Assembly (NCBI GenBank): GCA_902786595.1
Contig: CADADB010000002.1
Span: forward strand, 158,011 to 222,010
From: an uncultured Bacteroidota bacterium
Lineage (GTDB): Bacteria; Bacteroidota; Bacteroidia; Bacteroidales; WCHB1-69
Length of the DNA: 64,000 bases
Direction of reading: 5' to 3'
Part shown: positions 1-64,000 of the stretch, one piece after another
How the letters are laid out: every line of letters starts with the position of its first letter
Position numbering within the stretch: the stretch's first letter is position 1
Notes under the pieces: model-generated
The model's input: the letters and a program-made list of their open reading frames with translations, nothing else
The model's database searches: none
What the model was told of the DNA's origin: nothing
Translations under genes and position numbers: made by a program

Positions 1-18
1 TTTTTAGCAAAAAAATCA

Positions 19-90
19 GCCGTTGTAGCTCAGTGGTAGAGTACATCCTTGGTAAGGATGGGGTCATGAGTTCAACTCTCATCAACGGCT
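19..90 (+). tRNA. tRNA-Thr (anticodon GGT)
   Basis: 72-nt cloverleaf. Acceptor GCCGTTG/CAACGGC, anticodon stem CATCC/GGATG around loop TTGGTAA, T-arm ATGAG-TTCAACT-CTCAT. Lies directly upstream of tuf. Confidence 0.9.
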
Positions 91-144
91 CTTTTTTTTT
101 TGAAATGAACATAAGGAAGGTTTAATAACATAAATTTATAAAAA

Positions 145-1332
145 ATGGCAAAAGAAAAATTTGAACGTACTAAACCCCACGTGAATGTGGGTACAATCGG
201 TCACATCGACCACGGTAAAACTACTCTTACCGCCGCCATCACCACAGTGTTGGCCGACCAAGGTCTCTCTGAACTCAGATCTTTCGATTCTATCGACAAT
301 GCTCCTGAGGAAAAAGAGCGTGGTATCACCATCAACACCGCTCACATTGAGTATCAGACCGCTAACCGTCACTATGCACACGTTGACTGTCCTGGTCACG
401 CCGACTATGTGAAGAACATGGTTACGGGTGCTGCCCAGATGGACGGCGCTATCCTCGTTGTGGCTGCTACCGATGGTCCTATGCCTCAAACTCGTGAGCA
501 CATCCTGTTGGCTAAGCAGGTTGGCGTGCCGAGAATGGTTGTTTTCATGAACAAGGTTGACTTGGTTGATGACCCTGAATTGCTCGACCTCGTTGAAATG
601 GAAATCCGCGACCTCCTCAACTTCTACGGTTTCGACGGCGACAACAGCCCTGTCATCCGTGGTTCTGCCCTTGGTGCTCTGAACAAAGAACCCAAGTGGG
701 TTGAAAAAGTCATCGAACTGATGGATGCCGTTGACACTTGGATTCCGCTGCCTCCTCGTGATGTGGATAAAGACTTCCTCATGCCTGTTGAGGACGTGTT
801 CTCCATCACCGGTCGTGGTACCGTGGCTACTGGTCGTATTGAGACTGGTGTCATCCACACCAGCGATCCCGTTGATATCATCGGTATGGGTGCAGAGAAA
901 CTGAAATCAGTCGTTACCGGTGTCGAGATGTTCCGCAAGATCCTCGACGAAGGTGAAGCTGGTGATAACGTGGGTTTGTTGCTCCGTGGTATCGACAAGG
1001 ACGAAATCCGTCGTGGTATGGTTATCGCGAAACCGGGTTCCATCCATCCGCACAAGAAATTCAAAGCTTCTGTGTATGTGTTGAAGAAAGAAGAAGGCGG
1101 CCGTCACACTCCGTTCGGCAACAACTATCGCCCGCAATTCTACTTCCGCACCACTGACGTTACCGGTGCCATCACCCTGCCTGCAGGCGTTGAAATGTGC
1201 ATGCCTGGTGATAACGTGGAAATCACGGTGGAACTGCTCTCTGAAATCGCTCTGAACATGAACCTCCGTTTCGCTATCCGTGAGGGTGGTCGTACGGTCG
1301 GCGCTGGTCAGGTTACTGAAATCTTAGACTAA
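145..1332 (+). CDS. tuf: Elongation factor Tu
   Basis: 395-aa ORF with [18 protein letters not shown] and NKVD GTPase motifs. Reads as full-length EF-Tu. Confidence 0.99.
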
Positions 1333-1354
1333 GATTCCATCTAACATCCATAAA

Positions 1355-1384
1355 AATCGGGGTGTTGAATAGCACCCCGATTTT
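1355..1384 (+). terminator. Rho-independent terminator after tuf
   Basis: Stem AATCGGGGTG/CACCCCGATT with an 8-nt loop, followed by TTTT. Confidence 0.8.
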
Positions 1385-1386
1385 AC

Positions 1387-1457
1387 AGGGGAATAGTTTA
1401 AGGGCAGAATAGTGGTCTCCAAAACCATTGATGGGAGTTCGAATCTCTCTTCCCCTG
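1387..1457 (+). tRNA. tRNA-Trp (anticodon CCA)
   Basis: Acceptor AGGGGAA/TTCCCCT, anticodon loop CTCCAAA, T-arm GGGAG-TTCGAAT-CTCTC. The D stem has G-U pairs. Confidence 0.85.
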
Positions 1458-1463
1458 CTAAAA

Positions 1464-1495
1464 AAGTCAGGTCTCTGTAACCTGACTTTTGTTTT
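1464..1495 (+). terminator. Hairpin plus T-run after tRNA-Trp
   Basis: Stem AAGTCAGGT/ACCTGACTT with a 7-nt loop, then TTTTGTTTT. Confidence 0.7.
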
Positions 1496-1508
1496 ATTAG
1501 CGGTCGCC

Positions 1509-2234
1509 ATGATCTTGATGTACCATAATGTGGACGAAAAAGCCGGTTTCAATACCGTTTCCGCCGAAGACTTCGCGCGGCAGCTCCTTTTTGTGCAGCA
1601 ACACTGGCAGCTCACGGATATGGACACCTATTTGCGCGGATGCCGCACGAATCCCCGTCTTGCCACTGTTACATTCGACGATGCCTACTCCTGCATCTTC
1701 ACACATGTTTTGCCCATCATACAGGAGCTTGACATACCCATTATGGTTTTTGTGCCCGTCTCCTATGTAGGAAAATATAACGAATGGGACAAGAATCTTT
1801 CTGGTTATGAGAGAATTAACATTCTTTCTTGGAATGAGATTGAGAGACTGTCGCAAGATTCGCATATCACTTTCGGGTCGCATGGAATGAGTCACATTTC
1901 TCTTAAAAATCTTTCGAAAAGTCAAACCGAGTCGGAACTGAGAGAGTCCAAAGAGATTTTAGAGCAACATTTGAAAAAGCAGGTGCAATGCTTTGCTTTT
2001 CCTTTCGGACAGCGCAAGGATTTTGGCTGCGCTACCCCGGATTTGCTATATGAAGCCGGGTATAAGATGGCGGTAACCACTTTATGGCGACGGCACAATC
2101 TAAATGAAAATCCCTATTGTCTTCACCGAGTCGAGGTGAAAACGACAGATTCTATGGAGGATTTCCAATGTTATTTGAAGCGCAAAATCGATTTCCGACT
2201 CATCAAACAGGAAATTAAAAATCTGATACGCTAA
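1509..2234 (+). CDS. Polysaccharide deacetylase (NodB-homology) family protein
   Basis: ILMYHNV and ATVTFDDAY motifs. The tracked ORF begins at 1428, which overlaps tRNA-Trp and its terminator. The ATG at 1509 (MILMYHNV) is therefore the likely start. Confidence 0.85.
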   Translation: MILMYHNVDEKAGFNTVSAEDFARQLLFVQQHWQLTDMDTYLRGCRTNPRLATVTFDDAYSCIFTHVLPIIQELDIPIMVFVPVSYVGKYNEWDKNLSGYERINILSWNEIERLSQDSHITFGSHGMSHISLKNLSKSQTESELRESKEILEQHLKKQVQCFAFPFGQRKDFGCATPDLLYEAGYKMAVTTLWRRHNLNENPYCLHRVEVKTTDSMEDFQCYLKRKIDFRLIKQEIKNLIR

Positions 2235-2237
2235 AAT

Positions 2238-2267
2238 TGTAGAGACGTTTCAGGAAACGTCTCTACA
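2238..2267. repeat. GTAGAGACG palindromic element, T-subtype (H1)
   Basis: TGTAGAGACGTTTCAGGAAACGTCTCTACA, 3 nt after the deacetylase stop. Confidence 0.9.
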
Positions 2268-2285
2268 GGGGTTGTGTCTCAATCG

Positions 2286-2316
2286 TTTGTATGTATTCGA
2301 AATTTATGTACTTTTG
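2286..2316 (+). promoter_or_regulatory. Bacteroidota-type promoter (-33 TTTG, -7 TACTTTTG)
   Basis: TTTG at 2286-2289 and TACTTTTG at 2309-2316, 19 nt apart. The ATG lies 25 nt downstream. Confidence 0.65.
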
Positions 2317-2340
2317 CGCTCGAATGAAAAATCTTAAGAG

Positions 2341-3468
2341 ATGAATCCCATACAGATGGTCGATTTGAAAAGTCAGTATCTGCGCATCAAGCCGGAGGTG
2401 GATGCGGCCATTCAGCATGTGTTGGATTCAACGGCTTTCATCCAAGGTTCTTCTGTTCGCGAATTTGAAGAGCAGCTTGGTCAATACTCTGGTTCTAAGT
2501 ATGTTGTGAGCTGCGGTAATGGTACTGACGCGCTTTTGGTCGCTTTGATGGCCTTGGGTGTTGGACCCGGCGATGAGGTTATTACGGTTCCTTTTACTTT
2601 CGTGGCATCGGTGGAGGCCATTGCGCTTGTAGGAGCAAAACCGGTCTTCGTGGATGTTTGCGAGGATACCTTTACGATGGATCCCTCCTTGTTGGAATCG
2701 GCCATCACCCCGAAGACCAAAGCTATCCTTCCTGTGCATCTTTATGGTCAGTGTGCGGATATGGAGCCGATTTTGGATATTGCTAAGAGACACAATATCA
2801 AGGTGATAGAAGATGCTTGCCAGGCCGTTGGGACGGAATACTCCTTTGCTGACGGAACAGTGAAACAGGCAGGAACGATGGGCGATATCGGATGCCTTTC
2901 CTTCTTCCCTTCAAAAAATTTAGGATGTTATGGAGATGGCGGTGCTATGATGACACAAAATGTCGATTGGGCCGCGAAACTTCGCGCTATTTGCAAGCAT
3001 GGTTCAATAGAAAAATATCACCATGTGTGTCTGGGACTGAATTCGCGCTTGGATGCATTGCAGGCCGCTGTCTTGCAGGTGAAACTCCACCATTTGGATG
3101 AGTTTATCGCCAACCGCAAAGCTGCCGCCCGGTTTTATTTCGAGGCCTTAAAGAATGTTGATTGGATAGAACTTCCTGATAATAAAGAGAATACAGTGCA
3201 TACGTTTCATCAGTTCACCATTAAAGTGAAGGAAGGTAAGCGGGATGTGTTAAGACAGTATTTGACCGCGAAGGCGATTCCTTCAATGATCTATTACCCC
3301 ATTCCGGCGCATTTGCAGCCCGCCTATAAGTATTTGAATTACAAGGAAACGGATTTTCCCGTTTCGGAACGACTGTGCAACGAGGTTTTGTCTTTGCCAA
3401 TGCACACAGAACTCTCTGAGAATCAGTTACAATATATTTGTGAAACCATCGTTAATTGTCCGCTATGA
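2341..3468 (+). CDS. DegT/DnrJ/EryC1/StrS-family sugar aminotransferase
   Basis: 375 aa with the typical N-terminus [10 protein letters not shown] and GNGTDAL, plus SFFPSKNLG containing the PLP lysine. Confidence 0.9.
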
Positions 3469-4040
3469 AGGATTATTTTGCACACGAGACCGCCGTTCTA
3501 GACGAAGGATGTCAGATAGGAAAGAACACCAAGATCTGGCATTTCACGCATGTCATGTCGCAGGCAGTGGTTGGTGAAAATTGCGTCATCGGACAGAATG
3601 TGATGATAGCAAATCGTGTAACTTTAGGGAACAACGTGAAAGTGCAGAATAATGTCTCTGTTTATGAAGGTGTTACATGCGAGGATGACGTTTTTTTGGG
3701 TCCATCGATGGTGTTCACCAACGTCATTAATCCAAGGGCCTTCATTGAACGGAAGCTGGAGTTTAAACAGACCTTGGTGCGGCGAGGAGCAACAATAGGC
3801 GCGAACGCAACAATCTTGTGCGGTCACACCATTGGGCGTTATGCGATGGTCGGCGCTGGGGCGGTGGTCACTTCCGATGTGTCGGATTATGCGCTGGTGG
3901 TGGGGAATCCTGCCCAGCAAATTGGTTGGGTCAGTGAATACGGACACCGTCTTCTGTTCGATGAAACGGGCAGCGCCTCATGTCCTGAAAGTGGTCAAAA
4001 GTATCAACTATTTGATAATCAAGCCAAACGAATAAAATAA
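3456..4040 (+). CDS. Hexapeptide-repeat sugar N-acetyltransferase (WbpD-like)
   Basis: 194 aa of left-handed beta-helix hexapeptide repeats ([20 protein letters not shown] and others). Overlaps the upstream aminotransferase by 13 nt. Confidence 0.85.
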
Positions 4041-4041
4041 G

Positions 4042-6642
4042 ATGGTTAAAACGATTACTCGTTTTCTTTTGATTTTCATTACGTTATTGGCTGTTAAACC
4101 GATGGCTTTCGCTACGCATCAACGGGCCGGAGAAATCAGTTATACCTACATTTCCGGGTTGACATACGAATTCACTATCGTCACTTACACGTACACTCCA
4201 AGTCCAGCCGATCGTCCGCAGATTGAAGTGTTTTGGGGCGATGGCACCTCTTCGGAGATTGACCGTTTCATCAAGGTCAATATGGAGAACAACATCAGCA
4301 AGAACGTGTATGTCACGCAGCACACTTTTCCGGCTGCGGGCACTTTCCATGTCACTTTTGAGGACCCTAACCGAAATGCCGGCATCGTGAACATCCCGAG
4401 TTCGGTTGAGATTCCCTTTTTCATTGAAACCATCTTGATTATCAACCCTTTCATAGGAGGAAACTCTTCGCCGCAGTTGTTGAATCCGCCTTTGGACAAC
4501 GGTTGTACAAATGTCCCTTATTATCACAATCCAGGCGCATACGATGCGGAAGGGGACAGTCTTTCATACTCCTTGATTAACTGTCGGGGGTATGAAGGAG
4601 AGGATATTCCGGGTTACACATTGCCGCAGGCATCCAATTTCATAGCTATTGACCCAATTACTGGTGATTTGACATGGGATTCCCCCCTCATGGCAGGAGA
4701 ATACAATATCGCCATTCTGATTGAGGAGTGGCGCAACGGAGTGTTTGTCGGCAGCATGGTCAGGGACATGCAGATTACCATTGCGCCCTGCAATAATGAG
4801 CCGCCTGTGGTGGAAGTGTACGACACATGCGTGATAGCTGGTGCCAGAATAGATTTGCTCGTGCATGTCAAGGACGAAACCTCCACTCATGTTACGTTGA
4901 CGGCGACAGGAGAACCTTTCTTGCTCGGTGTGTCGCCTGCTCAGTTTGCCGAGATTACAGACAGTGTTCCATACGTCACCCATTTTGTTTGGCAAACGAC
5001 CTGTGAACATGTAAAGTCGGTTCCATATGAAGTACTATTCAAAGCTAAGGATAATGGTCCGCAAGTGGAGCTTGTGTCGTTTAAAACAATTCGCATTCGT
5101 GTGATCGCGCCAGCTCCGGAAAGCCTGCATGCCGTCCCGGAAGGAAATCTAATTCACTTGGATTGGTCTCCTGACTCCTGTTCCAATGCAGTCGGATATG
5201 ATGTGTATCGTCGAAACGGAAGTGATGATTTTGTTCCCGATTCCTGTCAGACTGGATTGCCGACGGAAGTTGGTTATTCTAAGATAGGGTCCACGTTTTC
5301 TTGGATTGATACGGTTTTTACCGATGACGGCACTACGAAACCGCTATATCATGGTAATGAATACTGCTATCGTGTGGTGGCGTTGTTCCCGGATGGATCG
5401 GAGAGTATAGTGTCGGATAAGGTGTGTGTCCATATTGCCAATGACGCGCCTATTATCATCAATTCTGATGTCGTAACCACAGATAAAGAGAGCGGGGAAG
5501 TGCTTGTGCGCTGGCTGTTTCCGCCAGAAATGGATTCCGTCGCCTTCCCGCCACCTTATGAGTATCAACTCTTCAGAATTTCTGAGAATCAAGAAAATGA
5601 ATTGATTTATTCGGTTAACGCGCCTGAAAATCCGAGTGATACACTTTTCTTTATGGATGGTAATCTAAATACGTCAGATTTTGATTATACTTATCGTGTT
5701 GAGATTCTCAATTCTGACACTGTTATCGAAAATTCGGATCCCGCTACATCAATTTTCCTTACAGTAGCTTCTGCCGATAAACGTTTGGCTCTTTCCTGGA
5801 CGGATACACAACCATGGAATAATATAAGCTATACGGTGTATAGATACAATAATCATACTGTCAGCTGGGATTCTCTTGCAATAGTCGCTGAGCCATATTA
5901 TACGGATTATAACCTTGAAAATGGGAAGACATACTGCTACTACATTAAGGCAGAGGGTTATTATTGGCTTCCGGACACTATTGGAGCACTTTATAACCGT
6001 TCGCAGCAGGAATGCGGTGTGCCGTACGACAATGAGCCCCCTGAGATGCCGGAAATCACTATCTCCACGGATTGCCAAAATGTTGAATTCAACTGGGTGT
6101 TCAGTTCCGATTCTGCTGCCACGGATGCAGTACATTACTATATTTACTACAAACCCACTTTGGAAGGGACATTTACTTGTATTGACTCTTTCGACAATGC
6201 TGAGATTTGTTTTCCAGCACCATGTAGCTATTCAATATATGCAAGCGGATCCGAGGTGCTTGTCGGTTGTTACGCCATGCAGGTAGCTGATAGCAACCGC
6301 AATGCCACTGAATTGACAGATTCCGTGTGTATTGACGTGTTTGATTGTCTGGATTACCAACTGCCGAATGTGTTCACTCCGAATGGTGACGGCATCAACG
6401 ACATTTTCACGCCGTTTATGCCCTATTCCGGGATTGTCAAGATCGAGATGGAGATTTACAACCGCTGGGGCAAGCGGGTTTTCCGCACGACTGACCCTGA
6501 CATTCTATGGGACGGCAGCGATGAAACCACCAAGCAACCCTCCTCCGACGGGGTTTATTACTACGGTTGCAAGTTGTTCGTCAACACGCTTTCGGGTGAG
6601 GTAACCTATTTGTTGAACGGGTCCATCACGTTAATCCGATAG
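4042..6642 (+). CDS. Large secreted protein with T9SS type-B (gliding-motility-associated) C-terminal domain
   Basis: Signal peptide followed by THQRAGEISY. The C-terminus reads LPNVFTPNGDGINDIF...WDG...GVYYY. Confidence 0.85.
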   Translation: MVKTITRFLLIFITLLAVKPMAFATHQRAGEISYTYISGLTYEFTIVTYTYTPSPADRPQIEVFWGDGTSSEIDRFIKVNMENNISKNVYVTQHTFPAAGTFHVTFEDPNRNAGIVNIPSSVEIPFFIETILIINPFIGGNSSPQLLNPPLDNGCTNVPYYHNPGAYDAEGDSLSYSLINCRGYEGEDIPGYTLPQASNFIAIDPITGDLTWDSPLMAGEYNIAILIEEWRNGVFVGSMVRDMQITIAPCNNEPPVVEVYDTCVIAGARIDLLVHVKDETSTHVTLTATGEPFLLGVSPAQFAEITDSVPYVTHFVWQTTCEHVKSVPYEVLFKAKDNGPQVELVSFKTIRIRVIAPAPESLHAVPEGNLIHLDWSPDSCSNAVGYDVYRRNGSDDFVPDSCQTGLPTEVGYSKIGSTFSWIDTVFTDDGTTKPLYHGNEYCYRVVALFPDGSESIVSDKVCVHIANDAPIIINSDVVTTDKESGEVLVRWLFPPEMDSVAFPPPYEYQLFRISENQENELIYSVNAPENPSDTLFFMDGNLNTSDFDYTYRVEILNSDTVIENSDPATSIFLTVASADKRLALSWTDTQPWNNISYTVYRYNNHTVSWDSLAIVAEPYYTDYNLENGKTYCYYIKAEGYYWLPDTIGALYNRSQQECGVPYDNEPPEMPEITISTDCQNVEFNWVFSSDSAATDAVHYYIYYKPTLEGTFTCIDSFDNAEICFPAPCSYSIYASGSEVLVGCYAMQVADSNRNATELTDSVCIDVFDCLDYQLPNVFTPNGDGINDIFTPFMPYSGIVKIEMEIYNRWGKRVFRTTDPDILWDGSDETTKQPSSDGVYYYGCKLFVNTLSGEVTYLLNGSITLIR

Positions 6643-6676
6643 TTTTTTCAGTGTATAATGATGATAAAGGATAATT

Positions 6677-6728
6677 GGCTGCCAACAGTCAACAGCCAAT
6701 GGCCAACAGCGAATAGCTAAAAGCTAAT
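6677..6728. repeat. Degenerate period-7 tandem array (CCAACAG/CCAATGG/GCTAAAA)
   Basis: ggctgccaacagtcaacagccaatggccaacagcgaatagctaaaagctaat. Confidence 0.8.
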
Positions 6729-6748
6729 TTCCCAATTCACATTTTTTG

Positions 6749-6756
6749 TATTTTTG
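6749..6756 (+). promoter_or_regulatory. -7 box TATTTTTG
   Basis: Matches TAnnTTTG, 65 nt upstream of the ATG at 6821. Confidence 0.5.
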
Positions 6757-6820
6757 CCGTTGGTTTAAAAGAATGGAATTACCAAACTAAAAAATATATT
6801 TATCAATAAATCAAAAAGAT

Positions 6821-8086
6821 ATGTCAGTCATTAAACCCTTTAGAGGATTCCGTCCTCCGAAAGAAATCGTTGAAAAATTAGCTTCTCGTCCTTACGACGT
6901 GTTGAATTCAGAAGAGGCCCGCAAGGAATGTGAAGGCAACCCCTACAGCTTGTTGCATGTCACCAAGGCCGAAATCGACCTTCCGGTGGGTACCGATGAG
7001 CATTCTCTCGAAGTGTATCTTCAGGTGGTGAAAAACTACAACAGCTTCAAGGATTACGGCTGGTTGGTGCAGGACAAAGAGGAGAAACTCTACATCTACG
7101 CCCAAAGCATGAATCCGACAGCTGCTGACGCGAAATGGCAATATGGTATCGTGGCTTGCGCCTACAGCGAGGACTATGTTAACAAGATCATCAAGAAACA
7201 CGAGTTGACCCGCAAGGACAAAGAGGAAGACCGCATGAAACACGTGCGCATCACCAACGCCAATGTGGAGCCGGTGTTCTTCGCATATCCCGCAGTTGCC
7301 CGCATTGACGAAATCGTGGCTTCCGTGACCGCCAAGGAACCGGTTTACGACTTCGTTGCCAAGGAAGACGGCTTCGGTCACCGTTTCTGGGTGATTGACG
7401 ACCGCAAGCTCATTGACGAGCTGGTGGAACTCTTCGCCACTAAAGTGCCCGCCATGTACATCGCCGACGGTCACCACCGTAGCGCGGCAGCCGCTCTCGT
7501 GGGTCAGGAGAAGAAAGAGCACAACCCGAACCACACCGGCAAGGAGGAGTACAACTACTTCATGACGGTGATTTTCCCGGACAACCAGCTCAACATCATC
7601 GACTACAACCGCGTGGTGAAAGACCTCAACGGTCTGACCAAGGAGCAGTTCCTCAACGCTGTTGGCGAGGCCTATACGGTGGAAGATATGGGCACGGACA
7701 TTTACAAACCTAGCAAATTGCATGAGTTCAGCATGTATCTGGACGGACATTGGTACAAGATGAACGCCAAACCCGGCACGTTCAACGACAGCGATCCCAT
7801 CGGTGTTCTGGATGTCACCATCCTCAGCAACCTTGTGCTTGACAAGATTTTGGGTATCAAGGATCTGCGTACCGACAAGCGCATTGACTTCGTGGGTGGT
7901 ATCCGCGGTCTCGGTGAGTTGAAACGCCGTGTCGATAACGGTGAGATGAAGGTGGCTTTCGCCCTCTATCCTGTTTCCATGCAGCAGATTATCGACATTG
8001 CTGACACTGGCAACATCATGCCTCCCAAAACCACCTGGTTTGAGCCGAAGTTGCGTTCAGGCCTTGTTATTCACGAATTAGCATAA
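6821..8086 (+). CDS. DUF1015-family protein
   Basis: 421 aa. The N-terminus MSVIKPFRGFRP and the ADGHHR motif are typical of DUF1015. Confidence 0.8.
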   Translation: MSVIKPFRGFRPPKEIVEKLASRPYDVLNSEEARKECEGNPYSLLHVTKAEIDLPVGTDEHSLEVYLQVVKNYNSFKDYGWLVQDKEEKLYIYAQSMNPTAADAKWQYGIVACAYSEDYVNKIIKKHELTRKDKEEDRMKHVRITNANVEPVFFAYPAVARIDEIVASVTAKEPVYDFVAKEDGFGHRFWVIDDRKLIDELVELFATKVPAMYIADGHHRSAAAALVGQEKKEHNPNHTGKEEYNYFMTVIFPDNQLNIIDYNRVVKDLNGLTKEQFLNAVGEAYTVEDMGTDIYKPSKLHEFSMYLDGHWYKMNAKPGTFNDSDPIGVLDVTILSNLVLDKILGIKDLRTDKRIDFVGGIRGLGELKRRVDNGEMKVAFALYPVSMQQIIDIADTGNIMPPKTTWFEPKLRSGLVIHELA

Positions 8087-8088
8087 AA

Positions 8089-9018
8089 ATGTTCAAAGTT
8101 CCCGTTTTACTCATACTATATAATAGAGTAGAGGAAACGCACGACGTATTTCAAGTATTACGCACGGTGCAGCCTACTCAGCTTTATGTGGCAGGTGATG
8201 CCGCGCAGCCGGATTCCATGTTGGACCGTATGCGCACTTATCAGGCAAGAGCCGTCATCCAGCCCGAGTGGCCGTGCCAGGTGCACAAATTATGGCAGGA
8301 CAATCATCTGGGGAAATCCCAGATGATTGCCACCGCTATAAAATGGTTTTTCGAACAAGAGGAGGAGGGTATCATCCTGTTTGACGATACTGTGCCGGGA
8401 TATGATTTCTTCCCCTATTGCGAACAGTTGCTCGAAAAATACCGTAACGACAAGAAGATTTATAGTATCGGTGGCTTCTATTGGCGCCATAGAAGTCGGA
8501 AAAGATACAAAAAAAGGATGAAAAAAGGGGAATCTTCCTACTTTTTCTCCGCCTATGCCTCCACCTGGGGCTTCGCCACCTGGAAAAACCGCTGGAACGA
8601 TTTCACTCTTTCCATGGACCAATATACCAGGGAGGGTTTCGAGAAGATGATAGAACCATACATGAATAAGAAAAAACAGAAAATGTATTGGATCAATCGC
8701 TTCAACAGTCTCAAGAAGTACAAGGCCTCCTATTGGGCTTACCAGTACAATTTCCACATTTGGGCGCACGAGGGGCTTTGCATAACCCCTTACCTCAATT
8801 TGGTGTCCAACGTGGGGTTCCGCAAGCAAGCCGAACGCAAAATCCGCCATCTGAAACGCAATGCCTATCCTATCATGCCGTTGGTCCACCCGACGGACAT
8901 CCAGCAGGATTTTGGTGAGGATCGCTATATGTTCAGGCATATCTTCAACAGTGCCTACATCACCTTGTTTAAGGAATGGCTTAATGATTTGGTGTCTGGT
9001 AATAAGACGGAGGGTTAG
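8089..9018 (+). CDS. Putative nucleotide-diphospho-sugar transferase (HlpA-like)
   Basis: 309 aa. The N-terminal VPVLLILYNRVEET...YVAGD resembles GT-A fold transferases. The assignment is from memory only. Confidence 0.55.
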   Translation: MFKVPVLLILYNRVEETHDVFQVLRTVQPTQLYVAGDAAQPDSMLDRMRTYQARAVIQPEWPCQVHKLWQDNHLGKSQMIATAIKWFFEQEEEGIILFDDTVPGYDFFPYCEQLLEKYRNDKKIYSIGGFYWRHRSRKRYKKRMKKGESSYFFSAYASTWGFATWKNRWNDFTLSMDQYTREGFEKMIEPYMNKKKQKMYWINRFNSLKKYKASYWAYQYNFHIWAHEGLCITPYLNLVSNVGFRKQAERKIRHLKRNAYPIMPLVHPTDIQQDFGEDRYMFRHIFNSAYITLFKEWLNDLVSGNKTEG

Positions 9019-9096
9019 AATGTGACTCTAACTATGACTTAGGCAAGAGTTTCAACTTCTTGCATTTAACTATTACTAATACTGATAAACCAAACA

Positions 9097-9969
9097 ATGG
9101 AGAAAAAACTGACGTTCAAAAAGGTTTTGCAAGAGGCGAAGAATTATTTCTTCATCTTTTTGGGGTTGGCTATGTTCACTTTCGGGTGGTCAGCGTTTCT
9201 GACGCCATACGAGGTGTCAGGAGGTGGTGTGGCGGGTGCGGCCTCCATTCTCTATTTCGCCACGAAGATCCCCATTGGCCTCACCACCTTTGCCCTAAAT
9301 GCCATCTTAATTGCTATCGCGTGGAAGATTCTAGGAACCAAGTTTTGTGTCAATTCGCTGATATGCACTGTGGTGATGAGTGTTTTCTTCTCCATATTCC
9401 AGCCACTGTTCCCCAAACCGCTTGTGGATGACATGTTTATGAGTGTCATCATTGGGTCGGCGATAGCGGCGTATGGAATCGGTATGGCCATCAACTGGGG
9501 CGGCAACACCGGAGGCGTTGACATTATCGCCTTGATGGTCGGGAAATACCGCAATATCTCTTACGGGCGGGTCAGCTTGCTCTCCAATGTCGTTATAGTG
9601 GGTGCTTCCTACTTTGTGCTTTACGATGTCCAAAAATTGGTTTACAGTTTTGTGGTGTTGTTGGTTTCCATCATCATCTCCGATCTGGTGATAGACGGAT
9701 ACCGGCAGACGTATCAGTTTATGGTTTTCTCCCAGAAAAACCATGAGATTGCCCAAAGAATCAATTCCAGCTTACATCGCGGAGCCACGTTTCTGAAAGG
9801 ATACGGTTCCTACAACCAACAGGAGAGCGATGTGCTGTTGATTGTGGCGCATAAAACGGATAAGGGTGCCATCACTCGCATTATCAAAGATATAGACCCT
9901 AACGCTTTCATTACTATCTCGAAAACAGCCAGTGTGTTCGGCAAGAATTTCGACAATATTAAGATATGA
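9097..9969 (+). CDS. YitT-family membrane protein (DUF2179 C-terminus)
   Basis: 290 aa with multiple TM segments, a GGGVAGAASILY motif and a soluble C-terminal domain. Confidence 0.8.
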   Translation: MEKKLTFKKVLQEAKNYFFIFLGLAMFTFGWSAFLTPYEVSGGGVAGAASILYFATKIPIGLTTFALNAILIAIAWKILGTKFCVNSLICTVVMSVFFSIFQPLFPKPLVDDMFMSVIIGSAIAAYGIGMAINWGGNTGGVDIIALMVGKYRNISYGRVSLLSNVVIVGASYFVLYDVQKLVYSFVVLLVSIIISDLVIDGYRQTYQFMVFSQKNHEIAQRINSSLHRGATFLKGYGSYNQQESDVLLIVAHKTDKGAITRIIKDIDPNAFITISKTASVFGKNFDNIKI

Positions 9970-10745
9970 AGAAAGATTTCGAACCCGTGGAGGCGCGGGT
10001 GAACGCCAAAATCAACATTGGCTTGCAGATTGTACGCAAACGTCCTGACGGTTACCACGATTTGCAGACGGTTTTTTACCCCACGGATTATTTCACGGAT
10101 TTTCTGCGCATTTCCCCGTCCGAGCAGGAAATTGTATTCAATATGGAGAGCGTGGAAGATTTGGGCGTTGCCGATAACAATCTTTGTGTCAAGGCGTTCC
10201 GTTTGCTACAGAACGACTTTGGGATTTCCAATGTGGAGATATTTCTGCGCAAGGGGATTCCTTCGGGCGCGGGTTTGGGCGGGGGTTCCGCGGATGCCGC
10301 TTTCACGCTCAGGATGCTTCGAGACATTTTCCAACTGCCTGTTTCTGAGGAGAAAATGGTGGAATACGCCCTACAGCTGGGCAGTGACGTTCCATTCTTC
10401 CTGTATAACAAGCCGGTGTACGCCACAGGGCGTGGGGAAGTGCTCACCCCCATTGACCTGGATCTGTCTTCTTATCGGTTAAAAATCGTTAAACCCGACA
10501 TTCACATCTCCACCAGGGAAGCATACGCTGGTGTGACTCCGCATGAATCTGACATTTTCCTTCCGGAAATTCTGAGAAACAGCCCAGAAGATTGGAGAAA
10601 TTTGGTGGTCAATGATTTTGAGGAATCGTTGTTTAAGAAAATACCCGCGTTAAAAATTGTGAAAGAGGCGTTGTATCACGAGGGTGCGCTTTACGCCTCC
10701 ATGTCGGGCAGCGGCTCCGCTTTTTTCGGAGTGTTCGGTGAATAG
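9966..10745 (+). CDS. ispE: 4-diphosphocytidyl-2-C-methyl-D-erythritol kinase
   Basis: KINIGLQIV..RPDGYHDL and the GHMP kinase motif GIPSGAGLGGGSADAA. Overlaps yitT by 4 nt. Confidence 0.92.
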   Translation: MKKDFEPVEARVNAKINIGLQIVRKRPDGYHDLQTVFYPTDYFTDFLRISPSEQEIVFNMESVEDLGVADNNLCVKAFRLLQNDFGISNVEIFLRKGIPSGAGLGGGSADAAFTLRMLRDIFQLPVSEEKMVEYALQLGSDVPFFLYNKPVYATGRGEVLTPIDLDLSSYRLKIVKPDIHISTREAYAGVTPHESDIFLPEILRNSPEDWRNLVVNDFEESLFKKIPALKIVKEALYHEGALYASMSGSGSAFFGVFGE

Positions 10746-10754
10746 TGAATGGTG

Positions 10755-10790
10755 AGCCAACAGCCAACAGCTAATAGCCAATAGCCAAAA
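10755..10790. repeat. Period-7 array (AGCCAAC/AGCTAAT)
   Basis: agccaacagccaacagctaatagccaatagccaaaa, between convergent genes. Confidence 0.8.
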
Positions 10791-10791
10791 A

Positions 10792-11247
10792 TCACTTTTC
10801 CGTTTGTTTGTTTCTTTTGAAATTAAAGAAACGAGCTTTTCTTTTATAGACAAAAATGCTGTTCAATACATAATTCAACAAGCCGACTGGCACAGCCATG
10901 ATGGTGAGGTTTAGGTAATTGTTATGGCTGCCAAGATGTTCCAGCAGGGCGATTCCACCGATATTGAGAAGGTAAGTGAATGTTGTGACGGCAAGGAAGC
11001 GGAGAATCAGTTTGTTGTCCTTGTTCTTGAACACCAAGATGCCATAAGTCTTGAAATTGAAGAGGATGCTGACAATAGTGGCGATGAAGTTGGAAACGAT
11101 GTAGGCGTGGTTGAGTTTGAGGAGGTGTTCGAAGATAAAGAGAAAGACATAGTTGACGAACAAGCCAAAGGCCGTGTTCAGCATGGCTACCAGCACAAAC
11201 CGGATGAACTGGGGTTCAAAATACCGTTTCAAAAATGTCTTTATCAC
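10792..11247 (-). CDS. GtrA-family membrane protein
   Basis: 151 aa with four TM segments. N-terminus FIRFVLVAMLNTAFG is typical of GtrA. Confidence 0.75.
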   Translation of the reverse strand: MIKTFLKRYFEPQFIRFVLVAMLNTAFGLFVNYVFLFIFEHLLKLNHAYIVSNFIATIVSILFNFKTYGILVFKNKDNKLILRFLAVTTFTYLLNIGGIALLEHLGSHNNYLNLTIMAVPVGLLNYVLNSIFVYKRKARFFNFKRNKQTEK

Positions 11248-11265
11248 GTATTAACTTTAAGACGG

Positions 11266-11273
11266 CAAAAATA
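11266..11273 (-). promoter_or_regulatory. -7 box TATTTTTG (minus strand)
   Basis: CAAAAATA on the plus strand, 18 nt upstream of the gtrA-like ATG. Confidence 0.5.
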
Positions 11274-11309
11274 AAAAATAATACCATACGGCGGATATAG
11301 AAAAAAGAG

Positions 11310-11317
11310 TATATTTG
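11310..11317 (+). promoter_or_regulatory. -7 box TATATTTG
   Basis: 19 nt upstream of the ATG at 11337. Confidence 0.55.
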
Positions 11318-11336
11318 CACCCCAAAATTTATTGCG

Positions 11337-11891
11337 ATGGAAGAGAGGCAATTGCGTAGCCAATTTAAGATTAGAATCTCTGGCATTGAACTCGGAAAGC
11401 ATTGTTTTTCAATAAATTGTGATAAAGAGTTCTTTGACTTGGCAGGGATAGAACAGTTGATGGATGGCCATTTGGTTTTGCGGATTGAGATGGAAAAATC
11501 TGAGAAAATGGTCGATTTCCATTTCCACTTTGAAGGTGATGTCGTGGCCGAATGCGACCGCTGCCTCGCCCCGGTAACCCTGCCGATGAACTTTGATGAA
11601 AGACTGCTCGTGAAGCTGGTGTCCGAAAACTATCATTCCGAAGAGGAACAGGAAGACGATATCTGGATGATGGATGAGAACACCTACGAGATAGACCTCT
11701 TTCATTTTGTGTATGAGTCCATAGTGCTGGCGTTGCCCATCCGCATCGTACATGAGGATGATGCGGACGGAAAGCCGACATGCGATCCCGAGGTGATGCG
11801 CCGCTTAAATGAGATGAATGCCGAAAGTGTTGATAATGAACAAGAAACGGATCCCCGATGGGATGCGCTCAAAAATATAAAACTGGATTAA
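11337..11891 (+). CDS. yceD: YceD/DUF177 family protein
   Basis: 184 aa with a CDRC motif. Sits in the conserved position immediately upstream of rpmF. Confidence 0.8.
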   Translation: MEERQLRSQFKIRISGIELGKHCFSINCDKEFFDLAGIEQLMDGHLVLRIEMEKSEKMVDFHFHFEGDVVAECDRCLAPVTLPMNFDERLLVKLVSENYHSEEEQEDDIWMMDENTYEIDLFHFVYESIVLALPIRIVHEDDADGKPTCDPEVMRRLNEMNAESVDNEQETDPRWDALKNIKLD

Positions 11892-11914
11892 TAACAATAA
11901 AAAATTAAATAGAT

Positions 11915-12103
11915 ATGCCACATCCGAAAAGAAGACACTCTGCTATCAGAAGAGATAAGAGAAGAGCCAACGATTTCATCACCGCTCCCAACCTGACCAC
12001 GTGCAGCCACTGCGGTGCCCCTATCCTTCCTCACCACATTTGTCCTGAATGCGGTTACTACAGAGGAAAACAAGCCATCGAAATCGGTAACACGGCTGAA
12101 TAA
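11915..12103 (+). CDS. rpmF: 50S ribosomal protein L32
   Basis: MPHPKRRHS... with a CxxC...CPxC zinc ribbon. Confidence 0.95.
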   Translation: MPHPKRRHSAIRRDKRRANDFITAPNLTTCSHCGAPILPHHICPECGYYRGKQAIEIGNTAE

Positions 12104-12125
12104 CATCCCTTGAGATGTTATTTTG
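12101..12125 (+). terminator. Terminator hairpin 1 after rpmF
   Basis: TAACATC-ccttga-GATGTTA followed by TTTT. Confidence 0.65.
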
Positions 12126-12135
12126 AAAAACAATG

Positions 12136-12164
12136 GATGACATGAGTAATCATGTCATCTTTTT
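12136..12164 (+). terminator. Terminator hairpin 2 after rpmF
   Basis: GATGACATGA-gtaa-TCATGTCATC followed by TTTTT. Confidence 0.75.
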
Positions 12165-12178
12165 GAGTTTTTATTGCT

Positions 12179-12763
12179 ATGGAAATCATTTTTGCCACGC
12201 ATAATAAACATAAAGCGGAGGAAGTGCGCGCTATCCTCGGCCCGAATTATCACATCAAAAGTCTTCCTGAAATCGGTTGCCCTGACATTCCTGAAACCTC
12301 GGACACCTTGAAAGGCAATGCATTGCAGAAAGCGCAGTATGTGGTTGAACATTACCATTGTAATTGCTTCGCCGATGACACCGGACTGGAAATTGAAGCC
12401 CTTGACGGGCGTCCTGGCGTTTTTTCCGCCCGCTACGCTGGCGAAGGGTGCTCTTATCAGGACAATGTGCTGAAAGTGCTGGAAGAGATGCAGGGCATAA
12501 CCAACCGAAGGGCCTGTTTCAAAACCGTGATTGCGCTTATTTTGGACGGCAAGCAATACTTTTTCGAAGGAAAGGTGGACGGTGAGATCCTGACTGAACA
12601 GCGCGGAGCGGATGGCTTCGGGTACGACCCGATTTTCCGTCCTGCCGGCTTTAGACAAACCTTTGCCGAAATGGGTGCATTGTCTAAAAACACCATCAGC
12701 CATCGCGGCCGCGCCATGCAGCAGCTGAAGGAGTTCTTGAAGGATTACCAAAGCGAACAGTAG
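12179..12763 (+). CDS. rdgB: Non-canonical purine NTP pyrophosphatase (RdgB/HAM1)
   Basis: FATHNKHK, FADDTGLEI, GFGYDPIF and SHR motifs. Confidence 0.92.
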   Translation: MEIIFATHNKHKAEEVRAILGPNYHIKSLPEIGCPDIPETSDTLKGNALQKAQYVVEHYHCNCFADDTGLEIEALDGRPGVFSARYAGEGCSYQDNVLKVLEEMQGITNRRACFKTVIALILDGKQYFFEGKVDGEILTEQRGADGFGYDPIFRPAGFRQTFAEMGALSKNTISHRGRAMQQLKEFLKDYQSEQ

Positions 12764-12793
12764 GTGCGATTTACGGTTTGCGATGTGTAATAT

Positions 12794-12833
12794 CAATAGC
12801 CAAAAGCCAAAAGCTAATAGCCAACAGCCAAAA
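12794..12833. repeat. Period-7 array (AGCCAAA/AGCTAAT)
   Basis: caatagccaaaagccaaaagctaatagccaacagccaaaa. Confidence 0.8.
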
Positions 12834-12836
12834 ATA

Positions 12837-13352
12837 TTATTTTCGTGTGGAGTCCATATTATCCCCGCACGCTTCCTTCTCCTGATCCCGCGTCTCTTTC
12901 CACTCCAGCACGTGTGACATCACGGGCGAGAGATGTTTGTAGGCAATAGACGCCTCTTTTACCTCATGCTTGATGAAAATCTCTTTTTTATCGACGGTGT
13001 CGATGAAATAGAACAGCACGCCCGCCACCAAAACCACTTTCAGGATGCCGAAAAGAATGCCGAGCACCTTGTCGAGGAACTCGGACAACACGGGCTTGAG
13101 TACCCGTTTCAGAATCCGTCCCAATAGGTTGACTAACACGATGGTGAGTATGAAACATAACGAGAAGGAGATGGGTTTCGCCAAGGTGGTGCCGGTAATC
13201 CACAACGCAATCAAATCGGAAAATTTATAAGAGATAAACAGCCCTAAAAACAAGGCGGCTAAGGAGACAATCTCCATTAGGAATCCGTTTTTGAATCCCC
13301 TGAAGGCGTACCAGCAGAGGGGGATTAATACGATGATGTCGATCCAGTTCAT
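12837..13352 (-). CDS. cvpA: CvpA-family membrane protein
   Basis: N-terminus MNWIDIIVLIPLCWYAFRGFKNGF and four TM segments. Confidence 0.85.
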   Translation of the reverse strand: MNWIDIIVLIPLCWYAFRGFKNGFLMEIVSLAALFLGLFISYKFSDLIALWITGTTLAKPISFSLCFILTIVLVNLLGRILKRVLKPVLSEFLDKVLGILFGILKVVLVAGVLFYFIDTVDKKEIFIKHEVKEASIAYKHLSPVMSHVLEWKETRDQEKEACGDNMDSTRK

Positions 13353-13355
13353 TTT

Positions 13356-13430
13356 GGTAATGGTTATGGGTTATGGGTTATGGGTTATTGAGGGTTATTG
13401 GTTATGGGTTATTGGTTAGGAGGTTAAGGT
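13356..13430. repeat. Period-7 array (GGTTATG), G3-tract rich
   Basis: ggtaatggttatgggttatgggttatgggttattgagggttattggttatgggttattggttaggaggttaagg. Abuts the cvpA ATG. Confidence 0.9.
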
Positions 13431-13476
13431 TTTTTAGATGTTTAATTTGGCGGCAAAAGTACATAAATTACCATTG

Positions 13477-13502
13477 TCGAGACGCAAAATTTTGCGTCTC
13501 GA
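13477..13502. repeat. Palindromic element, A-subtype with variant outer arm (H2)
   Basis: TCGAGACGCAAAATTTTGCGTCTCGA, a perfect 26-nt palindrome. Confidence 0.85.
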
Positions 13503-13523
13503 TGGAAATTCCGCTTTTTTTTT

Positions 13524-13531
13524 TATTTTTG
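13524..13531 (+). promoter_or_regulatory. -7 box TATTTTTG
   Basis: 23 nt upstream of the ATG at 13555. Confidence 0.55.
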
Positions 13532-13554
13532 CCATCGTTATTATGATTACCGAT

Positions 13555-16500
13555 ATGAAAAAGACATTTACTTTCCTAACCATAATGCTACTGTTTGCGG
13601 CGGTTTCGGCGCAGACGGTGAGTGTGACGTTTACGGGGCGCGATATCAATGACTTGTATGTGCCGCTGCAACGGGTGGTTGTCAGTAACCTTACCAAAGG
13701 CTGGCAGGATACGTTGACTTGGCCCAATGATACGGTACTGACGATGACGGACGAGACCGGTGTCGGGGATGTAGAGACGTTTCCTGAAACATCTCTGCGG
13801 TTGTCGCAAAACACCCCCAACCCATTTGACGGCACCACGTTTGCGAACCTGCAGGTGGCAGAACTGGGAGACGTGGTAGTAGAGATCACCGATATCACCG
13901 GACGCATTGTAGGGGTGAATCATTATTCTCCCCTACAGCCAGGCATCCACGGAATCCGTATCACCCTCACTTCGGCAGGCATCTATTTCCTGACAGCGAG
14001 GCAAAACGGGATGACCTCTTCGGTGAAGATGGTGAATCGAACTAACGGTGGCAATAACTCCATTGCCATCAACCCTTCAGTTCTACAACTCAAAAGCAGT
14101 CACAGAGATGGTACAGACAATCCTTTTGAGGCAGGTGACCAAATGGAATATGTGGGCTTTGCCACCCTTGATGGCATGGAGGTCGAAAGCGAGCATATCG
14201 TACAGGTGCAGGAAGTCTCAGAGCTGATTACACTTTCTTTTTCTTCCTCAATGGAAGTCACGGATGCTCAACCCTGCCCTGCCACGCCAACCGTGACGGA
14301 TCACGAGGGCAATGTCTATCAGACGGTTATGATTGGCAATCAGTGTTGGATGCGGGAAAATATGCGTTGTGTGACCTCTCCGAGTACGGGTACCTACCTT
14401 GTGGATACAACCTATAATAGCACCTACACAGGCAAGATGGCAAAAAGATATAGGCATTATGATTCTATAACCGTGGACAGCAGTTTTGGTTTGTTGTACA
14501 ATTGGAATGCCATGATGGACACGTTCAACATAGCATATGGGGAGACCAGTGTGGACGACAGTGCCGACCATGCTTTTTCTGTGAATTACAACGGTTACAG
14601 ACGTGGCATTTGTCCGGCAGGTTGGCATCTCCCTACGGAAGACGAGTGGTGGCAGTTACTGTCTTATGTGATGTCACAACCGGATTACTGGTGTGACAGC
14701 TATTTTGATGATCACATTGCCAAGGCGCTTGCTTCCACAACCTCATGGAGTTATTTCTCTGATGAATGTTCACCAGGACACAACCTGAGCACAAACAATG
14801 CTACGGGGTTCAGTGCAATGCCTGCGGGTACTTTTACGAACAACACTTTCCCTACAGTGTTCCCCACATTTTGCTCTGCCTATTTCTGGACGGCCACACA
14901 ACATTCCAAAAGGAGTGCAAAGTCGCATTTCTTTCCATTCTGTAGTTCGACTGTTGATTGGGTATACAGCAACAAGTGTGATTGTTATTCAGTACGTTGC
15001 ATCCGAGGTGACGACACTTTTTCTGTCATAACGCCGCCCACGGTCACCACCGATTCTGTGATGGTGACACATACCTTGATAACCACGGTTACTTGTGGCG
15101 GTGATGTGGTATCGGATGGCGGTGCGCCGATTCTCACGCGGGGTGTATGCTGGAGTACCTCACCGAACCCTACGGTTGAGGATCCACATACCTTCAATGG
15201 CGATAGCCTTGGTTCGTTCACAAGCAACCTCATAGCTCTTCAGGCCAATACCACCTACTATGTGCGAGCATACGCCACCAATGAAGAAGGGATAGCATAC
15301 GGAAATGAGGTGGTGTTTTCCATGCTACCTACCGATTCCGTTCCCATAGCTGCACCTTGTCCCGGCATTCCTACAGTGACAGATATAGAAGGCAATGTGT
15401 ACAACACGGTTCAGATTGGCGCCCAGTGCTGGATGCGGGAAAATATGAGGGTGACTTATTTTTCGAATGGGTCGGCTGTTTCTCCTAACGGCTATTTTGA
15501 TTACAGTAGTTCAAATATTCCGTTTGTGGAACGCGGTTATTTATACAATTGGAATACGGCCATGCATGGAGCCTCTGCCACCAATGCCAATCCTTCCTGC
15601 GTGCAAGGCGTCTGTCCTATCGGTTGGCACGTGCCGAGTATTGCGGAGTGGACACAGCTCAGGAATTATGTGAGCAGCCAGAATCTGTTCGTTTGTGGAG
15701 ATTACTCGTGGTCTGTTGCCAAGGCATTATCTTCTACGACCGGATGGAATTATTTTTCAGAACTCTGTACTGTTGGCAACAGCCAAAGTACGAATAATGC
15801 TACGGGGTTCAGTGCTGTTCCTGCCGGTTGGTGGAAAGCAGCGTTTGGGCATTTTGACGATCAGGGGATGCATGCCTTTTTTTGCTCTACTACGAAATAT
15901 TATGGTAGTGTATTGAGTTGTCAACTATTTAACTACAGAAATGATGTGTTTTTTTATGATGGCTGCGATGTAGCCGATGGCCTCTCTGTTCGTTGCCTCC
16001 GCGATTCGCTCGGAGGAAGCGGCCATACGGTCTTCCTTCCCACGGTCACTACCGATTCGGTAAGCAATATAACGGATACGTCTGCCACTTGTGGCGGTGT
16101 GGTCACAACGGACGGCGGTGACACGATTATAGCTCGAGGGGTGTGTTGGGGAACATCATCGAACCCGACCATAGCGGGAGCTCATACTTCTGACAGTACG
16201 GGTTTGGGGACGTTCACGAGCAGCATTACAGGGCTCAACGCCGGTACCACGTACTATGTCCGGGCATACGTTACAAATAGTATAGGCACTTCCTATGGAA
16301 TGACGATGGCGTTCACCACAGCGCCTCTTACCCCGAATAACCAGCCTTGTCCCGATGCCCCTGTGGTGTTTGATTTTGAAGGTAATTCCTACAATACCAT
16401 ACAAATTGGTAACCAATGTTGGATGCGGGAAAACTTACGTTCCACGTACTATTCGGATGGTGAACCTATCCCTGCCGGGAACAGCAATATGAGCAGTACC

Positions 16501-17007
16501 AATCCTTACTATTATGACAATGGGATTTCAACACCATTGGAGGATCGAGGCTATCTGTATAACTGGCCTGCTGTGATGTACGGTGCATTATCAACGGAAG
16601 CTAACCCGTCCGGGGTGCAGGGAATCTGTCCCGACGGGTGGCACTTGCCAAGCAATGCAGAGTGGACACAGTTGATCAACTACTTAGGTACAGTCTCCGA
16701 TTATTGTTGTGGAGGCAATAGCAATTATATCGCTAAGGCAATGGCCTCACAGAGCGGTTGGCAGTCTACCTTTGATTACTGTACCCCTGGCAACAACCAA
16801 CTCGTGAACAATCTTTCAGGTTTTAGCGCTGTTCCTGTAAGTAATTACCTTGGAACACCAGGCTTTAACGCCGTCTTCTGGAGTTTTTCAGCAGGATCAA
16901 CCAGCTACTATGCCAAGGATTTTCAAATATACTGTTCTGCATCGAATGTGATTCAGGGTTCGTGTCCTACAGATTGGGGACTGTCTGTCCGCTGCCTCCG
17001 CGACTAA
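13555..17007 (+). CDS. Secreted multidomain protein with an N-terminal T9SS-CTD-like module and three FISUMP (Fibrobacter succinogenes major paralogous) domains
   Basis: Signal peptide MKKTFTFLTIMLLFAAVSAQ at the ATG 13555; the tracked ORF begins at 13438. Three repeats of CP..PTV.D.EGN.Y.T..IG.QCWM.EN...GYLYNW..A...CP.GWH.PS..EW..L...ATGFSA.PAG...SVRC.RD. Two Ig-like spacer domains. Confidence 0.85.
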   Translation: MKKTFTFLTIMLLFAAVSAQTVSVTFTGRDINDLYVPLQRVVVSNLTKGWQDTLTWPNDTVLTMTDETGVGDVETFPETSLRLSQNTPNPFDGTTFANLQVAELGDVVVEITDITGRIVGVNHYSPLQPGIHGIRITLTSAGIYFLTARQNGMTSSVKMVNRTNGGNNSIAINPSVLQLKSSHRDGTDNPFEAGDQMEYVGFATLDGMEVESEHIVQVQEVSELITLSFSSSMEVTDAQPCPATPTVTDHEGNVYQTVMIGNQCWMRENMRCVTSPSTGTYLVDTTYNSTYTGKMAKRYRHYDSITVDSSFGLLYNWNAMMDTFNIAYGETSVDDSADHAFSVNYNGYRRGICPAGWHLPTEDEWWQLLSYVMSQPDYWCDSYFDDHIAKALASTTSWSYFSDECSPGHNLSTNNATGFSAMPAGTFTNNTFPTVFPTFCSAYFWTATQHSKRSAKSHFFPFCSSTVDWVYSNKCDCYSVRCIRGDDTFSVITPPTVTTDSVMVTHTLITTVTCGGDVVSDGGAPILTRGVCWSTSPNPTVEDPHTFNGDSLGSFTSNLIALQANTTYYVRAYATNEEGIAYGNEVVFSMLPTDSVPIAAPCPGIPTVTDIEGNVYNTVQIGAQCWMRENMRVTYFSNGSAVSPNGYFDYSSSNIPFVERGYLYNWNTAMHGASATNANPSCVQGVCPIGWHVPSIAEWTQLRNYVSSQNLFVCGDYSWSVAKALSSTTGWNYFSELCTVGNSQSTNNATGFSAVPAGWWKAAFGHFDDQGMHAFFCSTTKYYGSVLSCQLFNYRNDVFFYDGCDVADGLSVRCLRDSLGGSGHTVFLPTVTTDSVSNITDTSATCGGVVTTDGGDTIIARGVCWGTSSNPTIAGAHTSDSTGLGTFTSSITGLNAGTTYYVRAYVTNSIGTSYGMTMAFTTAPLTPNNQPCPDAPVVFDFEGNSYNTIQIGNQCWMRENLRSTYYSDGEPIPAGNSNMSSTNPYYYDNGISTPLEDRGYLYNWPAVMYGALSTEANPSGVQGICPDGWHLPSNAEWTQLINYLGTVSDYCCGGNSNYIAKAMASQSGWQSTFDYCTPGNNQLVNNLSGFSAVPVSNYLGTPGFNAVFWSFSAGSTSYYAKDFQIYCSASNVIQGSCPTDWGLSVRCLRD
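13771..13798. repeat. Decayed GTAGAGACG element inside a CDS (H3)
   Basis: GTAGAGACGTTTCCTGAAACATCTCTGC, read in frame as VETFPETSL. Confidence 0.8.
13909..13936. repeat. GTAGGGG-type palindrome inside a CDS
   Basis: GTAGGGGTGAATCATTATTCTCCCCTAC, 12 of 14 positions paired. Read in frame as VGVNHYSPL. Confidence 0.8.
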
Positions 17008-17020
17008 ACCAAGCCAAGCA

Positions 17021-17773
17021 TCACAACGTTTTCCGCAACCGCTGCGTCAGCGGCTGCGCGTAGATGAAGTCGTTCAGCGTTTGGTTGTCGGAGGTAAGGA
17101 TGTTGTCGCTGCTGCCGCGCCAGGCGAGGTGCCCCTGATAGATGAACGAGATAGTCTCGCCGATGGTGATGATGGAGTTGAGGTCGTGGGTGTTGACGAC
17201 TGTCGTGGTGTTGAACTCATGGGTGATCTTGGTGATGAGCTCGTCAATGAGCAGGGAGGTTTTGGGGTCGAGACCGGAGTTGGGCTCGTCAAAGAAGAGG
17301 TATTTGGGGTTGCAGGCCAACGCACGGGCGATGGCGGCGCGTTTCTTCATGCCGCCACTTAATTCCGCCGGATAGAGTTTGTTTACCCCTTCCAAATCCA
17401 CGCATTCCAAGCAGAAGTTGGCGCGGTCGAGTTTTTCGCTCTCGCTCTGTTCGGTGAACATGTCCAACGGGAAGGTGACGTTTTCCTCAATAGTCATGGA
17501 GTCGAAAAGGGCTGAACCCTGGAACACCATCCCCATCTCTTTGCGGAGCAGCAGTTTGTCCTTTTCCGGCAAATTATGGAACTCTCGGCCGCTGTAGAGC
17601 ACATTGCCCTCCTCGGGCGTGTGCAGACCCACCAAGCACTTCATCAGCACCGTCTTGCCCGACCCGGACCGCCCGATGATGAGGTTCACCTTGCCCTCCT
17701 CGAACTGCGTGTCGATGCCGAAAAGCACCTGCTTCTCGCCGAAATATTTGGAAACGTGGTTGACTTCGATCAT
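17021..17773 (-). CDS. mlaF: ABC transporter ATP-binding protein (MlaF-like)
   Basis: Walker A GRSGSGKT, signature LSGGMKKR, Walker B LFFDEP. Confidence 0.88.
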   Translation of the reverse strand: MIEVNHVSKYFGEKQVLFGIDTQFEEGKVNLIIGRSGSGKTVLMKCLVGLHTPEEGNVLYSGREFHNLPEKDKLLLRKEMGMVFQGSALFDSMTIEENVTFPLDMFTEQSESEKLDRANFCLECVDLEGVNKLYPAELSGGMKKRAAIARALACNPKYLFFDEPNSGLDPKTSLLIDELITKITHEFNTTTVVNTHDLNSIITIGETISFIYQGHLAWRGSSDNILTSDNQTLNDFIYAQPLTQRLRKTL

Positions 17774-17778
17774 AGAAA

Positions 17779-17825
17779 GGTTATAGGTTATGAGTTATAG
17801 GTTATTGAATGGTTATTGGTTATAA
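17779..17825. repeat. Period-7 array (GGTTATA/GGTTATT) at the mlaE-mlaF junction
   Basis: ggttataggttatgagttataggttattgaatggttattggttata. Confidence 0.85.
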
Positions 17826-18563
17826 CATAATATCCGTAATCACCACATTCAACACCAAGATGATGAAACTCGACACCACAATCCCTTGCGTGCTGGCCTT
17901 GCCGAGTTCCAAGGCGCCGCCTTCGATGCGGTAGCCGTAGAAGGAGGCGACGGTGGACATGATGAAGGCGAAAATGCAGGTTTTTGTCAGCGCATAGACC
18001 ACGTCATAGACGCGAAAACAGTAAGTAAGGCCGTCCATAAAGTCGTATGTGGAGATACAGTTGGTAAGCCAAACGGTCAGGAATCCGCCAAAAAGGGCGA
18101 ATGCAATGCTGAACACACAGAGGATTGGATTCACGATGATGGAAGCCGTTACCTTCGGCAACACTAAGTGCGATGCCGGATTGATGCCCATAACTTCCAA
18201 AGCATCAATTTGTTCCGTAACCCGCATACTGCCGATTTCCGCCGTGATGCGGGAGCCGAGGTTGCCCACCAACAGCAGACTGATGATGGTCGGACAAAGT
18301 TCCATCACGATGGAGGTGCGGGCGACGAAACCCACTGTCCAAGAAGGAATCCAGCCGCTCTCGATCTGCAGGGCAGTCTGCAACGTGATGACGCTGCCCA
18401 TGGCCAACGACACGATGCAGACAATCAGCATGGAGCCGATGCCCATGGCGTCCATCTCAAACACCCATTTCTTCAGAAAAACGGACCATTTGGCCGGTTT
18501 GGAGAATACTTTGCGCAGAAAGATGAGATATTCGCCGATCGTGGAGAGCAGCTGACGTAGCAT
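17820..18563 (-). CDS. mlaE: ABC transporter permease (MlaE family)
   Basis: 247-aa polytopic protein with the typical MlaE layout. Its start abuts the aspS stop. Confidence 0.85.
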   Translation of the reverse strand: MLRQLLSTIGEYLIFLRKVFSKPAKWSVFLKKWVFEMDAMGIGSMLIVCIVSLAMGSVITLQTALQIESGWIPSWTVGFVARTSIVMELCPTIISLLLVGNLGSRITAEIGSMRVTEQIDALEVMGINPASHLVLPKVTASIIVNPILCVFSIAFALFGGFLTVWLTNCISTYDFMDGLTYCFRVYDVVYALTKTCIFAFIMSTVASFYGYRIEGGALELGKASTQGIVVSSFIILVLNVVITDIML

Positions 18564-20306
18564 TTATTTCAGTTTGATGTTCAATTCGTCCAACTGTTTC
18601 GGATCGATCGGGGTGGGGGCGGGCAGCATAGTGTCACGACCGGCGTTGTTCTTCGGGAACGCGATGAAGTCGCGGATGCTGTCGCAGTCGCTGAGCACAG
18701 CGCACAGTCGGTCGAAGCCGAAGGCGATGCCACCGTGAGGCGGAGCACCGTACTTGAAGGCGTTGATGAGGAATCCGAACTGGCTCTGCGCTTGCTCCTC
18801 GGTGAAGTTCAGGGCCTTGAACATGCGTTTCTGCAGTTCCGGACGGTGGATACGGATGGAACCGCCGCCGATTTCAGAACCGTTGATAACCAAGTCGTAA
18901 GCATTTGCCAGTACCTCGCCGGGACGGGTTTCGAGCCAGTCTTCGTGTTCGGGCTTCGGAGCGGTGAACGGGTGGTGCATAGCGTAGTAGCGTTGCGTCT
19001 CCTCGTCCCACTCCAACAGCGGGAAATCGATGACCCACATGGCCTTGTACTCGCCGGCCTTGCGCAGACCGAGACGGTTGCCCATCTCGAGACGCAGCTC
19101 GCACATCTGCTTACGCGTCTTCATCGCCTTGCCGGAGAGGATGAGGATGAGGTCGCCGGCGTGCGCCTCGCAACGTTCGGCCACCACCTTCAGATCGTCC
19201 TGCGTGTAGAATTTATCCACGGAGGATTTGTACGTACCATCCTGATTGCAAAGGATATAGACGAGACCAGCGGCACCCACGCGCGGGCTCTTCACGAACT
19301 CGGTGAGGTTGTCGAGTTGCTTGCGGGAGTAGTTGCCGCAACCCTCGGCCTTGATGCCTACGATGAGTTCGGCCTCGTTGAAGACCTTGAAATCCTTATG
19401 TTGCAGCACGTCGTTGAGTTCCACAAAGCGCATCCCGAAGCGGGCATCGGGCTTGTCGGAACCGTAGTATTTCATCGCATCGTTCCAGGTCATGCGGTCC
19501 AGTTTGCCGATTTCCATTCCCTTGAAAGTACGGAAGATATGTTGCACGAGACCTTCGAACAGGTTGAGGATGTCCTCCTGCTCGATGAACGACATCTCGC
19601 AATCGACTTGGGTGAACTCTGGCTGACGGTCGGCGCGGAGGTCTTCGTCACGGAAGCAGCGCACGATTTGGAAGTAGCGGTCCATACCGGCCATCATCAG
19701 CAGCTGTTTCAGCGTCTGCGGAGACTGCGGCAGGGCGTAGAACTCGCCGGGGTTCATGCGGGAGGGCACGAGGAAGTCGCGGGCGCCTTCGGGGGTGCTG
19801 TTCACGAGGAACGGCGTCTCGATTTCGAGGAATCCTTGTCCGCTCAGGTATTTGCGGATCTCCAGACCCAGTTTGTGACGGAAGATGAGGTTGTTCTTCA
19901 CGGGGTTGCGACGGATGTCGAGGTAGCGGTAGCGCATGCGCAGCTCGTCGCCGCCATCGGACTCGTCCTCAATGGTGAACGGCGGCACTTCGGCGGCGTT
20001 GAGCACGTTCAGCTCATGCACCTCGATTTCGATGTCGCCGGTGGGGATGTTCTTGTTCTTGCTGTAACGTTCAATCACCATGCCCGTTACCTGGATCACC
20101 CATTCGCGACCCAACTGTTCGGCGCGCTCGCACAGTGCGGGGCGCTCCTCATGGTTGAAGGCCAGCTGCGTGATGCCATAACGGTCGCGCAAGTCAATGA
20201 AAATCATGCCGCCCAGATGACGGATCTTCTGAATCCAACCGCTCAAAGTCACGGTTTGCTGAATATTCTCAAGCGTCAGCTCGCCACAGGTATGTGTTCT
20301 ATACAT
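18564..20306 (-). CDS. aspS: Aspartate--tRNA ligase
   Basis: 580 aa with [29 protein letters not shown] and GGGSIR class II motifs. Confidence 0.98.
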
Positions 20307-20342
20307 ATTCTGAGAGATTTTATTCCAAATAATTCAAACTTG

Positions 20343-20350
20343 CAAAAGTA
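20343..20350 (-). promoter_or_regulatory. -7 box TACTTTTG (minus strand)
   Basis: CAAAAGTA on the plus strand, 36 nt upstream of the aspS ATG. Confidence 0.55.
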
Positions 20351-20388
20351 CAATTTTTTTGGGTTAAGTGGGAAAATGGGTTACAAGC

Positions 20389-21333
20389 TTATCGCGCAAC
20401 CCGCACCATACTAAACGCCCCGAACAACCCGAAACCGCCTTCGATGTTCGTGAAGGTGTGCGTGGGCTCCAACATCAGGAAATTCAGGTCGTAGTCATCG
20501 TTGTTTAACGTTTTCTCATATAAGTAGCTGTTGCGGTCGAGGAACAGGAAAAAATATTCGTCCTCGTTCTCGTCTTCCTCGTCATCCCAATCACCTTCAC
20601 CCTCTAAGGGAAGATTTTCATCCACCAGGAATCGCATCACCGCCCCGTCATTGCCTTCATCGGACACATACCGGTAGTCCTGGTTATTCCGGTACATCCA
20701 GACAGTGTAAAAATCCCAGTAATAGGAGGTTACCATGGGACCGCTACCATCACCAAAATCGTTGTGGGTGAACAAAACCTTCCCCATCAGCGCATAATGG
20801 TTCTCCTCACCCGCCACATCGCGCCATTCCGCATACACGTCCCGGTGCGGCCAGTCATTGATTTGTCCTAAGTGCATGTCGCTATTCACCGTCACAGTGT
20901 CGAACCGGAATCCCACATCATGCGCTACGGGAACAGTACAGGAGGACGAAACATCCTCAAAATCAGGATGTGACGCGCGGATGTAGTAGGTGTGCCCCTC
21001 TTCGACAGGAAATTCCTCTTTTGTCAAGAAAAAGTGTTGCCGCGGCTGATCATAGGCAGCGCGTGTCCATGTCTGACCGTCAGCAGAGAGTTCCACCACG
21101 CCGTCTTTCAGATTCGTCATTTCGATGTTGCTGCTGGCGTATAACAACGTGGTGTTACTTAGCAAGATATAAGTCGTGTCTAATTGCGGACAAAGACGGC
21201 AGTACAGCACCAATTTCTGCGTTTCATGAAAATCTTGGTCGATATGTACCTCATCCACACAACTCGAAAAGGTGAGTGCGCTTATAACGCAACAAGTGAA
21301 CACCAAAAGTCGAAATATGTTGAGCGATTTCAT
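20389..21333 (-). CDS. DUF4249-like lipoprotein (partner of the upstream TonB-dependent receptor)
   Basis: Lipoprotein signal ...LTFSSC. Sits immediately downstream of a CarboxypepD_reg-type TonB-dependent receptor. The family call is from memory. Confidence 0.6.
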   Translation of the reverse strand: MKSLNIFRLLVFTCCVISALTFSSCVDEVHIDQDFHETQKLVLYCRLCPQLDTTYILLSNTTLLYASSNIEMTNLKDGVVELSADGQTWTRAAYDQPRQHFFLTKEEFPVEEGHTYYIRASHPDFEDVSSSCTVPVAHDVGFRFDTVTVNSDMHLGQINDWPHRDVYAEWRDVAGEENHYALMGKVLFTHNDFGDGSGPMVTSYYWDFYTVWMYRNNQDYRYVSDEGNDGAVMRFLVDENLPLEGEGDWDDEEDENEDEYFFLFLDRNSYLYEKTLNNDDYDLNFLMLEPTHTFTNIEGGFGLFGAFSMVRVAR

Positions 21334-21337
21334 TGTC

Positions 21338-23758
21338 CTAGAATTTGAAATGATAGGTGAATGTGGGGATAATCGGGAAAATGCTGACCTGTTTCAGCGT
21401 ATATCTGGCCTGACCATTGACGTAATCTTGTTCCGTGAAGTAGAAGAACGGGTTGTGGTGGTTATAGACGTTATAAATGCTGATCTCGAAGATACTCTGG
21501 CCGTTGTTTTTCTTGTGCGGCTTGATAAACTGCACGCCGATATCAAGATGATGGAACGGTTTCATGCGGAAATCGTTTTTCTTACCGTAATTCTCCACAA
21601 AACCAGAGAGGTTTATTAAGTTCTCCTCGGTTGGAAGGAAAATGTCCATGTAGTCTTCAAGATCTTCAGCCGTATAAACCGAAGAGGGCAGAGTGACAGC
21701 GTTGCCGGTGGCGAAAACCCACGACAGCGAGAGGTTGATCTTCTTGGTCGGGCTGTACATCAATACGATGGAGACGTCATGCCGACGATCGTAGCGGGCG
21801 AAGAATGGTTTCCCGAAGTTCAGCTCGTCGAACTGCTGCTTGGTCCAAGAGAGCGTGTAGCCAACCCATCCCGTAAACTTTCCAACTTCCTTACGCACAA
21901 GGAATTCCACGCCGTATGACCAACCCTTGCCAGAGGTCACGTTATCAGACCATTGTCTTTCGAAACTGTTGTTTTGCTCTTCTTCAAGCAGTTGCTGAAG
22001 CGCAGTGGTGAAATACGAAGTACCTTCTTTGTAAGCCAAAATGTGGTCCATTTTCTTGTAATAACCCTCCAAAGAGAATGAAAGTTGCGGCTTTTTCAGG
22101 TCGTAGTGCAAACCAAGTGCGACTTGTTGCGAGCGTTGCGGCCGAACCTTGTCCGTAACGGGTACCCACAAGTCCGTTGGAAGTCCTATCGTACTGGTAC
22201 TCAATAGAATCATATTCTGGCTCATCATGGCGTAAGATGCTTTCAGGGCAAGGTTGGGAAGGAAATTGTAGCTCATGGAGAGTCGTGGTTCTGGCGAGAA
22301 CCAGGTTTTGCGCGGCACGGAGAACCCCACTAAGCGGACACCCGGATTAATGCGGAACTTGTTGCGGATGTTGATCTCATCTTCCACATAGACAGCGTAT
22401 TCCAGACCGCGGTTTTTATCTACTTGTCGCAATGTGAGGGTGTCGGTTTTCATGGTCATGGCATTGGGCCGTGCTTCATGGTAAGTGACAGCCGCGCCGG
22501 TGAGGATGCGGTGTGTGGCATTCGGATGGAAGGAGACATCGTACTTCAGCGTGTAGTCGCGGATGCCGGAATTGAAATCGGAACTGAACATCTCATTGTC
22601 AGGGTCATTAGGCCCGTAGTAGTACTTGTACTTCATGTAGGTGTTCATCGTGTAATCGCTGAACACGAACGAAAGATTGGAAAATATCTTATTGGAAAAC
22701 AGATGGTTCCATCGCGCAGTGGTCGTGGCATTCTGCCAAAAAAGCCCCATCTTGTACTTGTCGGAGTTTCCCATATTGTGGTCGCTTTGGGCTATGTGGA
22801 ATTTGTCGCGACCGAAATAGGCACTGAGGTAGAGTTTGTCTTTTTTGCTGAGGTCAAAATTGAATTTGCCGTTCAGGTCGAAGAAATAGTAACCACCAGC
22901 CGCCCCATTTCCTGTGATTTTCATGAGGGGTATCATCAGCAGGTCAAGGTAGGTGGTTCGCCCGGAAATCATAAAGGAAGCCTTGTCCTTGATGATGGGA
23001 CCCTCCACCATCACGTTGGAGGAGATAATTCCGATACCGCCTTCCACGTGGTAGCTGTCCTTGTTGCCGTCTTTCATGTTGATGTCGATGACAGAGGAGA
23101 GCCGCCCGCCATAACGTGCAGGAAATCCACCTTTTACAAGCTCAACGGATTTGATGGCATCGCCGTTGAAGATAGAAAAGAACCCTAAAAGGTGGCTGGC
23201 GTTATAAATAGTGGCTTCGTCGAGGATGATGAGGTTCTGGTCGGGACCACCGCCGCGCACATAAATACCGGAGGTGCCTTCCGATGCCGACTGCACGCCA
23301 GGCAGCAGCAGCAACGTCTTGAAGACGTCCTTTTCTCCAAAGAGCATCGGGACTTGTTGTATCTCCCTGGTGGTCAGTTTGATGGAACTCATCTGTACCT
23401 GCTCGGTGTTTGTCTTTTCTCCCTTGATGGTTACTGTTTCCAGCATCGTGATTTTCGACAGTCGCGCATCGTATTCGACATTCTCGGCATTGCGAATCCG
23501 TAGGGTATCGTTGATATAGCCGAAACTATTGAAAACGAGATACATACCTTCGCGATATGGCAATGTAAGCGTGTAGAAGCCGTATGTATTCGTTGTGGTG
23601 GCCGTCTGTGAAACAGGTTCATAAATCAAGCCCCCGGGTAACGATTCCAGACTCCCGCGCTCGTAAAGGTGACCGCTCACGGTGATGTTCTGGGCGAGAA
23701 CAGGACCGCAAAACATCAAAAAAAAGATAACATAGAGAAAATTCTTTTTCCCCAGCAT
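21338..23758 (-). CDS. TonB-dependent receptor with N-terminal carboxypeptidase-regulatory-like domain
   Basis: Signal peptide MLGKKNFLYVIFFLMFCGPVLAQ at internal Met 17, which avoids overlap with the upstream gene. Plug region and a C-terminus ending TYHFKF. Confidence 0.88.
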   Translation of the reverse strand: MLGKKNFLYVIFFLMFCGPVLAQNITVSGHLYERGSLESLPGGLIYEPVSQTATTTNTYGFYTLTLPYREGMYLVFNSFGYINDTLRIRNAENVEYDARLSKITMLETVTIKGEKTNTEQVQMSSIKLTTREIQQVPMLFGEKDVFKTLLLLPGVQSASEGTSGIYVRGGGPDQNLIILDEATIYNASHLLGFFSIFNGDAIKSVELVKGGFPARYGGRLSSVIDINMKDGNKDSYHVEGGIGIISSNVMVEGPIIKDKASFMISGRTTYLDLLMIPLMKITGNGAAGGYYFFDLNGKFNFDLSKKDKLYLSAYFGRDKFHIAQSDHNMGNSDKYKMGLFWQNATTTARWNHLFSNKIFSNLSFVFSDYTMNTYMKYKYYYGPNDPDNEMFSSDFNSGIRDYTLKYDVSFHPNATHRILTGAAVTYHEARPNAMTMKTDTLTLRQVDKNRGLEYAVYVEDEINIRNKFRINPGVRLVGFSVPRKTWFSPEPRLSMSYNFLPNLALKASYAMMSQNMILLSTSTIGLPTDLWVPVTDKVRPQRSQQVALGLHYDLKKPQLSFSLEGYYKKMDHILAYKEGTSYFTTALQQLLEEEQNNSFERQWSDNVTSGKGWSYGVEFLVRKEVGKFTGWVGYTLSWTKQQFDELNFGKPFFARYDRRHDVSIVLMYSPTKKINLSLSWVFATGNAVTLPSSVYTAEDLEDYMDIFLPTEENLINLSGFVENYGKKNDFRMKPFHHLDIGVQFIKPHKKNNGQSIFEISIYNVYNHHNPFFYFTEQDYVNGQARYTLKQVSIFPIIPTFTYHFKF

Positions 23759-23769
23759 ATCCAATTGTC

Positions 23770-24348
23770 TTACAATCCAAGAATCATCTTGGCAAGGTCT
23801 TTGCAAACGTCTTTCACGCCCTTGGCAGCAAGTTTCGAATAATTATCCATCTGGGAGATGCGGCGGTGTTTGAAGGTAATGACCGCATTGTCGCCGTCAT
23901 AAATTACACCTTCTGTGCCGAAGACCGCGTTACCGGCGCCGAAACCGACCCACGCGCGCAACGCGCGGTTACCGAGATCAAACTCCGCCCAGTTCAGCTG
24001 CAGCACGATGGCCTCAGGGTCACGCACATCGGCATTCTCGGCTACAACGACCTTGTAGCCCTTCTTTTCCAAGTTTTTGTTCAATTCATTTGCCACCGAA
24101 TTCGTGAGAGTGGTAAGTGCTTTTGTTACCAGATTGTAATTGTCGTTGTCTTCTTCAGGCAACTTTACATCAGAGGTCATCACCGGCAACAGGATCACCG
24201 TCTTGCGGCCTGAAAAATCATACGCCGCCTTCACTTCCAGTTGGTCAATGGTATTCTTCCAGTCTTGGTACTTTCCGACCTTAACTTGGGCCATCATCCC
24301 CATACAGGAGAACATCAGGATGGCCAGGATAATGGTTGTTCTTTTCAT
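23770..24348 (-). CDS. Hypothetical secreted protein or lipoprotein
   Basis: 192 aa with an N-terminal signal (MKRTTIILAILMFSCMGMMAQ). I did not recognise a family. Confidence 0.6.
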   Translation of the reverse strand: MKRTTIILAILMFSCMGMMAQVKVGKYQDWKNTIDQLEVKAAYDFSGRKTVILLPVMTSDVKLPEEDNDNYNLVTKALTTLTNSVANELNKNLEKKGYKVVVAENADVRDPEAIVLQLNWAEFDLGNRALRAWVGFGAGNAVFGTEGVIYDGDNAVITFKHRRISQMDNYSKLAAKGVKDVCKDLAKMILGL

Positions 24349-24354
24349 TGTATT

Positions 24355-24414
24355 AAGGTTTAGGGTTTAAGGTTTAAGGTTAAAAGGTTAGGAGGTTAGA
24401 AGGTAAAAGGTTAA
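24355..24414. repeat. Period-7 array (AAGGTTT/AAGGTTA)
   Basis: aaggtttagggtttaaggtttaaggttaaaaggttaggaggttagaaggtaaaaggttaa. Confidence 0.85.
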
Positions 24415-24479
24415 TATTATGGGGTTTATAAAAAATTTCCTTGAGCAGCCCCGTTAGGGGCAAGAGCTTGGTAGCAGGT

Positions 24480-26315
24480 TTACGATTCTTCCGAGAAATT
24501 GTCAATCTCCTCCCTCAGGTTCTCCATGATGAAGTTCTGTCGTTGCGGCGTGTTCTTGCCCATGTAGTACTCGATGACTGCGTCGATGTTGCTCTTCGCG
24601 TCGAGGACCACCGGCTCCAGGCGGATGTTCTTGCCGATGAAACCCTTGAACTCCGGCGGGGAAATCTCACCCAGACCTTTGAATCGGGTGATTTCTGGCT
24701 TCTTCCCTAACGACTTGATAGCTTGCAATTTTTCTTCCTCGGAGTAGCAATAGACGGTTTTCTGCTTGTTGCGCACGCGGAAGAGCGGCGTTTGCAGGAC
24801 ATAAACATGCCCCGAGCGGACTACGTCGGGGAAGTATTTCAGGAAGAAGGCCATCAGCAGCAGCCGGATGTGCATGCCATCGACATCGGCATCGGTGGCG
24901 ATGATGATGTTGTTGTAGCGCAGCCCATCGACGCCGTCCTCGATGTTGAGGGCGGCCTGTAGCAGACTCAGCTCCTCGTTGGAGTAGATGGCGCTCTTCG
25001 ACTTGATGATGTTCGCCGGCTTGCCCTTCAAGCTGAAGACCGCCTGCGTGTTCGCGTCGCGCGACTGCGTGATGGAACCGGATGCCGAGTCGCCCTCGGT
25101 GATGAAAATCATCGTCTCCAACCCGCGTGAGTCGTTGGTGTTGAAATGGTACTTGCAATCGCGCAGCTTCTTGTTGTGCAGACTCACCTTCTTCTGGATT
25201 TCTTTGGTCTGCTTCTTCAGATTGGAGATGGCAATACGCTCTTTTTCAGCTTCTTGTATCTTTTTCAGAATCACATCGGCTACATCGGGATGCTTGTGCA
25301 GGTAGTTGTCTAACAAGCGGCCGATCATGTCGTTCACATAGTTGCGGATGGTCTGCCCGCCGGGTTCAATATGCTCGGAGCCCAACTTGGTTTTGGTCTG
25401 GGAGTCGAAGATGGGGTCTTTGACCTTGATGGACATGTTGGCGACGACGGAATTGCGGACATCCGCAGGCTCGAAGTTCTTCTTGAAGAAGTCGCGGAAA
25501 GTTTTGACGATGGCCTCGCGCATGGCCTGTTGGTGGGTGCCGCCGTGCTCCGTGTACTGGCTGTTGACGAATGTGTAGTACTCCTCGCCGTATTTTCGGT
25601 TAGTGTGGACCATGGCGAACTCGAAGTTGTCGTCTTTCAGGTAGATGGGCTCATACAGGGCGTTGTCGCCCACTTTTTTGTTGAGCAAATCCAAGAGGCC
25701 GTTTTTGGAGTAGAAGCGTTTGCCGTTGAAGTTGATGGTCAGGCCGCGGTTCAGATAGACGTAGTTCCAGAGCAGATTCTCGATGTATTCGGTGTACCAT
25801 TCGTAATTCTCGAAGATGGTGTTGTCGGGGAGGAAGGAGGCCATCGTGCCGTTCTTCTCGTCGGTGGCCTCGATGGGATACTCCTTGGTCAGCAGGCCGG
25901 CGGAGAACTCGGCTCTTTTCATCTGGCCGTCGCGCACGCTTTGCACGAGCAGGTGCGTGGAGAGCGCGTTCACCGCCTTCACGCCCACACCGTTCATGCC
26001 GATGGATGCGAAATCGCCCTTGAAGTTGCGGCCCGTGTTCATCTTGGAGTAGCAATCGACCACCTTGTTCAAGGGGATGCCGCGGCCGTAGTCGCGCACG
26101 GTCACGCGGTTTTCCTTGATGGTGATGTCGATGACCTTGCCGTAGCCGTTCATGAACTCGTCGATGGCGTTGTCCATCACCTCCTTCAGGAGCACGTAGA
26201 TGCCGTCGTCGTGCGACGAGCCGTCGCCCTTCTTGCCGATGTACATGCCGGGTCTCGTCCGGATGTGCTCGTACCAATTCAGGGTTATAATGTTATCATC
26301 TTGATAATCTGCCAT
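24480..26315 (-). CDS. parE: Type IIA topoisomerase subunit B (topoisomerase IV ParE-like)
   Basis: 611 aa. GHKL ATPase N-terminus (RPGMYIG, EVMDNAIDE), TOPRIM EGDSASGS and ATDADVDGMHIR. Confidence 0.93.
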   Translation of the reverse strand: MADYQDDNIITLNWYEHIRTRPGMYIGKKGDGSSHDDGIYVLLKEVMDNAIDEFMNGYGKVIDITIKENRVTVRDYGRGIPLNKVVDCYSKMNTGRNFKGDFASIGMNGVGVKAVNALSTHLLVQSVRDGQMKRAEFSAGLLTKEYPIEATDEKNGTMASFLPDNTIFENYEWYTEYIENLLWNYVYLNRGLTINFNGKRFYSKNGLLDLLNKKVGDNALYEPIYLKDDNFEFAMVHTNRKYGEEYYTFVNSQYTEHGGTHQQAMREAIVKTFRDFFKKNFEPADVRNSVVANMSIKVKDPIFDSQTKTKLGSEHIEPGGQTIRNYVNDMIGRLLDNYLHKHPDVADVILKKIQEAEKERIAISNLKKQTKEIQKKVSLHNKKLRDCKYHFNTNDSRGLETMIFITEGDSASGSITQSRDANTQAVFSLKGKPANIIKSKSAIYSNEELSLLQAALNIEDGVDGLRYNNIIIATDADVDGMHIRLLLMAFFLKYFPDVVRSGHVYVLQTPLFRVRNKQKTVYCYSEEEKLQAIKSLGKKPEITRFKGLGEISPPEFKGFIGKNIRLEPVVLDAKSNIDAVIEYYMGKNTPQRQNFIMENLREEIDNFSEES

Positions 26316-26353
26316 ATCACTGTCTTACAATTGTCAAATCAGGTTTTTCGGTC

Positions 26354-26383
26354 TGTAGAGACGTTTCCTGAAACGTCTCTACA
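26354..26383. repeat. GTAGAGACG palindromic element, T-subtype (H4)
   Basis: TGTAGAGACGTTTCCTGAAACGTCTCTACA, between the sigma-gene stop and the parE start. Confidence 0.9.
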
Positions 26384-26450
26384 ACGACGTTTCAGGCGCG
26401 TCCATACAAAGGTTACATAATGGTTTTGCCGCATTCTTGAAAATGCGGCG

Positions 26451-26458
26451 CAAAAGTA
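26451..26458 (-). promoter_or_regulatory. -7 box TACTTTTG (minus strand), parE
   Basis: CAAAAGTA on the plus strand. Confidence 0.5.
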
Positions 26459-26488
26459 CAAAAAATTCGGTTGCTCGCGGCGTGACAA

Positions 26489-27637
26489 TCACTGCTCACC
26501 GATAACCTGATACACCGTGTCCGACACGATGGTGGTGTCGCGGATCACGACGGTCCGGCGGACGGGCACCTTTTGGGTGATGATGACGGGGTCGGGATTC
26601 GTTGTTTCTTCCGTTTTCGCTAATGCGGCGGGTGGTGTCCCGACAACGCTGGCGGGTGACGTTTCGGCGTCGGTCCGTAGGGGCGAATAATTATTCGCCC
26701 CTACAACGGAATTTGTTCCTACAACGGATTTCGTCCCTACAACAGAATCTGTCGCCACAACGCGTTCCGTCAATGTATTCGTGTTAGGAGATGCAACCGT
26801 ATCAGGAGACATTGCGCGCACCGTCTCTACCATCGGGGACGGATTATTGGCCGGGTTTGGGGCGACGGGGTGGTGACGGCCCGCCTGCCAACCGACGGCG
26901 CCGCCCGTGATGCCCGCAGCCGTGACGAGGAGGAGGGTGGCCTTGTGCGCCGCGATAGCGGTGACGAATTTGCCCGGGGAGGTGGCCGCCGTTTGGACGA
27001 TTCCGGCGGCGGAATCCATTCGCAATCCCGACAATTTGGAACGGTACAACCGGTCCAACCGGCGGGAATCGGCGTTGGTTCGTTTCAGGATAAAAAGCAG
27101 GGGTATCATAAGCAATCCTTTCCTCTTGTTCTCTTTTTGTTTGTATTTGTCTGTGAGCATTTGGCCCAGACGCACGCGGGCCCGGTGGTGCAACTGCTTG
27201 GAGTAGGCCACCGAGATGTCGAGCAGTCCCGCGATGCGCCGGTGCGAGTATCCTTCGATGGCGTAGAGGTTGAAGACCGTCCGTTGCTGTTCCGGCAGCT
27301 GCTGGACGGTTTCCAACAGCTCCTTCTCTGTGAAGTCGGCGGTCCAAATCGGTTCGGTGTCTTCGTCTGGGCGTTCGGCGGCGGGTTCCGACTCCAAGGC
27401 GATGAAATCGGGCTTTTGTCGCAGGTAGTCGATGCAGTGGTTCACGGCGATGCGGGTCAGCCAGGCATCGAAGCGGCCGAAGGCGCGGTAGGCCTTGAAG
27501 GTTTCCATTGCCTTCAGGAACACGTCCTGCGCCAGATCCTGCGCCACCGTCCAGTCGTTGACATAGCGGTAGCAGATCCCGACAATCCTGCCGTGCCCCC
27601 TCCGGTACTGCTTCTCCCAAAATTTCGCCTTGTCCAT
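26489..27637 (-). CDS. ECF-type sigma-70 factor fused to a transmembrane segment and a low-complexity extracytoplasmic tail
   Basis: Probable start MDKAKFW at 27637. Region 2: DLAQDVFLKAMETF...DAWLTRIAVNHCIDYLRQ. Region 4: LPEQQRTVFNLYAIEGYSHRRIAGLLDISVAYSKQLHHRAR. About 200 further residues follow with one hydrophobic helix (ATLLLVTAAGITGGAVGW). Confidence 0.8.
   Translation of the reverse strand: MDKAKFWEKQYRRGHGRIVGICYRYVNDWTVAQDLAQDVFLKAMETFKAYRAFGRFDAWLTRIAVNHCIDYLRQKPDFIALESEPAAERPDEDTEPIWTADFTEKELLETVQQLPEQQRTVFNLYAIEGYSHRRIAGLLDISVAYSKQLHHRARVRLGQMLTDKYKQKENKRKGLLMIPLLFILKRTNADSRRLDRLYRSKLSGLRMDSAAGIVQTAATSPGKFVTAIAAHKATLLLVTAAGITGGAVGWQAGRHHPVAPNPANNPSPMVETVRAMSPDTVASPNTNTLTERVVATDSVVGTKSVVGTNSVVGANNYSPLRTDAETSPASVVGTPPAALAKTEETTNPDPVIITQKVPVRRTVVIRDTTIVSDTVYQVIGEQ
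26677..26704. repeat. GTAGGGG-type perfect palindrome inside the sigma-tail CDS
   Basis: GTAGGGGCGAATAATTATTCGCCCCTAC, 14 of 14 paired. Encodes VGANNYSPL. Confidence 0.9.
26701..26772. repeat. Four tandem 18-bp units inside the sigma-tail CDS
   Basis: ctacaacggaatttgttc / ctacaacggatttcgtcc / ctacaacagaatctgtcg / ccacaacgcgttccgtca. Encodes a (T/D)xSVVG hexapeptide repeat. Confidence 0.85.
26803..26830. repeat. Decayed GTAGAGACG element inside the sigma-tail CDS
   Basis: caGGAGACattgcgcgcacCGTCTCTAC. The right arm is intact and the left arm is decayed. Encodes VETVRAMSP. Confidence 0.6.
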
Positions 27638-27666
27638 TCGATACTGTTGCCGACTGCCTGCCCACC

Positions 27667-27734
27667 ACTCACTAATCACTGATCACTAATCACTAATATC
27701 ATAACGTGAAAAAGTGAAAAGGTGACAGCCGGGG
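27667..27734 (-). promoter_or_regulatory. Conserved leader element, copy A (upstream of the sigma gene; lacks the -7 box)
   Basis: Minus-strand reading: CCCCGGCTGTCACCTTTTCACTTTTTCACGTTATGATATTAGTGATTAGTGATCAGTGATTAGTGAG. Confidence 0.75.
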
Positions 27735-27763
27735 TGATATTTTTTGCGGTGAAATTACAAAAA

Positions 27764-28453
27764 TCAGAATTTCAAACGGTACCCCACATTCAAGATTCCT
27801 TGCGTGCCGTACCCCAATTCGATGTTCCCGTTGTTACGCTTGCCGAGGGAGACACCGAGCAGTGTGAGATGTCCGGAAGGAAAAATCACCAAATCGCCTT
27901 TCCAGTGTTCGTCCATAAAATACAAAGTAAACCCTAAAGAACAACCTGAATATAAGGTACAAACAGGGTATCTTTTAAAAGTGATTCGATAGGAAGTTTG
28001 CAATGCCCAAAACGCATTCAACGAATTATAGGGCTGATTCTCTCGTTTTAGAGTCTTAATCAACGGAGAATAGGGCTCTTGATAAGGGTTGTCGGTGGGC
28101 AGCGTGGTGATATGGCGGAATGCCAATGTGGATTGTATCCCGACGGCGTGAAACCGGGTCATGTTGTAGTAATAATTAAACGTGAAAGACCCTATCAGCC
28201 AGCTGTCTATGGTATCTCCTATATCCGTCTTGTAGTGTTCGTGATGGCTGAACCACTTTTCGTCGCTACGTGCACGATCCCACATTCCAATCACAGGATA
28301 AATTCCCATCGAAAAACCAATCTCATGTTTAGGCACATCAGACAACCCATCTGATGTGTTTTGTGCAGTACAAGTGACGGATACAAACAGAAACATGCAC
28401 AAAAACAAGAGTGAATACATTCCTAACAGGTCTTTTTTCATAATATGCAGCAT
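27764..28453 (-). CDS. Small outer-membrane beta-barrel-like protein (paralog of the 28454..29302 C-terminal domain)
   Basis: Signal peptide. Shares KHEI..S.G..P.IG and NIELG.GTQG.L..GY..KF with the upstream gene and has a C-terminal Phe. Its ATG abuts the upstream stop; Met5 at 28441 is an alternative start. Confidence 0.7.
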   Translation of the reverse strand: MLHIMKKDLLGMYSLLFLCMFLFVSVTCTAQNTSDGLSDVPKHEIGFSMGIYPVIGMWDRARSDEKWFSHHEHYKTDIGDTIDSWLIGSFTFNYYYNMTRFHAVGIQSTLAFRHITTLPTDNPYQEPYSPLIKTLKRENQPYNSLNAFWALQTSYRITFKRYPVCTLYSGCSLGFTLYFMDEHWKGDLVIFPSGHLTLLGVSLGKRNNGNIELGYGTQGILNVGYRLKF

Positions 28454-29302
28454 TTAGAATTTGTAACTGTAACCGATCTTCAACATCCCTTGTGTCCCTA
28501 ACCCAAGTTCTATGTTGGCAGCATTATGATTGCCTATACGTATTCCAAGATAATTGATGTTGAAATCGAAACGCCAATCGTGGCAGTTTTTTAATGGGTA
28601 AACGTTGGGGACTTCTGGCAAATGATTGATGCCATCCTCATAATAGGCTGCATCACCGATAAGATATAATGTGGCTCCAAAAGAAACCGAAGAATACAGG
28701 GATATTTTTTCTGTGTTAAAAAAATGTATGCTGTAGCCTGCTTGGAAACAGAGGTAGTGAACATAATCGTTTCTGTATGCCCAATGTCTCACATATATAG
28801 TCGGTGCCGTATGCTTCATCGCCGCCCAAGTAAGGTTGAAGTCCACACTGTGCAACTTGTTGAAATAAAGGTGGTATTGTAGATTGACACCTCCGAAGAA
28901 GAGCTCTTTTAAAGAACTATAGTCTTCAAAAGACACATTTTCAAAACTCCCTCGGTAAAAAGTGCCGATATAAGGGGCTAAACCGTACGAGACCTCGATC
29001 TCATGCTTGAGATCCAGACCGTTTTGACGTGCATGGTGGACAGGGCTTTGGCGGTACTCGTCCATGGCCAGCGCGACAGTGTCGTGCACTCGGAGCGTGT
29101 CGTGCACGAAGAGGGTGTCATAGACAGGCTCTTCCTCCACCACGTACAGGGTGTCGCGGTGCTGGGCGGAGAGGGGAGAGGCGAGGGCGAGGAGGACGAC
29201 GAGGGACAGACACGCACGTATTGCGCTGCGCGCATACTGTGCTACCGAGCTCTTGTCCCTCCGGGACTGCTTAAGGAAGTAGTTTCTTATATACATAGCC
29301 AT
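28454..29302 (-). CDS. Beta-barrel-like protein with a shared N-terminal module (MAMYIRN...QHRDTLYVVEEEPVYDTLFVHDTLRVHDT)
   Basis: 282 aa. Long signal/anchor region and a C-terminus ending GYSYKF. Confidence 0.7.
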   Translation of the reverse strand: MAMYIRNYFLKQSRRDKSSVAQYARSAIRACLSLVVLLALASPLSAQHRDTLYVVEEEPVYDTLFVHDTLRVHDTVALAMDEYRQSPVHHARQNGLDLKHEIEVSYGLAPYIGTFYRGSFENVSFEDYSSLKELFFGGVNLQYHLYFNKLHSVDFNLTWAAMKHTAPTIYVRHWAYRNDYVHYLCFQAGYSIHFFNTEKISLYSSVSFGATLYLIGDAAYYEDGINHLPEVPNVYPLKNCHDWRFDFNINYLGIRIGNHNAANIELGLGTQGMLKIGYSYKF

Positions 29303-29317
29303 ATCGGTTTAGCGCTA

Positions 29318-29393
29318 TTCACTGCTCACTGTTCACTGTTCACTAATATCATAACGTGAAAAAGCGAAAAGGTGACAGTCGGGGGCAAAAATA
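29318..29393 (-). promoter_or_regulatory. Conserved promoter plus leader element, copy B
   Basis: -7 box TATTTTTG (plus-strand 29386-29393), then CCCCCGACTGTCACCTTTTCGCTTTTTCACGTTATGATATTAGTGAACAGTGAACAGTGAGCAGTGAA on the minus strand. Confidence 0.75.
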
Positions 29394-29398
29394 AAATC

Positions 29399-30259
29399 TT
29401 ATTTAATCATACAGAATCTGACGGCGAAATTCAGCGAAATGTCATATCCGTGATAAGGATATTCCGTCGGCATACCCGTATAGCAAATCAACCATAACGG
29501 ATTGTTGTCCAAACTGGTACGTGGCGGTTTGGCATTTGCCGATTTCAGAAGGGAACAATAACCTGCCCTGAGGTCTATTTGAAAAGAGAGTTTAGGTTTT
29601 TTCAAGACAAACTCCACCCCAAACAAAGGATATACCCCAAGTTTCCAAAGCGTTGGTCGGAGTATTGAAACGCCTCCCGACAAGCCAGCTCCGACCATAT
29701 AATAGTAAAGCACCCCGTTTTTCTCAGCAATTTGACGTTGATATAAAAAGTTTTGAGAAAGTTCATATACGTACAGTATAAAACTATTCTCCGGAGAATA
29801 GTTGTTAATGAAAAATCTGCCTGAAAAATCGGTTTGGAAAACACAATTCTTGGAAATGCCGTATTTGATGGAAGGCCCGCCTCCGAGCACGTTAACATTC
29901 AAACCTGCACTAAACTTGTAAAATCCAGTACTATCCGTCTGCATCGGGACCAACGTGTCGTGCACTCGGAGCGTGTCGTGCACGAAGAGGGTGTCATAGA
30001 CCGGCTCTTCCTCCACCACATACAGGGTGTCGCGGTGCTGGGCGAAGAGGGGAGAGGCGAGGGCGAGGAGGACGACGATGACGAGGGACAGACACACACG
30101 TATTGCGCTGCGCGTACCGGTATCGCTGTCTCCGCAGTCCGAACCTGTCTCCAGCATCAAGCCCCACACTGCGCTGCGCTTGTGTGGGGTTAATTGCGCT
30201 TCGCGCGTGTTGCCTCTCCGAGGCTGCTTAAGGAAGTGGTTTCTAATATACATAGCCAT
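29399..30259 (-). CDS. Small beta-rich envelope protein carrying the same N-terminal module but a different C-terminal domain
   Basis: 286 aa. The N-terminal ~75 aa are near-identical to 28454..29302 apart from a ~25-aa insertion. The C-terminal domain is unrelated and ends RFCMIK. Confidence 0.65.
   Translation of the reverse strand: MAMYIRNHFLKQPRRGNTREAQLTPHKRSAVWGLMLETGSDCGDSDTGTRSAIRVCLSLVIVVLLALASPLFAQHRDTLYVVEEEPVYDTLFVHDTLRVHDTLVPMQTDSTGFYKFSAGLNVNVLGGGPSIKYGISKNCVFQTDFSGRFFINNYSPENSFILYVYELSQNFLYQRQIAEKNGVLYYYMVGAGLSGGVSILRPTLWKLGVYPLFGVEFVLKKPKLSFQIDLRAGYCSLLKSANAKPPRTSLDNNPLWLICYTGMPTEYPYHGYDISLNFAVRFCMIK
30162..30189. repeat. Hairpin inside the paralog-specific insertion
   Basis: CCCCACAC-tgcgctgcgctt-GTGTGGGG. 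Encodes TPHKRSAVWG in the n-region. Confidence 0.7.
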
Positions 30260-30267
30260 ATCGGTTT

Positions 30268-30350
30268 ATCACTGATCACTATTCACTATTTACTGCTCAC
30301 TATATTCATAACGTGAAAAAGTGAAAAGGTGACAGCCGGGGGCAAAAATA
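30268..30350 (-). promoter_or_regulatory. Conserved promoter plus leader element, copy C
   Basis: -7 box TATTTTTG (30343-30350), then CCCCCGGCTGTCACCTTTTCACTTTTTCACGTTATGAATATAGTGAGCAGTAAATAGTGAATAGTGATCAGTGAT. Confidence 0.75.
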
Positions 30351-30465
30351 CAAAAAAATGTTACAACTCATTCTTCCACAGCGCATCTTATTTCTCTAAA
30401 TTCATCAGACAATGGTTGTTTTTAGATAAATAAAACATCTTATCCGTCTGAAAAAGAAAAAAATA

Positions 30466-30473
30466 TATCTTTG
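30466..30473 (+). promoter_or_regulatory. -7 box TATCTTTG
   Basis: 28 nt upstream of the ATG at 30502. Confidence 0.55.
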
Positions 30474-30501
30474 CAGCAAAATAAAACCAACGATTATAGT
30501 T

Positions 30502-31932
30502 ATGAACATTGTAGGAAGAACCCAGGAAATAGAAGAGCTTGAGCGATTGTATAATGCTGACAATTCGGAATTTGTAGCCGTTTATGGTCGCCGGCGTGTC
30601 GGAAAAACCTATTTAATCAAGGAAGTTTTCAAAGACAGGTTTGCTTTTTGGCACACAGGATTATCACCTTACGACCGAGACAAGAAATTCCTGCTTCGTG
30701 ACCAATTGCAAACTTTTTTCTATTCATTGCAAGATTATGGATTGCGAGGCGAACCATGTCCAAAATCATGGCTTGAGGCATTCCGCCTTTTGGAGAAATT
30801 GCTTGAGCAAAAGGATAATGGTGAAAAATTGGTGGTTTTCATAGACGAAATGCCGTGGATGGACACGGCGCGGTCACGATTTATACCGGCTTTTGAACAT
30901 TTTTGGAATGGTTGGGCGGCGAAACGTGACAACATCTTATTGATTGTCTGTGGTTCGGCTACATCGTGGATAGAGGACAATATCCTTAACAGCAAAGGTG
31001 GTTTGTACAACAGGTTGCATCGGGAAATCAAACTTCGCCCTTTCACGTTGGCAGAAAGCGAAGAGTATTTCCGCAGCAAAGGGATAGCAATGAGTCGTTA
31101 TGATGTAGCCCAAACATATATGGTGTTGGGCGGCATTCCTCATTATTTGAGTCTTTTCGAGAAAGGTTTCAGCGCGGCGCAGAATATCGACCGCCTTTTC
31201 TTTGAAAAAAAGGCGATGTTGGAAGACGAATTTGACCGTCTTTTCGGATCCTTGTTCAAGAATGCGGATGACCATAAGAAAATTGTCAGATTTCTTTCAC
31301 GGCGAAGAGGCGGTTACACCAGAAAAGAAATTCTCGAACATACGGGCATTCAGGATGGTGGTGGTGCTTCTGAAATGCTCAAGGGATTGGAGGCGAGCGA
31401 TTTTGTCACCTCATACTATCCTTTTGGAGAACGAAAAACAGAACGGTACAGACTTTCGGACCCGTTTTGTCTCTTTTGGCTTCAATTTGTAGATGGTACG
31501 GGGTCTCGGGATGTGCAGTTTTGGCAGAAAAATGCAATCTCTCCACAGTTGAATGTTTGGCGTGGACTCGCCTTCGAAGAGCTGTGTTTCTCACATATTG
31601 CCCAAATCAAACGAAAATTAGGCATCGCTGGGGTCTGTTCCTCTGAGTCTTCTTGGTTGGTGGTTAATGTTGATAAAAAGCAGCAGCTGGATATGCTTAT
31701 CGACCGAGCCGATAACGTTGTAAATCTTTGTGAAATAAAGTTTTATGGAAAACCTTTCGTTATAGACAAATCTTACGACATTATTCTTCGCGAGCGCGTT
31801 CAGACGCTGATGGATGTTGTGCCACACAAGAAGAGCATTCATCTGACTATGATAGTGGCATCCGGACTGAAACAGAACGAATATAGCGGGCAAGTGCAGA
31901 ACGTGGTCACTCTTGACGATCTGTTCGTGTGA
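30502..31932 (+). CDS. AAA ATPase (archaeal-ATPase/DUF234-type) with a PD-(D/E)xK-like C-terminus
   Basis: Walker A GRRRVGKT, Walker B LVVFIDEMPW, and C-terminal D...NLCEIKF. Confidence 0.8.
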   Translation: MNIVGRTQEIEELERLYNADNSEFVAVYGRRRVGKTYLIKEVFKDRFAFWHTGLSPYDRDKKFLLRDQLQTFFYSLQDYGLRGEPCPKSWLEAFRLLEKLLEQKDNGEKLVVFIDEMPWMDTARSRFIPAFEHFWNGWAAKRDNILLIVCGSATSWIEDNILNSKGGLYNRLHREIKLRPFTLAESEEYFRSKGIAMSRYDVAQTYMVLGGIPHYLSLFEKGFSAAQNIDRLFFEKKAMLEDEFDRLFGSLFKNADDHKKIVRFLSRRRGGYTRKEILEHTGIQDGGGASEMLKGLEASDFVTSYYPFGERKTERYRLSDPFCLFWLQFVDGTGSRDVQFWQKNAISPQLNVWRGLAFEELCFSHIAQIKRKLGIAGVCSSESSWLVVNVDKKQQLDMLIDRADNVVNLCEIKFYGKPFVIDKSYDIILRERVQTLMDVVPHKKSIHLTMIVASGLKQNEYSGQVQNVVTLDDLFV

Positions 31933-31948
31933 ATCACAACATCGGGTT

Positions 31949-32023
31949 GTCACTGTTCACTGCTCACTGTTCACTATATTCGTAACGTGAAAAAGTGAAA
32001 AGGTGACAGTCGGGGCAAAAATA
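31949..32023 (-). promoter_or_regulatory. Conserved promoter plus leader element, copy D (orphan)
   Basis: -7 box TATTTTTG (32016-32023), then CCCCGACTGTCACCTTTTCACTTTTTCACGTTACGAATATAGTGAACAGTGAGCAGTGAACAGTGAC. No cognate gene follows. It points into the 3' end of the ATPase gene. Confidence 0.7.
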
Positions 32024-32063
32024 AAAAAAATCGGACAAACAATATTGCATTCGAAAAATATTG

Positions 32064-32071
32064 TAATTTTG
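32064..32071 (+). promoter_or_regulatory. -7 box TAATTTTG
   Basis: 25 nt upstream of the ATG at 32097. Confidence 0.55.
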
Positions 32072-32096
32072 CAGTGGATTTCGAATAAACATAGAT

Positions 32097-33365
32097 ATGC
32101 AAGCATACGTAAAAAGAGACACCTATCTTAATCGGTTGATTGTCAGGAGAAACAACAACATGGTTAAAGCTATAACAGGACCGCGGCGTGCAGGAAAATC
32201 CTTCCTGCTGAATCCTATTTTTAAAGATTATCTATTGGAGCAAGGGGTTCAGGAAGACCACATCATCAGCATTTCTTTTGACATTGAGGATGAAGATACT
32301 CCTCGTGAACTGCTGGACAGGGAGAAGCTAAAAGAATATCTGTATTCACGAATCATCTCAAAAACAGAACCTTACTATGTGTTTTTAGATGAGATTCAGG
32401 AAGTTGAGAATTTTGAGAAGATTGTCAACGGACTGAACAATCGTCCAAATGTGGACGTGTATATCACGGGCAGCAATTCGAAATTCCTCTCCAATGACAT
32501 CATCACGATTTTCAGAGGTCGCAGCGACGAGGTGAACATCATGCCTTTCACATTTAAGGAATTTTGTCAGGACCGGCAAGAGTCAGTCGGTGAATTATGG
32601 AAGGAGTATTACACCTTCGGAGGACTTCCTGCACTCAGGATGATGCCGACATACGAACAGAAAACCTCGTATCTGCAAAGGCTCTGGAAGAAGACCTATC
32701 TCGACGATGTGGTAGAACGGCATCACGTGGAAAACCGAGAGGCACTTGAGGCGATTACCGATGCATTGTGTTCCTCCGTCGGATCGCTGACAAACACTTC
32801 ACGAATCACCAACACATTGGCGAGTGTGAGGAAAATTAAAATCTCAGACGATACGGTTTCCAAATATATCGGATATTTGGAAGAGGCGTTCTTGTTCAAC
32901 GAAGCCAAAAGATACAACATCAAAGGGAATAAGTATTACGAAAACATTAAAAAATACTATTCGGTTGATGTTGGGCTAAGGAATGTCCGTTTGAATTACA
33001 GACAACTGGAGCAGACCCACCTGATGGAAAATATTATCTTCAATGAGCTTTTACATCGGGGTTACGTTGTTGATGTCGGGGTGATCGAAGCTCGAGTGAT
33101 GAAAAATGGGAAATCAGAATACAAACAGTATGAGGTGGATTTTATTGCAACCAACGGGAACGAAAAGTATTACATCCAGTCGGCATACGAGTTGTCCTCC
33201 GATACTAAACGCGAGCAGGAACTTAACTCTCTGAAACGAATTGACGATTCTTTCCAGAAGATTGTCATTGTCAAAGACGATATTATGCCTTATCGAGATG
33301 AAAAAGGCATTTACTTTATTGGATTGTTTCAGTTCCTGATGAGTGACAAGATAGTGGCAATCTAA
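32097..33365 (+). CDS. AAA ATPase (AAA_14 plus DUF4143-type)
   Basis: Walker A GPRRAGKS and Walker B YYVFLDEIQ. The C-terminal EVDFIA...YYIQSAY resembles the DUF4143 nuclease-like core, but with Q/A where E/K are usual. Confidence 0.8.
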   Translation: MQAYVKRDTYLNRLIVRRNNNMVKAITGPRRAGKSFLLNPIFKDYLLEQGVQEDHIISISFDIEDEDTPRELLDREKLKEYLYSRIISKTEPYYVFLDEIQEVENFEKIVNGLNNRPNVDVYITGSNSKFLSNDIITIFRGRSDEVNIMPFTFKEFCQDRQESVGELWKEYYTFGGLPALRMMPTYEQKTSYLQRLWKKTYLDDVVERHHVENREALEAITDALCSSVGSLTNTSRITNTLASVRKIKISDDTVSKYIGYLEEAFLFNEAKRYNIKGNKYYENIKKYYSVDVGLRNVRLNYRQLEQTHLMENIIFNELLHRGYVVDVGVIEARVMKNGKSEYKQYEVDFIATNGNEKYYIQSAYELSSDTKREQELNSLKRIDDSFQKIVIVKDDIMPYRDEKGIYFIGLFQFLMSDKIVAI

Positions 33366-33396
33366 AGATTTCTGTAAAAATACGATTAATTCGCAA

Positions 33397-34617
33397 TCAC
33401 CACTCCACCTCCTTGATTTCCCCCTCGGGACTGCGAAACACAAAGCGTTTCGTTACTCCTTGGCGCTCCAGCAACATATACGTACACATATCCGGGATGG
33501 GAGTGCCGTCAACGCTGATGAGGTAATCACCGTTGCGGAGGCCCTTCTCGTAGGCTTTCGTCCCTTTGCGCACAATCGCCTTCACCGTCCCGAGGGTGTC
33601 GCCCTCCTCGGCAGGAACAAGATTGAGGCCTCTTCCCCTGTTCGCCACGGTGATTTCCGGGTTCCCGTCGTGGGGCAGAAAGTAGAAACTTTTCTTCGGC
33701 GCGTCGATAATCAGCGAGACGTGTTCCAACAAGGCCGAACCGACGGCCCTGTTGTGCGTGGCGGTCGAGACCCACACCTCCTTGAGGACGATGTCGCCGA
33801 TCTCAATCTCAGGGAAACAGAGTTCTCCACCAATAACCGTATCGTAGGAGGCGCCGAAAAGACCGGCGTAGGTCATCACGGTCGTATCCACATTCACCGT
33901 CATCGAATCCAATTGCCGATTGATGTTTGGGTTGTCCTTCGCCCACAGATCCAGCAAATCCTGCGGGAGGCCGAACCAACCGCCGACAGCGCCCATATCG
34001 AAAAGCATTCTCGGGTGGGCAAAGGGAATTTTTGTCCACAGGAAGGGTACGTTGCCATAAACTTTGTAGGGCACCTTGGCGTGTCCTTTCTCCTCTTTGG
34101 CGAAAAAGCCCTTGCGGGAGGTCATGATCAGCAGACTGTCACGGGTGTCGAATTTGAACGAGATGCCTTTGGAGACGAGGTCGAAGCCGAAAGCGCCGTC
34201 AATGATGCCGCAGGTGAAATTACTGAGCCCTTCGTCCACCACCACCGGATAGCCCTTGATGGTGAGATGTCCCATTTTAAGGGAAGGAATCTTCATCATC
34301 GCTTTCTTTTTCGTTCTGTTTTGGGCGTCACGGGTGGTGATACTGGCGCCCATCGGTTGCATCCACGGCTCTTCTTCTCCTATCCAGAACCCTGTCCCGG
34401 CACCCGTGTCGAACATCAGGTTCTTGGTTTCCCCCTCGATTTCCACGGGCACAATGATGGCCCCCTCCCACATCTTTATCTTGATGGTATCGACAAAATC
34501 CTGTTCGGAGATGCCGAAATAGCGGTCGCTCAACCGCTGGGCTGGTGCTTGCCAAAGCACCGCAAACAGCAGCAAAACGGCCGTCGTGATGATTTTTATC
34601 GGATTATTCATTCGCAT
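33397..34617 (-). CDS. Secreted retropepsin-like aspartyl protease with a C-terminal PDZ domain
   Basis: Signal peptide, MFDTGAGTG (DTG motif), a second pseudo-repeat FDMGAVGG, and a PDZ-like GLRNGDYLISVDG. Confidence 0.7.
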   Translation of the reverse strand: MRMNNPIKIITTAVLLLFAVLWQAPAQRLSDRYFGISEQDFVDTIKIKMWEGAIIVPVEIEGETKNLMFDTGAGTGFWIGEEEPWMQPMGASITTRDAQNRTKKKAMMKIPSLKMGHLTIKGYPVVVDEGLSNFTCGIIDGAFGFDLVSKGISFKFDTRDSLLIMTSRKGFFAKEEKGHAKVPYKVYGNVPFLWTKIPFAHPRMLFDMGAVGGWFGLPQDLLDLWAKDNPNINRQLDSMTVNVDTTVMTYAGLFGASYDTVIGGELCFPEIEIGDIVLKEVWVSTATHNRAVGSALLEHVSLIIDAPKKSFYFLPHDGNPEITVANRGRGLNLVPAEEGDTLGTVKAIVRKGTKAYEKGLRNGDYLISVDGTPIPDMCTYMLLERQGVTKRFVFRSPEGEIKEVEW

Positions 34618-34658
34618 CTTTTCGGTTTTTAGTCACTTTCCGTGACGATTTGAGGCCG

Positions 34659-34666
34659 CAAAGATA
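34659..34666 (-). promoter_or_regulatory. -7 box TATCTTTG (minus strand)
   Basis: CAAAGATA on the plus strand, 41 nt upstream of the ATG at 34617. Confidence 0.55.
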
Positions 34667-34765
34667 CACTTTTAGACTTTTGGAACCACCGTCCGAATGT
34701 TAAAGCTATAAAGGTCATACTTTCGCTCTAACTAAAATTCGCATAATTCGTAAAATTCGCCGAAA

Positions 34766-35317
34766 CTAGCGCCACTCCGCGAAGCACGAGAAGCCATACC
34801 AAGTTTCAATGTTGCCCTCTGGCAGGAAGAAATAGAGCGTTTTCAAATCCGCCGGCATCATCCCTTTCTTGACGCTGAAGTAGTTTTCGGGTGTCTGATT
34901 GGGATCATATTCTATCCTCCCCAACCTGCCGAGCATCTGCTCTGCCACGCGGTCGGTGCGCCATTCACAGTAGGTGCGGGCCTGCGCTGGCGAGACTCCA
35001 AACACGGGAGAATACCTGTATGCAGGGTGATTCGCATAGACTTCAGCAAGACTGTCGGGGAGCAGTTGCCGGAGTGCCTGCTTGTCGGGGAGCGCCGCTT
35101 GGTACTCGGCCGACTCCTTCCCGTAGATTTGCTCCAGCCAGTAGAGGTACTCCATCCAATCGACGTTGGAGATTGGATTCTGGTCGCGATAAAGCTCCAT
35201 TGTGATGGCTGTCAGGCCGGGGTGTACTTTCTTCTGGTAATTCTTGACGGTGAGGTGCTGTGCGGAGACACCGGTGGCGCAGAGCCATAACAACACGCAG
35301 AGGAGTTTGCATTTCAT
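34766..35317 (-). CDS. Short SUMF1/FGE-like domain protein (secreted)
   Basis: Signal peptide. NHPAYRYSPVFGVSPAQARTYCEWRTDR resembles the HP..V(S)W..A..YC.W core of the family. Weak assignment. Confidence 0.5.
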   Translation of the reverse strand: MKCKLLCVLLWLCATGVSAQHLTVKNYQKKVHPGLTAITMELYRDQNPISNVDWMEYLYWLEQIYGKESAEYQAALPDKQALRQLLPDSLAEVYANHPAYRYSPVFGVSPAQARTYCEWRTDRVAEQMLGRLGRIEYDPNQTPENYFSVKKGMMPADLKTLYFFLPEGNIETWYGFSCFAEWR

Positions 35318-35406
35318 AATCTTACATTTTGGGTGGGTTCTTTATTATATAAACGTAAGATTTGGGGAGAATCTTGGGTGAAATGTGAGATTTTTTTTGT
35401 TGTTCG

Positions 35407-35414
35407 GGGGGGGG
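35407..35414. repeat. G8 homopolymer
   Basis: cGGGGGGGGt in the divergent intergenic region. Confidence 0.95.
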
Positions 35415-35459
35415 TATAATATATTGAATATCAATAAAATACGGGTTGATATTTGGGGT

Positions 35460-35489
35460 TGTAGAGACGCGCCATGGCACGTCTCTACA
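35460..35489. repeat. GTAGAGACG palindromic element, C-subtype (H5)
   Basis: TGTAGAGACGCGCCATGGCACGTCTCTACA. Confidence 0.9.
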
Positions 35490-35535
35490 TCGCCCTGTTA
35501 CCGTTTCACCGCAAACGCCGTAAATGAAATAAATG

Positions 35536-35543
35536 TATCTTTG
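35536..35543 (+). promoter_or_regulatory. -7 box TATCTTTG
   Basis: Upstream of the ATG at 35613. Confidence 0.5.
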
Positions 35544-35612
35544 CGGTCGTTTACCTAATTGTGGCCCTTTTATGTTTTTTTGCGTCTTAATAAAAAGTGA
35601 ACGTTATTTATT

Positions 35613-36887
35613 ATGAATATGAAAAATATACGACTGACAACCATTTTTCTTACACTTTTACTGTCATATGGACACGTTTGTATGTCCCAGCAGTTAGACA
35701 AGCATATTTTGAAGACTCAGCGGGATATTGACTTGTTTTTTGAAAAATATGATGAGATTTATGATGTGTATCATGACTTTTACAAAGATAAACAGTTCGA
35801 TAAGGCGATTCTCCATCTAAAAGAACTTGTCACATTCTTTGACACAACTGCTATTGACAGTCAGTGGGTGGATGCTAGGATCTACAAGGAAGAAATGACA
35901 GCCGATGTATATTATAATCTTGCATGCTGCTACGCATTGACGGCACAAAAGAAACTGGCATTGGAAACACTGGAAAAATCCATACGCGTAGGTTACAAGG
36001 ATTATCGTAATATGCTTAACGACAGCGATTTTGAGAGTATCAGAGAAGACAAGAAATTCAAATCCTTACTTGAAGAGATTAAGCAATATGACCGATTGAC
36101 GATTTTGCAAAATTCGTCTGCCTATATCAAAGATGACAACGATTCGCTGCCGCAATTTGTTTATCAGGATTCTGGAGACTATCGTTTGTTGAATGTCAGA
36201 AAGTTTTTTGATCTGGACTCCGTTGCCGGTGACGGTGATGAGATTTCCAAGATCCTGAATATCCTTCATTTCGTTCATAAAGTTATCCGGCACGATGGGG
36301 GCAATTTTGCGCTGTGTGAATTTGATGCTATCGATATCTACAATTATCACAAATCAACAGGAAAAGGTGTCAATTGCCGTCATCTGGCCATTGCTTTGAA
36401 TGAGATGTATCTTTCGATGGGCATACCGTCGCGATATGTGACCTGTATGCCATACGACGAGAAAGATCAGGATTGCCACGTCATCAATTCGGTTTGGTCG
36501 TCACAATATCAGAAATGGATTTGGATAGACCCCACTTTCGAAGCATACGTGAAAGACGAAAATGGTAATTTCTTGAGCATCCTGGAAGTGCGGGAGAGAC
36601 TAATTGACGGTCGGCCTCTTTTCTTGAACGAGGATGCCAACTGGAATTATGAGAACAAGCAGACAAAAGAGTATTATCTGGAGGGCTATATGGCCAAAAA
36701 CCTATATTGGTTTGATTGCGTGACAAATTATTGTTTTAATCCGGAGAGCAGATATAGGTATGTGAAGAATAAGCACGTGGTTTTAACACCGTCAACATAC
36801 AAAACGCCATCAACATACGAAAATTCCAGCGATTGGGCCGTTATCACCCACGATGCCGATTATTTTTGGCAAACTCCGACAAAATAA
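35613..36887 (+). CDS. Secreted TPR plus transglutaminase-like cysteine peptidase-fold protein
   Basis: Signal peptide and an N-terminal TPR-like helix region. Candidate triad context: GVNCRHLA (Cys), DCHVINSVW (His), WIWIDPT (Asp). Confidence 0.7.
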   Translation: MNMKNIRLTTIFLTLLLSYGHVCMSQQLDKHILKTQRDIDLFFEKYDEIYDVYHDFYKDKQFDKAILHLKELVTFFDTTAIDSQWVDARIYKEEMTADVYYNLACCYALTAQKKLALETLEKSIRVGYKDYRNMLNDSDFESIREDKKFKSLLEEIKQYDRLTILQNSSAYIKDDNDSLPQFVYQDSGDYRLLNVRKFFDLDSVAGDGDEISKILNILHFVHKVIRHDGGNFALCEFDAIDIYNYHKSTGKGVNCRHLAIALNEMYLSMGIPSRYVTCMPYDEKDQDCHVINSVWSSQYQKWIWIDPTFEAYVKDENGNFLSILEVRERLIDGRPLFLNEDANWNYENKQTKEYYLEGYMAKNLYWFDCVTNYCFNPESRYRYVKNKHVVLTPSTYKTPSTYENSSDWAVITHDADYFWQTPTK

Positions 36888-36902
36888 ACGATATGTAACG
36901 GT

Positions 36903-36930
36903 GTGGGGGCGAGGATAATCATTCTCCCTA
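36903..36930. repeat. Possible degenerate GTAGGGG-type element
   Basis: GTGGGGGCGAGGATAATCATTCTCCCTA. Resembles the copies at 13909 and 26677, with indels. Confidence 0.4.
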
Positions 36931-36956
36931 AAATGCAATTATACCATTTTCGATCC

Positions 36957-36984
36957 GTAGAGACGCGCCATGGCACGTCTCTAC
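36957..36984. repeat. GTAGAGACG palindromic element, C-subtype (H6)
   Basis: GTAGAGACGCGCCATGGCACGTCTCTAC. The core is identical to H5. Confidence 0.9.
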
Positions 36985-37027
36985 ATTACCCCCGCCTCCG
37001 TGCTTATGCGCACGAAGTACAGTCGGA

Positions 37028-37711
37028 TCAAAACTGAAACGAGTACACAAAATAGAACGTGGAGTTGTAGTATTTCTTGAGGATTCCGGTGGTGACTTCT
37101 TGTTCAGGGATGCCAACCGGGATGAGGGAATGGCTGAAGCGGAGTGACAGGCCGTGGTGACGTTTGAAGACGTAGGAAAGGCCCGCAAGAAAAGAAAACT
37201 CAAACCGATTGAGGCCATAATAGTCGTCCCACACATCGCTCCAACTCGAAGTGCCAGCAGGAGTGCCAACATGGTGTCGTTGTACAGTCCTCTGATACAA
37301 CAGAAAGCCGATTGTGGGGCCGAAATCAAGCCATACTCCATCATTGTCAGTTTTAATGCTATTAAAGCGAAATCGTAATAGAAGCGGAAATTCTATGTAG
37401 CCTAAAGACGTTGAATGCTTGTCTTTACGTGCTAATCCTTTAACACCGAAATTAGGTTTGGAGCGGGTGCCTTTCATTGTAAAGTTCATATCCAGCTGCA
37501 ACAACATTCGTACATTGTAGTTGTCAACAAGTTTCACATTGCCGAATAATCCAGCTGTTATTCCTGTTTTCCAATATCCAGGAATATTATCCGCAGACAT
37601 CGCTGAAAATGTATTGCCGAATACAACACCTCCGCCGAAATAGGACTTTTGGGAGAAGCCTTGCAGAAAGCACAGGCTCAACGCAAAAATCAAAATCAGT
37701 CGGTTTCTCAT
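37028..37711 (-). CDS. Outer-membrane beta-barrel (porin-family/OMP_b-brl-like) protein
   Basis: Signal peptide, alternating beta-strand pattern, C-terminus ending YSFQF. Confidence 0.75.
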   Translation of the reverse strand: MRNRLILIFALSLCFLQGFSQKSYFGGGVVFGNTFSAMSADNIPGYWKTGITAGLFGNVKLVDNYNVRMLLQLDMNFTMKGTRSKPNFGVKGLARKDKHSTSLGYIEFPLLLRFRFNSIKTDNDGVWLDFGPTIGFLLYQRTVQRHHVGTPAGTSSWSDVWDDYYGLNRFEFSFLAGLSYVFKRHHGLSLRFSHSLIPVGIPEQEVTTGILKKYYNSTFYFVYSFQF

Positions 37712-37799
37712 TGTTTTTTTATTGGATTGTTAACGTGGGAAAAGGGAATGTAGCTTGGATATGGATGTGTGCGGTGTGGCGGTAGATATGTTCTTCCGA

Positions 37800-38120
37800 T
37801 TACCAAAGGGCAACGCGGCCGAGACGACCGAGGTCGAGTGTGGCGGTCTCTGCGCCGAGAGCTTTGAAAGCCCGCATGATGGTGCTGTAGGTGATGCTTC
37901 GCCCGCTCTCAATCTTGGATACTTCCGCCCGTTTCACCCCCATACGCTCTCCCAGCTGCTGCTGCGTGAATCCGATTTTCTTCCGAGTCTGTTTGATGGC
38001 CTCTCCAATGCGATATTCCTCCACTCCTGCTCGCACTTGCGCGTCAAAAGCGTCTCTTTCAGGAGTGCCGACCTCGCCAATGTATTTGACGAGCATTTCT
38101 TTGTGTGTCTTAATCTCCAT
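37800..38120 (-). CDS. XRE-family HTH antitoxin (HigA-like)
   Basis: HTH core FTQQQLGERMGVKRAEVSKIESG. The start MEIKTHKEM at 38120 overlaps the toxin stop by 11 nt. The tracked ORF extends to 38207. Confidence 0.75.
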   Translation of the reverse strand: MEIKTHKEMLVKYIGEVGTPERDAFDAQVRAGVEEYRIGEAIKQTRKKIGFTQQQLGERMGVKRAEVSKIESGRSITYSTIMRAFKALGAETATLDLGRLGRVALW

Positions 38121-38454
38121 TTTCTTCTCGTGTTTTATAATAGTTGTCTCTAATACTTTCTGCATGTTCAATCTCTTGCTTTGGCGTTTTTCGGGTCTTT
38201 TTGTCAAATCCGTGCGTTGCCACTACAATCGAAGACCGTGTTTTGTCCCAAAACGAAAGCAATCTGTACTCGTTGCTCTCATATTCGGCCCGGAACTCCC
38301 ATATCCTTGATTCGCCCAATTTCTTGAAAATCCGGGAATCTACGACTCCCATACTCACCAAGGAGATATTGTAGAATAGTTTTTTCCTTGCCTTATCCGG
38401 CATAGCATCTATATATGACCGAGCTTCTTCGAGATATTCAACATCAATGTTCAT
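38110..38454 (-). CDS. RelE/ParE-superfamily toxin (Gp49/HigB-like)
   Basis: IWEFRAEYESNEYRLLSFWD...IVVATHGFDKKTRKTPKQEI is typical of Gp49-like toxins. Probable start MNIDVEYL. Confidence 0.75.
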   Translation of the reverse strand: MNIDVEYLEEARSYIDAMPDKARKKLFYNISLVSMGVVDSRIFKKLGESRIWEFRAEYESNEYRLLSFWDKTRSSIVVATHGFDKKTRKTPKQEIEHAESIRDNYYKTREENGD

Positions 38455-38475
38455 CGCCTTGTTTTTTTCAAAACG

Positions 38476-38483
38476 CAAAAATA
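38476..38483 (-). promoter_or_regulatory. -7 box TATTTTTG (minus strand), toxin-antitoxin operon
   Basis: CAAAAATA on the plus strand, 21 nt upstream of the ATG at 38454. Confidence 0.55.
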
Positions 38484-38891
38484 CAAAAAATGTTACAATA
38501 TTGGAAACAAAAAAAAGAGTAGGTTAGCGACAAAAAGTTATCTTCACATATCGCTCGTATCTTCACGTATTATTTCATTGTTATCTACTATTCTTAACTG
38601 TTTCACCTTTGCGCTCCCCACTTCCGTATTCACATGCACGACATACATCCTTGCTGGGTGGTGGCGGACTGAGATTTCGGTGCGGCAGAAGGTGCACTCT
38701 CTTGGGCAAAATCTTCCCAAAAATCCAAGTGATTCACCCGAGGCGTGTTCGCTAACGACTTCTCGCATTTTTTACAAGTTGCATCTTTATCGCAAAAATT
38801 GCATCTTTTCAATTGAATAATGTCATTTTTATAATATTGATTATCAATGAATTAAAAGTATTTTGCTCTTGTTTTGTTTGCTTTAATTTTG

Positions 38892-38899
38892 TAACTTTG
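38892..38899 (+). promoter_or_regulatory. -7 box TAACTTTG
   Basis: 19 nt upstream of the ATG at 38919. Confidence 0.5.
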
Positions 38900-38918
38900 C
38901 GGGCAAACAATATCAAAG

Positions 38919-39018
38919 ATGAAAGAGAATATTCTACCCTCCGACAACCCCATTCAAGACATCATCTATGACATCAGAGGTGCCAAAGCTATGCTGGACT
39001 ATGACTTAGCAGCTATTT
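38919..39018 (+). pseudogene. 5' fragment of an ORF6N/KilA-N-like gene
   Basis: IQDIIYDIRGAKAMLDYDLAAI matches the ORF6N N-terminal motif (I..IRG..VMLD.DLA..Y). Similarity ends where the convergent lipoprotein gene begins. Confidence 0.55.
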
Positions 39019-39492
39019 CTAATATGCAGCGTAATCGAGAACAATGTTGCGTTCACGTAATTCTCCATCAAACAGTTCCAGTGGTTCCATCCAACCATAT
39101 CCATCACCTCCGGATAAACTACGACGCAAGAGGGTATCACCATCCACCAATGCAATGGAATATTTCCCCGCAGGAATCTCTAATTGGTAAATACCTTTAT
39201 TGTTGGTGGATGTGCGAGCGATTTCGTGTATATTGAGATCAGAAATAGCTACCCTGTCCATCCAATATATCCAATATCCTTGCAAATCATGGATATTGAT
39301 AGAGTCGAAAACAGCTACTTCACATTCTATCGGATATTCCTGTGCGGAAGGATCATTCGCCCCTGGCATCCAATTTCCTACTCTTTTCGTGACTTTTCCA
39401 TATACACCGCATTTTATGGTAACCTTATTACAAGAAGCACATAAAACAATCAAAAGACTGGCTATTACAGCCACTATGCCAATTTTTTTCAT
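39019..39492 (-). CDS. Hypothetical lipoprotein (beta-sandwich-like)
   Basis: Lipobox LVLCASC. 157 aa. Starts 7 nt after the ileS stop. Confidence 0.65.
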   Translation of the reverse strand: MKKIGIVAVIASLLIVLCASCNKVTIKCGVYGKVTKRVGNWMPGANDPSAQEYPIECEVAVFDSINIHDLQGYWIYWMDRVAISDLNIHEIARTSTNNKGIYQLEIPAGKYSIALVDGDTLLRRSLSGGDGYGWMEPLELFDGELRERNIVLDYAAY

Positions 39493-39499
39493 AATTCAT

Positions 39500-42400
39500 T
39501 TATTGTTTCTCAATCTTCACCCTAATCTTCACATCCTCCAGATCCATCTCCACGCCGTCGGAAACCGTGGCGGCGATGGTCAGGGAGGTGCAGAGGGTCT
39601 CGTTGCAGATGTGGCTCTCGAAGGCCTTCAAAGCGGGAGTGATGACCTCGTTGTTCTCCACGGTGACGGCGATCTTGTCCAGCACCTCGAAGTTGTTCTC
39701 CTTGCGGTAGGTCTGCACCAGCTTCACGAACTCGCGGGCGTAACCCTCGTTCTTCAGCTCCTCGGTGACCTCGATGTCCAAGGCCACGGTCAATGCGCCG
39801 AAGTTGGCCACCACCCAGCCGGGGATGTCCTGCGCCTGGATCTCCACATCGTCGGTGGTGATCTCCACGGGCTGACCCTCAATCTCGAACCTCATCACGC
39901 CCTCTTTCTCCAACTGCGCGATCTCTTGCTGCGAGAAGCCCGTGATCTTGGCGGCCACTAACTTCATGATCTTGCCGTATTTCGGTCCCAACTTCTTGAA
40001 ATCGGGTTTGATACGCTTCACGAAGACGCCGTCCTCGTTGCTGACGAACACCAACTCCTTGACGTTGACCTCGTGCAGAATCAGATCCTGCACCAACGAA
40101 ATCTGCTGTTTGAAATGTTCGTCCATCACGGGAATCATAATCTTGGAGAGCGGCTGACGCACCTTCAGGTTGGTCTTCTTACGCAACGCTAACACCATGG
40201 AGCTGAACTGCTGCGCAAGCTGCATACGCTCCTCCAACTCCTTGTCAATCAGCTCCTCGTGTACCTCGGGATAGTCGGCCAAATGCACGGACTCGAACGC
40301 TTCCTTACCGGTGACGCGGTTGAGGTCCTGATAGAGCTTGTCCATGAAGAACGGCGCGATGGGCGAGGCGATCTTGGCGATGGTCTCCAAGCAGGTGTAG
40401 AGTGTCTGGTAGGCGGAAATTTTGTCTTCGCTGTATTCGCCCTTCCAGAAGCGGCGGCGGCAGAGACGCACATACCAGTTGCTGAGGTAAGCGTCCGTAA
40501 AATCCTGAATCTCACGGCCCACCTTGGTTGGCTCATAGTCGATGTAGTTTTCCTGACAGTGCTTCACCAATGTGTTCAGCTCGGAGAGAATCCAACGGTC
40601 GATTTCGGGACGTTTGGCGAACGGAATCTCCGCCTCTTTGTACGTGAATCCGTCAATGTTGGCGTACAGCGCGAAAAAGTTGTAGGTGTTGAACAGCGTG
40701 CCGAAGAACTTGCGCTGCACTTCGCCGATGCCGGCCTCGTCGAACTTGAGGTTGTCCCACGGGGAGGCGTTGGTGATCATATACCAGCGGGTCGCGTCGG
40801 GACCGTATTTGTGGATGATCTCGAACGGATCGACGGCGTTGCCCAAACGTTTGGACATCTTGTTGCCGTTTTTGTCGAGCACCAAGCCGTTGGAAATCAC
40901 GGACTTGAAAGCCACACTGTCGAACAGCATTGTGGCGATGGCGTGCAACGTGAAGAACCAGCCGCGCGTCTGATCGACACCCTCCGCGATGAAGTCGGCG
41001 GGGAAGTTGGTCTTGAAGAACTCCTTGTTCTCGAACGGGTAGTGCAGCTGGCTGTAGGGCATCGAGCCGGAGTCGAACCAGACATCGATGAGGTCGCTCT
41101 CGCGGTACATCTTCTGACCCGTCGGGGAGACCAGCACGATGCTATCGACGTAGGGTTTGTGCAGGTCGATGTTGTTGTCGTAGTTCTCCTGCGACATATC
41201 GTTGACCTTGAAGTTTTTATACGGATTCTCGGTCATAAAGCCGGCGGCGATGGACTTGTCGATTTCGGCCATCAGCTGCTCGATGGAGCCGATGCAGATC
41301 TGCTCTTTCTTGTCCTCGGTGGTCCAGATGGGCAGCGGCACGCCCCAGAAGCGGGAGCGGGAGAGGTTCCAATCGACGAGGTTCTCGAGCCAGTTGCCAA
41401 AACGGCCGGAGCCGGTGGCGGCAGGCTTCCACTTGATGGTCTTGTTCAGCTCCATCATACGCTCTTTGTAGGCCGTGGTCTTGATGAACCAGGAGTCGAG
41501 CGGATAGTAGAGCACGGGCTTGTCGGTACGCCAGCAGTGCGGGTAGTTGTGGGTGTGCTTCTCGCTCTTGAAAAGCTTGCCCTGCTCCTTCAGCATCACC
41601 ACGATATCCACGTCCAAGGATTTGTCCTTCTCGGTTTTGGTCGGGTCGTAGGCGTTCTTCACGAACTGGCCGGCGTAGGGACGGTAGGCCTCCACATCCA
41701 TGCAGTTTTGGACAAATTCGGGGTCGAGGTCTTCGATGCGGTAGAACTTGCCGGTGCGATCGACCATCGGCTGGCGGATGCCGTCCTTGTCGATCATCAC
41801 GAGCGGCGGGATGCCGGCGGCGGCGGCCACGCGCTTGTCGTCGGCGCCGAAGGTCGGGGCGATGTGGACGATGCCGGTACCGTCTTCCGTGGTGACATAG
41901 TCGCCGGGGATGATGCGGAAGGCACCTTCGCCGGGGTTCACCCACGGGATGAGCTGCTCGTAGGAGATGCCCACGAGGTCTTTGCCCTTGAACTCCTTCA
42001 CAACCTCCGGGGCCTCCTTGAACATCGTGGAAACCAACGCTTTGGCCATCAGGATATAGCAAGGCTGTTCCGTGTAAGGATGCACGGTCTTCAGCAGCAC
42101 ATAGTCGATGTTCGGACCCACGCACAACGCCGTGTTGCTCGGCAGTGTCCACGGGGTGGTCGTCCACGCAATCGCGTATGTAGGCATCGGGTCGTTGGCG
42201 TTAATGGACAAATTGTCGTTGCCGTTCACCAATTTGAACAGGGCAACGCAGGTCAAATCTTTCACATCGCGGTAGCAGCCGGGCAGATTGAGCTCGTGGG
42301 AGCTGAGGCCGGTGCCGGCAGCGGGGGAGTAGGGCTGGATGGAGTAGCCCTTATAGAGCAGACCTTTCTTGTAAAGTTCTGACAGTAAATACCATACGGT

Positions 42401-42871
42401 TTCGATGTACTTGTTGTCGAAGGTGATGTAGGGGTGTTCGAGATCGACCCAGTAGCCCATCTCGCGGGTGAGGTCATCCCATTTGTCCTTGAATTTCATC
42501 ACCTCGCGGCGGCAGGCCTTGTTGTAGTCCTCCACGGAGATTTTCTTGCCGATGTCCTCCTTGGTGATGCCGAGGGTTTTCTCCACGCCAAGCTCCACGG
42601 GCAGACCGTGCGTGTCCCAGCCGCCCTTACGTCCGACGTACTTACCGGTGAGGGTCTGGTAGCGGCAGACAATGTCCTTGATGGTGCGGGCCATCACGTG
42701 GTGGATGCCGGGCATACCGTTGGCGGACGGCGGTCCCTCAAAGAAAACGAACCGTTCGTGTCCCTCGCGGGTCGATAGACTCTTGGCGAAGATGTCATTG
42801 TCTTCCCAATATTTTCTCATTTCCTCCCCAAGGGCAGGGAGATTAAGACCTTTGTATTCAGTATATTTCAT
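39500..42871 (-). CDS. ileS: Isoleucine--tRNA ligase (type 2)
   Basis: PPSANGMPGIHH (HIGH-like) and KMSKRLGN (KMSKS). Probable start MKYTEYKGL at 42871, 29 nt after a -7 box. The tracked ORF runs to 42958. Confidence 0.97.
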   Translation of the reverse strand: MKYTEYKGLNLPALGEEMRKYWEDNDIFAKSLSTREGHERFVFFEGPPSANGMPGIHHVMARTIKDIVCRYQTLTGKYVGRKGGWDTHGLPVELGVEKTLGITKEDIGKKISVEDYNKACRREVMKFKDKWDDLTREMGYWVDLEHPYITFDNKYIETVWYLLSELYKKGLLYKGYSIQPYSPAAGTGLSSHELNLPGCYRDVKDLTCVALFKLVNGNDNLSINANDPMPTYAIAWTTTPWTLPSNTALCVGPNIDYVLLKTVHPYTEQPCYILMAKALVSTMFKEAPEVVKEFKGKDLVGISYEQLIPWVNPGEGAFRIIPGDYVTTEDGTGIVHIAPTFGADDKRVAAAAGIPPLVMIDKDGIRQPMVDRTGKFYRIEDLDPEFVQNCMDVEAYRPYAGQFVKNAYDPTKTEKDKSLDVDIVVMLKEQGKLFKSEKHTHNYPHCWRTDKPVLYYPLDSWFIKTTAYKERMMELNKTIKWKPAATGSGRFGNWLENLVDWNLSRSRFWGVPLPIWTTEDKKEQICIGSIEQLMAEIDKSIAAGFMTENPYKNFKVNDMSQENYDNNIDLHKPYVDSIVLVSPTGQKMYRESDLIDVWFDSGSMPYSQLHYPFENKEFFKTNFPADFIAEGVDQTRGWFFTLHAIATMLFDSVAFKSVISNGLVLDKNGNKMSKRLGNAVDPFEIIHKYGPDATRWYMITNASPWDNLKFDEAGIGEVQRKFFGTLFNTYNFFALYANIDGFTYKEAEIPFAKRPEIDRWILSELNTLVKHCQENYIDYEPTKVGREIQDFTDAYLSNWYVRLCRRRFWKGEYSEDKISAYQTLYTCLETIAKIASPIAPFFMDKLYQDLNRVTGKEAFESVHLADYPEVHEELIDKELEERMQLAQQFSSMVLALRKKTNLKVRQPLSKIMIPVMDEHFKQQISLVQDLILHEVNVKELVFVSNEDGVFVKRIKPDFKKLGPKYGKIMKLVAAKITGFSQQEIAQLEKEGVMRFEIEGQPVEITTDDVEIQAQDIPGWVVANFGALTVALDIEVTEELKNEGYAREFVKLVQTYRKENNFEVLDKIAVTVENNEVITPALKAFESHICNETLCTSLTIAATVSDGVEMDLEDVKIRVKIEKQ

Positions 42872-42899
42872 CGAAGTATAGATTTTTCCAAAAAACTGG

Positions 42900-42907
42900 C
42901 AAAGATA
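42900..42907 (-). promoter_or_regulatory. -7 box TATCTTTG (minus strand), ileS
   Basis: CAAAGATA on the plus strand. Confidence 0.6.
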
Positions 42908-42969
42908 CAATTTTTTTGGGATTAGTGAGTAGTGAACAGTGATCGGTTCGGGGGCCATTATATGAGAAT

Positions 42970-43428
42970 CTAATCCCCCTGCATCAAAACAAACAATTCT
43001 TGAATCTCTTTTTGTGCCAAAGGGAGCAAGCAGTTGTCCTTCTTCGCCAAAATGGCAGCCCTAATTTGTTCCACGGAGTAATCTATTTTCGTCACAATGT
43101 TATCATTGTTCAAAATCTTGTACCAATAATGGAACAATCTCATCCTGCATTCAGATCGTCCGTCAGATGAATCACACACAAACAAGATAACCTCTTCATA
43201 ATCATCCCAAAAATCAGAAATAATACTGAGGATTGTGTTTCGTATCCTTGGATCCATGCCATATCGCCCGACCGTGCTTTTGGCAAAAACAAAATTATAG
43301 ACTACACAAGATTCTATGGGAACCTTGTTGAAATAGGCAATATACTCGACCCCTTTGTCGGTCACAAAACGATATTCTCCATCAATGCTTTTACTGTACG
43401 GATAATGGCTTAACGATTTCAATTCCAC
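42970..43428 (-). CDS. Hypothetical protein (152 aa, GTG start)
   Basis: AT-rich ORF with no recognised motif. Overlapped at its 5' end by the 53-aa ORF. Confidence 0.6.
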   Translation of the reverse strand: MELKSLSHYPYSKSIDGEYRFVTDKGVEYIAYFNKVPIESCVVYNFVFAKSTVGRYGMDPRIRNTILSIISDFWDDYEEVILFVCDSSDGRSECRMRLFHYWYKILNNDNIVTKIDYSVEQIRAAILAKKDNCLLPLAQKEIQELFVLMQGD

Positions 43429-43552
43429 GGTTTTTGATTAATGCTTTCATGTCTCCTCCGTTTTCAATGCAGTCAATCATCGCGTTTTTGTCATCGATGA
43501 TTTTTTGGAAAAAGGCCCTTGCCTCCTCTTTAGTTTTAATTTTCTTCTTCAT
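43391..43552 (-). CDS. Small hypothetical protein (53 aa), below the ORF-track cutoff
   Basis: Hand translation: MKKKIKTKEEARAFFQKIIDDKNAMIDCIENGGDMKALIKNRGIEIVKPLSVQ. A -7 box lies 23 nt upstream. Overlaps the downstream ORF by 38 nt. Confidence 0.45.
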   Translation of the reverse strand: MKKKIKTKEEARAFFQKIIDDKNAMIDCIENGGDMKALIKNRGIEIVKPLSVQ

Positions 43553-43575
43553 AGTTTGTTCATTTTCATCATCTG

Positions 43576-43583
43576 CAAAAATA
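43576..43583 (-). promoter_or_regulatory. -7 box TATTTTTG (minus strand)
   Basis: CAAAAATA on the plus strand. Confidence 0.5.
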
Positions 43584-43714
43584 CATTTTTTTTAATATCC
43601 ATACATTATTCGATAATTTTTTCAACTTCCCTCTCCCGCGTGCGGGACGCACGCCGCAAACTCCTCTTTCAAGAGAATTGCCCATTATAACTATATACAA
43701 ATCAATTACTTACA

Positions 43715-43723
43715 CCCCCCCCC
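43715..43723. repeat. C9 homopolymer
   Basis: acaCCCCCCCCCgag in the divergent intergenic region. Confidence 0.95.
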
Positions 43724-43892
43724 GAGATCACTAAAAAACGCATTTTTTTGTAATCTTTCGGGCGTTTTTTCGTTATAAGAATAAACCAATTATGAATTAT
43801 GAATGATGATAATACGATAAAAACTACCGAGCTCTTGCCCCTACCGACCAACTGCTAACAGCCTATTGCCTATTAACTTAATACCCAACAAT

Positions 43893-45893
43893 ATGAAAAA
43901 CCAACTACCCCTTTTCGTGGCCACCTTCGCCACCCTTTTCATCACCCTCGCCGCCTCCGCCCAAGGCGAGTGGAAGTGGGCGCATTGCTGGAGCAGTACA
44001 CCACCCCCAAACAACTACGATGTTAACACTGTAAAAAACATCGATTTTGACGATGAGGGGAATGTTTATGTGTTGGGGACTTTTGGTGGAAACCTGACGT
44101 TTGACGGTAACACGTTCCTTTTCCTCAATAATCCAACTGTTTATTACAATTCCAGCTGGAGCGCATTTATTATGAAATATGACACTATGGGCAATATGTT
44201 GTGGCATAAAGAGGTGAAAACCAGTCGGGATAGCAGGTGCATACCCCACTGGTTGGAAGTGAGAGACAATAAAGTTTATGTCATGGGGAATGCTGGCCTG
44301 ACCGATGTGGATGCTTATTCCGATGATCAGGCTTGGCACTATTGGCTCGACACCTTGATAACCGGTTCTCAGGTGCGGCCTATCCCAAGAGATCAAAGGG
44401 TTCCGCCGTGTACGGTAGGACGATGGTCCTATTTGGCCACTTTTGACTTGGACGGAAACCTGTTGGACAGCCATTTCGTTCAGCCTTTCGGTCGAAAAAT
44501 ATATGCTAATAATATCCGTGCAGAAGAATATCTTTGCAACGAGGCGAGTTTAAATATCTCACCTTTTCATGTTGATGCGCAGGGGAATACATACATTTTC
44601 ACTAAATTAGTTTATGACGGCCCCAGCACCAATCCATATACCTTGGTGGTGGATGGCGACACCAACAGAAAATATGATATTTATTTTCCTGAAGGAAGCG
44701 ATGTCCCAGGCCCTTATTTCACAAATATAATGATGTATAAGTTTTCCCCAGATTGGGAATTGCTGTTCGCGAAACAATTGATAGATCATTCGGACGGTAT
44801 TGGACTTTCGATAGGAGACTCTATTAATCCATATACACCGTCCCTGTCTGGTTTTTCTGTTGATGAGGAAGGGAACTTCTACTTGTCTGGCCATTTTGTG
44901 ATTCCTAGTGAAGATATCTACTTTAATGTACCTCCCCAATTCCCTGTTCACATATATTGGGATAGTATTCATTATGTAACGATTCAGGATTATAGCTCTG
45001 ATATTACGCCTTTTATTATCAAATATAATGCGGACGGGGAACTTCTTTGGTGTAACCAGATATATACGCTCGGTTCTCATGATCCGAATCTTCCAGACCA
45101 TGCAAACAGCAATGTGTCGGGTTGTTATTATAATAATGGACATGTATATATGATAGGAGTGGGAGCTTATGGGCCACAGGGCAGCGTTTATTTTGATGAT
45201 CCGAGCCATCCGTTAAGCCAAATGGTGGAAAACCAACTCAACATCGGTTTTTTTGTCGGCTATGATGCCATGACGGGGCATTATGTCAGCCATGGTATTG
45301 TTCCGGCAAACAATTCAGGAACAGGGTTTCGCTTGGCGGCTCTCCACAACAGAGTCTTTGCCTATGCAATAGCAAATCTTATAAACCAAGCTTTTTACCA
45401 ATGGAGAGAAGACGGTTTGTTCATTCATGCGGATACCATATATTCCTCAAGTTCGTTTGGCTACGGCAATACGTATGTCAATAATCAAGGATATATGGCG
45501 ATTTCAGGCGAATGCCAATCTTCCGTAACGTTCTCTGACAACGTATCTGTTTGCAGCAGTCCAACAGTTTGCAAAAGTGCAGTCATCGCCCTCTATCATA
45601 ACCCCGAATTCACCACGCCATACGTGGGCATCCCCGCGTATGACAGGCTGAAGCCGGGGGTGCGGCTGTGGCCCAACCCCGCCACCGAGCGGATCACCAT
45701 CGAGAGCGAGGAGGAGTTCCTCATCATCTCCGTCTCCGTGGCCAACATGCAGGGCACTATCCTCACTCTCCTCCCCGTCAACGACGTGCGCTGCACCCTC
45801 AACGTCCACAATCTCGCCCCCGGCACTTACATTGCGCACGTGGAGACCAAGGCGGGAATCAACGATGTGAAGTTTGTGGTGGGGAGAAATTAA
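43893..45893 (+). CDS. SBBP-like beta-propeller repeat protein with T9SS type-A C-terminal sorting domain
   Basis: Signal peptide at the ATG 43893. Recurrent D..GN.Y..G motifs. CTD: LWPNPATERITIES...GTYIAHVETKAGINDVKFVV. Confidence 0.8.
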   Translation: MKNQLPLFVATFATLFITLAASAQGEWKWAHCWSSTPPPNNYDVNTVKNIDFDDEGNVYVLGTFGGNLTFDGNTFLFLNNPTVYYNSSWSAFIMKYDTMGNMLWHKEVKTSRDSRCIPHWLEVRDNKVYVMGNAGLTDVDAYSDDQAWHYWLDTLITGSQVRPIPRDQRVPPCTVGRWSYLATFDLDGNLLDSHFVQPFGRKIYANNIRAEEYLCNEASLNISPFHVDAQGNTYIFTKLVYDGPSTNPYTLVVDGDTNRKYDIYFPEGSDVPGPYFTNIMMYKFSPDWELLFAKQLIDHSDGIGLSIGDSINPYTPSLSGFSVDEEGNFYLSGHFVIPSEDIYFNVPPQFPVHIYWDSIHYVTIQDYSSDITPFIIKYNADGELLWCNQIYTLGSHDPNLPDHANSNVSGCYYNNGHVYMIGVGAYGPQGSVYFDDPSHPLSQMVENQLNIGFFVGYDAMTGHYVSHGIVPANNSGTGFRLAALHNRVFAYAIANLINQAFYQWREDGLFIHADTIYSSSSFGYGNTYVNNQGYMAISGECQSSVTFSDNVSVCSSPTVCKSAVIALYHNPEFTTPYVGIPAYDRLKPGVRLWPNPATERITIESEEEFLIISVSVANMQGTILTLLPVNDVRCTLNVHNLAPGTYIAHVETKAGINDVKFVVGRN

Positions 45894-45964
45894 GAATGCA
45901 GAATTCAGAATGGCGATGAGGCTGTAATACCCAGCAATTGTAAATCTCTGGAACAAAGCAATTT

Positions 45965-46621
45965 TCAAACATTTTGCCTGCTCTGATAGGCTTTCCACTT
46001 GTCTGGAATTGTCAAATCAAAATCAGCCGATTCAAGATGCACAACATCAGGTAAGATGCACTGGCGGAATCGTGATTCATAACGTTCGAGATTGATTACT
46101 CGCGATATGCTGATGCTACTCAAACTGTTGGAACGGTGAAAAGGCGGGAAATAGACGAACACTTTCGTTCCCGCCGCCATGGCTAACTCGATAGCGGGAA
46201 CCATGTCGCTGTCGGCAGACACGACAATGGCCATATCGCAATTGTGATTATTGGCATCGTTGACGATTTGTGTCGCAATCCTAACATCGGACTCTTTCTC
46301 TTCGTATGTCTGAATGACGTAGCCACAATTGTAGCACTTGATGTTCTTGCGGAGATATTTGCCCAAGAATAACTGGAACTTCGGATTCTCTTTGTTGGCT
46401 TGAAAAAAGGCGTTTTGCCGCAATGCTTTATCGAGATTGTCGGGTTTGGCAGAGAAGTATTTCACACACACTAACTCTTGGTTCGGTTTCATGAACATTT
46501 CAAAAAACTTCACCACATCCAACCAGTAATAACGCCTCCACTTCAGGTTCTTTTTCAAACCATAATAGAGGTTAAACCCATCAACATAGACTATAACTTT
46601 CTGTTTATCCATTGTTTTCAT
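45965..46621 (-). CDS. NYN (LabA-like, PIN-fold) domain protein
   Basis: VIVYVDGFNLYYG, EKESDVRIA and VVSADSDMVPAIE acidic motifs, with an embedded CYNCG. Confidence 0.8.
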   Translation of the reverse strand: MKTMDKQKVIVYVDGFNLYYGLKKNLKWRRYYWLDVVKFFEMFMKPNQELVCVKYFSAKPDNLDKALRQNAFFQANKENPKFQLFLGKYLRKNIKCYNCGYVIQTYEEKESDVRIATQIVNDANNHNCDMAIVVSADSDMVPAIELAMAAGTKVFVYFPPFHRSNSLSSISISRVINLERYESRFRQCILPDVVHLESADFDLTIPDKWKAYQSRQNV

Positions 46622-46638
46622 TGTTATTCAAAAAATAA

Positions 46639-46659
46639 GCCCACTTATTGGGAGTGGGC
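46639..46659 (-). promoter_or_regulatory. Terminator-like hairpin plus U-run inside the NYN 5' leader
   Basis: Minus strand: GCCCACT-cccaata-AGTGGGC then TTATTTTTT, ending about 10 nt before the ATG. Confidence 0.5.
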
Positions 46660-46696
46660 GAGCCTTAGTATATTCCACCTAAGGGGGATTCGGCTG

Positions 46697-46704
46697 CAAA
46701 GATA
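46697..46704 (-). promoter_or_regulatory. -7 box TATCTTTG (minus strand), NYN gene
   Basis: CAAAGATA on the plus strand, about 75 nt upstream of the ATG. Confidence 0.55.
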
Positions 46705-46755
46705 CAAAATATTTTATTTCTTCGTTACTTTCGAAAAAATTATTTTAGAAAATAA

Positions 46756-47004
46756 CCGCAACGCGGTATCTATCTCTATCCCAACCCCACGGACGGGCAG
46801 ATCACCGTGTGCGGCTACATGTATGGCTACCGCAGCATCGAGCTGCTCGACCTCCAGAGCCGCAAGCTGGCCACCCTCTTAGATTCGCCCCACGGCACGT
46901 CCCTGCCCGAAATCGACCTCTCGCCCTATCCCTCCGGCACCTACCTCGTGAAGATCAACTTCAACCGAGGGGTGAGCGTGGTGAGGAAAATAGTTAGGAG
47001 TTAG
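46756..47004 (+). pseudogene. Orphan T9SS type-A C-terminal domain (3' remnant of a cargo gene)
   Basis: The frame opens right after a TAA at 46753. It reads TQRGIYLYPNPTDGQITV...IDLSPYPSGTYLVKINFNRGVSVVRKIV. There is no passenger domain, signal peptide or start codon upstream. Confidence 0.7.
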
Positions 47005-47017
47005 CAGTTAGTAGTTG
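46992..47017. repeat. Period-7 array (AGTTAGN)
   Basis: agttaggagttagcagttagtagttg, covering the stops of both convergent ORFs. Confidence 0.7.
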
Positions 47018-47244
47018 CGCTGGTTATAACTTTCGGCAAGACTGTTTAATTTTTCTTTTGTAAGTTCTAATGTTTTTTGTATCTTTGCAGCGTCATTTTC
47101 CTGAGAAGCTCTAGTGACTAAAGGTCTGCTTATCAGTTCAGGAGAATGACTTTTTTGTTTCTTCATATTTTGCGTTTTTAGTTTATCTGGCGGGTGTCCG
47201 TCTGCATGGATATTATCAACAAGTTCAGCCTCGTTCTTTTTCAT
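47008..47244 (-). CDS. Small hydrophilic hypothetical protein (78 aa)
   Basis: Has its own -7 box TAACTTTG (47270-47277) 25 nt upstream. No recognised motif. Confidence 0.5.
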   Translation of the reverse strand: MKKNEAELVDNIHADGHPPDKLKTQNMKKQKSHSPELISRPLVTRASQENDAAKIQKTLELTKEKLNSLAESYNQRNY

Positions 47245-47314
47245 CTCTAAATTTTTAAGTTGTTGCCCGCAAAGTTACAAAATAAAAGCAAACAATTCAA
47301 GAGCCAATGATATT

Positions 47315-47776
47315 TCACTTACGGCAAAACACCCGCCGGTTCCCGCACACCCGGTCGCCGAACCGGTTCGCCCACTTTTCGCAGTACAGCTCGTAATACG
47401 ACATCCCTTTCCTCTTCCGGAACCGTTCAAAACAGGGCAGGGTGGCCCAAAGGATGGAGGGGATGGCGATGACCGGTAAAAACAGCGGTCCCAACAGGAT
47501 GGACTGCAGACAGTGCCCGTATTCGTGCACCATCAAGTCGTAGTCCATCTTCGAAATCGCCCCTTTTTCGCTTTCGCTCAAGTCCGTGTCGTTCAGAAAG
47601 ATGAACATCCCGCAACCGGCACTGTAAGGGATTTTCCAACAGGTCACCACGCTTGATCGGAAGAGGAAATGCCGATTCGGAAGAAACACCAGAAACAGAA
47701 GCAGACCAATGGCGTTCTGGACAATCCCCCACGTCCACTGCACAACCGCGCAAAGCAAAAATCTGACCGTTTTCAT
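47315..47776 (-). CDS. Hypothetical membrane protein with an HEYGH motif
   Basis: 153 aa with 3-4 TM segments. MVHEYGH fits the HExxH pattern. Confidence 0.6.
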   Translation of the reverse strand: MKTVRFLLCAVVQWTWGIVQNAIGLLLFLVFLPNRHFLFRSSVVTCWKIPYSAGCGMFIFLNDTDLSESEKGAISKMDYDLMVHEYGHCLQSILLGPLFLPVIAIPSILWATLPCFERFRKRKGMSYYELYCEKWANRFGDRVCGNRRVFCRK

Positions 47777-47885
47777 AAGCTAAGCAATAGGGACTTCTTC
47801 GTTAAACTCCACTCCGTTCTTATATCGTCCGGACACACGGACAACGTGCCGCTTCGCATCCCCGAACCTTTAACTCTACCTCTTC

Positions 47886-47913
47886 AATAACCAATAACCT
47901 ATAACCTATAACC
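47886..47913. repeat. Period-7 array (ATAACCN)
   Basis: ataaccaataacctataacctataacca, abutting the rlmH stop. Confidence 0.85.
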
Positions 47914-47914
47914 A

Positions 47915-48385
47915 TTAATGATGGTACGGCTCACCCTTCAAAATCGTACACGCCCGGTAGAGTTGCTCGGTGAAGATGAGGCGCACCATGATGTGCGGGA
48001 AGGTGAGCTTCGAGAGGGCCAGCTGCGCGTTCTGTCGGGCATAGACGGCTTCGGAGAAACCATAGGCACCGCCGATGACGAAGGTGAGCGTCTTCAACCC
48101 CGAGTTAGCACGCTGCTGGATGAACTCCGCGAACTGCACGGAGGTTTTCTCCTTGCCGCGCTCGTCCCATAACACCACGTACTCGTCCGACTCTATCTTC
48201 TTGAGTATCAGCTCGCCCTCGCGCTTTTTCTGCTCCTCCACCGGCATCGACTTGGCATTCTTCAGATACGGAATCGCCACGGTCTCGTACGGGATGTAGG
48301 TGGCGATTTTGGCCGTGTACTGCCGGATGGCCTCGTCAAAGATGTCGCCATCAGGTTTGCCGATCCATATTAATTTGATTTTCAT
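47915..48385 (-). CDS. rlmH: 23S rRNA (pseudouridine1915-N3)-methyltransferase
   Basis: 156-aa SPOUT fold with the typical MKIKLIWIGK start and the ending GEPYHH. Confidence 0.93.
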   Translation of the reverse strand: MKIKLIWIGKPDGDIFDEAIRQYTAKIATYIPYETVAIPYLKNAKSMPVEEQKKREGELILKKIESDEYVVLWDERGKEKTSVQFAEFIQQRANSGLKTLTFVIGGAYGFSEAVYARQNAQLALSKLTFPHIMVRLIFTEQLYRACTILKGEPYHH

Positions 48386-48392
48386 TTTTTTA

Positions 48393-48422
48393 AGGCAATA
48401 GGCAATAGGGAACAGGGAATAG
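48393..48422. repeat. Period-7 array (GGCAATA/GGGAACA)
   Basis: aggcaataggcaatagggaacagggaatag. Confidence 0.8.
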
Positions 48423-48423
48423 T

Positions 48424-48450
48424 GTAGAGACGCAAAAATTTTGCGTCTTA
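48424..48450. repeat. GTAGAGACG element, A-subtype with a decayed 3' arm (H7)
   Basis: GTAGAGACGCAAAAATTTTGCGTCTTA, 3 nt from the LRR-gene stop. Confidence 0.8.
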
Positions 48451-48453
48451 TGG

Positions 48454-49977
48454 TTAGCGTTTAACAATTTTCCTCCAGTATTCGTGTTTCCCCATGTCCG
48501 TCACGCGCAACATGTACACACCTGAGGGGAGAGATTTTATATTCAATATATGTGAATTGGGCGAGTTTTGGAAATATATCACCCGGCCTTGCAAATCGTA
48601 CAGCGTGATATTTACAATTTTCAAATCACCATCATTCTTCACATACAAGACATCATCAACGGGATTGGGATAAACCGTCAATGTTGCAGTTTTATGATCT
48701 TCCAGTCCGACACATTCCTCATAGATGAAATTACTGTAGCTGCTCCAACCAGGTGCAGACTGATACACGGATGTTTTTCCGCATGGTACTCGAACGTAAA
48801 TCGTATCTGTGTAGTAAAATGTTCCATTAGTCGAAAGGGCGGTGATGGTGGGTGGCATCTCACAGTAGATGTCCAATACTTTGAGCCCACTATCTGAAAC
48901 TGTCCAGAAAGCCTGTTTACCAATAAAGTTCACAGAAGCGGGAATGGAGATTTGCCTTAGCATAGGTGTTCCTGCAAAAGCAAAACGCTCAATTGTGGTC
49001 AGCAGTTGCGGTAAGACGACACTGCTCAAAGAGTGGCAATCGGAGAAGCATCCTTCGGGAATGGTGTCAATCTGAGGGGGAATGATTACTGATTGGATAT
49101 TAGTGAACTCAAAACTGTGTCTCCCAAGCCGAACTGTATTATTTGATAGAACAACTTTTTCCAAATGGTTGAAATAAGCGAAAGTGTAATCAGCCAATTC
49201 CAGGGGCTCTGTTCCTGGTTTAAACTCCACATAACGACATGCAATGTCCTTCAACGCGAAAGAATCTCCTAATGAGGAAAACGGATTGTTGTCACCCAAT
49301 GAAATTTTCCGCAGGGTACTAGGAAAAACCAGTGAATCAATCAAATCTGCTGAAAAAGCACCACATCTTATCTCTTGTAGTCCCTCATGGAAGGTGATTT
49401 TTGTCAACGGACAGTAATAAAAAACATCTGCTGGTAATAATGTCACTCCAGCAGGAATATCCACCTGTGACAATTTCGCCTGATAGAACGCATATCTTTC
49501 GATTTGTTCAACACCGGGCATACTGATATGACAAAGAGAAGACACCAGAAATGCACCTTCTCGTATTGTCTTTACCGAAGAGGGAAGTGACACCGATTTC
49601 AAATTGGCTTGCATATAGAAAGCCTCGTTGTCCACAGCCGTGACAACGTATTCTATATTGTTATAGTTGACGGAGGCAGGCACGGTAATAGCGGAATCAT
49701 AATCAAACACAGGATAGACAAACCCCGGCTGTCCCACTTGAGAGGAACTCTGTGGCCACGGCAGCTTGTGATAGACAGAGTCGTGGCAACGGGTCACAGC
49801 AACGGTGTAGGGTGCTATGGAGGATGTGATGCGGTAATATAGCGTGTCCCCGTCAGCATTGGCAGCCTTGAAGTCGTAATCAGGGTATGGGTTCTGGGCA
49901 CTTACGCTGCCGATGAACAGAGAGAACAAAAACGACATCAGAATTCCTACAACTCCGAAAATATTATTTTTCTTCAT
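48454..49977 (-). CDS. BspA-type leucine-rich-repeat protein with T9SS type-A C-terminal domain
   Basis: Signal peptide at Met14 (49977). Repeats of the form IP.SV..I...AF. CTD: VYPNPVDDVLYV...LPSGVYMLRV...KIVK. Confidence 0.85.
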   Translation of the reverse strand: MKKNNIFGVVGILMSFLFSLFIGSVSAQNPYPDYDFKAANADGDTLYYRITSSIAPYTVAVTRCHDSVYHKLPWPQSSSQVGQPGFVYPVFDYDSAITVPASVNYNNIEYVVTAVDNEAFYMQANLKSVSLPSSVKTIREGAFLVSSLCHISMPGVEQIERYAFYQAKLSQVDIPAGVTLLPADVFYYCPLTKITFHEGLQEIRCGAFSADLIDSLVFPSTLRKISLGDNNPFSSLGDSFALKDIACRYVEFKPGTEPLELADYTFAYFNHLEKVVLSNNTVRLGRHSFEFTNIQSVIIPPQIDTIPEGCFSDCHSLSSVVLPQLLTTIERFAFAGTPMLRQISIPASVNFIGKQAFWTVSDSGLKVLDIYCEMPPTITALSTNGTFYYTDTIYVRVPCGKTSVYQSAPGWSSYSNFIYEECVGLEDHKTATLTVYPNPVDDVLYVKNDGDLKIVNITLYDLQGRVIYFQNSPNSHILNIKSLPSGVYMLRVTDMGKHEYWRKIVKR

Positions 49978-50013
49978 AATTTTGATTTTAGGAATACGGA
50001 AAAAATAATTTGG

Positions 50014-50021
50014 CAAAAATA
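50014..50021 (-). promoter_or_regulatory. -7 box TATTTTTG (minus strand), LRR gene
   Basis: CAAAAATA on the plus strand, 36 nt upstream of 49977. Confidence 0.55.
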
Positions 50022-50045
50022 CAAATTTTCAATTATTTGCTAAAG

Positions 50046-50073
50046 GTAGAGACGCAAAATTTTGCGTCTCTAC
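50046..50073. repeat. GTAGAGACG palindromic element, A-subtype (H8)
   Basis: GTAGAGACGCAAAATTTTGCGTCTCTAC, a perfect palindrome. Confidence 0.9.
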
Positions 50074-50089
50074 AACGGTCGATGCCGAA

Positions 50090-51463
50090 TTATTCCTCCA
50101 TCGTTATCGGGAACACAATGTTGTTGTTCAACATACATTGCGCGCAGACGTTCAGTTCACCGTGCAGACGGTGCTGCACCATGTTGCTGAGACGGTCGCG
50201 GAGGGCTTCGATGGTCACGTTCTGCACGATTTCGTTGGCAAAGGCGAACATGAGCAGACGGTTGGCCGCCGCCTCGCCGATGCCGCGGGTGCGCAGATAG
50301 TACAACGCCTCTTCGTCCAACTGTCCCACCGTCGCGCCGTGACTGCACTGCACATCGTCGGCGTAGATCTCCAAGAACGGCTTCGTGGTGACGTGCGCCT
50401 TGTCGGTCAGCAGCAGGTTCTTGTTGGTCTGGAAGGCTGCCGTGCGCTGCGAATCTTGTGCCACGAGAATGTGTCCGTGGAAATTCGCCGATGCTTCATC
50501 GTCCATAATGCCCTTGTAGAGCTGGTAGCTCTTGCAGTCGGGCGCGGCATGGTTGATGAAGATGTGGTTGTCGCAAACCTGCTCTTTGTCAACGAGATAC
50601 AAGCCATACAGCTTGGCTTCCGCCATCGGCTCGTTGAGGTTGACGTGGAAGGTGTTGCAGATGTAGCCCGCATTGAACGTGATGGCCGTGGAGGTGAATG
50701 TCGAATAGCTCTGCTGATGTACGAAAACATGGTTCAACAGCATGGAAGCGGCATCCTTGTTCTCGGTTTTGTAGTAATGCAGATGCGCGTTCTCGCCCAA
50801 GTAAATCTCCGAAACGATATTCGAGAAGGAAGATTCCTTTTGGATGGAGTCATCGCATTGGATGACGGAGAGTTCGGTGTTCTTTCCCATCACGATGAGG
50901 TGACGATTGTTGACTAACAACGGATCAGTGGTGTTCATCAACGAGACAATCTGCATCGGTTTCTCAACCTTCACATTGTCAGGAATATAGATAAATGCAC
51001 CATCGTTGAAGAGGGCTTCGTTGAGGGCCACCAAGCCGTTCTCTTTCTCCAAGTTGGCATGTGCCAACAACGACAGCACCAAGTCGGGATACTGACGGAT
51101 GGCTGCGAACAAACTGCCCGTGATTACGCCCTGTTCGTCAACAGTAACTTCCTGCTTCTCAGAAATAAACCAACCGTTGCTGACGGGCAGTACCGTGGGG
51201 TGCAGATCCTGCACGCGGCACTGGAAATACTCCGCCAACGGGCGGTACGGATCGGGCTGCAGCTTTTGGATGTAGTCGGTTTTCACTTTCTTGTTCAGCA
51301 CCGACTGTTGCCAGCCTTGCAAATGCTTGTCGGGCAGCTCTTTCTGCAAGAAAAGGTCCATCGCTTTTTGACGGAGGTCGCGGATGGCCGCCTGCCCGCC
51401 GTCAGGATATTGCGCCTGGTTTTCGTTGAAAAGCCCCTGGATGAATTGTGTGAACGCTCTCAT
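50090..51463 (-). CDS. sufD: Fe-S cluster assembly protein SufD
   Basis: 457 aa. Downstream of sufC with a 4-nt overlap. C-terminal CSHGATVGQLDEEALYYLRTRGI is typical. Confidence 0.9.
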   Translation of the reverse strand: MRAFTQFIQGLFNENQAQYPDGGQAAIRDLRQKAMDLFLQKELPDKHLQGWQQSVLNKKVKTDYIQKLQPDPYRPLAEYFQCRVQDLHPTVLPVSNGWFISEKQEVTVDEQGVITGSLFAAIRQYPDLVLSLLAHANLEKENGLVALNEALFNDGAFIYIPDNVKVEKPMQIVSLMNTTDPLLVNNRHLIVMGKNTELSVIQCDDSIQKESSFSNIVSEIYLGENAHLHYYKTENKDAASMLLNHVFVHQQSYSTFTSTAITFNAGYICNTFHVNLNEPMAEAKLYGLYLVDKEQVCDNHIFINHAAPDCKSYQLYKGIMDDEASANFHGHILVAQDSQRTAAFQTNKNLLLTDKAHVTTKPFLEIYADDVQCSHGATVGQLDEEALYYLRTRGIGEAAANRLLMFAFANEIVQNVTIEALRDRLSNMVQHRLHGELNVCAQCMLNNNIVFPITMEE

Positions 51464-52227
51464 AACTTGCCCTGTTCGTATTCTTCCTTAATCCAGTCGT
51501 AACCGCGCTCTTCCAGTTCGAGGGCCAGTTCCTTCGGACCCGATTTCACGATTTTGCCATCGAAAAGGACGTGCACCACATCGGGGACGATGTAGTCCAG
51601 CAGCCGCTGGTAGTGGGTGATGACGATGATGGCCTTGTCTGCACCGCGAAGGTGGTTGATACCGTTGGCGACCACGCGGAGCGCGTCAATGTCGAGGCCG
51701 GAGTCGGTTTCGTCGAGGATGGCGAGGTAAGGGTCGAGGAGCGCCATCTGGAAGATTTCGTTGCGCTTTTTCTCGCCGCCGGAGAAGCCCTCGTTCACGG
51801 AGCGGTTGCTGAGCTTGTCAGTCAGTTCCACCACTTTCTGCTTCTCGGCCATCAGTTTGAGGAACTGGGCGCCGTTGAGCGGGTCGAGGCCGCGGTATTT
51901 GCGCACTTCGTTGAGGGCGGTGCGCATGAAATTGGCGATGCTCACGCCGGGGATCTCCACCGGGTATTGGAAACCGATGAAGACGCCTTCGCGGGCGCGG
52001 TCCTCAATGGACAAATCCAGCAGGTTTTTGCCTTTGAACCAGACATTTCCCTGTGTCACCTCATAGCCGCTCTTGCCGGCAATGGCGGATGCCAACGTAC
52101 TTTTTCCGGTGCCGTTCGGACCCATAATGGCGTGCACTTCCCCCGCGTTCACCTCCAAATTGACGCCTTTCAATATCTCTCTATCCTTGATGGATACGTG
52201 TAAATCTTCAATCTTAAGCATATTCAA
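51460..52227 (-). CDS. sufC: Fe-S cluster assembly ATPase SufC
   Basis: Walker A GPNGTGKST, FSGGEKKRNEI, Walker B AILDETDSGLD. Confidence 0.95.
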   Translation of the reverse strand: MNMLKIEDLHVSIKDREILKGVNLEVNAGEVHAIMGPNGTGKSTLASAIAGKSGYEVTQGNVWFKGKNLLDLSIEDRAREGVFIGFQYPVEIPGVSIANFMRTALNEVRKYRGLDPLNGAQFLKLMAEKQKVVELTDKLSNRSVNEGFSGGEKKRNEIFQMALLDPYLAILDETDSGLDIDALRVVANGINHLRGADKAIIVITHYQRLLDYIVPDVVHVLFDGKIVKSGPKELALELEERGYDWIKEEYEQGKL

Positions 52228-52238
52228 AAATTAGGGCG

Positions 52239-52246
52239 CAAAGATA
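52239..52246 (-). promoter_or_regulatory. -7 box TATCTTTG (minus strand), sufCD
   Basis: CAAAGATA on the plus strand, only 11 nt from the first ATG, which implies a very short leader. Confidence 0.5.
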
Positions 52247-52260
52247 CGATTTTTTAGAAT

Positions 52261-52288
52261 GTAGAGACGCACCATGGCACGTCTCTAC
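52261..52288. repeat. GTAGAGACG palindromic element, C-subtype (H9)
   Basis: GTAGAGACGCACCATGGCACGTCTCTAC. Its right arm supplies the TAG stop of the 1099-aa ORF. Confidence 0.9.
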
Positions 52289-55200
52289 GGGCGCAAAAAC
52301 GCGGATTTCAACAACAACCCGTTGGGTGCGACAATGCACGTGGGCACACCGGCGAAGGGGAAATCGCGGGTGCCGGAAACTCCTTTGACTTTCGTCATAA
52401 CAGGATACGCCTCCTTTTGGTTGGAAACAGCTTGAATATCATTCAACATGAAAAAGTGGAAATAAGAGCTCATCAGATAAGCATCGGTGACAGGAATTTC
52501 CTCCCCTGTGCGCACATCAACCCGATAAAGCTGAAGAAGTGGCAAATTGGGGTTGTTTCTGCAGTTTATATTTTGCATATTGTCATCATACACTTGTCGG
52601 AGAATATAGGCATGACGGCTACCCTGCTTTTTCGCCTCCCGCAGGAGCATTTTCTTGAGCTTTTCGTGTGAAACAGCGGTTTTATGGTCAAAATCCAAAC
52701 GAGAAGCGCCCTTTGCAAGAACAAATCCATCGCAGTGGAAAGCCAACTGCTGGAAACCATTACTGAAAGGAGTTGCTTTGGTGGGCACTCTGTTTCCCAT
52801 CAAAGTAATCAGCTCGCCGTTTCTAATGATTTCAGTCTCTTGCGTTTCAACACCTTCCGCATCCGTTTTGTCGTGACGAACAAATGTAGCCAGATCGAAT
52901 ACATCTCCAACCACATTGGCTGTGACAGATATTTTTCGGGATGTGATGATACGATCCAACAACTGCTCAAATGGGTGAACACCTTGACGGAGACTTTCTT
53001 CTGTTATCCAAGAGCCATCCGCTTCTTTCCTGTTAGTCAACAAGTTCGGATAACCTCCTAACAGTGCCGTCATCAGCACCTGCCCGACTGCCTCTCCTTC
53101 CACCAACATCGGTCCAGCCCAATAATTTCCTTCGAAAGACACACCTTTCTCATTCACTTTTTTCAAGTGAGTAACCAACATGTCTATTTCATTTTTAGCA
53201 TATTGAGCAGAAAACAAAGAATCAGTACAAGGGAAGAAAAGCGTTTTTGTATCCATATATTCTTCTCCATCCGCCTTTTCCACTGCGCCGTAAACCTGCA
53301 TACTTATGAGCGAAACCGGACGACTGTAGGTCGTTTTTTCGCTGTTCCAAAAATAGGCATTGCCCATCATGATGTAAATATTGACCCCGGATCGAATCAG
53401 AAAGTCATGCTTGGCGAGCAGGGAGGAGGCCTCGCAGGCAAAATGCTCCAGATTGTTCATCGTCGGGTAGTCGAACGTGCGCTCTTCATCCGATTGGGTC
53501 GCAGGGGCGTATGAGCGGTCAGGAAAGGTGTGTGACTCCGGTGTAGATTGCTGTGCCTGCTTGGTCTTCCATTGTTTAAGGACTTCCCGATATTCCGCAT
53601 CAGCCGCATCCCGAAAGTCTTTTGCAAATGTGGTATGGTTTTCGAAGGGCAACGGATAACTTGTAGGAACTGTTTCCTCGGTCAGATTTTCATTATTGAA
53701 TCGGTCACTCCCCAGCAACAAACGCGGGACAAATTGTCTGACTGGCTTTTCGTTAGCATAAAAAACACTTCCCTCTGAAGCTTCTACAGTGAAAATCCGC
53801 GCGTCAGTCATCAAGAATTCTTCGTAATAGGGTGCTGTCTCCTCGGCGACTTTCAGTTGGTCAACGTCTATTTGCCATTCGTGTTGCGCAGAGAAACGGA
53901 AAACCTCTGCTGTTGACATAGGCACATTAGCCCCTGTACCCGTAAGGTTCCGCTTGATACGGAATTGTGGCGTTTTCGGCTGCTGACGTACTTCAGCGTT
54001 ACGGAAAAGCAACATCGGAGCAGTGGTGCTGGTAAGCAAATCGTCTTGCTGACTGTTACAAGTCATTGTCACACAGTTACTCCCATAACTTGCAGCGACT
54101 AAATTGTTGAGCCACTGCTGTTTGGTACCTGTCAGTATTACATCCCTCACGATTTCATCCGGTTTTCGATGATGGGCATAAATTTTATAACATACTGTCG
54201 GATAAATGCTTACAAGATCATTTGTGTCGCAACGAATCTCCACTTCTGACACAAATAAGGCGTAATCCTGATCGTCGTTTAGTTGGTTTAGTTGCTTGAA
54301 CAACTCATCGGTGTCCAATGTTTTGTCGGATTCAAGGACAAGGTTGGATTGGCGGGCAGAGGGGAGCAAAGTATTTCCTCGTGCATTACCGTTGGATTTG
54401 AAGGCATTCGACTGTTGCATCCGAGTGGAAAGAAACTGCCGAAATACACCGTGGTCAACATGTTGCACTCGATGTCCTTTAACACCTTCGTCATCAAACA
54501 TATACGAACCTCCAGGATAGACCCCATGGATGGGTGTGAGGGTAGGGTCGCTATATACTGAAAATGATTCCGGCAACACCTGCTGCCATAGCCGATTACG
54601 TAACCAATTGTTATCCTGATTTTCCAAATCGTGGCCTAAGAGATTATGAATCAGTACTGCGGAAGCATACGGAGAGAGTAAAACGGGAGCGTGGGTAAGT
54701 TCGCACTTCTCGGCAAGAACTACACTCGACAGCAAAGTTTCCATTTCCTCCATCTCTTTTCGCAGCTCTTCCATATCGGGAAGTTGTTCAGGAAAATATA
54801 CAAAATGCTGCCTCTCAATATGTTCTGGAATGTTGTCTGGAGTAAGACCTTCTGCTCGCAAGGTGAGTGTTGTGGCGGAATGATTCTCTACGAAGTAACC
54901 ATTTTCGCTGTTAACCAGATATTTGCGAGATGTTTGATAGACAAGGACAGCAGATTCTTCCCTCAGGTCTGAATGCTGCAAACCTGTTGCATGGCATAAA
55001 GTTTGTTCAATGTGTGCTTCGTTCCAATCAGACTCCGTTACGGGCGGCTCATAATAACCGTCCAGGTCTTGACGCATGTAGAGGAACTTTTCGTAATCTT
55101 CTTCCCCAAACAGCAACGTTTCTGCAACCTTATTCTCAATACATTGAATTACAGCTTCTTGATACGCTTTACGGGTCTCGTTCCGAAGAATTTTCCTGAT

Positions 55201-55584
55201 GATGTCAGGATTTCCGTCTAGAGGCAACGGAATCTGCTTGACAAATGTGTTTTTGTGTGTAAGATAATGGTAATTGTCCGTTTCTTGGTTTCCTACTCGC
55301 AGTTCTATCGTCAAAACGATTGATTTGGCGGAGGATTTGTCGTATATTTTCCCGAAATTGGCCGTCATTCGGTGCTCCGTGGTTTCCTTGACGCGGTATG
55401 CCATGAAATAGGCCTGTTGTTCTGAGTGCTGCAAGGAGTCACTCTGCCTACGCAGTTCCTGGCGCAAAAGTTGCAGAAAATCGTCCTCCTCCGGGGTGTT
55501 CTGCGCAAAAACAGTCATACCACCCGCCAAAAGCAGTGCACAGCATAGCAGCCGTAGTAGCCAATCTTTTGGGGATGAGTACAT
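52285..55584 (-). CDS. Secreted 1099-aa protein, putatively a doubled TldD/PmbA-like metallopeptidase fold
   Basis: Signal peptide. SNGNARGNTLLPSARQSNLVL resembles the TldD/PmbA GNARR...P.R.SN motif. The IHNLLGHDLE site resembles HExxxH with Asn in place of Glu. The size is about twice that of TldD. Assignment from memory. Confidence 0.5.
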   Translation of the reverse strand: MYSSPKDWLLRLLCCALLLAGGMTVFAQNTPEEDDFLQLLRQELRRQSDSLQHSEQQAYFMAYRVKETTEHRMTANFGKIYDKSSAKSIVLTIELRVGNQETDNYHYLTHKNTFVKQIPLPLDGNPDIIRKILRNETRKAYQEAVIQCIENKVAETLLFGEEDYEKFLYMRQDLDGYYEPPVTESDWNEAHIEQTLCHATGLQHSDLREESAVLVYQTSRKYLVNSENGYFVENHSATTLTLRAEGLTPDNIPEHIERQHFVYFPEQLPDMEELRKEMEEMETLLSSVVLAEKCELTHAPVLLSPYASAVLIHNLLGHDLENQDNNWLRNRLWQQVLPESFSVYSDPTLTPIHGVYPGGSYMFDDEGVKGHRVQHVDHGVFRQFLSTRMQQSNAFKSNGNARGNTLLPSARQSNLVLESDKTLDTDELFKQLNQLNDDQDYALFVSEVEIRCDTNDLVSIYPTVCYKIYAHHRKPDEIVRDVILTGTKQQWLNNLVAASYGSNCVTMTCNSQQDDLLTSTTAPMLLFRNAEVRQQPKTPQFRIKRNLTGTGANVPMSTAEVFRFSAQHEWQIDVDQLKVAEETAPYYEEFLMTDARIFTVEASEGSVFYANEKPVRQFVPRLLLGSDRFNNENLTEETVPTSYPLPFENHTTFAKDFRDAADAEYREVLKQWKTKQAQQSTPESHTFPDRSYAPATQSDEERTFDYPTMNNLEHFACEASSLLAKHDFLIRSGVNIYIMMGNAYFWNSEKTTYSRPVSLISMQVYGAVEKADGEEYMDTKTLFFPCTDSLFSAQYAKNEIDMLVTHLKKVNEKGVSFEGNYWAGPMLVEGEAVGQVLMTALLGGYPNLLTNRKEADGSWITEESLRQGVHPFEQLLDRIITSRKISVTANVVGDVFDLATFVRHDKTDAEGVETQETEIIRNGELITLMGNRVPTKATPFSNGFQQLAFHCDGFVLAKGASRLDFDHKTAVSHEKLKKMLLREAKKQGSRHAYILRQVYDDNMQNINCRNNPNLPLLQLYRVDVRTGEEIPVTDAYLMSSYFHFFMLNDIQAVSNQKEAYPVMTKVKGVSGTRDFPFAGVPTCIVAPNGLLLKSAFLRP

Positions 55585-55586
55585 GA

Positions 55587-55618
55587 AACCCTTAACCTTT
55601 AACCCTTAACCCTTAAAC
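55587..55618. repeat. Period-7 array (AACCCTT)
   Basis: aacccttaacctttaacccttaacccttaaac, filling the purA-stop to next-ATG gap. Confidence 0.9.
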
Positions 55619-56886
55619 TACCTGAATATCGTTCCTTCTCGGTCAGGGCTCACAGACACGATGGAAATCTTCGTATGGGTCTTATCCTCAATGAATTGGA
55701 TGTAATCCTTGAACGTCTGCGGAAGTTCTTCGTAGGTTTTGCAGTTCGAGATGGCGGTCTTCCAGCCGGGCAGGGTAGTATAGACAGGTTCGATTTCCAC
55801 ATCGGTGGCCGAGGGCATCCGATCGGTGAGTTCTCCGTTGACACGGTAGGCGGTGCAGACCTTGATTTCATTGAGTTTGTCGAGGACGTCGGCCTTGGTG
55901 AGCGCGATGTCGGTCACCCCATTGATCATCAAGGCGTACTGGAGCGCGACAAGGTCAAGCCAGCCGCAACGTCTTGGTCTTCCGGTGGTTGCGCCGTATT
56001 CGTTACCTTCCTTGCGGAGAAATTCGCCCGTCTCGTCGAAGAGTTCGGTCGGGAAAGGACCGCTGCCCACGCGGGTGCAGTAGGCCTTCACGATGCCGAA
56101 GACACGTCCTGCGAAGTGCGGGGCCAAACCCAGGCCCGTGAATGCACCGGCGGCGATGGTGTTGGAGGAGGTCACGAACGGGTACGCGCCGAACTCCACG
56201 TCCAATAACGTGCCCTGAGCTCCTTCGGCCAAGACGGATTTTTCTTCCGTAAGATATTGGTGTACTACGTATTCACTGTCAATAAACTGGAATTTGCGAA
56301 TGGTCTCCAGCGATTTGCGCCATTGGGCGTCCAACTCGGCGAGCTTCGCTTCATAGTCGAAGTGGAAATTCTGCAAAATCTCGATGTGCTCATCGATTTT
56401 CTGACGGTATTTGGTCTCGAAATCAGGGGATTCGAGGTCGCAGACACGCAAGCCCGTGCGAGCGGTCTTGTCGGTGTAGGTCGGTCCGATGCCCTTCAGC
56501 GTGGAGCCGATCTTCATGTTCCCTTTATGCGCCTCTTGCGCTGCGTCCAACAGCTTGTGTGTGGGCAGAATGAGGTGCGCCTTGCGGGATATATAGAGGT
56601 TGTCGGTGGGGGTCAACCCCATGTCAACCAGCGCGTTAATCTCTTCCTCAAAGATGATGGGGTCTATGACAACTCCATTGCCGATGATATTGATTTTGCT
56701 CTTGTGGAAGATGCCGGATGGAATAATGTGCAGCACATGCCGTATTCCGTTGAATTCCAAGGAGTGGCCGGCATTGGGACCACCTTGGAAACGGGCAATC
56801 ACATCATATTTGGGCGTGAGAACGTCCACGATTTTTCCTTTTCCTTCATCGCCCCATTGCAGGCCGAGCAGAATGTCCATTTTCAT
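55618..56886 (-). CDS. purA: Adenylosuccinate synthetase
   Basis: LLGLQWGDEGKGKIVD P-loop. Start MKMDILLG at 56886, 25 nt after a -7 box. The tracked ORF runs to 56973. Confidence 0.96.
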   Translation of the reverse strand: MKMDILLGLQWGDEGKGKIVDVLTPKYDVIARFQGGPNAGHSLEFNGIRHVLHIIPSGIFHKSKINIIGNGVVIDPIIFEEEINALVDMGLTPTDNLYISRKAHLILPTHKLLDAAQEAHKGNMKIGSTLKGIGPTYTDKTARTGLRVCDLESPDFETKYRQKIDEHIEILQNFHFDYEAKLAELDAQWRKSLETIRKFQFIDSEYVVHQYLTEEKSVLAEGAQGTLLDVEFGAYPFVTSSNTIAAGAFTGLGLAPHFAGRVFGIVKAYCTRVGSGPFPTELFDETGEFLRKEGNEYGATTGRPRRCGWLDLVALQYALMINGVTDIALTKADVLDKLNEIKVCTAYRVNGELTDRMPSATDVEIEPVYTTLPGWKTAISNCKTYEELPQTFKDYIQFIEDKTHTKISIVSVSPDREGTIFR

Positions 56887-56910
56887 ATTCTCGTTTTTTG
56901 AAAATCGGGG

Positions 56911-56918
56911 CAAAGATA
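56911..56918 (-). promoter_or_regulatory. -7 box TATCTTTG (minus strand), purA
   Basis: CAAAGATA on the plus strand. Confidence 0.6.
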
Positions 56919-56957
56919 CATAAATTACGAATATACACAGACAGATAAAATTGACGC

Positions 56958-56987
56958 TGTAGAGACGTTTCATGAAACGTCTCTACA
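56958..56987. repeat. GTAGAGACG palindromic element, T-subtype (H10)
   Basis: TGTAGAGACGTTTCATGAAACGTCTCTACA, a perfect 30-nt palindrome. Confidence 0.9.
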
Positions 56988-57026
56988 ATTTCAGAGGAAA
57001 GACACGATTTTTTGGAAAACGGAATG

Positions 57027-57554
57027 TTATCGGTCAAGATACAAATCAACCAACCCCTCCGGGGTGGAAACGTACAGGATTTTGTTTTCCCGGTCCACGT
57101 TTGTGACGAACTGTTGGGAGGCGGGGATGAGGATTTCCACGCCGTTGAAGTCGATCTGCATCAAAGGATTGTTCGTGAGCTCCATGAAGTCTTTGCAAAC
57201 GCCAATGTCTCCGGCTTTTTCATCGATTACCTTGAAGCCGATTACCTCGTGAAAATAGAAGCGGTTGCCAGTGAGTTTCGGCAGACTGCTGAGGGGCAGG
57301 TAGAGTTCCGTCTGCACAAACTCGCGCACATTGTCCATGTCCACATCCTGCAGTTTGATGATGAATTGGTTGTTTCCCCGGTATTGCAGGTTCTCAATGA
57401 TATAAGGTAACATTTCGCCATCCGTCTCGATAAAAACGGCTTCGAGATCAAGATAGCGATTACAGTCATCGACATCAAAAAAGGCACACAACTCGCCTTT
57501 CAGTCCGAAAGGTTTTGTTAGTGTGCCTAAATAGTAGAAGTTTTTGTCTGCCAT
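57027..57554 (-). CDS. rimM: 16S rRNA processing protein RimM
   Basis: 175 aa with YLGTLTKPFGLKGEL at the N-terminus and a PRC-barrel C-terminus. Downstream of rpsP. Confidence 0.9.
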   Translation of the reverse strand: MADKNFYYLGTLTKPFGLKGELCAFFDVDDCNRYLDLEAVFIETDGEMLPYIIENLQYRGNNQFIIKLQDVDMDNVREFVQTELYLPLSSLPKLTGNRFYFHEVIGFKVIDEKAGDIGVCKDFMELTNNPLMQIDFNGVEILIPASQQFVTNVDRENKILYVSTPEGLVDLYLDR

Positions 57555-57570
57555 AATCAGGCGGAAAAAA

Positions 57571-58158
57571 CTATTCAGCAGCCGGTTGTTCGGCTTCAGC
57601 GGCAGGTGCCTCTTCGGCAGCGGCAGCTTCTTCAGCGGCGGCCTCAGCGGCAGCGGCTTCAGCAGCTTCTTGTGCGGCCTTTGCCTGAGCAGCGGCGATT
57701 TCAGCGGCTTTGGCGGCCACTTTTGCGGAGATGGCTTCTTTCACTTTCGTCTCAGCGGCAAGACGTTCTTTCACGACTTTGCGCTTTGCCTCACGCTCTG
57801 CATTCTCGACATCCTTCAGCTTGGAGTTCTTCTCCTGCTTCCAGGCCTCGAATTTGCGTTGAGCTTCGTTCTCGCTGAAAGCGCCCTTAGCCACACCGCC
57901 TTTGAGGTGCTTCATCAAATAAACACCTTCACGTTTGAGAATCGCACGGGCAGTATCGGAAGGAGTGGCGCCCACTTCCAGCCAATACAAAGCTCTGTCA
58001 AAATTGATGTTCAATGTTGCAGGATTGGTCAGCGGGTTGTAGGTACCCAGATCCTCGATGAATCGTCCGTCACGTGGTGCTCGACCATCCGCAATTACAA
58101 GGTGGTAAAAAGGTTGGTTCTTCTTACCGCGTCTTTGTAATCTGATTCTTGTTGCCAT
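57571..58158 (-). CDS. rpsP: 30S ribosomal protein S16 with an Ala/Glu/Lys-rich C-terminal extension
   Basis: MATRIRLQRRGKKNQPFYHLVIAD core, followed by a ~100-aa low-complexity tail. Confidence 0.95.
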   Translation of the reverse strand: MATRIRLQRRGKKNQPFYHLVIADGRAPRDGRFIEDLGTYNPLTNPATLNINFDRALYWLEVGATPSDTARAILKREGVYLMKHLKGGVAKGAFSENEAQRKFEAWKQEKNSKLKDVENAEREAKRKVVKERLAAETKVKEAISAKVAAKAAEIAAAQAKAAQEAAEAAAAEAAAEEAAAAEEAPAAEAEQPAAE

Positions 58159-58194
58159 AATACGTTAATTTTTAAGGGTTAAAAAATTCGGCGG

Positions 58195-58202
58195 CAAAAA
58201 TA
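58195..58202 (-). promoter_or_regulatory. -7 box TATTTTTG (minus strand), rpsP
   Basis: CAAAAATA on the plus strand, 36 nt upstream of the ATG. Confidence 0.55.
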
Positions 58203-58307
58203 CACTTTTTTGGCATACGGACCATTGCAGGCGAAAAGTTTATTTTTCGCCTATAAAATGTTGGTTAAAAGCCAATAAACAGACCGCTTTCCATTACTTG
58301 AATGCCA

Positions 58308-59738
58308 CTACGGCAGTACCACTACCACCGCGTCTTTTGCTTTCTGGCGCACACCTTTTGGCAATGTTATGGTGTATTCGTCGCCTTTTTTGGAGATGGA
58401 GGCCTTCTCGGAGGAACCCAAAATGGTTGCTTTACCTGTTTTCACAGGTTTCTCAAGATTTTTGAAAGTATAGGTGGCGGGGGTGAGTTCGTTTTCGGGG
58501 AATAGCAGCAAAGCGTAGCGTTGTCCGTCTTTGCCCTGCGTGAAACGAACTTGTCCGTAGCAATAGGGGAGGCAAGGACGGGTGCTGTAAATTGCTTTTC
58601 CGTTGACGCTTAGCCATTTACCCATGTCTTGCAAGCGTTCCACGGCGGTTTGCGGGAGTGTGCCTTCTGGGGAGGGTCCCACATTCAACAGGAAGTTGCC
58701 GCCTTTGGCCACGATGTCAATCAGCAGGTGGATGAGCCGGTTGGTGGACTTGTAGTTGTCGGTGGCCACGTACGACCAGGAATCGCCCATCGACATGCAA
58801 GTTTCCCAGGGGTAGGGGAGCAGTGTGTCGGGAACCTCCTGTTCGGGGGTGCGGTAGTTCTCGTATTTGCCGTGTACACTGCGATCCACGATAATGAGGT
58901 CGGGGTTGTTGGCGCGCACATCTTCCGCCACCTGCGGCATGTCGATGTCCTGGATCCAGCCCTGGCATCCGAGCCAGTCGCGGACCTCCTCGTCAACGCT
59001 CCACGCGGGGCGTACCCAGCCGCCGTCGAGCCACAGGATGTCAATGTCGCCGTAGTTGTTGGCCAGCTCATGCAGCTGTTTGCGGGTGAAATCGCAGTAT
59101 TTCGCCCACCGTTCGGGATGTTTCTCGGGGTCGTAGTTCACGTTGCGGTCAGGGGTGGCCCATTCCGGCGCCCAGTAGTCGGGACAGTGCCAGTCGGGCT
59201 TCGAGAAATAAAGTCCTGTCCAAAGCCCTTGACTCCGGAAAGCTTTCACCAAGGCGCCGGTCACGTCGGCGTTAGGGTTTTTGGAGAATGGACAATCTTT
59301 TCCCGTGACGGAGTAGTCGGTCTCTTTAGTGTCATACATACAGAAGCCGTCGTGATGCTTGGTGGTGAACACGAAGTACTTCATGCCGCAATCTTTGGCC
59401 AGCTTCGCCCAAGATTCCGGGTCGAATTTTGTCGGATTGAAGGTTTTGTTAAGTGCCTGGTATTTGGCCTTATATTCTGTATAAGGAACGCCGTCGCGGC
59501 TGATCCACGGCTCATTGCAGATGGACCACGACTCCACCACGCCCCATTGTGCGTAAATACCCCAGTGCATCATCAGTCCGAACTTCAAGTCCTGCCACTG
59601 GTCGATGCGGTTCAGGATGACAGGGTCAGTTTCAAACTTCTGTTCGTCTTGTGCGTAAGATGTTGAAAATGAGATCGCTGCGAATGTCAATAATAAAAAA
59701 CGGAGGAGGTTGTTTTTTCTGAAAGCCATAAATATCAT
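58308..59738 (-). CDS. Alpha-L-fucosidase (GH29)
   Basis: Signal peptide. FGLMMHWGIYA and FTTKHHDGFCMYDT motifs. Confidence 0.9.
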   Translation of the reverse strand: MIFMAFRKNNLLRFLLLTFAAISFSTSYAQDEQKFETDPVILNRIDQWQDLKFGLMMHWGIYAQWGVVESWSICNEPWISRDGVPYTEYKAKYQALNKTFNPTKFDPESWAKLAKDCGMKYFVFTTKHHDGFCMYDTKETDYSVTGKDCPFSKNPNADVTGALVKAFRSQGLWTGLYFSKPDWHCPDYWAPEWATPDRNVNYDPEKHPERWAKYCDFTRKQLHELANNYGDIDILWLDGGWVRPAWSVDEEVRDWLGCQGWIQDIDMPQVAEDVRANNPDLIIVDRSVHGKYENYRTPEQEVPDTLLPYPWETCMSMGDSWSYVATDNYKSTNRLIHLLIDIVAKGGNFLLNVGPSPEGTLPQTAVERLQDMGKWLSVNGKAIYSTRPCLPYCYGQVRFTQGKDGQRYALLLFPENELTPATYTFKNLEKPVKTGKATILGSSEKASISKKGDEYTITLPKGVRQKAKDAVVVVLP

Positions 59739-59755
59739 TATTTAAATTGAAAGCG

Positions 59756-59763
59756 CAAAAGTA
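59756..59763 (-). promoter_or_regulatory. -7 box TACTTTTG (minus strand), fucosidase
   Basis: CAAAAGTA on the plus strand. Confidence 0.5.
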
Positions 59764-59921
59764 AACAAAATAACATTACATCGAAGTTTTGGGATTCAGC
59801 CCTTGAATCTTGCGAAATTGATGATTTAACCTTTACTATCAATAGTGAAAATAATCGTAAACAATTAGTTTCCAGTGAAATATTTTTCTGATTTAGGGCT
59901 TGGAACGATTGAAAAAAAGCG

Positions 59922-59929
59922 TACCTTTG
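59922..59929 (+). promoter_or_regulatory. -7 box TACCTTTG, recA
   Basis: 28 nt upstream of the ATG at 59958. Confidence 0.55.
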
Positions 59930-59957
59930 CCCCCTGAAATCATTAAACCTATCAAGA

Positions 59958-60980
59958 ATGGAAAAAGAAGAAATTAAAAACAATGTGAATGCTGAGAAAC
60001 TGAAAGTGCTCAATTCTACACTCGAGAAACTTGAAAAAACTTTCGGAAAAGGTTCTATTATGCGTATGGGCGAGACCCATATTGAAGAGATGGACGTCAT
60101 ATCTACCGGTTCTATTGGCCTGGACACGGCACTCGGTGTCGGCGGATTCCCGAAAGGCCGTATTGTTGAAATCTATGGCCCTGAATCCTCCGGTAAGACC
60201 ACATTGGCCATCCACGCCATCGCGGAGGCGCAAAAACAGGGCGGTATCGCCGCTTTCATCGATGCGGAACACGCCTTCGATCGCTTCTATGCCGAAAAAT
60301 TAGGCGTGAATACCGCTGAACTGCTAATTTCACAACCCGACAACGGTGAGCAGGCGCTCGAAATCGCCGACAACCTCATCCGCTCCGGCGCCATTGACAT
60401 CATCGTCATCGACTCCGTAGCCGCCCTTACCCCGAAAAGCGAAATCGAAGGCGACATGGGCGACTCCAAGGTCGGCCTTCAGGCGCGCCTGATGTCACAA
60501 GCACTGCGCAAACTGACGGCAACCATCAACAAGACAGGTTGTTGCTGCATCTTCATCAACCAATTGCGTGAGAAAATCGGCATCATGTTCGGCAACCCGG
60601 AGACCACCACGGGCGGTAATGCCTTGAAGTTCTACGCCTCTGTGCGCCTAGATATTCGCCGCCAGACCCAAATCAAGGACGGAGACAAGGCCATCGGTAA
60701 CCACGTGAAAGTCAAGGTGGTAAAGAACAAAGTCGCGCCTCCGTTCCGCACAGCGGAGTTTGACATCATGTTCGGCGAAGGCATCTCCAAGTCGGGCGAA
60801 ATTGTCGATCTCGGTGTCGAATACAATATTATAAAGAAGTCCGGCTCCTGGTTCTCCTACGGCGACTCCAAACTCGCCCAAGGTCGCGACAGCGTGAAAC
60901 AGCTGCTCAACGACAACCCCGAACTCTCCGATGAAATCGAGGCCAAAATCCGCGAAGCCATCAAAGAAGGAATGAAGTAG
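59958..60980 (+). CDS. recA: Recombinase A
   Basis: [11 protein letters not shown] Walker A and [10 protein letters not shown]. Confidence 0.99.
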
Positions 60981-61001
60981 TTGCTGTTAGTATTTTCCAA
61001 T

Positions 61002-61031
61002 TGTAGAGACGTTTCAGGAAACGTCTCTACA
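61002..61031. repeat. GTAGAGACG palindromic element, T-subtype (H11)
   Basis: TGTAGAGACGTTTCAGGAAACGTCTCTACA, identical to H1. Starts 21 nt after the recA stop. Confidence 0.9.
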
Positions 61032-61053
61032 GCCAAAAGCAAAAAAAGACAGA

Positions 61054-62055
61054 ATGAAAAAAATTATCACCTGCCTATTGGCCTTGTTCTTAGTTCTCAG
61101 TTACGGTTGCCACAACAAGAGCAAGTACGCCGATCTGCCGCCAGAGCTGGCCGAATTGTGTCTGAATATCGACAAACACCCTAAAAAGTCCGAAAACTAC
61201 TACAAAAGAGCGCAATATTATTACTCACACGAGAACATTGACAAGGGTATCGCCGACATGCAGACGGCTATCAAGTTGCAACCCGACAGCAGCAAGTACT
61301 ATGTGATGCTCTCCGACCTCTACTTTGCGCAGCATGAAACCGACTTGACGGAGGAGATGTTGTTGAAGGCCATTTCCACTGATGAGGACAACAACGAAGC
61401 GAGACTGAAATTAGCTGAGTTGCAATTCCATACTCGTCAGTATGAGGATTGTGGAAAAACCATTGACGAGGCCGTACAGCGGCAGCCACACAATCCGAAA
61501 GCATACCTCATCAAGGCCTTCATGTTGAAAGATATGCAAGACACGGTGGGTTATCTGCGTATGTTACAGCTTGTTATCGACCAGGACCCTCGGGAGACCA
61601 AAGCGTTCCTTGAGCTCGGCTACTTCTACCAGCAGAAAAACGACCCGATAGCGATTTCTTATTATCAAAATGGGTTGAAAGCCGACCCCAATAATGTGGA
61701 ATTGCACTATAATTTAGGCAAGATGTTCCAGGATATGGACAAGCTGGAGGAGGCGGAACAGGAATACAAGACGGCCATAGCCATTGATTCTACGCATATT
61801 CCATCACTTAACAATCTGGGTTACTTATACTTGGATGATAATATCAAGAGATACGACGAAGCGGTGAAACTCTTCACGCAAGTGTTGCAGATTAATCCGC
61901 AGTTTGTGTATGCCATTTGCAACCGCGGGGTGGCGTATGAGTATTTGGGCAATTATGTGGCCGCTCGCAAGGATTATGAAGAAACCCTGAAGCTTTCCAC
62001 TAATTTCGAACCAGCCATTTTGGGACTTAACCGATTGGACAAACTGCAACATTAG
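61054..62055 (+). CDS. TPR-repeat lipoprotein
   Basis: Lipobox LVLSYGC and multiple 34-aa TPR units. Confidence 0.8.
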   Translation: MKKIITCLLALFLVLSYGCHNKSKYADLPPELAELCLNIDKHPKKSENYYKRAQYYYSHENIDKGIADMQTAIKLQPDSSKYYVMLSDLYFAQHETDLTEEMLLKAISTDEDNNEARLKLAELQFHTRQYEDCGKTIDEAVQRQPHNPKAYLIKAFMLKDMQDTVGYLRMLQLVIDQDPRETKAFLELGYFYQQKNDPIAISYYQNGLKADPNNVELHYNLGKMFQDMDKLEEAEQEYKTAIAIDSTHIPSLNNLGYLYLDDNIKRYDEAVKLFTQVLQINPQFVYAICNRGVAYEYLGNYVAARKDYEETLKLSTNFEPAILGLNRLDKLQH

Positions 62056-62061
62056 GCGCGT

Positions 62062-63087
62062 ATGAACGAGAATTTAGATCCTACCCGGCAACATCTTTCC
62101 GCCTCGGACAAAGAGTTTGAGCGCGCCATACGCCCTGCGCAATTTACGGATTTCCAGGGGCAAAAACAGGTGCTGGAGAATCTGATGGTCTTCGTGCATG
62201 CCGCCAAAGGACGTGGCGAGGCACTGGATCACGTTTTGTTGCACGGGCCTCCTGGACTGGGCAAGACCACCTTGTCACACATCATCGGCAACGAGATGGG
62301 CGTGAACGTGCGTGTCACTTCCGGCCCTGTCATTGACAAGCCCGGCGATTTGGCAGGACTGCTCACCAATTTGGAACCCAACGATGTCCTGTTTATTGAT
62401 GAAATCCACCGATTGTCGCCTGTGGTGGAGGAGTATCTCTACTCAGCGATGGAGGACTACAAAATCGACATTATGATTGACAGTGGTCCGAGTGCTCGGA
62501 GCGTGCAGATTTCCATCAACCCGTTCACACTGGTGGGCGCCACCACGCGGTCGGGTCTGCTGACGGCACCGCTGAGGTCGCGTTTCGGCATTAACTTGCG
62601 TCTGCAATACTATGATGCCCAGACACTTGGCAATATCATTAAACGGTCGGCTTCCATTTTGGACATTCCCATCGACGAGGATGCCGCCTACGAAATCGCT
62701 TCCCGCAGTCGTGGCACTCCGCGTATCGCCAACCTGTTGTTGCGACGTGTCCGCGACTTCGCCCAGATCAAAGGCGACGGCACCATCACCCTGCCCATCA
62801 CGCAGATTGCCTTGACGGCGTTGAATGTTGATAAGCACGGATTGGACGAAATGGACAACCGTATCCTGAGCACCATCATCGAGAAGTTCAAGGGTGGTCC
62901 GGTGGGCTTGAGTACTATCGCCACTGCCGTGGGCGAAGACCCTGGCACCATCGAGGAGGTCTATGAGCCGTTCTTGATCCAGGAAGGTTACCTGATGCGT
63001 ACCCCCCGTGGCCGTGAAGCCACCGATCTGGCATTCACGCACCTGGGGAAGTCGAGGTATGTGTCGGGGCAGGGGGAACTGTTTTGA
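62062..63087 (+). CDS. ruvB: Holliday junction branch-migration helicase RuvB
   Basis: [18 protein letters not shown] and [16 protein letters not shown]. Confidence 0.98.
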
Positions 63088-63112
63088 ATTAAGAATTAAG
63101 AATTAAGAATGA
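63086..63112. repeat. Period-7 array (GAATTAA)
   Basis: gaattaagaattaagaattaagaatga, starting at the ruvB stop. Confidence 0.9.
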
Positions 63113-63134
63113 GGGAGAGGTAACTACTATCCCA

Positions 63135-63167
63135 ACAATTATCCATTATCCATTATCAATTCATTAC
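63135..63167. repeat. Period-7 array (CCATTAT)
   Basis: caattatccattatccattatcaattcattaca. Confidence 0.8.
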
Positions 63168-63243
63168 AAGTTCTTGATGGATAGTTGATTGCATTGCTTT
63201 AGTAAAAAAAATCAACATTGCACGTTTGATATCAAAAAAAGTG

Positions 63244-63251
63244 TATTTTTG
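63244..63251 (+). promoter_or_regulatory. -7 box TATTTTTG, rpmE2
   Basis: 37 nt upstream of the ATG at 63289. Confidence 0.55.
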
Positions 63252-63288
63252 CCGTCCAATTTTAACGACTAAAAAAATATAAGATATT

Positions 63289-63558
63289 ATGAAAAAAGAC
63301 ATCCATCCTAAGGAGTATAGAACCGTGGTTTTCAAGGACATGTCAAACGATTATGCGTTCCTGACCAAGTCAACGGTTAACACGAAAGATACGATTGTAT
63401 GGGAAGACGGAAATGAATATCCGCTCGTGAAATTAGAAATTTCCAGCACCTCTCACCCCTTCTTCACCGGTAAGATGAAGTTGGTTGACACCGCTGGCCG
63501 TGTGGATAAATTCCGCAACAAATATGCCCGCCATTTTGAAGCAGGCAAGACGAAATAA
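63289..63558 (+). CDS. rpmE2: 50S ribosomal protein L31, type B
   Basis: [10 protein letters not shown]... with no CxxC zinc motif, and HPFFTGK. Confidence 0.93.
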
Positions 63559-63579
63559 TCCATATATTTTGTACTTTTG

Positions 63580-63617
63580 CTGACCTTTTTTGTAGCCCGA
63601 AAAAGGTCAGTTTTTTT
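63580..63617 (+). terminator. Rho-independent terminator after rpmE2
   Basis: CTGACCTTTTT-tgtagcccg-AAAAAGGTCAG followed by TTTTTTT. Confidence 0.85.
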
Positions 63618-63644
63618 ATTGTAACTTCTTGAAATGATTAAAGA

Positions 63645-63652
63645 TATCTTTG
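63645..63652 (+). promoter_or_regulatory. -7 box TATCTTTG, lon
   Basis: Lies inside the longest possible lon reading frame. This argues for the ATG at 63667 as the real start. Confidence 0.5.
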
Positions 63653-63666
63653 CAGCAGGCGGTTTC

Positions 63667-64000
63667 ATGAATGGCGAGTCCAACGTCATACCTATTCTGT
63701 CTGTGGAAGACGAGCTCAAGCTGAGTGCGGAGGAACTGCCCGATGAGGTCCCTCTTCTCCCACTGCGCAACACCGTCCTTTTCCCCGGCATGGTCATCCC
63801 CATCACCATTGGTCGCGAAAAGTCTCTGAAACTTGCTCGCGACTGCTCCAACTACGACATCCCCATCGGAGTGGTGGCGCAACGTGACAACAACGTGGAA
63901 GACCCTACTATCAAGGATATGTATCGCGTGGGTACCATCGCCCGTATCCTCAAGACCCTCAACATTCCTGACGGCAATGTCATGATGGTCGTGCAGGGCG
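63667..64000 (+). CDS. lon: Lon protease, N-terminal part (runs off the window)
   Basis: Hand translation: ...LPLLPLRNTVLFPGMVIPITIGREKS...VGTIARILK, the LON substrate-binding domain. An in-frame alternative start lies at 63634. The ORF is not in the track because it has no stop in the window. Confidence 0.85.
   Translation, partial: MNGESNVIPILSVEDELKLSAEELPDEVPLLPLRNTVLFPGMVIPITIGREKSLKLARDCSNYDIPIGVVAQRDNNVEDPTIKDMYRVGTIARILKTLNIPDGNVMMVVQG

Follow-up and report, generated by a model that had tools for sequence, protein, structure and literature searches.

Palindromes of about 28 nt are dispersed through a 64-kb stretch of a Bacteroidales metagenome-assembled genome (MAG), referred to here as the window. 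The question raised by this locus is whether they are transcription signals, protein-binding sites, transposon remnants or mobile REP elements. A sequence-only reading had proposed a REP-like family in three subtypes, acting as a bidirectional terminator or mRNA-stabilising hairpin and possibly mobilised by a trans-acting enzyme encoded outside the window.

The family was found to be real. Eight exact GTAGAGACG-N10-CGTCTCTAC palindromes were located in the window (2239, 26355, 35461, 36957, 50046, 52261, 56959 and 61003), compared with none in 100 dinucleotide-preserving shuffles of it. Four further GTAGAGACG-type copies were decayed (13476, 13771, 26803 and 48424), with the damage in the right arm at 13771, the right foot at 48424 and the left arm at 26803. 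At 13476 the feet were altered to GTCG...CGAT, with an A-to-C change in one and a compensating change in the other, and pairing was nearly full-length with one terminal G.T. A sister palindrome, GTAGGGGCG...CGCCCCTAC, was present in two copies, as GTAGGGGCG-AATAATTATT-CGCCCCTAC at 26677 and as a variant at 13909; these belong to the same phenomenon. The total was 14 copies per 64 kb (8 perfect, 4 decayed and 2 sister), 10 of them extragenic (Table 1). An additional copy lay 1 kb upstream of the window. The coordinates first given for the family were right to within 1 nt, some of them taking in a flanking T. Genes in the middle of the window were mapped by our own ORF calls and Pfam.

Table 1. 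REP copies in the window and their gene context
Feature	Position	Strand	Context
T-subtype REP, perfect (TGTAGAGACGTTTCAGGAAACGTCTCTACA)	2238..2267	.	4 nt past stop of polysaccharide deacetylase gene (+); next + gene 74 nt on
A-subtype REP, altered feet (GTCGAGACGCAAAATTTTGCGTCTCGAT)	13476..13503	.	divergent region, cvpA-like gene (-) / Fib_succ_major gene (+)
Decayed T-subtype REP	13771..13798	.	in frame in Fib_succ_major/T9SS-like gene (GTA GAG ACG... = VETFPETSL)
Sister-family REP (TGTAGGGGTGAATCATTATTCTCCCCTACA)	13908..13937	.	in frame in the same Fib_succ_major/T9SS-like gene as 13771 (VGVNHYSPLQ)
T-subtype REP, perfect	26354..26383	.	between two minus-strand genes: 106 nt past ECF sigma ORF stop, 39 nt before gyrB/parE-like start
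Sister-family REP, perfect (GTAGGGGCGAATAATTATTCGCCCCTAC)	26677..26704	.	in frame in C-terminal extension of ECF sigma ORF (VGANNYSPL); tandem half-feet (CCTACAAC) behind it, reaching ~26745
Decayed REP (CAGGAGACATTGCGCGCACCGTCTCTAC)	26803..26830	.	in frame in ECF sigma ORF (VETVRAMSP)
C-subtype REP, inner CGCCATGGCA	35460..35489	.	divergent intergenic region; one C.A mismatch = G.T on minus strand
C-subtype REP	36957..36984	.	convergent pair: 69 nt past + gene stop, 43 nt past - gene stop
A-subtype REP, right foot decayed	48424..48451	.	2 nt downstream of LRR/T9SS gene (-) stop; 38 nt upstream of rlmH
A-subtype REP, perfect	50046..50073	.	16 nt downstream of sufD stop (-)
C-subtype variant, inner CACCATGGCA	52261..52288	.	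33 nt upstream of sufC; adjoins 1099-aa TldD-like gene (-), whose stop codon is the TAG of the GTAG foot
T-subtype REP, perfect 30-nt palindrome	56958..56987	.	rimM (-) / purA (-): 40 nt past rimM stop, 72 nt before purA start
T-subtype REP, perfect	61002..61031	.	22 nt past recA stop (+); next + gene 23 nt on

The units were 28 to 30 nt long, with stems of 12 to 13 bp and loops of up to about 4 nt. Their minimum free energies were -17 to -22 kcal/mol, compared with -3.8 ± 2.9 kcal/mol for random 30-mers from the window. The GTAG foot was present in all eight perfect copies and both sister copies and was paired with a 3' CTAC, so that the unit reads alike on both strands. The three subtypes were as described in the sequence-only reading: T (TTTC-NN-GAAA), C (C(G/A)CCATGGCA) and A (CAAAA(A)TTTTG). 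All copies in the window were singletons; the closest neighbours were at least 110 nt apart, in differing contexts. Similarity between copies, assessed by BLAST of copy against copy, ended at about 30-35 nt, and the flanks were unrelated. An Rfam scan of the window at gathering thresholds returned two tRNAs only and no family over the hairpins, which therefore fall outside any described RNA family. The arms also hold GAGACG/CGTCTC, which we take to be the BsmBI/Esp3I recognition sequence; this was regarded as coincidence.

A wide pattern search, run on other genomes, found identical 9-bp arms in at least 119 loci, mainly of Bacteroidota, Cyanobacteria and Chloroflexota. By record titles approximately 46 of these were cyanobacterial, 42 from Bacteroidota, 11 from Chloroflexota and the remainder from other phyla, a tally in which mis-binned MAG contigs may account for some single hits. 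The palindrome was also carried by 120 viral contigs. A conserved arm enclosing a variable but self-complementary inner stem had been claimed for the window, and this was borne out more widely. Among 91 distinct inner decamers (genome loci, viral loci and window), inner pairs 1-4 were Watson-Crick in 86% of cases, against a mean of 35% and a maximum of 44% in 1000 shuffles. The loop varied from N8 to N12 across loci. A full-text literature search for the arm sequences returned unrelated primer hits only and matched GTAGAGACG to no named published family; the arm sequence was also absent from the supplements of Di Nocera 2013.

In other species the palindrome and RAYT genes are physically linked. 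Six of the 119 listed loci had a RAYT gene next to or overlapping the palindrome; a RAYT profile search found none beyond those six in the 119 genome loci and none in the 120 viral contigs. The linked protein matched NCBIfam NF047646 (REP_Tyr_transpos) with E-values of 1e-13 to 1e-15 and weakly matched Pfam Y1_Tnp, its scores lying below the curated cut-off of both profiles. Its sole PDB match was E. coli TnpA_REP (4ER8; E = 6e-6), in two short stretches covering the HuH and WQ...YIxNP regions. It carries the motifs NH[LF]H, WQ and YIxNNP and belongs to a family of at least 7973 members, named "REP element-mobilizing transposase RayT" by JGI. RAYT homologues were 174 to 282 aa in length; among the best 120, NHxH was present in 118, YIxxNP in 119 and WQxx[YF]x[DE][HR] in 118.

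In 68 of these 120 best homologues the palindrome itself was translated in frame, as [RGCS]RDAMHCVST or VETQCIASLQ. The RDAMHCVST and VETQCIASLQ peptides are in-frame translations of GTAGAGACGCAATGCATTGCGTCTCTAC and lie at approximately residues 100-130. In-frame REPs inside the RAYT gene were confirmed at the DNA level in L023, L083, L114 and L126. Matching palindromes flanked the RAYT gene or lay inside it in L025, L055, L106, L126 and L127, those in and beside the L127 gene being decayed or variant only; L125 had an internal imperfect palindrome only. At the D. orientale and JGI RAYT loci no perfect double-foot palindrome immediately flanked the gene, and only internal or decayed ones were present. 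The REPtron arrangement is therefore common, not universal. A search of the window and of 80.7 kb of the 309-kb home contig around it yielded no RAYT gene. This agrees with the proposal of a trans-acting enzyme outside the window, as does the palindrome flanking or being embedded in RAYT genes elsewhere. A RAYT elsewhere in the home genome is assumed.

The palindromes are very probably double-foot REPs of the class tied to HUH/Y1 RAYT subclass 2.4 (group 4). As is typical of REPs, they are stable palindromes in the 20-40-bp range with GT[AG]G at the hairpin foot, and are placed preferentially downstream of ORFs, in tandem and convergent pairs. The features of the subclass were found partly in the window (the double foot) and partly in other species (RAYT motifs, in-gene REPs and patchy distribution). 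The REP-like nature suggested earlier is supported by both the RAYT linkage and these double-foot features.

Placement and stability could also be read to mean that the hairpins are terminators or mRNA 3'-end stabilisers kept for an RNA function, their repetition reflecting convergent or duplicated signals and not mobile, enzyme-linked DNA. In the window and just beside it, 9 of 11 extragenic copies lay about 110 nt or less from the 3' end of a gene (8 tandem, 1 convergent and 2 divergent by region), and the 3'-end bias was real across species. Among the loci listed, 90 extragenic copies were distributed as 44 tandem, 35 convergent and 11 divergent, against 47, 16 and 27 expected from intergenic length. 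Convergent regions were thus enriched about 2-fold and divergent regions depleted about 2.5-fold. Copies between tandem genes lay a median of 24 nt from the upstream stop and 72 nt from the downstream start (cross-species), and genic copies made up only 29 of the 119 placed loci among those listed, though genes cover about 88% of the DNA. The hairpins are highly stable, and on the minus strand the mismatches of the C-subtype turn into G.U pairs. However, the 3'-end placement did not extend to the copies at 13476 and 35461, which lie in promoter regions between divergent genes, or to those at 13771, 13909, 26677 and 26803, which lie in frame within coding sequence. A U-tract was absent, as the sequence-only reading had it: a lax terminator scan of 46-62 kb passed only the copy at 56959 (minus strand), the number of terminator-like sites in that interval was not above shuffles, and no T-run followed the other copies in the flanks inspected. 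The copies therefore lack the G+C-rich hairpin with immediate U-tract of an intrinsic (Rho-independent) terminator. L131 has a textbook stem and U-tract after sufD, so the lineage has ordinary terminators. Nor would selection for termination predict a 9-bp foot that stays the same from phylum to phylum while the inner stem varies freely. The palindrome is also embedded in RAYT genes. The wobble pairs had been put forward as a sign of selection on RNA structure, and this argument failed. The C-subtype mismatch was inherited with the subtype and does not represent three independent events, because the TGCCATGGCG/CGCCATGGCA variant recurs in the related genome L130 and in viral contigs. Across species, the sense transcript had G.U in 8 cases and A.C in 4, not a significant difference, and the strand asymmetry was rejected as evidence. 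Single-stranded DNA hairpins are a known RAYT substrate, and G.T pairs are tolerated equally there. An origin as RNA signals is accordingly improbable. Termination or stabilisation is compatible with a REP as a secondary role; that the hairpins terminate transcription in both directions or stabilise mRNA is plausible only through the analogy of E. coli REPs.

The outer 9 bp have perfect dyad symmetry, as would operator or architectural sites for a dimeric protein that binds double-stranded DNA and for which the hairpin is irrelevant. IHF, gyrase and Pol I are known to bind E. coli REPs, as noted in the background section of PMC6006769. A protein contacting the outer arms would not need the 91 inner forms to stay self-complementary, the N8-N12 loops alter half-site spacing, and the copies lie mostly past stops and inside ORFs, not at promoters; such sites are a very unlikely explanation. 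Equally remote is descent from conventional transposons, either as MITE or IS terminal inverted repeats or as IS200/IS605 subterminal hairpins. The palindromes are dispersed and multicopy, and the linked enzyme is related to IS200 transposases (the weak Pfam Y1_Tnp match). Against this, the limit of similarity at ~30-35 nt leaves unrelated flanks, in which no bases are repeated at both ends as a sign of target-site duplication, and all copies are singletons, none of them paired around an internal segment. WQ and YIxNNP, motifs specific to RAYTs, are present in the linked protein, and its only PDB match is to TnpA_REP, not IS200 TnpA. A MITE, with terminal inverted repeats, an internal segment, a target-site duplication and a length of roughly 100-400 bp, was considered and rejected because BLAST between copies finds nothing past ~35 nt; flanking direct repeats were not found.

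For double-foot REPs, the following mechanism is proposed. One RAYT gene would lie elsewhere in the genome, and its product would bind the hairpin as single-stranded DNA, recognising the sequence of the GTAG(AGACG) foot but only the shape of the upper stem. Such a division would leave the 9-bp foot invariant and the inner 5 bp and loop free yet paired. The enzyme would then cut and rejoin single-stranded DNA, so that REP units are copied or exchanged in trans. Copies would persist where harm is small: just past stops, in co-directional or convergent gaps, and in frame in tolerant loops. A secondary role of the very stable hairpin, once transcribed, may be to shield the 3' ends of mRNA or to make transcription pause. 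We infer the presence of a RAYT in the home genome, its mobilisation of the copies and any RNA-level function. To our knowledge, REP mobilisation by a RAYT in vivo has been shown for no member of subclass 2.4.

Turnover was seen between relatives. REPs downstream of sufD differed in position and state among the window, L129 and L130, and L131 had none there. The LRR/T9SS gene (48454-50016) bracketed by the REPs at 48424 and 50046 is missing at this place in L129 and L130. The L085 orthologue has a perfect palindrome at the position matching window 13771..13798. At an orthologous codon position the inner decamer was TTTCCTGAAA in the window and CAAAATTTTG in L252, in a protein 77% identical; the whole inner decamer was replaced at the shared site, and the flanks were homologous. 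A unit of T+28+A comprises 30 nt, or 10 codons. We consider it unlikely, but worth stating, that in-frame REPs are interchangeable 10-codon cassettes, with the peptide VET-xxxx-SL[QR] or VGANNYSPLQ, located in surface loops of T9SS/Fib_succ_major-type secreted proteins. If the replacement were RAYT- or conversion-driven and recurrent, REPs would constitute templated peptide variation in exposed proteins, and resident REPs would be preferred landing or exchange sites. On this reading the REP-bracketed LRR/T9SS gene could also point to REPs as markers of gene insertion points. Homologues of the protein encoded at window 13558-17007 had REPs of the T, A, C or GGGCG type, and these occupied the same two or three positions in loops.

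The family is a clean but unremarkable instance of a REP type known from the literature, and its main value lies in correct annotation. Masking or labelling of these repeats as REPs in Bacteroidales MAGs is advised because false ORF extensions and "hypothetical proteins" containing VET...SLQ or RD...VST peptides arise from them, because the TAG within the GTAG foot displaces called stop codons, and because REPs can break assemblies. GTAG-type REPs are extended to an uncultured Bacteroidales lineage, and the 91 inner-stem variants on one invariant foot provide data on what a subclass 2.4 RAYT probably reads by sequence and what by shape. Subtype replacement at fixed intragenic sites is the sole part that could lead to novelty.

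The closest known system is subclass 2.4 as set out in the relevant sections of Quentin et al. 2018 (BMC Genomics 19:475, PMC6006769), where TnpA_REP of this subclass is equated with RAYT group 4 of Bertels et al. 2017. The enzymes described there have NH[IFV]H, WQ and YIxNNP motifs with a variable HuH-Y spacer and occur in Cyanobacteria, Bacteroidetes and various other phyla; their REPs are "double foot" (5' GT[AG]G, 3' C[TC]AC, long stem) and also occur in frame inside tnpA_REP, between HuH and Y. Likened by these described features, the present family agrees in double foot, phyla, RAYT motifs and in-frame REPs. It differs in that the window and the 80.7 kb around it are without a RAYT, and in that many RAYT homologues have NHLH, a small departure in which L falls outside the published NH[IFV]H. 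The subtype-changing in-frame REPs in non-RAYT genes seen here are unmentioned in those sections of PMC6006769.

Repeats of the GTAG superfamily (Di Nocera, De Gregorio and Rocco 2013, BMC Genomics 14:522, PMC3733652; Nunvar et al. 2010, PMC2817692) have a GTAG tag, a 6-13-bp stem and a short loop. They resemble the present family in complementary stem changes between subfamilies, G.T pairs in stems, location downstream of ORFs in unidirectional or convergent gaps with some genic copies (PMC3733652), and association with RAYT genes as REPtrons (PMC3733652; PMC2817692). The tag there is unpaired and at one end, whereas here GTAG pairs with CTAC at both ends, and the copies here are singletons, not HH/TT dimers or clusters (PMC3733652). 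In that survey GTAG repeats were assigned to Proteobacteria, Cyanobacteria, Chloroflexi and the PVC group, and Bacteroidetes had only CGTC repeats; the GTAG family described here is abundant in Bacteroidota.

E. coli REP/BIME elements and TnpA_REP (4ER8; Messing et al. 2012, PMC3479197) resemble the present system in that an HUH/Y1 enzyme recognises a GTAG guide at the base of a hairpin in single-stranded DNA and that REPs lie where transcription units end on the 3' side. They differ in that the E. coli REP is asymmetric: its stem is bulged and its GTAG unpaired, and the units are often arranged as BIME dimers. Sequence similarity between the enzymes is low, at the E-value of 6e-6 noted above. 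REPINs comprise two REPs and a spacer, roughly 70-110 nt in total. The unit here is a single 28-30-nt palindrome with its loop of ~4 nt or less, and no arrangement of two inverted REPs with a short spacer in one long hairpin was found. Symmetric hairpin units and a single-copy RAYT are the points in common with the REPINs of Pseudomonas (Bertels and Rainey 2011), and a double-foot REP could represent a collapsed inverted REP dimer, as suggested in the part of Quentin et al. on these repeats (PMC6006769).

The window was searched for GTAGAGACG-N(8-12)-CGTCTCTAC, which gave eight matches against none in 100 dinucleotide-preserving shuffles. Half-site and inverted-repeat searches of the window added four degenerate copies and two copies of a sister palindrome (Table). 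Most copies were flanked by T...A, giving a 30-nt palindrome, and similarity among copies ended at about 30-35 nt. Folded as RNA, the copies gave -17 to -22 kcal/mol, compared with -3.8 +/- 2.9 for random 30-mers from the window. An Rfam scan of the window returned no family for the hairpins. The repeat family described in the sequence-only reading, and its division into T, C and A inner-stem subtypes on common 9-bp arms, were both recovered. In one A-subtype copy (13476-13503) the GTAG foot at the 5' end had become GTCG and the CTAC foot at the other end CGAT; the partner base had changed too, so pairing was retained despite the loss of the GTAG tag.

Gene contexts were assigned from existing gene calls, our own ORF map and Pfam. 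The window lies within a 309-kb contig of metagenome assembly ENA ERZ27280385. Its proteins include CHU_C, Por_Secre_tail and Fib_succ_major, with Bacteroidales MAGs as the origin, and the closest SufD homologues, where named, come from Bacteroidales MAGs. The first 1460 nt (1-1460) carry tRNA-Thr(GGT), tuf (EF-Tu) and tRNA-Trp(CCA) in order, an ordinary conserved arrangement.

Table. Palindrome copies and associated features in the window and in relatives' sufD regions
Sequence	Position	Type	Context	Detail
Contig outside window		extra copy, 1 kb upstream of window	between co-directional genes, near upstream stop	
Window	2239	exact match	between co-directional genes, near upstream stop	
Window	13476	degenerate, A subtype	between divergent genes	
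Window	13558-14100	region of two in-frame REPs (13771, 13909)	13558-17007 protein	in loops of N-terminal Por_Secre_tail-like domain
Window	13771	degenerate	in frame within secreted Fib_succ_major/T9SS-like protein	VETFPETSL
Window	13909	sister family, variant	in frame within secreted Fib_succ_major/T9SS-like protein	VGVNHYSPLQ
Window	26355	exact match	between co-directional genes, near upstream stop	
Window	26489-27154, minus strand	ECF sigma ORF		predicted C-terminal extension of ~220 aa
Window	26677	sister family, GTAGGGGCGAATAATTATTCGCCCCTAC	in frame within ECF sigma ORF extension	VGANNYSPL
Window	26697-26745	tandem half-feet	ECF sigma ORF extension	three CCTACAAC units, protein SVVGTKSVVGTNSVVGANNYSPL
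Window	26803	degenerate	in frame within ECF sigma ORF extension	VETVRAMSP
Window	35461	exact match	between divergent genes	
Window	36957	exact match	between convergent genes	
Window	48424	degenerate, A subtype	between co-directional genes, near upstream stop	
Window	48454-50016	LRR/Por_Secre_tail (LRR/T9SS) gene	bracketed by two A-subtype REPs (48424-50073)	
Window	50046	exact match, A subtype	between co-directional genes, 16 nt past TAA stop of sufD	
Window	52261	exact match	between co-directional genes, near upstream stop	TAG of GTAG foot (52285-52288) is stop codon of TldD-like gene
Window	56959	exact match	between co-directional genes, near upstream stop	
Window	61003	exact match	between co-directional genes, near upstream stop	
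L129	~4474	left arm alone remains	downstream of sufD	GTAG foot gives sufD stop TAG
L129	4477-4681	spacer of degenerate repeats	sufD-rlmH	
L130	11371	REP	downstream of sufD	GTAG foot gives sufD stop TAG
L130	11375-11517	spacer of degenerate repeats	sufD-rlmH	
L131	11369-11445	intrinsic terminator; no REP	downstream of sufD	

Turnover of the repeats was followed around sufD in three relatives retrieved via SufD (95%, 84% and 71% identity). In the most distant of these (L131, 71%), a classical intrinsic terminator with a stem and T-run occupies the place of the window's REP, and no REPs were found in 21 kb of that locus; REPs are thus not the lineage's sole 3'-end hairpins. The LRR/T9SS gene was absent between sufD and rlmH in the other two relatives (L129 and L130). 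There, a spacer of 140-205 nt separates sufD from rlmH and consists of short, degenerate repeats, namely GCTGTTGATTAGC-like units and inverted counterparts. Where the TAG within GTAG serves as the upstream stop, as in both of these relatives and at one window copy, the REPs abut or redefine gene ends. Several copies across species were placed at -4 to +7 nt relative to the upstream stop.

In a species-level scan (one genome per species, 596 Gb), at least 119 loci of other genomes carried the arms of the window's palindrome. By record title, about 46 were cyanobacterial, 42 Bacteroidota and 11 Chloroflexota; the remainder were Rhodothermales, Ignavibacteria, Geobacter-like, Acidobacteria and single matches in other phyla. 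Binning errors may lie behind some of these single matches. Chance alone would give about 43 occurrences of 18 fixed bases in 596 Gb; the matches to the arms are not chance, because the unconstrained inner parts are self-complementary. At least 120 IMG/VR contigs, viral or proviral (L132-L251), also carried the palindrome, often several times per contig and including the window's C-subtype variant; no RAYT (REP-associated tyrosine transposase) gene was found in these contigs (1.06 Mb of loci). Genome loci, viral loci and the window together gave 91 distinct inner decamers. Inner pairs 1-4 were Watson-Crick in 86% of cases, against a mean of 35% and a maximum of 44% in 1000 shuffles, and each used three or four Watson-Crick pair types. 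Since the inner decamers vary yet pair, the 9-bp foot is set by sequence, and only pairing constrains the top of the stem.

Context counts across species were made on all loci and rest on crude ORF calls. The 90 extragenic copies comprised 44 tandem, 35 convergent and 11 divergent cases, where intergenic length predicts 47, 16 and 27 (chi-square about 33). Copies between tandem genes lay at a median of 24 nt past the upstream stop and 72 nt ahead of the downstream start. The bias to gene 3' sides is therefore real, as in other REPs, and the proposed 3'-end location holds across species through the excess of convergent and deficit of divergent sites. As had also been noted from the sequence, no U-tract follows the hairpins; of the copies in the scanned 46-62 kb, the one at 56959 alone passed a lax terminator scan. 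A terminator or stabiliser role may be suggested for the hairpins by analogy with E. coli REPs.

The argument that G-U wobbles in the minus-strand transcript reveal selection on RNA did not stand. The window's C-subtype mismatch variant recurs in L130 and in viral contigs, so the mismatch was inherited with the subtype, and across species the wobble lay on the sense strand in 8 cases and on the antisense strand in 4, which is not significant. Nor are wobbles specific to RNA, as single-stranded DNA hairpins tolerate G.T pairs too.

When all ORFs of the 119 loci were clustered, one protein family occurred in six loci, with its gene touching the palindrome every time. These proteins are of the HUH/Y1 type, with motifs MPNH[LF]H, WQ..[YF].DH.IRN and YIxNNP. 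Against NCBIfam NF047646 ("REP-associated tyrosine transposase") they scored under the equivalog cut-off, with E values from 1e-13 to 1e-15, and the match to Pfam Y1_Tnp was weak; their sole PDB match was E. coli TnpA_REP (4ER8). One of them has at least 7973 homologues, with the JGI label "REP element-mobilizing transposase RayT". Among its 120 best homologues, 68 contain [RGCS]RDAMHCVST or VETQCIASLQ, the two open-frame translations of GTAGAGACGCAATGCATTGCGTCTCTAC. Further members (L025, L055, L106, L126, L127) carry matching palindromes, not always perfect, within or flanking the gene. The window itself holds no RAYT gene, in keeping with the sequence-only reading, which had suggested a possible trans-acting enzyme encoded outside it. 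By extension from the other species, a RAYT gene is probably present in this organism's genome and would mobilise these copies.

REPs within genes were read in frames 1 and 3 only, frame 2 being unused because it contains TAG. The ECF sigma ORF extension, which holds two REPs, may be translated or may be an artefact of REPs open in that frame. For the N-terminal domain of the 13558-17007 protein, homologues (P0241-P0269 and those of loci L085 and L252) bear different subtypes (T, A, C and a GGGCG-type) at equal loop positions. The corresponding peptides are VETFPETSL and VETFQETSL (T), VE[TP]QNFASL (A), VETCHGASL and VETRHGTSLQ (C), VGANNYSPLQ (GTAGGGGCG sister family) and VETMCTSSL (no subtype assigned). 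At one orthologous site the window reads GTAGAGACG-TTTCCTGAAA-CATCTCTGC; the same codons in L252 (protein 77% identical) read GTGGAGCCG-CAAAATTTTG-CCTCTCTAC, with homologous flanks and the whole inner decamer exchanged. In the L085 homologue (50% identity) this site holds a perfect T-type palindrome. As point mutation cannot interconvert self-complementary decamers, resident REPs must have changed as whole units, whether through conversion, through a new insertion at the original site or through exchange by an enzyme.

This subtype swapping is the sole lead to anything new; otherwise the element is of a known kind and of low novelty. In Quentin et al. (2018, PMC6006769), TnpA_REP subclass 2.4, equivalent to RAYT group 4 of Bertels et al., is characterized by NH[IFV]H, WQ and YIxNNP motifs, a variable HuH-Y spacer, an occurrence in Cyanobacteria, Bacteroidetes and various further phyla, "long" or "double foot" REPs (5' GT[AG]G, 3' C[TC]AC) and, uniquely, REPs in frame inside tnpA_REP genes. 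Each feature listed there was reproduced for the palindrome and its linked RAYTs, with GTAGAGACG compared by description only. The wider GTAG-tagged REP superfamily likewise includes subfamilies with complementary stem changes and G.T pairs, and prefers sites downstream of ORFs, with REPs inside genes too (Di Nocera et al. 2013, PMC3733652). The observation itself is confirmed, and the REP-like nature proposed earlier is supported: in their features the repeats match published REPs and belong to the double-foot, GTAG-tagged kind that goes with RAYT subclass 2.4.

Follow-up and report, generated by a model that had tools for sequence, protein, structure and literature searches.

Period-7 tandem arrays fill many gene junctions of an uncultured rumen Bacteroidales bacterium, and they are probably heptanucleotide SSRs of the STRR or "long SSR 5-11" kind that multiplied within a single genus-level clade of rumen Bacteroidales. 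The window analysed here, a stretch of 64,000 nucleotides, contains 19 such arrays, which make up 669 nt or approximately 10% of its intergenic DNA. The arrays are confined to non-coding DNA, and their orientation is set by the neighbouring gene boundary. Those touching a stop codon have stop-containing units with more G than C on the sense strand, while in those touching a start codon the mRNA strand is rich in A/C, poor in G and predicted to be almost free of structure.

TRF called every array listed in the preliminary description except that at 42921, in which three units are nevertheless readable by hand, and it additionally called an array at 45888 that was missing from that list. The unit motifs given there match the sequences read directly. 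A period-specific detector (score ≥12) found 10 arrays at period 7 and none at periods 4–6 and 8–12, and 40 dinucleotide shuffles of the window gave no array of any period. Within the 39 intergenic regions alone (6,740 nt), 14 period-7 arrays were observed compared with 0.017 expected when only these regions were shuffled, and none at periods other than 7. This confirmed that the arrays are real and far above chance. Identical arrays are present in independent assemblies, which rules out an assembly artefact as their source.

Table 1. Period-7 arrays and associated elements in the window.
Feature	Position	Strand	Context
(GCCAACA/AGCTAAN)n array, ~7 units	6681..6731	+	38 nt past stop of T9SS type-B protein gene (4042-6642); upstream of TAnnTTTG box of next gene (6821)
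(AGCCAAN)5 array	10755..10790	.	Fills 46-nt gap between convergent stops of ispE (10745) and GtrA-like gene (10792); preceded by 2-unit proto-array GAATAG-TGAATGG holding ispE stop
(AGCCAAN)6 array	12794..12835	.	Between convergent stops of Ham1/RdgB gene (12763) and CvpA-like gene (12837); orthologous clade-wide, differing by about one unit and substitutions
(NATAACC)n array, ~9 units	13356..13424	-	Nearly whole 85-nt divergent spacer; ends 3 nt before CvpA-like ATG (13352); orthologous clade-wide, 2-8 units; AGTTAGT array at that place in L001
(NATAACC)6 array	17779..17823	-	Fills junction from MlaE stop to MlaF start; first unit includes MlaE TAA; ends 5 nt before MlaF ATG
(TTAAACC/CTAACCT)n array, ~8 units	24353..24414	-	Ends 4 nt before DUF4410 gene ATG (24348); downstream of post-stop hairpin
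(NAGTGAN)4 array, copy A	27667..27699	-	Upstream of ECF sigma-factor gene
Conserved 32-nt core, copy A	27703..27734	-	Minus strand reads CCCCGRCTGTCACC-N15-CGTT
(NAGTGAN)4 array, copy B	29318..29345	-	15 nt upstream of 282-aa gene start (29302)
Conserved core, copy B	29353..29384	-	
(NAGTGAN)5 array, copy C	30268..30303	-	8 nt upstream of start of 286-aa paralogue (30259)
Conserved core, copy C	30310..30341	-	
(NAGTGAN)4 array, copy D	31949..31976	-	Remnant without intact downstream gene; 16 nt after plus-strand ATPase gene stop
Conserved core, copy D	31984..32015	-	
Weak 3-unit array, TCACTNN on minus strand	42922..42943	-	Between DUF6169 gene stop and TAnnTTTG box ahead of IleRS
(GAATTAT)3 array	43788..43809	+	Divergent spacer; 83 nt upstream of T9SS protein gene start (43893)
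(AGAATNC)3 array	45888..45911	+	Includes stop codon of T9SS protein gene (43893-45893)
(AGTTAGN)3.6 array (plus-strand sequence; CTAACTN in gene sense)	46992..47016	-	Overlaps stop of 78-aa ORF (47008-47244); edge AGTTAGTAGTTGCG common to CvpA-leader array of L001
(GGTTATN)4-5 array (gene sense)	47885..47918	-	Overlaps rlmH stop (47915)
(TTGCCTA/TTCCCTN)4 array	48393..48422	-	Ends 7 nt before rlmH ATG (48385); comes after post-stop hairpin
(TTAAGGG)4 array	55587..55616	-	Fills 33-nt junction from purA stop to TldD/PmbA-like gene start; G-rich, an exception shared with only one other start-abutting array
Perfect (GAATTAA)3.6 array	63086..63110	+	First TAA is ruvB stop codon (63087)
(CCATTAT)3.4 array	63135..63161	+	47 nt past ruvB stop; upstream of TAnnTTTG box of next gene

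All arrays of the window are intergenic or overlap a gene only at its stop codon. The earlier statement that they abut start or stop codons is true of most of them, but only of most; gene starts were taken from a crude ORF caller. Across the clade, 95 of 97 non-redundant arrays lie in intergenic DNA. Within 65 co-directional intergenic regions of the clade, 25 arrays lie ≤5 nt from the upstream stop, compared with 8.2 expected for arrays placed uniformly within their own spacers, and 15 of 65 co-directional arrays contain the upstream stop codon. Arrays inside operons adjoin the ATG of the next gene, whereas those ahead of a gene equipped with a TAnnTTTG box of its own adjoin the upstream stop. 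The array within the mlaE–mlaF operon does fill the junction, as described before. In the four cassettes combining an (NAGTGAN) array with a conserved core, the core of copy A may be an ECF-type promoter-like element or, alternatively, a leader element.

The MlaE–MlaF junction points to the way in which arrays arise. In the outgroups, this junction is 0–25 nt long and free of repeats. Three clade members carry TAATTATG, the compact ancestral junction, which later acquired arrays belonging to at least five unit families, and the other clade members have ATAACCN, CTTAAAC, GGTTTAA, TGTACAW, TTAGTAG or AGTCAAA arrays at this place. The MlaE stop codon and the synonymous site of the last Leu codon co-vary with the array unit. 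At ispE, the GAATAG at the end of the gene is the seed of (TGAATAG)n in L087/L088 and of (GCAATAG)n in L138/L140. Such comparisons show that arrays originate locally, in ancestral spacers that were very short, and that the source is typically a heptamer holding the stop codon of the upstream gene.

Once formed, arrays lengthen, shorten and drift by exactly 7 nt at a time over the timescale of species divergence. The CvpA leader has the form CTC-(NATAACC)n-ATTAC, with n = 2–5 and exact 7-nt steps between species, and the ispE stop is accompanied by two (TGAATAG) units in the window and six in sister species. Such steps between orthologous arrays support the earlier suggestion of slippage-prone spacers. 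The expected variation in unit number was seen between species but not between strains: strains that are 98.7–99.7% identical have no indels across the arrays 12794, 47886 and 48393, and slippage is therefore slow at best. The generator, with its preference for 7 nt, may be replication slippage or unequal exchange, and since 7 is not divisible by 3, selection would clear arrays from ORFs.

It should be noted that slippage accounts neither for the 7-nt step nor for the restriction to one clade. More than ten unrelated unit families are present. Some recur at unrelated genes with common edges and a common order of unit variants. One recurrent pattern is YTC-AATAACC...ATAACC-ATT, and the other is AGTTAG with alternating T/C, ending AGTTG(C/G). 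Such recurrence is not obviously predicted by independent local slippage. It would suit a copy-paste process, in which a limited set of cassettes was carried from one intergenic site to another, whether by ectopic recombination, by gene conversion or through the activity of a mobile element or enzyme, with slippage only tuning their length afterwards. Namely, CAATAACCAATAACCCATAACCTATAACC with the 5' edge YTC and the 3' edge ATT, as well as AGTTAGTAGTTAGCAGTTAG...AGTTGCG, recur at unrelated genes, and the window and L001 have the same families at ~85% nucleotide identity. In six relatives, an inserted TIGR02436 four-helix-bundle gene lies between inverted (TGTACAA)n/(TGTACAT)n arrays; array positions coincide with synteny breaks, and arrays contain the ends of short-read contigs. 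We consider this process unlikely in view of the clear local births from a gene's own terminal heptamer (ispE, MlaE), the many singleton unit families and the lack of an associated transposase-like gene or terminal structure at most arrays. Units common to several loci could also be convergent, since stop-containing seeds and A/C-rich leader constraints limit the viable units.

On the mRNA strand, the start-abutting arrays are C-rich and G-poor (6% G). Their C content of 30%, compared with 17% in ordinary leaders, could reflect more than passive filtering. The mean folding energy of the region −40..−1 was −0.69 kcal/mol for start-abutting arrays and −2.80 kcal/mol for ordinary leaders (p = 2e-7). 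After orthologues were collapsed, C exceeded G in 13 of 15 start-abutting events, as well as in 5/5 events from independent Bacteroidales lineages, and G exceeded C in 23 of 31 stop-abutting events and in 6/6 events from independent Bacteroidales lineages. The number of independent junctions (15 + 5 and 31 + 6 events) is modest because the sampled loci are the neighbourhoods of only two marker genes.

The same word bias is seen in array-free leaders across Bacteroidales (TAACC 33:5, AAACC 55:10), in which Shine-Dalgarno-like words are rare. Initiation independent of the Shine-Dalgarno sequence is typical of Bacteroidota, and the composition of the start-abutting arrays matches the Shine-Dalgarno-less leaders of the phylum. 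The proposed role as unstructured leaders for such initiation is supported as a property of the start-abutting subset, with its 6% G and weak predicted folding. As Bacteroidales leaders in general have this A/C-rich, G-poor bias, it may reflect a selective filter and not a dedicated function. Selection may clear G-rich orientations from translation-initiation regions, so that the survivors next to an ATG would work as an acceptable, possibly favourable, single-stranded ribosome-loading leader.

The strong orientation bias adjoining start codons, the dominance of an AACC-containing superfamily among start-abutting arrays, and the retention of arrays upstream of the CvpA-like gene and MlaF throughout the clade could also indicate dedicated cis-regulatory elements. 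These would be mRNA or DNA sites recognized by a sequence-specific factor, either an RNA-binding protein (S1, a Csp-like protein or another) or a transcription factor, and would define a post-transcriptional regulon, like that hypothesized for the TAACTGA repeats in Beggiatoaceae (PMC4679880). Such elements are improbable, given that the units belong to more than ten unrelated families and that close relatives have other families, the reverse complement (GGTTTAA, L101/L104) or nothing at one and the same junction; this also makes it unlikely that protein binding, suggested earlier, is a role of the arrays in general. The genes served are housekeeping genes unrelated to one another, ordinary leaders of the phylum have an equal orientation bias, and arrays are found between convergent stops too.

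The stop triplets reported from hand checks were all found again: stops occur in all three frames of 13356, 17779 and the four AGTGANN arrays on the minus strand and of 47886, 55587 and 63086 on the plus strand, and full coverage is absent at 10755 and 12794. A stop triplet is present in 65 of 95 consensus units (42.1 ± 4.1 in letter-shuffled units), and all three frames are covered in 21/26 start-abutting arrays in sense, compared with 11/26 in antisense. Even so, it is very improbable that the arrays were selected as multi-frame stops or insulators halting any ribosome, in any frame, between genes. The asymmetry between sense and antisense vanishes after orthologues are collapsed (12 v 9 of 15; 23 v 19 of 31). 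Coverage is incomplete on both strands at 10755, 12794, 45888 and 48393 and on the plus strand at 29318, 31949 and 63135; each upstream gene already has its own stop, and the literature views stop content as limiting where such arrays can be placed. Seeding from stop-containing heptamers, together with 7 mod 3 = 1, accounts for the enrichment. Full frame coverage, which has no strand bias, likewise appears to be an arithmetic by-product of this remainder, A/T-rich units and seeding from stop codons, rather than a selected function.

Tandem repeats that adjoin start codons and vary in unit number between species might recall phase-variation (contingency) loci, in which frequent unit gain or loss switches neighbouring genes, but this is scarcely credible for arrays with imperfect units that lie outside ORFs and mostly outside promoter spacers, are indel-free in the near-identical strains (12794, 47886, 48393) and neighbour housekeeping genes (aspS neighbourhood, mlaEF, purA, rlmH, ruvB) with no sign of on/off switching, whereas contingency-locus SSRs have 1–5 nt units in host-adapted pathogens (Haemophilus, Moraxella uspA2 AGAT repeats).

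The density per 100 kb was 23.4 arrays in the window, 21.7 in the ≥92% MlaF clade, 10.6 at 73–78% MlaF and 0 at ≤62%; other Bacteroidales had 1.2–3.6, with 0–4 in most. The belief that no such system had been described proved mistaken. Heptamer arrays are already described as a phenomenon (heptameric SSRs/STRR, TAACTGA repeats): intergenic tandem heptamers are reported from cyanobacteria, Xanthomonas and sulfur bacteria (PMC4679880, PMC4692102), and these papers also cite Mrazek 2007 and the Calothrix STRRs.

As cited there, the LSSR5-11 (Mrazek et al. 2007), e.g., GGGAATC in Xanthomonas and GGGGAYT in Nostoc, likewise have a 7-nt unit, typically in 2–10 often imperfect copies, are strongly over-represented in intergenic DNA only and in particular lineages only, and occur in inverted pairs; polymerase slippage has been proposed for them (PMC4679880, PMC4692102). 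They are cited with one dominant G-rich unit, whereas the uncultured rumen Bacteroidales lineage has many coexisting families of A/T-rich units without G-quadruplex potential, whose orientation tracks the adjacent start or stop codon.

The TAACTGA direct repeats of marine Beggiatoaceae, some cyanobacteria and five Bacteroidetes (MacGregor 2015, PMC4679880) are mostly intergenic arrays of 2–6 heptamers in forward orientation, ending a few nt before starts without Shine-Dalgarno sites; some reach back into the end of the preceding ORF, no folding is predicted, and the stop codons of the forward orientation restrict their possible positions. Other heptamer repeats occur in Bacteroidetes, including the Bacteroidales member Paludibacter (PMC4679880). 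No exact TAACTGA tandem was found in the window or any of 153 loci. The arrays described here differ in having more than ten unit families, the nearest being CTAACTN, and in the large share that adjoin stop codons or sit between convergent genes.

The cyanobacterial STRRs, short tandemly repeated repetitive heptamers of Calothrix/Nostoc (cited in PMC4692102), have been used for STRR fingerprinting (PMC5088731). They are similar in that several tandem-heptamer families are scattered over many intergenic sites of one genome. One STRR unit is presumably CAACAGT, which is also present in the 6681 array; the phylum and otherwise the unit sets differ, with no sign of common descent. What is new here is the host lineage, the several unit families and the clear orientation rules.

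Tandem Repeats Finder called 18 head-to-tail arrays of period 7, with 3.1–7.7 copies each, in the window (table). The calls and direct reading of the sequences agree with the arrays and unit motifs listed in the preliminary description and add the array at 45888; the array listed at 42921 was seen as a weak three-unit run, without a call. A strict period-specific detector applied to the whole window found 10 period-7 arrays versus none in 40 dinucleotide-preserving shuffles, a very large excess over chance, and it found no array at its threshold at periods 4–6 and 8–12. When only the 39 intergenic regions (6,740 nt) were shuffled, which retains the A/T-rich composition of the spacers, 14 period-7 arrays were observed versus 0.017 expected, while periods 5, 6, 8, 9 and 10 gave zero arrays. 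Together, 19 arrays cover 669 nt, about one tenth of the intergenic DNA of the window. They are not assembly artefacts, because assemblies made independently from other samples contain them in identical form. The heptamer-array finding is real and robust.

Positions of the arrays and of other repeated or associated features (window coordinates unless a relative's locus, L, is named)
Feature	Position	Strand	Remark
Period-7 arrays, start positions	6681, 10755, 12794, 13362, 17778, 24353, 27669, 29318, 30276, 31950, 43788, 45888, 46992, 47885, 48393, 55587, 63086, 63138		Tandem Repeats Finder
Arrays of AAACCCT/AACCCTT units	24353-24414, 55587-55616		other strand TTTAGGG/AAGGGTT
AGGAGG, Shine-Dalgarno-like	13414-13424		plus-strand end of the 13356 array
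In-gene repeats	57594-57669		units of 15/18/21 nt, in gene 57571-58158
tRNA genes	19-90, 1387-1457		Rfam matches
Cassette core, 32 nt	27703-27734, 29353-29384, 30310-30341, 31984-32015	minus	exactly conserved four times
ECF sigma-factor gene	26489-27637		preceded by cassette copy A
28-nt palindrome	2239-2266, 26355-26382, 35461-35488, 36957-36984, 50046-50073, 52261-52288, 56959-56986, 61003-61030		variant at 48424-48447
Palindrome GTAGGGGCGAATAATTATTCGCCCCTAC	26677-26704; L001 (RUG312) 4011-4038 and 12493-12520		also in L093, L096, L099, L107, L136
18-nt repeat CCCTACAACGGAATTTGT	26699-26762		3.6 copies
TIGR02436 insertion	L089 9420-9950; L097, L098, L108		degraded in L090 5806-5977 and L118 9899-10000

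Contigs L082 and L083 end at window position 13386-13387 and L085 starts at 47888, all within heptamer arrays. As these three short-read contigs come independently from other samples, the arrays fragment the assemblies of this organism. Searching the window with the Rfam covariance models gave no match at the gathering score at any array; the only matches were two tRNA genes. The in-gene repeats, which code for an Ala/Glu-rich C-terminal tail (…AAEAAAAEAAAEEAAAAEE…), are in frame and have periods that are multiples of 3, in contrast to the strictly intergenic 7-nt arrays. The units of the arrays at 24353 and 55587 match what we take to be the plant-type telomere heptamer, a match we regard as a coincidence.

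The window is a segment of a 309,554-bp metagenomic contig. By AspRS comparison, its closest genomes belong to uncultured rumen Bacteroidales, among them RUG312 with 97% protein and ~85% DNA identity. A 1,189-aa protein of the window has FISUMP and type-9-secretion sorting domains. These proteins and the nearest genomes rule out a cyanobacterial (STRR) origin.

The distribution of the arrays was surveyed in 80 AspRS loci of species-representative genomes and 67 MlaF loci of rumen and other metagenomes, a sample that covers the surroundings of two marker genes. The density was 23.4 arrays per 100 kb in the window, 21.7 in the clade of relatives sharing ≥92% MlaF identity (0.44 Mb), 10.6 in the group at 73–78% MlaF identity and 0 in the group at 62% or less. 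Four genomes at 85–87% AspRS identity had 1.2, and 75 other Bacteroidota loci (1.26 Mb) had 3.6. In these two marker-gene neighbourhoods, the clade thus carries ~22 arrays per 100 kb over 0.5 Mb versus 0–4 in most other Bacteroidales loci. Period 7 was the commonest in each group of the census, with 96 arrays in the clade versus 0–17 at other periods, and 95 of 97 arrays were intergenic once near-identical copies had been removed.

The history of the arrays can be followed at orthologous junctions. As only RUG312 among the 80 AspRS loci keeps the MlaE–MlaF synteny, the MlaF-based metagenome loci were used for this junction. The gap measures 0–25 nt and is repeat-free in outgroups, and reads CTGTAATTATG in three members of the clade. 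Other members carry at the same spot one of (ATAACCN)n, (CTTAAAC)n, its reverse complement (GGTTTAA)n, (TGTACAW)n, (TTAGTAG)n or (AGTCAAA/GTTAAAG)n. Along with the unit, the stop codon of MlaE varies, as does the synonymous site of its last Leu codon: the junction reads CTA-TAA-CC with ATAACC, CTT-TAG-TTAG with TTAGTAG and TTG-TAA-TG with TACAATG. The MlaF leader has 4 units in one genome and 6 in a related one. The ispE stop of the window carries just GAA-TAG-TGAATGG-TG (2 units), while the 93%-identical relatives L087/L088 have (TGAATAG)6 and L138/L140 have (GCAATAG)n, in both cases with the gene's own TAG inside the first unit. The leader array of the CvpA-like gene is orthologous through the clade as CTC-(NATAACC)n-ATTAC, n ranging from 2 to 5 in exact 7-nt steps; RUG312 has (AGTTAGT)n in its place.

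Meanwhile, two strains whose identity to the window is 98.7% and 99.7% showed no indels across three arrays. Since units change between species and indels are absent between close strains, the arrays change at the pace of speciation, not at that of contingency loci. Slippage-prone spacers, one of the roles proposed earlier, are supported by the exact 7-nt steps between species; given the stability of the arrays at 98.7–99.7% identity, slippage is slow at best. Phase-variable contingency repeats with copy number hypervariable at the strain level were rejected on the basis of identical copies and the two indel-free variants.

The placement of the arrays was examined in 65 co-directional spacers, with gene starts taken from a crude ORF caller. 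Under uniform placement of each array in its own spacer, 8.2 would be expected at 5 nt or less from the upstream stop; 25 were found there, and 15 arrays include the stop codon itself. At 10 nt or less from the downstream start there were 18 versus 12.6 expected. Where the downstream gene in the window has a TAnnTTTG box, which we take to be the Bacteroidetes −7 promoter element, the array adjoins the upstream stop, ahead of the box. Within operons of the window (mlaE–mlaF, purA–tldD-like, LRR–rlmH), the arrays abut the next ATG, often past a post-stop hairpin.

The strand orientation of the 26 arrays lying within 15 nt of a start was consistent. The sense strand of start-abutting arrays consists of A 0.36, C 0.30, G 0.06 and T 0.28, array-free leaders having G 0.14 and C 0.17. 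After collapsing orthologues by gene and family, which leaves a modest number of independent events, C exceeded G in 13 of 15 start-abutting events (p = 0.007; 5/5 in unrelated Bacteroidales lineages), and G exceeded C in 23 of 31 stop-abutting ones (p = 0.011; 6/6 elsewhere). The mean minimum free energy of positions −40 to −1 was −0.69 kcal/mol for array leaders versus −2.80 for ordinary ones (p = 2e-7), and −2.78 for the reverse complements of the array leaders. Leaders made of arrays are therefore predicted to be nearly structure-free. Shine-Dalgarno words are almost absent from array-free Bacteroidales leaders. The AGGAGG found 13 nt ahead of the ATG of the FISUMP protein is unusual because such words are rare in the leaders of this group. 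The suggestion that arrays serve as unstructured leaders for Shine-Dalgarno-independent initiation gained support as a property of the start-abutting subset, with its low G and weak predicted folding.

Taken together, we consider it probable that the arrays are born at gene-end heptamers, change in 7-nt steps and are filtered in orientation by start and stop context, those abutting starts forming unstructured, G-poor leaders. Birth would be local, growth and loss would proceed by whole units, and the contexts of translation initiation and termination would decide which orientation persists.

The main rival is a copy-paste component in the spread of the arrays. Namely, ATAACC arrays at different genes share the 5' edge YTC-AATAACC, the 3' edge ATAACC-ATT and the order in which the unit variants occur; at many loci, the variable position of AGTTAG arrays is T and C in turn, and the arrays finish with AGTTG(C/G); and in six relatives MlaE and MlaF are separated by an insertion that codes for a TIGR02436 four-helix-bundle protein (E = 8e-32) and is flanked by an inverted pair of arrays, (TGTACAA)n and (TGTACAT)n. 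Common edges, variant order and the inverted pair do not fit simple slippage, and for this reason copy-paste stays the main rival. Partly deleted copies of the insertion occur in other relatives, with a short leftover array in L135; the TIGR02436 family includes the 23S-rRNA IVS proteins. A stronger version, which we think improbable, is that the arrays are actively propagating intergenic cassettes co-opted as G-poor, structure-free ribosome-loading leaders within operons. The shared edges and variant order, the inverted arrays around the mobile four-helix-bundle gene and arrays at synteny breakpoints point in this direction. If true, it would mean a lineage-specific rewriting of translation-initiation regions in bacteria without Shine-Dalgarno pairing.

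The idea of multi-frame stops or insulators fared worse. Because 7 mod 3 = 1, three consecutive copies of any unit with a stop triplet suffice to put a stop in every frame, and the stop triplets checked by hand in the preliminary description were all correct. Stop triplets occur in 65 of 95 units versus 42.1 ± 4.1 for letter-shuffled units, and raw counts by strand favoured insulation; full coverage was missing on at least one strand in seven arrays of the window. The asymmetry disappeared once orthologues were collapsed, sense and antisense coverage showing no difference (12 v 9 of 15 start events, 23 v 19 of 31 stop events). Seeding from stop-containing heptamers accounts for the enrichment, and also for the excess of G over C beside stops, as TAG and TGA each have a G but no C. 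The proposed stop role was thus not borne out. A clade-specific TAACC ribosome-binding signal was rejected, as the array-free leaders of all Bacteroidales groups have the same sense bias (TAACC 33:5, AAACC 55:10, ATAAC 70:17).

The arrays at 27667, 29318, 30268 and 31949 are alike because they are parts of one duplicated cassette (copies A–D). On the minus strand, its core reads CCCCGRCTGTCACC-N15-CGTTA, with the (NAGTGAN)n array after it. Copy A lies ahead of an ECF sigma-factor gene, copies B and C ahead of the genes for two paralogues (282 and 286 aa), and copy D survives as a remnant. The core is similar to an ECF-type −35/−10 pair, and copies B and C have a TAnnTTTG box just upstream. It is a candidate promoter or leader part and, together with the sigma gene and the two paralogues, may form an autoregulated ECF regulon. 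The core did not occur in any fetched relative.

The window also contains two palindromes. Eight copies of a dispersed 28-nt perfect palindrome, GTAGAGACG-N10-CGTCTCTAC, with a 9-bp stem and a 10-nt centre, are present in the window; the four compared with the ORF list, at 2239, 50046, 52261 and 61003, lie just beyond gene ends. This hairpin type was present in 25 of the fetched Bacteroidales loci and looks like a REP-like or terminator-like element. The palindrome GTAGGGGCGAATAATTATTCGCCCCTAC and the 18-nt repeat following it fall within the long stretch of ORF that follows the ECF sigma domains; the GTAGGGGCGAATAATTATTCGCCCCTAC hairpin of relatives comes after the MlaE stop and before the heptamer array.

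Heptamer repeats between genes were recognised decades ago in cyanobacteria, and subsequently in Xanthomonas, Burkholderia and Beggiatoaceae; to our knowledge, the origin of the 7-nt unit and the function of such repeats are still without explanation. CAACAGT, found in the 6681 array, resembles what we take to be a cyanobacterial STRR unit; the host here is a member of the Bacteroidales and the unit sets differ. As cited in PMC4679880 and PMC4692102, Mrazek et al. (2007) found heptamers to be the commonest class of long SSRs with 5–11-nt units in prokaryotes and proposed polymerase slippage as their explanation. In Xanthomonas and Nostoc, heptamers are over-represented intergenically and lie between the same gene pairs in sister species, varying in length and sequence (PMC4692102). 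In Beggiatoaceae, cyanobacteria and five Bacteroidetes, most TAACTGA arrays end shortly ahead of starts lacking Shine-Dalgarno sequences, and some overlap ORF ends, and MacGregor (2015) treated stop-containing forward repeats as a constraint on placement (PMC4679880). The opinion that no such system had been described therefore has to be withdrawn, intergenic heptameric repeats being already reported in these two papers.

A subset of our arrays resembles the TAACTGA system in lying forward, a few nt before SD-less starts; it differs in that the unit itself is not in tandem here. Namely, no exact TAACTGA tandem was found in the window or in 153 loci, and the one match with 2 mismatches, at 61090, is at chance level. 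With their 7-nt direct units, period-7 excess, intergenic placement and whole-unit variation, the arrays share these generic features with heptameric long SSRs (LSSR5-11/STRR-like). What is new is the host lineage and the multi-family variant; the literature searched yielded no description of heptamer arrays in rumen Bacteroidales.

By breaking short-read assemblies and occupying about 10% of intergenic DNA, the arrays matter for the quality of rumen MAGs and for start-codon calling. The clade offers a dense natural series, in which the same junction is empty, holds a proto-array or carries different units in close relatives, so that the birth of arrays from stop-codon heptamers, their growth by 7 nt and the filtering of their orientation become directly readable. 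The clade also ties heptamer repeats to a concrete constraint, namely the Shine-Dalgarno-independent, G-poor and unstructured leaders of Bacteroidota.

Follow-up and report, generated by a model that had tools for sequence, protein, structure and literature searches.

GTAG double-foot REPs read in frame at codon-fixed positions of a FISUMP surface-protein gene from a rumen Bacteroidales bacterium

The window analysed here (the whole 64-kb stretch of DNA) contains two genes whose reading frames run through short palindromic elements (Table 1). The FISUMP gene encodes, in order, a signal peptide, an Ig-like domain, an internal T9SS-sorting-like domain and three FISUMP (Fib_succ_major) domains. 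Conservation of its N-terminal module extends over 44 proteins and 80 metagenome loci, with the frame maintained through the elements. The sorting-like domain scored 32.7 bits against TIGR04183 (cutoff 23) and 23.9 bits against Pfam PF18962 (cutoff 27). T9SS type A sorting domains are located C-terminally, whereas this domain occupies residues 87–160 of 1150 and the C-terminal end of the protein is a FISUMP domain. In the AlphaFold model it was predicted to form a β-sandwich; a Foldseek comparison of the model with the PDB returned only generic Ig-like or fn3 sandwiches and was thus uninformative on the sorting-domain fold. The second host is the sigma-tail gene, and the C-terminal end of its product is conserved in homologues beyond the repeats, indicating that the frame through them is real.

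Table 1. Host genes, in-gene elements and further members of the repeat family in the window
Feature	Position	Strand	Basis or remark
Intergenic family member, TTTCAGGAAA core	2239..2266	.	
Upstream intergenic copy, altered feet (GTCGAGACGCAAAATTTTGCGTCTCGAT)	13476..13503	.	near-palindrome and foot search
FISUMP gene (host gene 1), 1150 aa	13555..17007	+	ORF; Pfam PF09603, 1.6e-83, 3 stretches
Slot A REP, GTAGAGACG family, TTTCCTGAAA core, 2 decayed positions	13771..13798	+	read VETFPETSL (aa 73-81)
Internal T9SS type A sorting-like domain (aa 87-160), houses slot B	13813..14034	+	TIGR04183, PF18962
Slot B REP, GTAGGGGCG family, 3 consensus mismatches	13909..13936	+	read VGVNHYSPL (aa 119-127)
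Slot C, empty in the window	14080..14088	+	GTT CTA CAA = V L Q
Perfect intergenic copy of the slot A variant (TTTCCTGAAA core), then extra half-arm	26355..26382	.	
Sigma-tail gene (host gene 2): ECF sigma-70 factor, transmembrane segment, long low-complexity tail	26489..27679	-	ORF; Sigma70_r2, r4
Perfect GTAGGGGCGAATAATTATTCGCCCCTAC, read VGANNYSPL	26677..26704	-	hairpin -12.9 kcal/mol, z -8.0
18-nt tandem repeat, 3.6 copies, SVVGTK/SVVGTN units	26699..26762	-	TRF
Half-decayed GTAGAGACG-type REP (GTAGAGACGGTGCGCGCAATGTCTCCTG), read VETVRAMSP	26803..26830	-	left foot exact, right foot 4 mismatches
Intergenic family member, CGCCATGGCA core	35461..35488	.	
Intergenic family member, CGCCATGGCA core	36957..36984	.	
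Intergenic family member, CAAAATTTTG core	50046..50073	.	partial copy at 48424
Family member, CACCATGGCA core	52261..52288	.	gene 3' end, overlapping last bases of long minus-strand ORF
Family member, TTTCATGAAA core	56959..56986	.	between two minus-strand genes
Intergenic family member, TTTCAGGAAA core	61003..61030	.	

The two elements of the FISUMP gene belong to two families of 28-nt palindromes, GTAGAGACG-N10-CGTCTCTAC (element 1) and GTAGGGGCGAATAATTATTCGCCCCTAC (element 2), and both are read GTA-first within the ORF. The sequence at 13771–13798 (GTAGAGACGTTTCCTGAAACATCTCTGC) is identical with the perfect intergenic copy at 26355–26382 at 26/28 positions; its arms pair at 10/12 positions and its DNA hairpin was calculated at -4.2 kcal/mol. 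Element 2 at 13909–13936 (GTAGGGGTGAATCATTATTCTCCCCTAC) begins immediately 3' of a conserved GRxV and is identical with the perfect copy at 26677–26704 at 25/28 positions, with 11/12 arm positions paired and a hairpin of -8.7 kcal/mol (z -5.3). Shuffled sequence was expected to give 0.00 and 0.01 matches to the two patterns, and GTAGAGACG alone occurred 19 times against 0.18 expected. The first-pass annotation had placed four such elements in the two genes, and all four were confirmed at these sites. Membership of a dispersed palindromic repeat family was borne out by the 26/28 and 25/28 matches together with the intergenic copies, and the elements do lie within real coding genes in a stop-free frame, as do Rickettsia palindromic elements (RPEs) and other REPs. 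That frame had also been described as the only open one, which is true of the window variants (frame 2 runs into TAG, and frame 3 into TGA or TAA) but not as a general rule: the CAAAATTTTG, CGCCATGGCA and TTTCAGGAAA variants leave the third frame open, and locus L091 uses it, reading RDAKFCVST within a 1533-codon ORF.

The sigma-tail gene carries its two elements in the same 5'-to-3' order as the FISUMP gene, as originally noted. The view that it holds one element of each type stood for the VGANNYSPL copy, which is perfect and forms a near-invariant column among sigma-tail homologues with non-alignable flanks, but needed qualifying for the VETVRAMSP copy, which is only half preserved. The latter was missed by the window search at ≤3 mismatches, and its hairpin was no better than those of shuffles (z -1.4). 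It matches the TTGCGCGCAA variant of locus L004 at 23/28 positions, and its identity was assigned from the readings of homologues in the same column (VETLRATSP, VETVCTPSL, VETVCIPSL or VETVCTPSP). The unit of the 18-nt tandem repeat consists of 6 nt plus one REP arm, and alignment showed that its copy number varies among close relatives, with two additional units in the window, one in L045 and fewer in P0048.

Between its genes, the window has 9–10 further copies of the family. A search for the feet at ≤3 mismatches found ten copies in the window against 0.01 expected; nine were located between genes or at gene ends, the exception being the slot A element. The window contains 23 near-palindromes of 28 nt, 11 of which have GTAG feet, and mononucleotide shuffles yielded 0–5 near-palindromes. 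The perfect copies fold into a 12-bp stem with a 4-nt loop at -10.8 to -12.9 kcal/mol (z -6 to -8), and mispairs number one in the element at 13909 and two in that at 13771. These values fall within the 7–20-nt stem and 2–5-nt loop of a double-foot REP, and the family is likewise multi-copy, mostly extragenic and close to gene ends. For the 5' foot GT[AG]G, all window copies have GTAG except the one at 13476 (GTCG); for the 3' foot C[TC]AC, the elements at 13909 and 26677 and all perfect intergenic copies have CTAC, and that at 13771 has CTGC, one mutation off. The elements are 28-nt GTAG-tagged 'double-foot' REPs (5'-GTAG...CTAC-3'), the type associated with RAYT/TnpA_REP subclass 2.4. Rfam at the gathering threshold reported two tRNAs only in the window and no match at the elements. 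Literature searches by sequence found the GTAGAGACG string only in unrelated papers and gave no match for the GGGGCG element, whether as peptide or as DNA. MITEs are 70–300 nt long, with 15–30-bp terminal inverted repeats and a target-site duplication; a MITE identity was considered and rejected, because the element totals 28 nt and the flanks of 122 copies showed no duplication or conserved target. An insertion-target search of the same flanks gave no more than a weak preference for a pyrimidine at -1 and a purine at +1, which defines no insertion target.

REPs of subclass 2.4, with 5' GT[AG]G and 3' C[TC]AC feet, have been described from Bacteroidetes, Cyanobacteria and other phyla, and RAYT subclass 2.4 equals Bertels group 4, whose REPs occur in frame within genes, notably tnpA_REP genes (Quentin et al. 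2018, PMC6006769). As in-frame REPs within genes are already published, the elements are of a known kind. We found the exact GGGGCG 28-mer inside RAYT-like ORFs of L047, L078 and L011 (motifs NHIH, WQ and YILNNP). The L047 ORF matched NF047646 at 6e-15, under the curated cutoff; against Pfam it gave no match at 1e-3, with Y1_Tnp appearing only at E 0.08. When RAYT-like ORFs were searched against the 64-kb window by tblastn, only the REP itself was matched, and with no RAYT gene in the window the enzyme link for the source organism is indirect. We know of no demonstration that RAYTs mobilize REPs in vivo.

The positions of the elements were surveyed in 72 non-identical homologous loci (3.3-kb loci, 239 kb), all comparison sequences being metagenome contigs or MAGs. 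About 63–64 of the 80 near-perfect REPs lay at the same three codon positions, at offsets of -36, +102..108 and +270..303 from the QNxPNPF anchor, which places 80% of the elements within 2.5% of the sequence. Judged from the model, slot A is a putative linker before the T9SS-sorting-like domain, slot B the predicted strand after GRxV inside it, and slot C a putative linker after it. At site A, a nine-codon element stands where element-free homologues have six unrelated codons (FVTDGF or VANGGF). At site B, the GR-to-GxH spacing is 11–12 residues in 54 of 60 loci, including a few without a recognisable element. Site C shows presence or absence of 8–9 codons, with a clear element in 25 of the 72 loci; the window has the empty form, and orthologues L003 and L006 carry a full REP, GTAGGGGCGAATGATTATTCGCCCCTAC, at this codon. 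The clean 27–30-nt indels anticipated by the first-pass annotation are thus not the rule, since 8–9-codon presence or absence was seen at site C only, and the pattern was one not of scattered colonization but of three codon-fixed slots repeatedly filled by different variants. Homologues show other residues at the element positions, so a chance likeness of plain coding sequence to the repeat does not account for the elements. Two further ideas were rejected: that the domain is mobile and flanked by the slot A and slot C REPs, as distant homologues have the domain without slot-A elements, and that GTTCTAC at the window's slot C is an excision footprint, as no consistent model fits both the window and L001.

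In the AlphaFold model, slot A lies in a low-confidence linker (pLDDT <50 at residues 68–78), and slot B (residues 118–127) was predicted to be a β-strand with a block-mean pLDDT of 85–92. The proposal that such elements settle at tolerant loop or linker sites therefore agrees with element 1, in a disordered linker, but not with element 2, in a confidently predicted β-strand with no added length. As modelled, element 2 shows that a REP can encode a predicted structural strand and not just a spare loop.

The occupants of the slots were highly varied, the distinct 28-mers at A, B and C numbering 27, 23 and 20 and the perfect palindromes 7, 17 and 13 respectively. Slot B was 28/28 identical in L003, L006 and L009, with flanks 60–81% identical; a perfect GTAGAGACGTTGCGCGCAACGTCTCTAC was found at the same codon in the syntenic orthologue L004, and occupants differed between pairs with 90–94% identical flanks. 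Where slots B and C of a single gene were compared, the variant was the same in 10 of 17 cases (4.4 expected), a comparison that ignores kinship among the loci. A REP at -337 to -446 in homologous loci, represented in the window by the copy at 13476..13503, often equals an in-gene variant. Composite and nested copies were present at slot B in L129 and L130. Two REP-bounded deletions were in frame: in L007/L008 a slot-B copy is fused to the slot-C flank, and in L043, compared with L089, ~125 aa are missing between a REP and the slot-B-like point of a C-terminal sorting domain. Occupant swaps were accompanied by one-codon border differences, suggesting that replacement is not perfectly precise.

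We consider it highly probable that these are old, codon-fixed REP slots whose occupants are repeatedly replaced by fresh copies of current variants; how they are replaced, we infer as follows. RAYT-type cleavage and rejoining, or else short-patch template switching, may act preferentially on the resident hairpin with its GTAG feet, the incoming copy would therefore land on the old one, and selection would retain only in-frame products of the right length. In-frame deletions between two copies and the half-element tandem duplication would be by-products. A change at a slot could alternatively reflect independent insertion and deletion, or gene conversion between paralogous modules. Points against the slot reading are the indirect enzyme link, the one-codon differences at the borders of swaps, and a unit whose 28 nt do not make up whole codons and whose flanks define no insertion target. 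To our knowledge, REP replacement has had no direct observation in vivo so far. A stronger proposal, which we regard as possible but doubtful, is that these are dedicated coding slots in which the resident double-foot hairpin is the next copy's landing site, a RAYT-type enzyme or template switching swaps 28-nt cassettes, and the slots double as in-frame domain joints.

Could random insertion and selection suffice, the three sites being the sole places that tolerate nine extra residues and their recurrence mere tolerance? Sites A and C are indeed low-confidence linkers, the frame bias is explained by stop codons in the other frames, and unrelated proteins (AA permease, DNA pol III delta', UvrC and a ResIII helicase) carry the same 28-mer in frame, frequently within loops. 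However, slot B is a predicted core strand without length increase, the insertions fall at the same codon and not just in the same linker, and other linkers exist, for example between the FISUMP repeats, yet the 80% of elements keep to their 2.5% of sequence. In addition, a true C-terminal sorting domain of an unrelated protein (L120) has a REP at the equivalent position. We hold tolerance as the whole explanation to be unlikely. Still more in need of support is a single ancient insertion per slot followed by drift in situ, with hairpin-templated (quasipalindrome) correction keeping the arms complementary. Many variants do differ symmetrically in both arms (ATGTGCACAT versus GTGTGCACAC, GTAGAGAAG...CTTCTCTAC and GTAGAGCCG...CGGCTCTAC), and the slot positions are codon-fixed. 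Nevertheless, the exact GTAGGGGCGAATAATTATTCGCCCCTAC recurs at slot B in genes with flanks only 60–65% identical and is found at >120 places across many phyla, an outcome that independent drift would hardly have produced; moreover, GGGGCG and GAGACG base families alternate between relatives with 90–94% identical flanks, and nearby intergenic copies match the in-gene ones. This history is very improbable.

The in-gene REPs might instead be kept for a role at the DNA or RNA level, such as in-phase recombination joints, by which surface-protein domains would be deleted or shuffled, or mRNA hairpins at domain borders. Because all in-gene copies are in one phase, recombination between any two stays in frame; the two REP-bounded deletions, the conservation of the elements beyond that of their coding flanks and the bracketing of the domain by slots A and C are consistent with such a role. 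On the other hand, there are two deletion cases only, one known from a single MAG, and either may have arisen by accident as a by-product; decayed copies also occupy many slots, including those of the window. We regard the role as quite unlikely. Finally, ordinary coding sequence resembling the repeat, or a mis-called ORF over a non-coding leader, would fit a slot B no longer than in distant homologues and the absence of the exact 1150-aa protein from the gene-call collection by exact look-up. Such a reading is scarcely credible given the 25–26/28 matches at an expectation of ~0, the orthologues whose corresponding codons hold either perfect palindromes or other residues, the conserved and confidently modelled signal peptide and two β-sandwich domains, and a locus identical to the window's in a metagenome (L131).

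RPEs, which Ogata et al. are said to have described in 2000 (cited in PMC3733652), are reportedly kept in frame inside functional ORFs. RPE-1 is 100–150 nt long and adds 30–50 residues; RPEs are confined to Rickettsia, decay with their host genes and are not GTAG double-foot hairpins. The elements described here share with them in-frame retention in an intact ORF (intactness being read from the sequence), but have a 28-nt unit (nine residues), are kept fresh and reside in a rumen Bacteroidales, outside the size range and genus of RPEs. RPEs had been put forward as the analogue; the published intragenic GTAG double-foot REPs (PMC3733652, PMC6006769) are closer than these 100–150-nt elements. 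With the subclass 2.4 double-foot REPs (PMC6006769) our elements have in common the feet, the long perfect stem, the phyla and the in-frame siting, including in tnpA_REP genes (here L047, L078 and L011). That study dealt with insertions in transposase genes and mentioned others in passing, whereas our hosts comprise a FISUMP surface protein and the tail of a sigma factor, the slots are codon-fixed with many alternating variants, one slot is a predicted domain strand, and the window has no RAYT. Di Nocera, De Gregorio and Rocco (2013, PMC3733652) found GTAG/CGTC-tagged REPs in frame within ORFs, proposed that they are tolerated in linkers or loops, and noted different REPs at about the same site in recB of two Xanthomonas species. 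They reported no GTAG REPs for Bacteroidetes, more than half of their inserts were dimers or clusters encoding 20–30 residues, and systematic slot re-use across dozens of homologues, as found here, is undescribed there. In related strains, orthologous RAYT genes have been found with different REP classes on their flanks, the occupants of fixed positions thus changing (Nunvar et al. 2013, PMC3686654). There the positions lie between genes, beside the transposase, whereas ours lie within coding sequence, a long way from any RAYT.

For annotation, the peptides VGANNYSPL, VETxxxxSL and RDAKFCVST flag REP-encoded segments and cause spurious similarity between unrelated proteins; a transposase ORF matched the sigma-tail gene at E 2.5e-5 via the REP alone. 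Our results add new hosts for double-foot GTAG REPs, namely coding sequences for surface and regulatory proteins of rumen Bacteroidales. In the three codon-fixed slots ~20 or more variants alternate, and the slots form a compact natural dataset on REP renewal, be it by replacement, conversion or re-insertion. If in-place cassette swapping is true, it would explain perfect, cross-phylum identical occupants amid a diverging host gene, and the slots would be a natural record of in vivo REP replacement. Same-phase copies would then provide in-frame joints for deleting or shuffling the domains of secreted proteins. In-gene REPs give rise to tandem expansions and in-frame deletions, and such changes diversify secreted proteins.

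The first-pass annotation had flagged palindromic copies in the FISUMP gene and the sigma-tail gene, and these copies were present (Table). Within the FISUMP gene, element 1 (slot A, read VETFPETSL) differed at 2/28 positions from the perfect palindrome at 26355-26382, and element 2 (slot B, read VGVNHYSPL) at 3/28 from that at 26677-26704, with 0.00 and 0.01 matches expected for the two element patterns in the shuffled window. A near-palindrome scan of the window gave 23 near-palindromes of 28 nt, with GTAG feet in 11 (mononucleotide shuffles, 0-5). The REP family has the form GTAGAGACG-N10-CGTCTCTAC with the palindromic cores TTTC(AG/CT/AT)GAAA, C(G/A)CCATGGCA and CAAAATTTTG, and its members in the window other than the in-gene copies are intergenic or at gene ends. 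Upon folding, perfect copies formed a 12-bp stem with a 4-nt loop (-10.8 to -12.9 kcal/mol), and the hairpins of the two FISUMP copies had -4.2 and -8.7 kcal/mol. Two pairs of neighbouring intergenic REPs, with ~1.5 kb between the partners, each have a core variant in common (CGCCATGGCA at 35461 and 36957, CAAAATTTTG at 48424 and 50046), which points to variants that spread or are converted locally. Intergenic heptamer tandem repeats were also observed near gene starts, with GGTTATG x7.7 immediately 5' of the FISUMP gene and the other units AGGTTAT, TTAAGGT and TCACTAA.

Table. Positions of genes, REP elements and other repeats in the window
Feature	Position	Strand	Remarks
FISUMP gene	13555-17007	+	single ORF, 1150 residues
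Slot A element GTAGAGACGTTTCCTGAAACATCTCTGC	13771-13798		within FISUMP gene
Slot B element GTAGGGGTGAATCATTATTCTCCCCTAC	13909-13936		within FISUMP gene
Sigma-tail gene	26489-27679	-	Sigma70_r2 and r4, then membrane segment, then long tail
18-nt tandem repeat	26699-26762		tandemly duplicated half-element
Partial arm GACGTTTCAGG	26368-26395		immediately after intergenic REP 26355
Heptamer tandem repeats	13362-13418, 17778-17823, 24353-24414, 27669-27697		intergenic
Two tRNA genes	19-90 and 1387-1457		sole Rfam matches in window

The ORFs read through the copies, and the core idea that palindromic repeats are retained in frame within genes was correct. The FISUMP protein combines a signal peptide (MKKTF...AQ) with three Fib_succ_major (FISUMP) domains. 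Its residues 87-160 match a T9SS type A sorting domain (TIGR04183, 32.7 bits, cutoff 23; Pfam PF18962, 23.9 bits, under the cutoff of 27), which is placed internally, not at the C-terminus. In the AlphaFold model (mean pLDDT 76), residues 118-127 (slot B) form a strand with a block-mean pLDDT of 85-92, and slot A (68-78) and the slot C region (175-185) have a pLDDT below 50; on these assignments element 1 is predicted to lie in a linker and element 2 to code for a structural strand, with no added length. The proposed location in tolerant loops would hold for element 1, but not for element 2. In the sigma-tail gene, VGANNYSPL is encoded by a perfect copy and VETVRAMSP by a putative half-decayed copy, weak by itself, for which support comes mainly from homologs. 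The copy number of its 18-nt repeat differs among close relatives, and distant members of the family have up to four REP peptides per tail. The partial arm after the intergenic REP is able to pair with the right arm of that REP to give an alternative hairpin, indicating that it is another half-element duplication.

Homologs of the first 232 residues of the FISUMP protein (44 proteins, 40-74% identity, good alignment) showed different palindrome-encoded peptides at three positions. We refer to these positions as slots A, B and C, and compared the DNA of syntenic orthologs with cvpA, ham1 and L32 upstream as in the window (comparison loci L003, L004, L007 and L009) and of other homologs. In slot B, the GTA codon after GRxV starts the decayed copy in the window, the perfect GGGGCG 28-mer in L003, L006 and L009, and a perfect GTAGAGACGTTGCGCGCAACGTCTCTAC in L004. 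Slot C is empty in the window (GTT CTA CAA) and in L001, and holds GTAGGGGCGAATGATTATTCGCCCCTAC in L003 and L006. The clean indel anticipated earlier was partly right, but slot A has a 9-codon element in the window against 6 unrelated codons in L004, L006 and L009, and slot B gains no length. A metagenome scan added 80 loci, of which L131 was identical to the window; the statistics refer to 72 non-identical loci (239 kb). Here, 63-64 of the 80 near-perfect double-foot palindromes lay at the slot offsets from the QNxPNPF anchor (-36, +102..108 and +270..303), which make up ~2.5% of the sequence. A clear element was present in slot A in 33 loci (27 distinct 28-mers, 7 perfect palindromes), in slot B in 31 loci (23 distinct 28-mers, 17 perfect palindromes) and in slot C in 25 loci (20 distinct 28-mers, 13 perfect palindromes). 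The GR-to-GxH stretch of slot B was 11-12 residues long in 54/60 loci, the few lacking a recognisable element included. In the closest homolog, L001 (73% identity, different genomic neighbourhood), the first FISUMP domain has TGA at its conserved Trp codon (IGNQC*, within 3001-4400), which splits the gene call into ORFs of 262 and 868 aa; the gene is possibly a pseudogene.

The slot B occupants of L003, L006 and L009 have 28/28 nt in common, with adjacent coding DNA 60-81% identical. Occupants differ despite 90-94% identical flanks in slot C (L154/L158 and L175/L006/L178) and in slot A (L167/L184 and L136/L003), and the borders of the swapped occupants differ by approximately one codon. Slots B and C carried the same variant within one gene in 10/17 cases compared with 4.4 expected from shuffling across loci, kinship being ignored, and the upstream intergenic REP often matched an in-gene variant (L140, L146, L149, L150, L152 and L156). 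In L129 and L130, slot B is composite, a full element standing beside half of another, and in the sigma-tail family the VGANNYSPL column is nearly invariant, with flanks not alignable between subgroups. Taken together, these observations speak against one ancient insertion in simple decay, and they favour a reading in which occupants would be repeatedly replaced or converted at fixed positions. A related precedent is provided by intergenic REPs flanking orthologous RAYT (REP-associated tyrosine transposase) genes (PMC3686654). Replacement might proceed by a RAYT-type reaction that cleaves and rejoins DNA at the resident hairpin, by template switching at the hairpin or by conversion between paralogs. 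The unit length of 28 nt is not divisible by three and the Y(-1)/R(+1) preference at REP flanks is weak, so the products must pass through selection on reading frame and length.

Consequences of these copies were visible in the sequences compared. L007 and L008, two independent assemblies, contain a single hybrid element: its left part and its loop correspond to slot B, and the flank downstream of it to slot C of L003, and most of the sorting-like domain is gone, in frame. Compared with its ortholog L089, L043 (RUG083) is missing ~125 residues, from a REP to the slot-B-like point of a true C-terminal sorting domain. The element also occurs in L120, an unrelated cargo protein whose C-terminal sorting domain is bona fide, at the equivalent position, right after GKVVRTV. 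An expansion in L162 resembles the 18-nt half-element repeat of the window. In the homolog L129, the slot-C REP GTAGAGACGGGGCATGCCCCGTCTCTAC is interrupted (1055-1075 and 2545-2610) by an IS that has a DDE_Tnp_1 transposase and inverted repeats CTACTCTTTATACACAT; the IS duplicates TTATGTAGAG and splits the host gene.

Di Nocera et al. (2013, PMC3733652) described GTAG- and CGTC-tagged REPs and listed in-frame intragenic REPs. According to Quentin et al. (2018, PMC6006769), TnpA_REP/RAYT subclass 2.4, which ranges over Bacteroidetes, Cyanobacteria and scattered phyla, has "double foot" REPs (5' GT[AG]G, 3' C[TC]AC) as its cognate repeats; the authors stressed the in-frame insertion of these REPs, notably within tnpA_REP genes. 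These two studies settle the class of element. The comparison with Rickettsia palindromic elements stands as an analogy, but not as membership. In a scan of one genome per species, the exact GGGGCG 28-mer GTAGGGGCGAATAATTATTCGCCCCTAC occurred in >120 places (L009-L128), with 28/28 identity across very distant phyla: rumen Bacteroidales, Dehalococcoidia and other Chloroflexi, Planctomycetes, Omnitrophota, deltaproteobacteria, Synergistaceae, Fibrobacteria, Nitrospirae, spirochaetes and a cyanobacterium. It lies inside or adjoining a RAYT-like ORF, just past the HuH motif, in L047 (Desulfatiglans), L078 (Tannerella) and L011 (Chloroflexaceae). The L047 ORF has the subclass 2.4 motifs NHIH, WQ and YILNNP and matches NCBIfam NF047646 (REP-associated tyrosine transposase) at 6e-15, under the curated cutoff; no RAYT-like gene was found within the 64-kb window. 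Elsewhere, unrelated proteins also have the 28-mer in frame, namely an amino-acid permease, DNA polymerase III delta', UvrC and a ResIII helicase. In L091 (7383-7410), GTAGAGACGCAAAATTTTGCGTCTCTAC is read in the third frame, as RDAKFCVST, within a 1533-codon alpha-2-macroglobulin-like ORF that also contains the heptapeptide DAMNRNS ~5 times.

A tblastn search of the window with a RAYT-like ORF (L078/L047) matched the sigma-tail gene at 26656-26773 (E 2.5e-5), due purely to the REP-encoded peptide and its neighbours, showing that spurious homology can arise from REP peptides. In-frame REPs of this class are already in the literature. The novelty lies in the codon-fixed slots, whose occupants alternate and are often perfect, together with a predicted REP-encoded strand. 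These slots and this strand lift the finding above the routine case, but the proposed mechanism is inferred from metagenomic comparisons.
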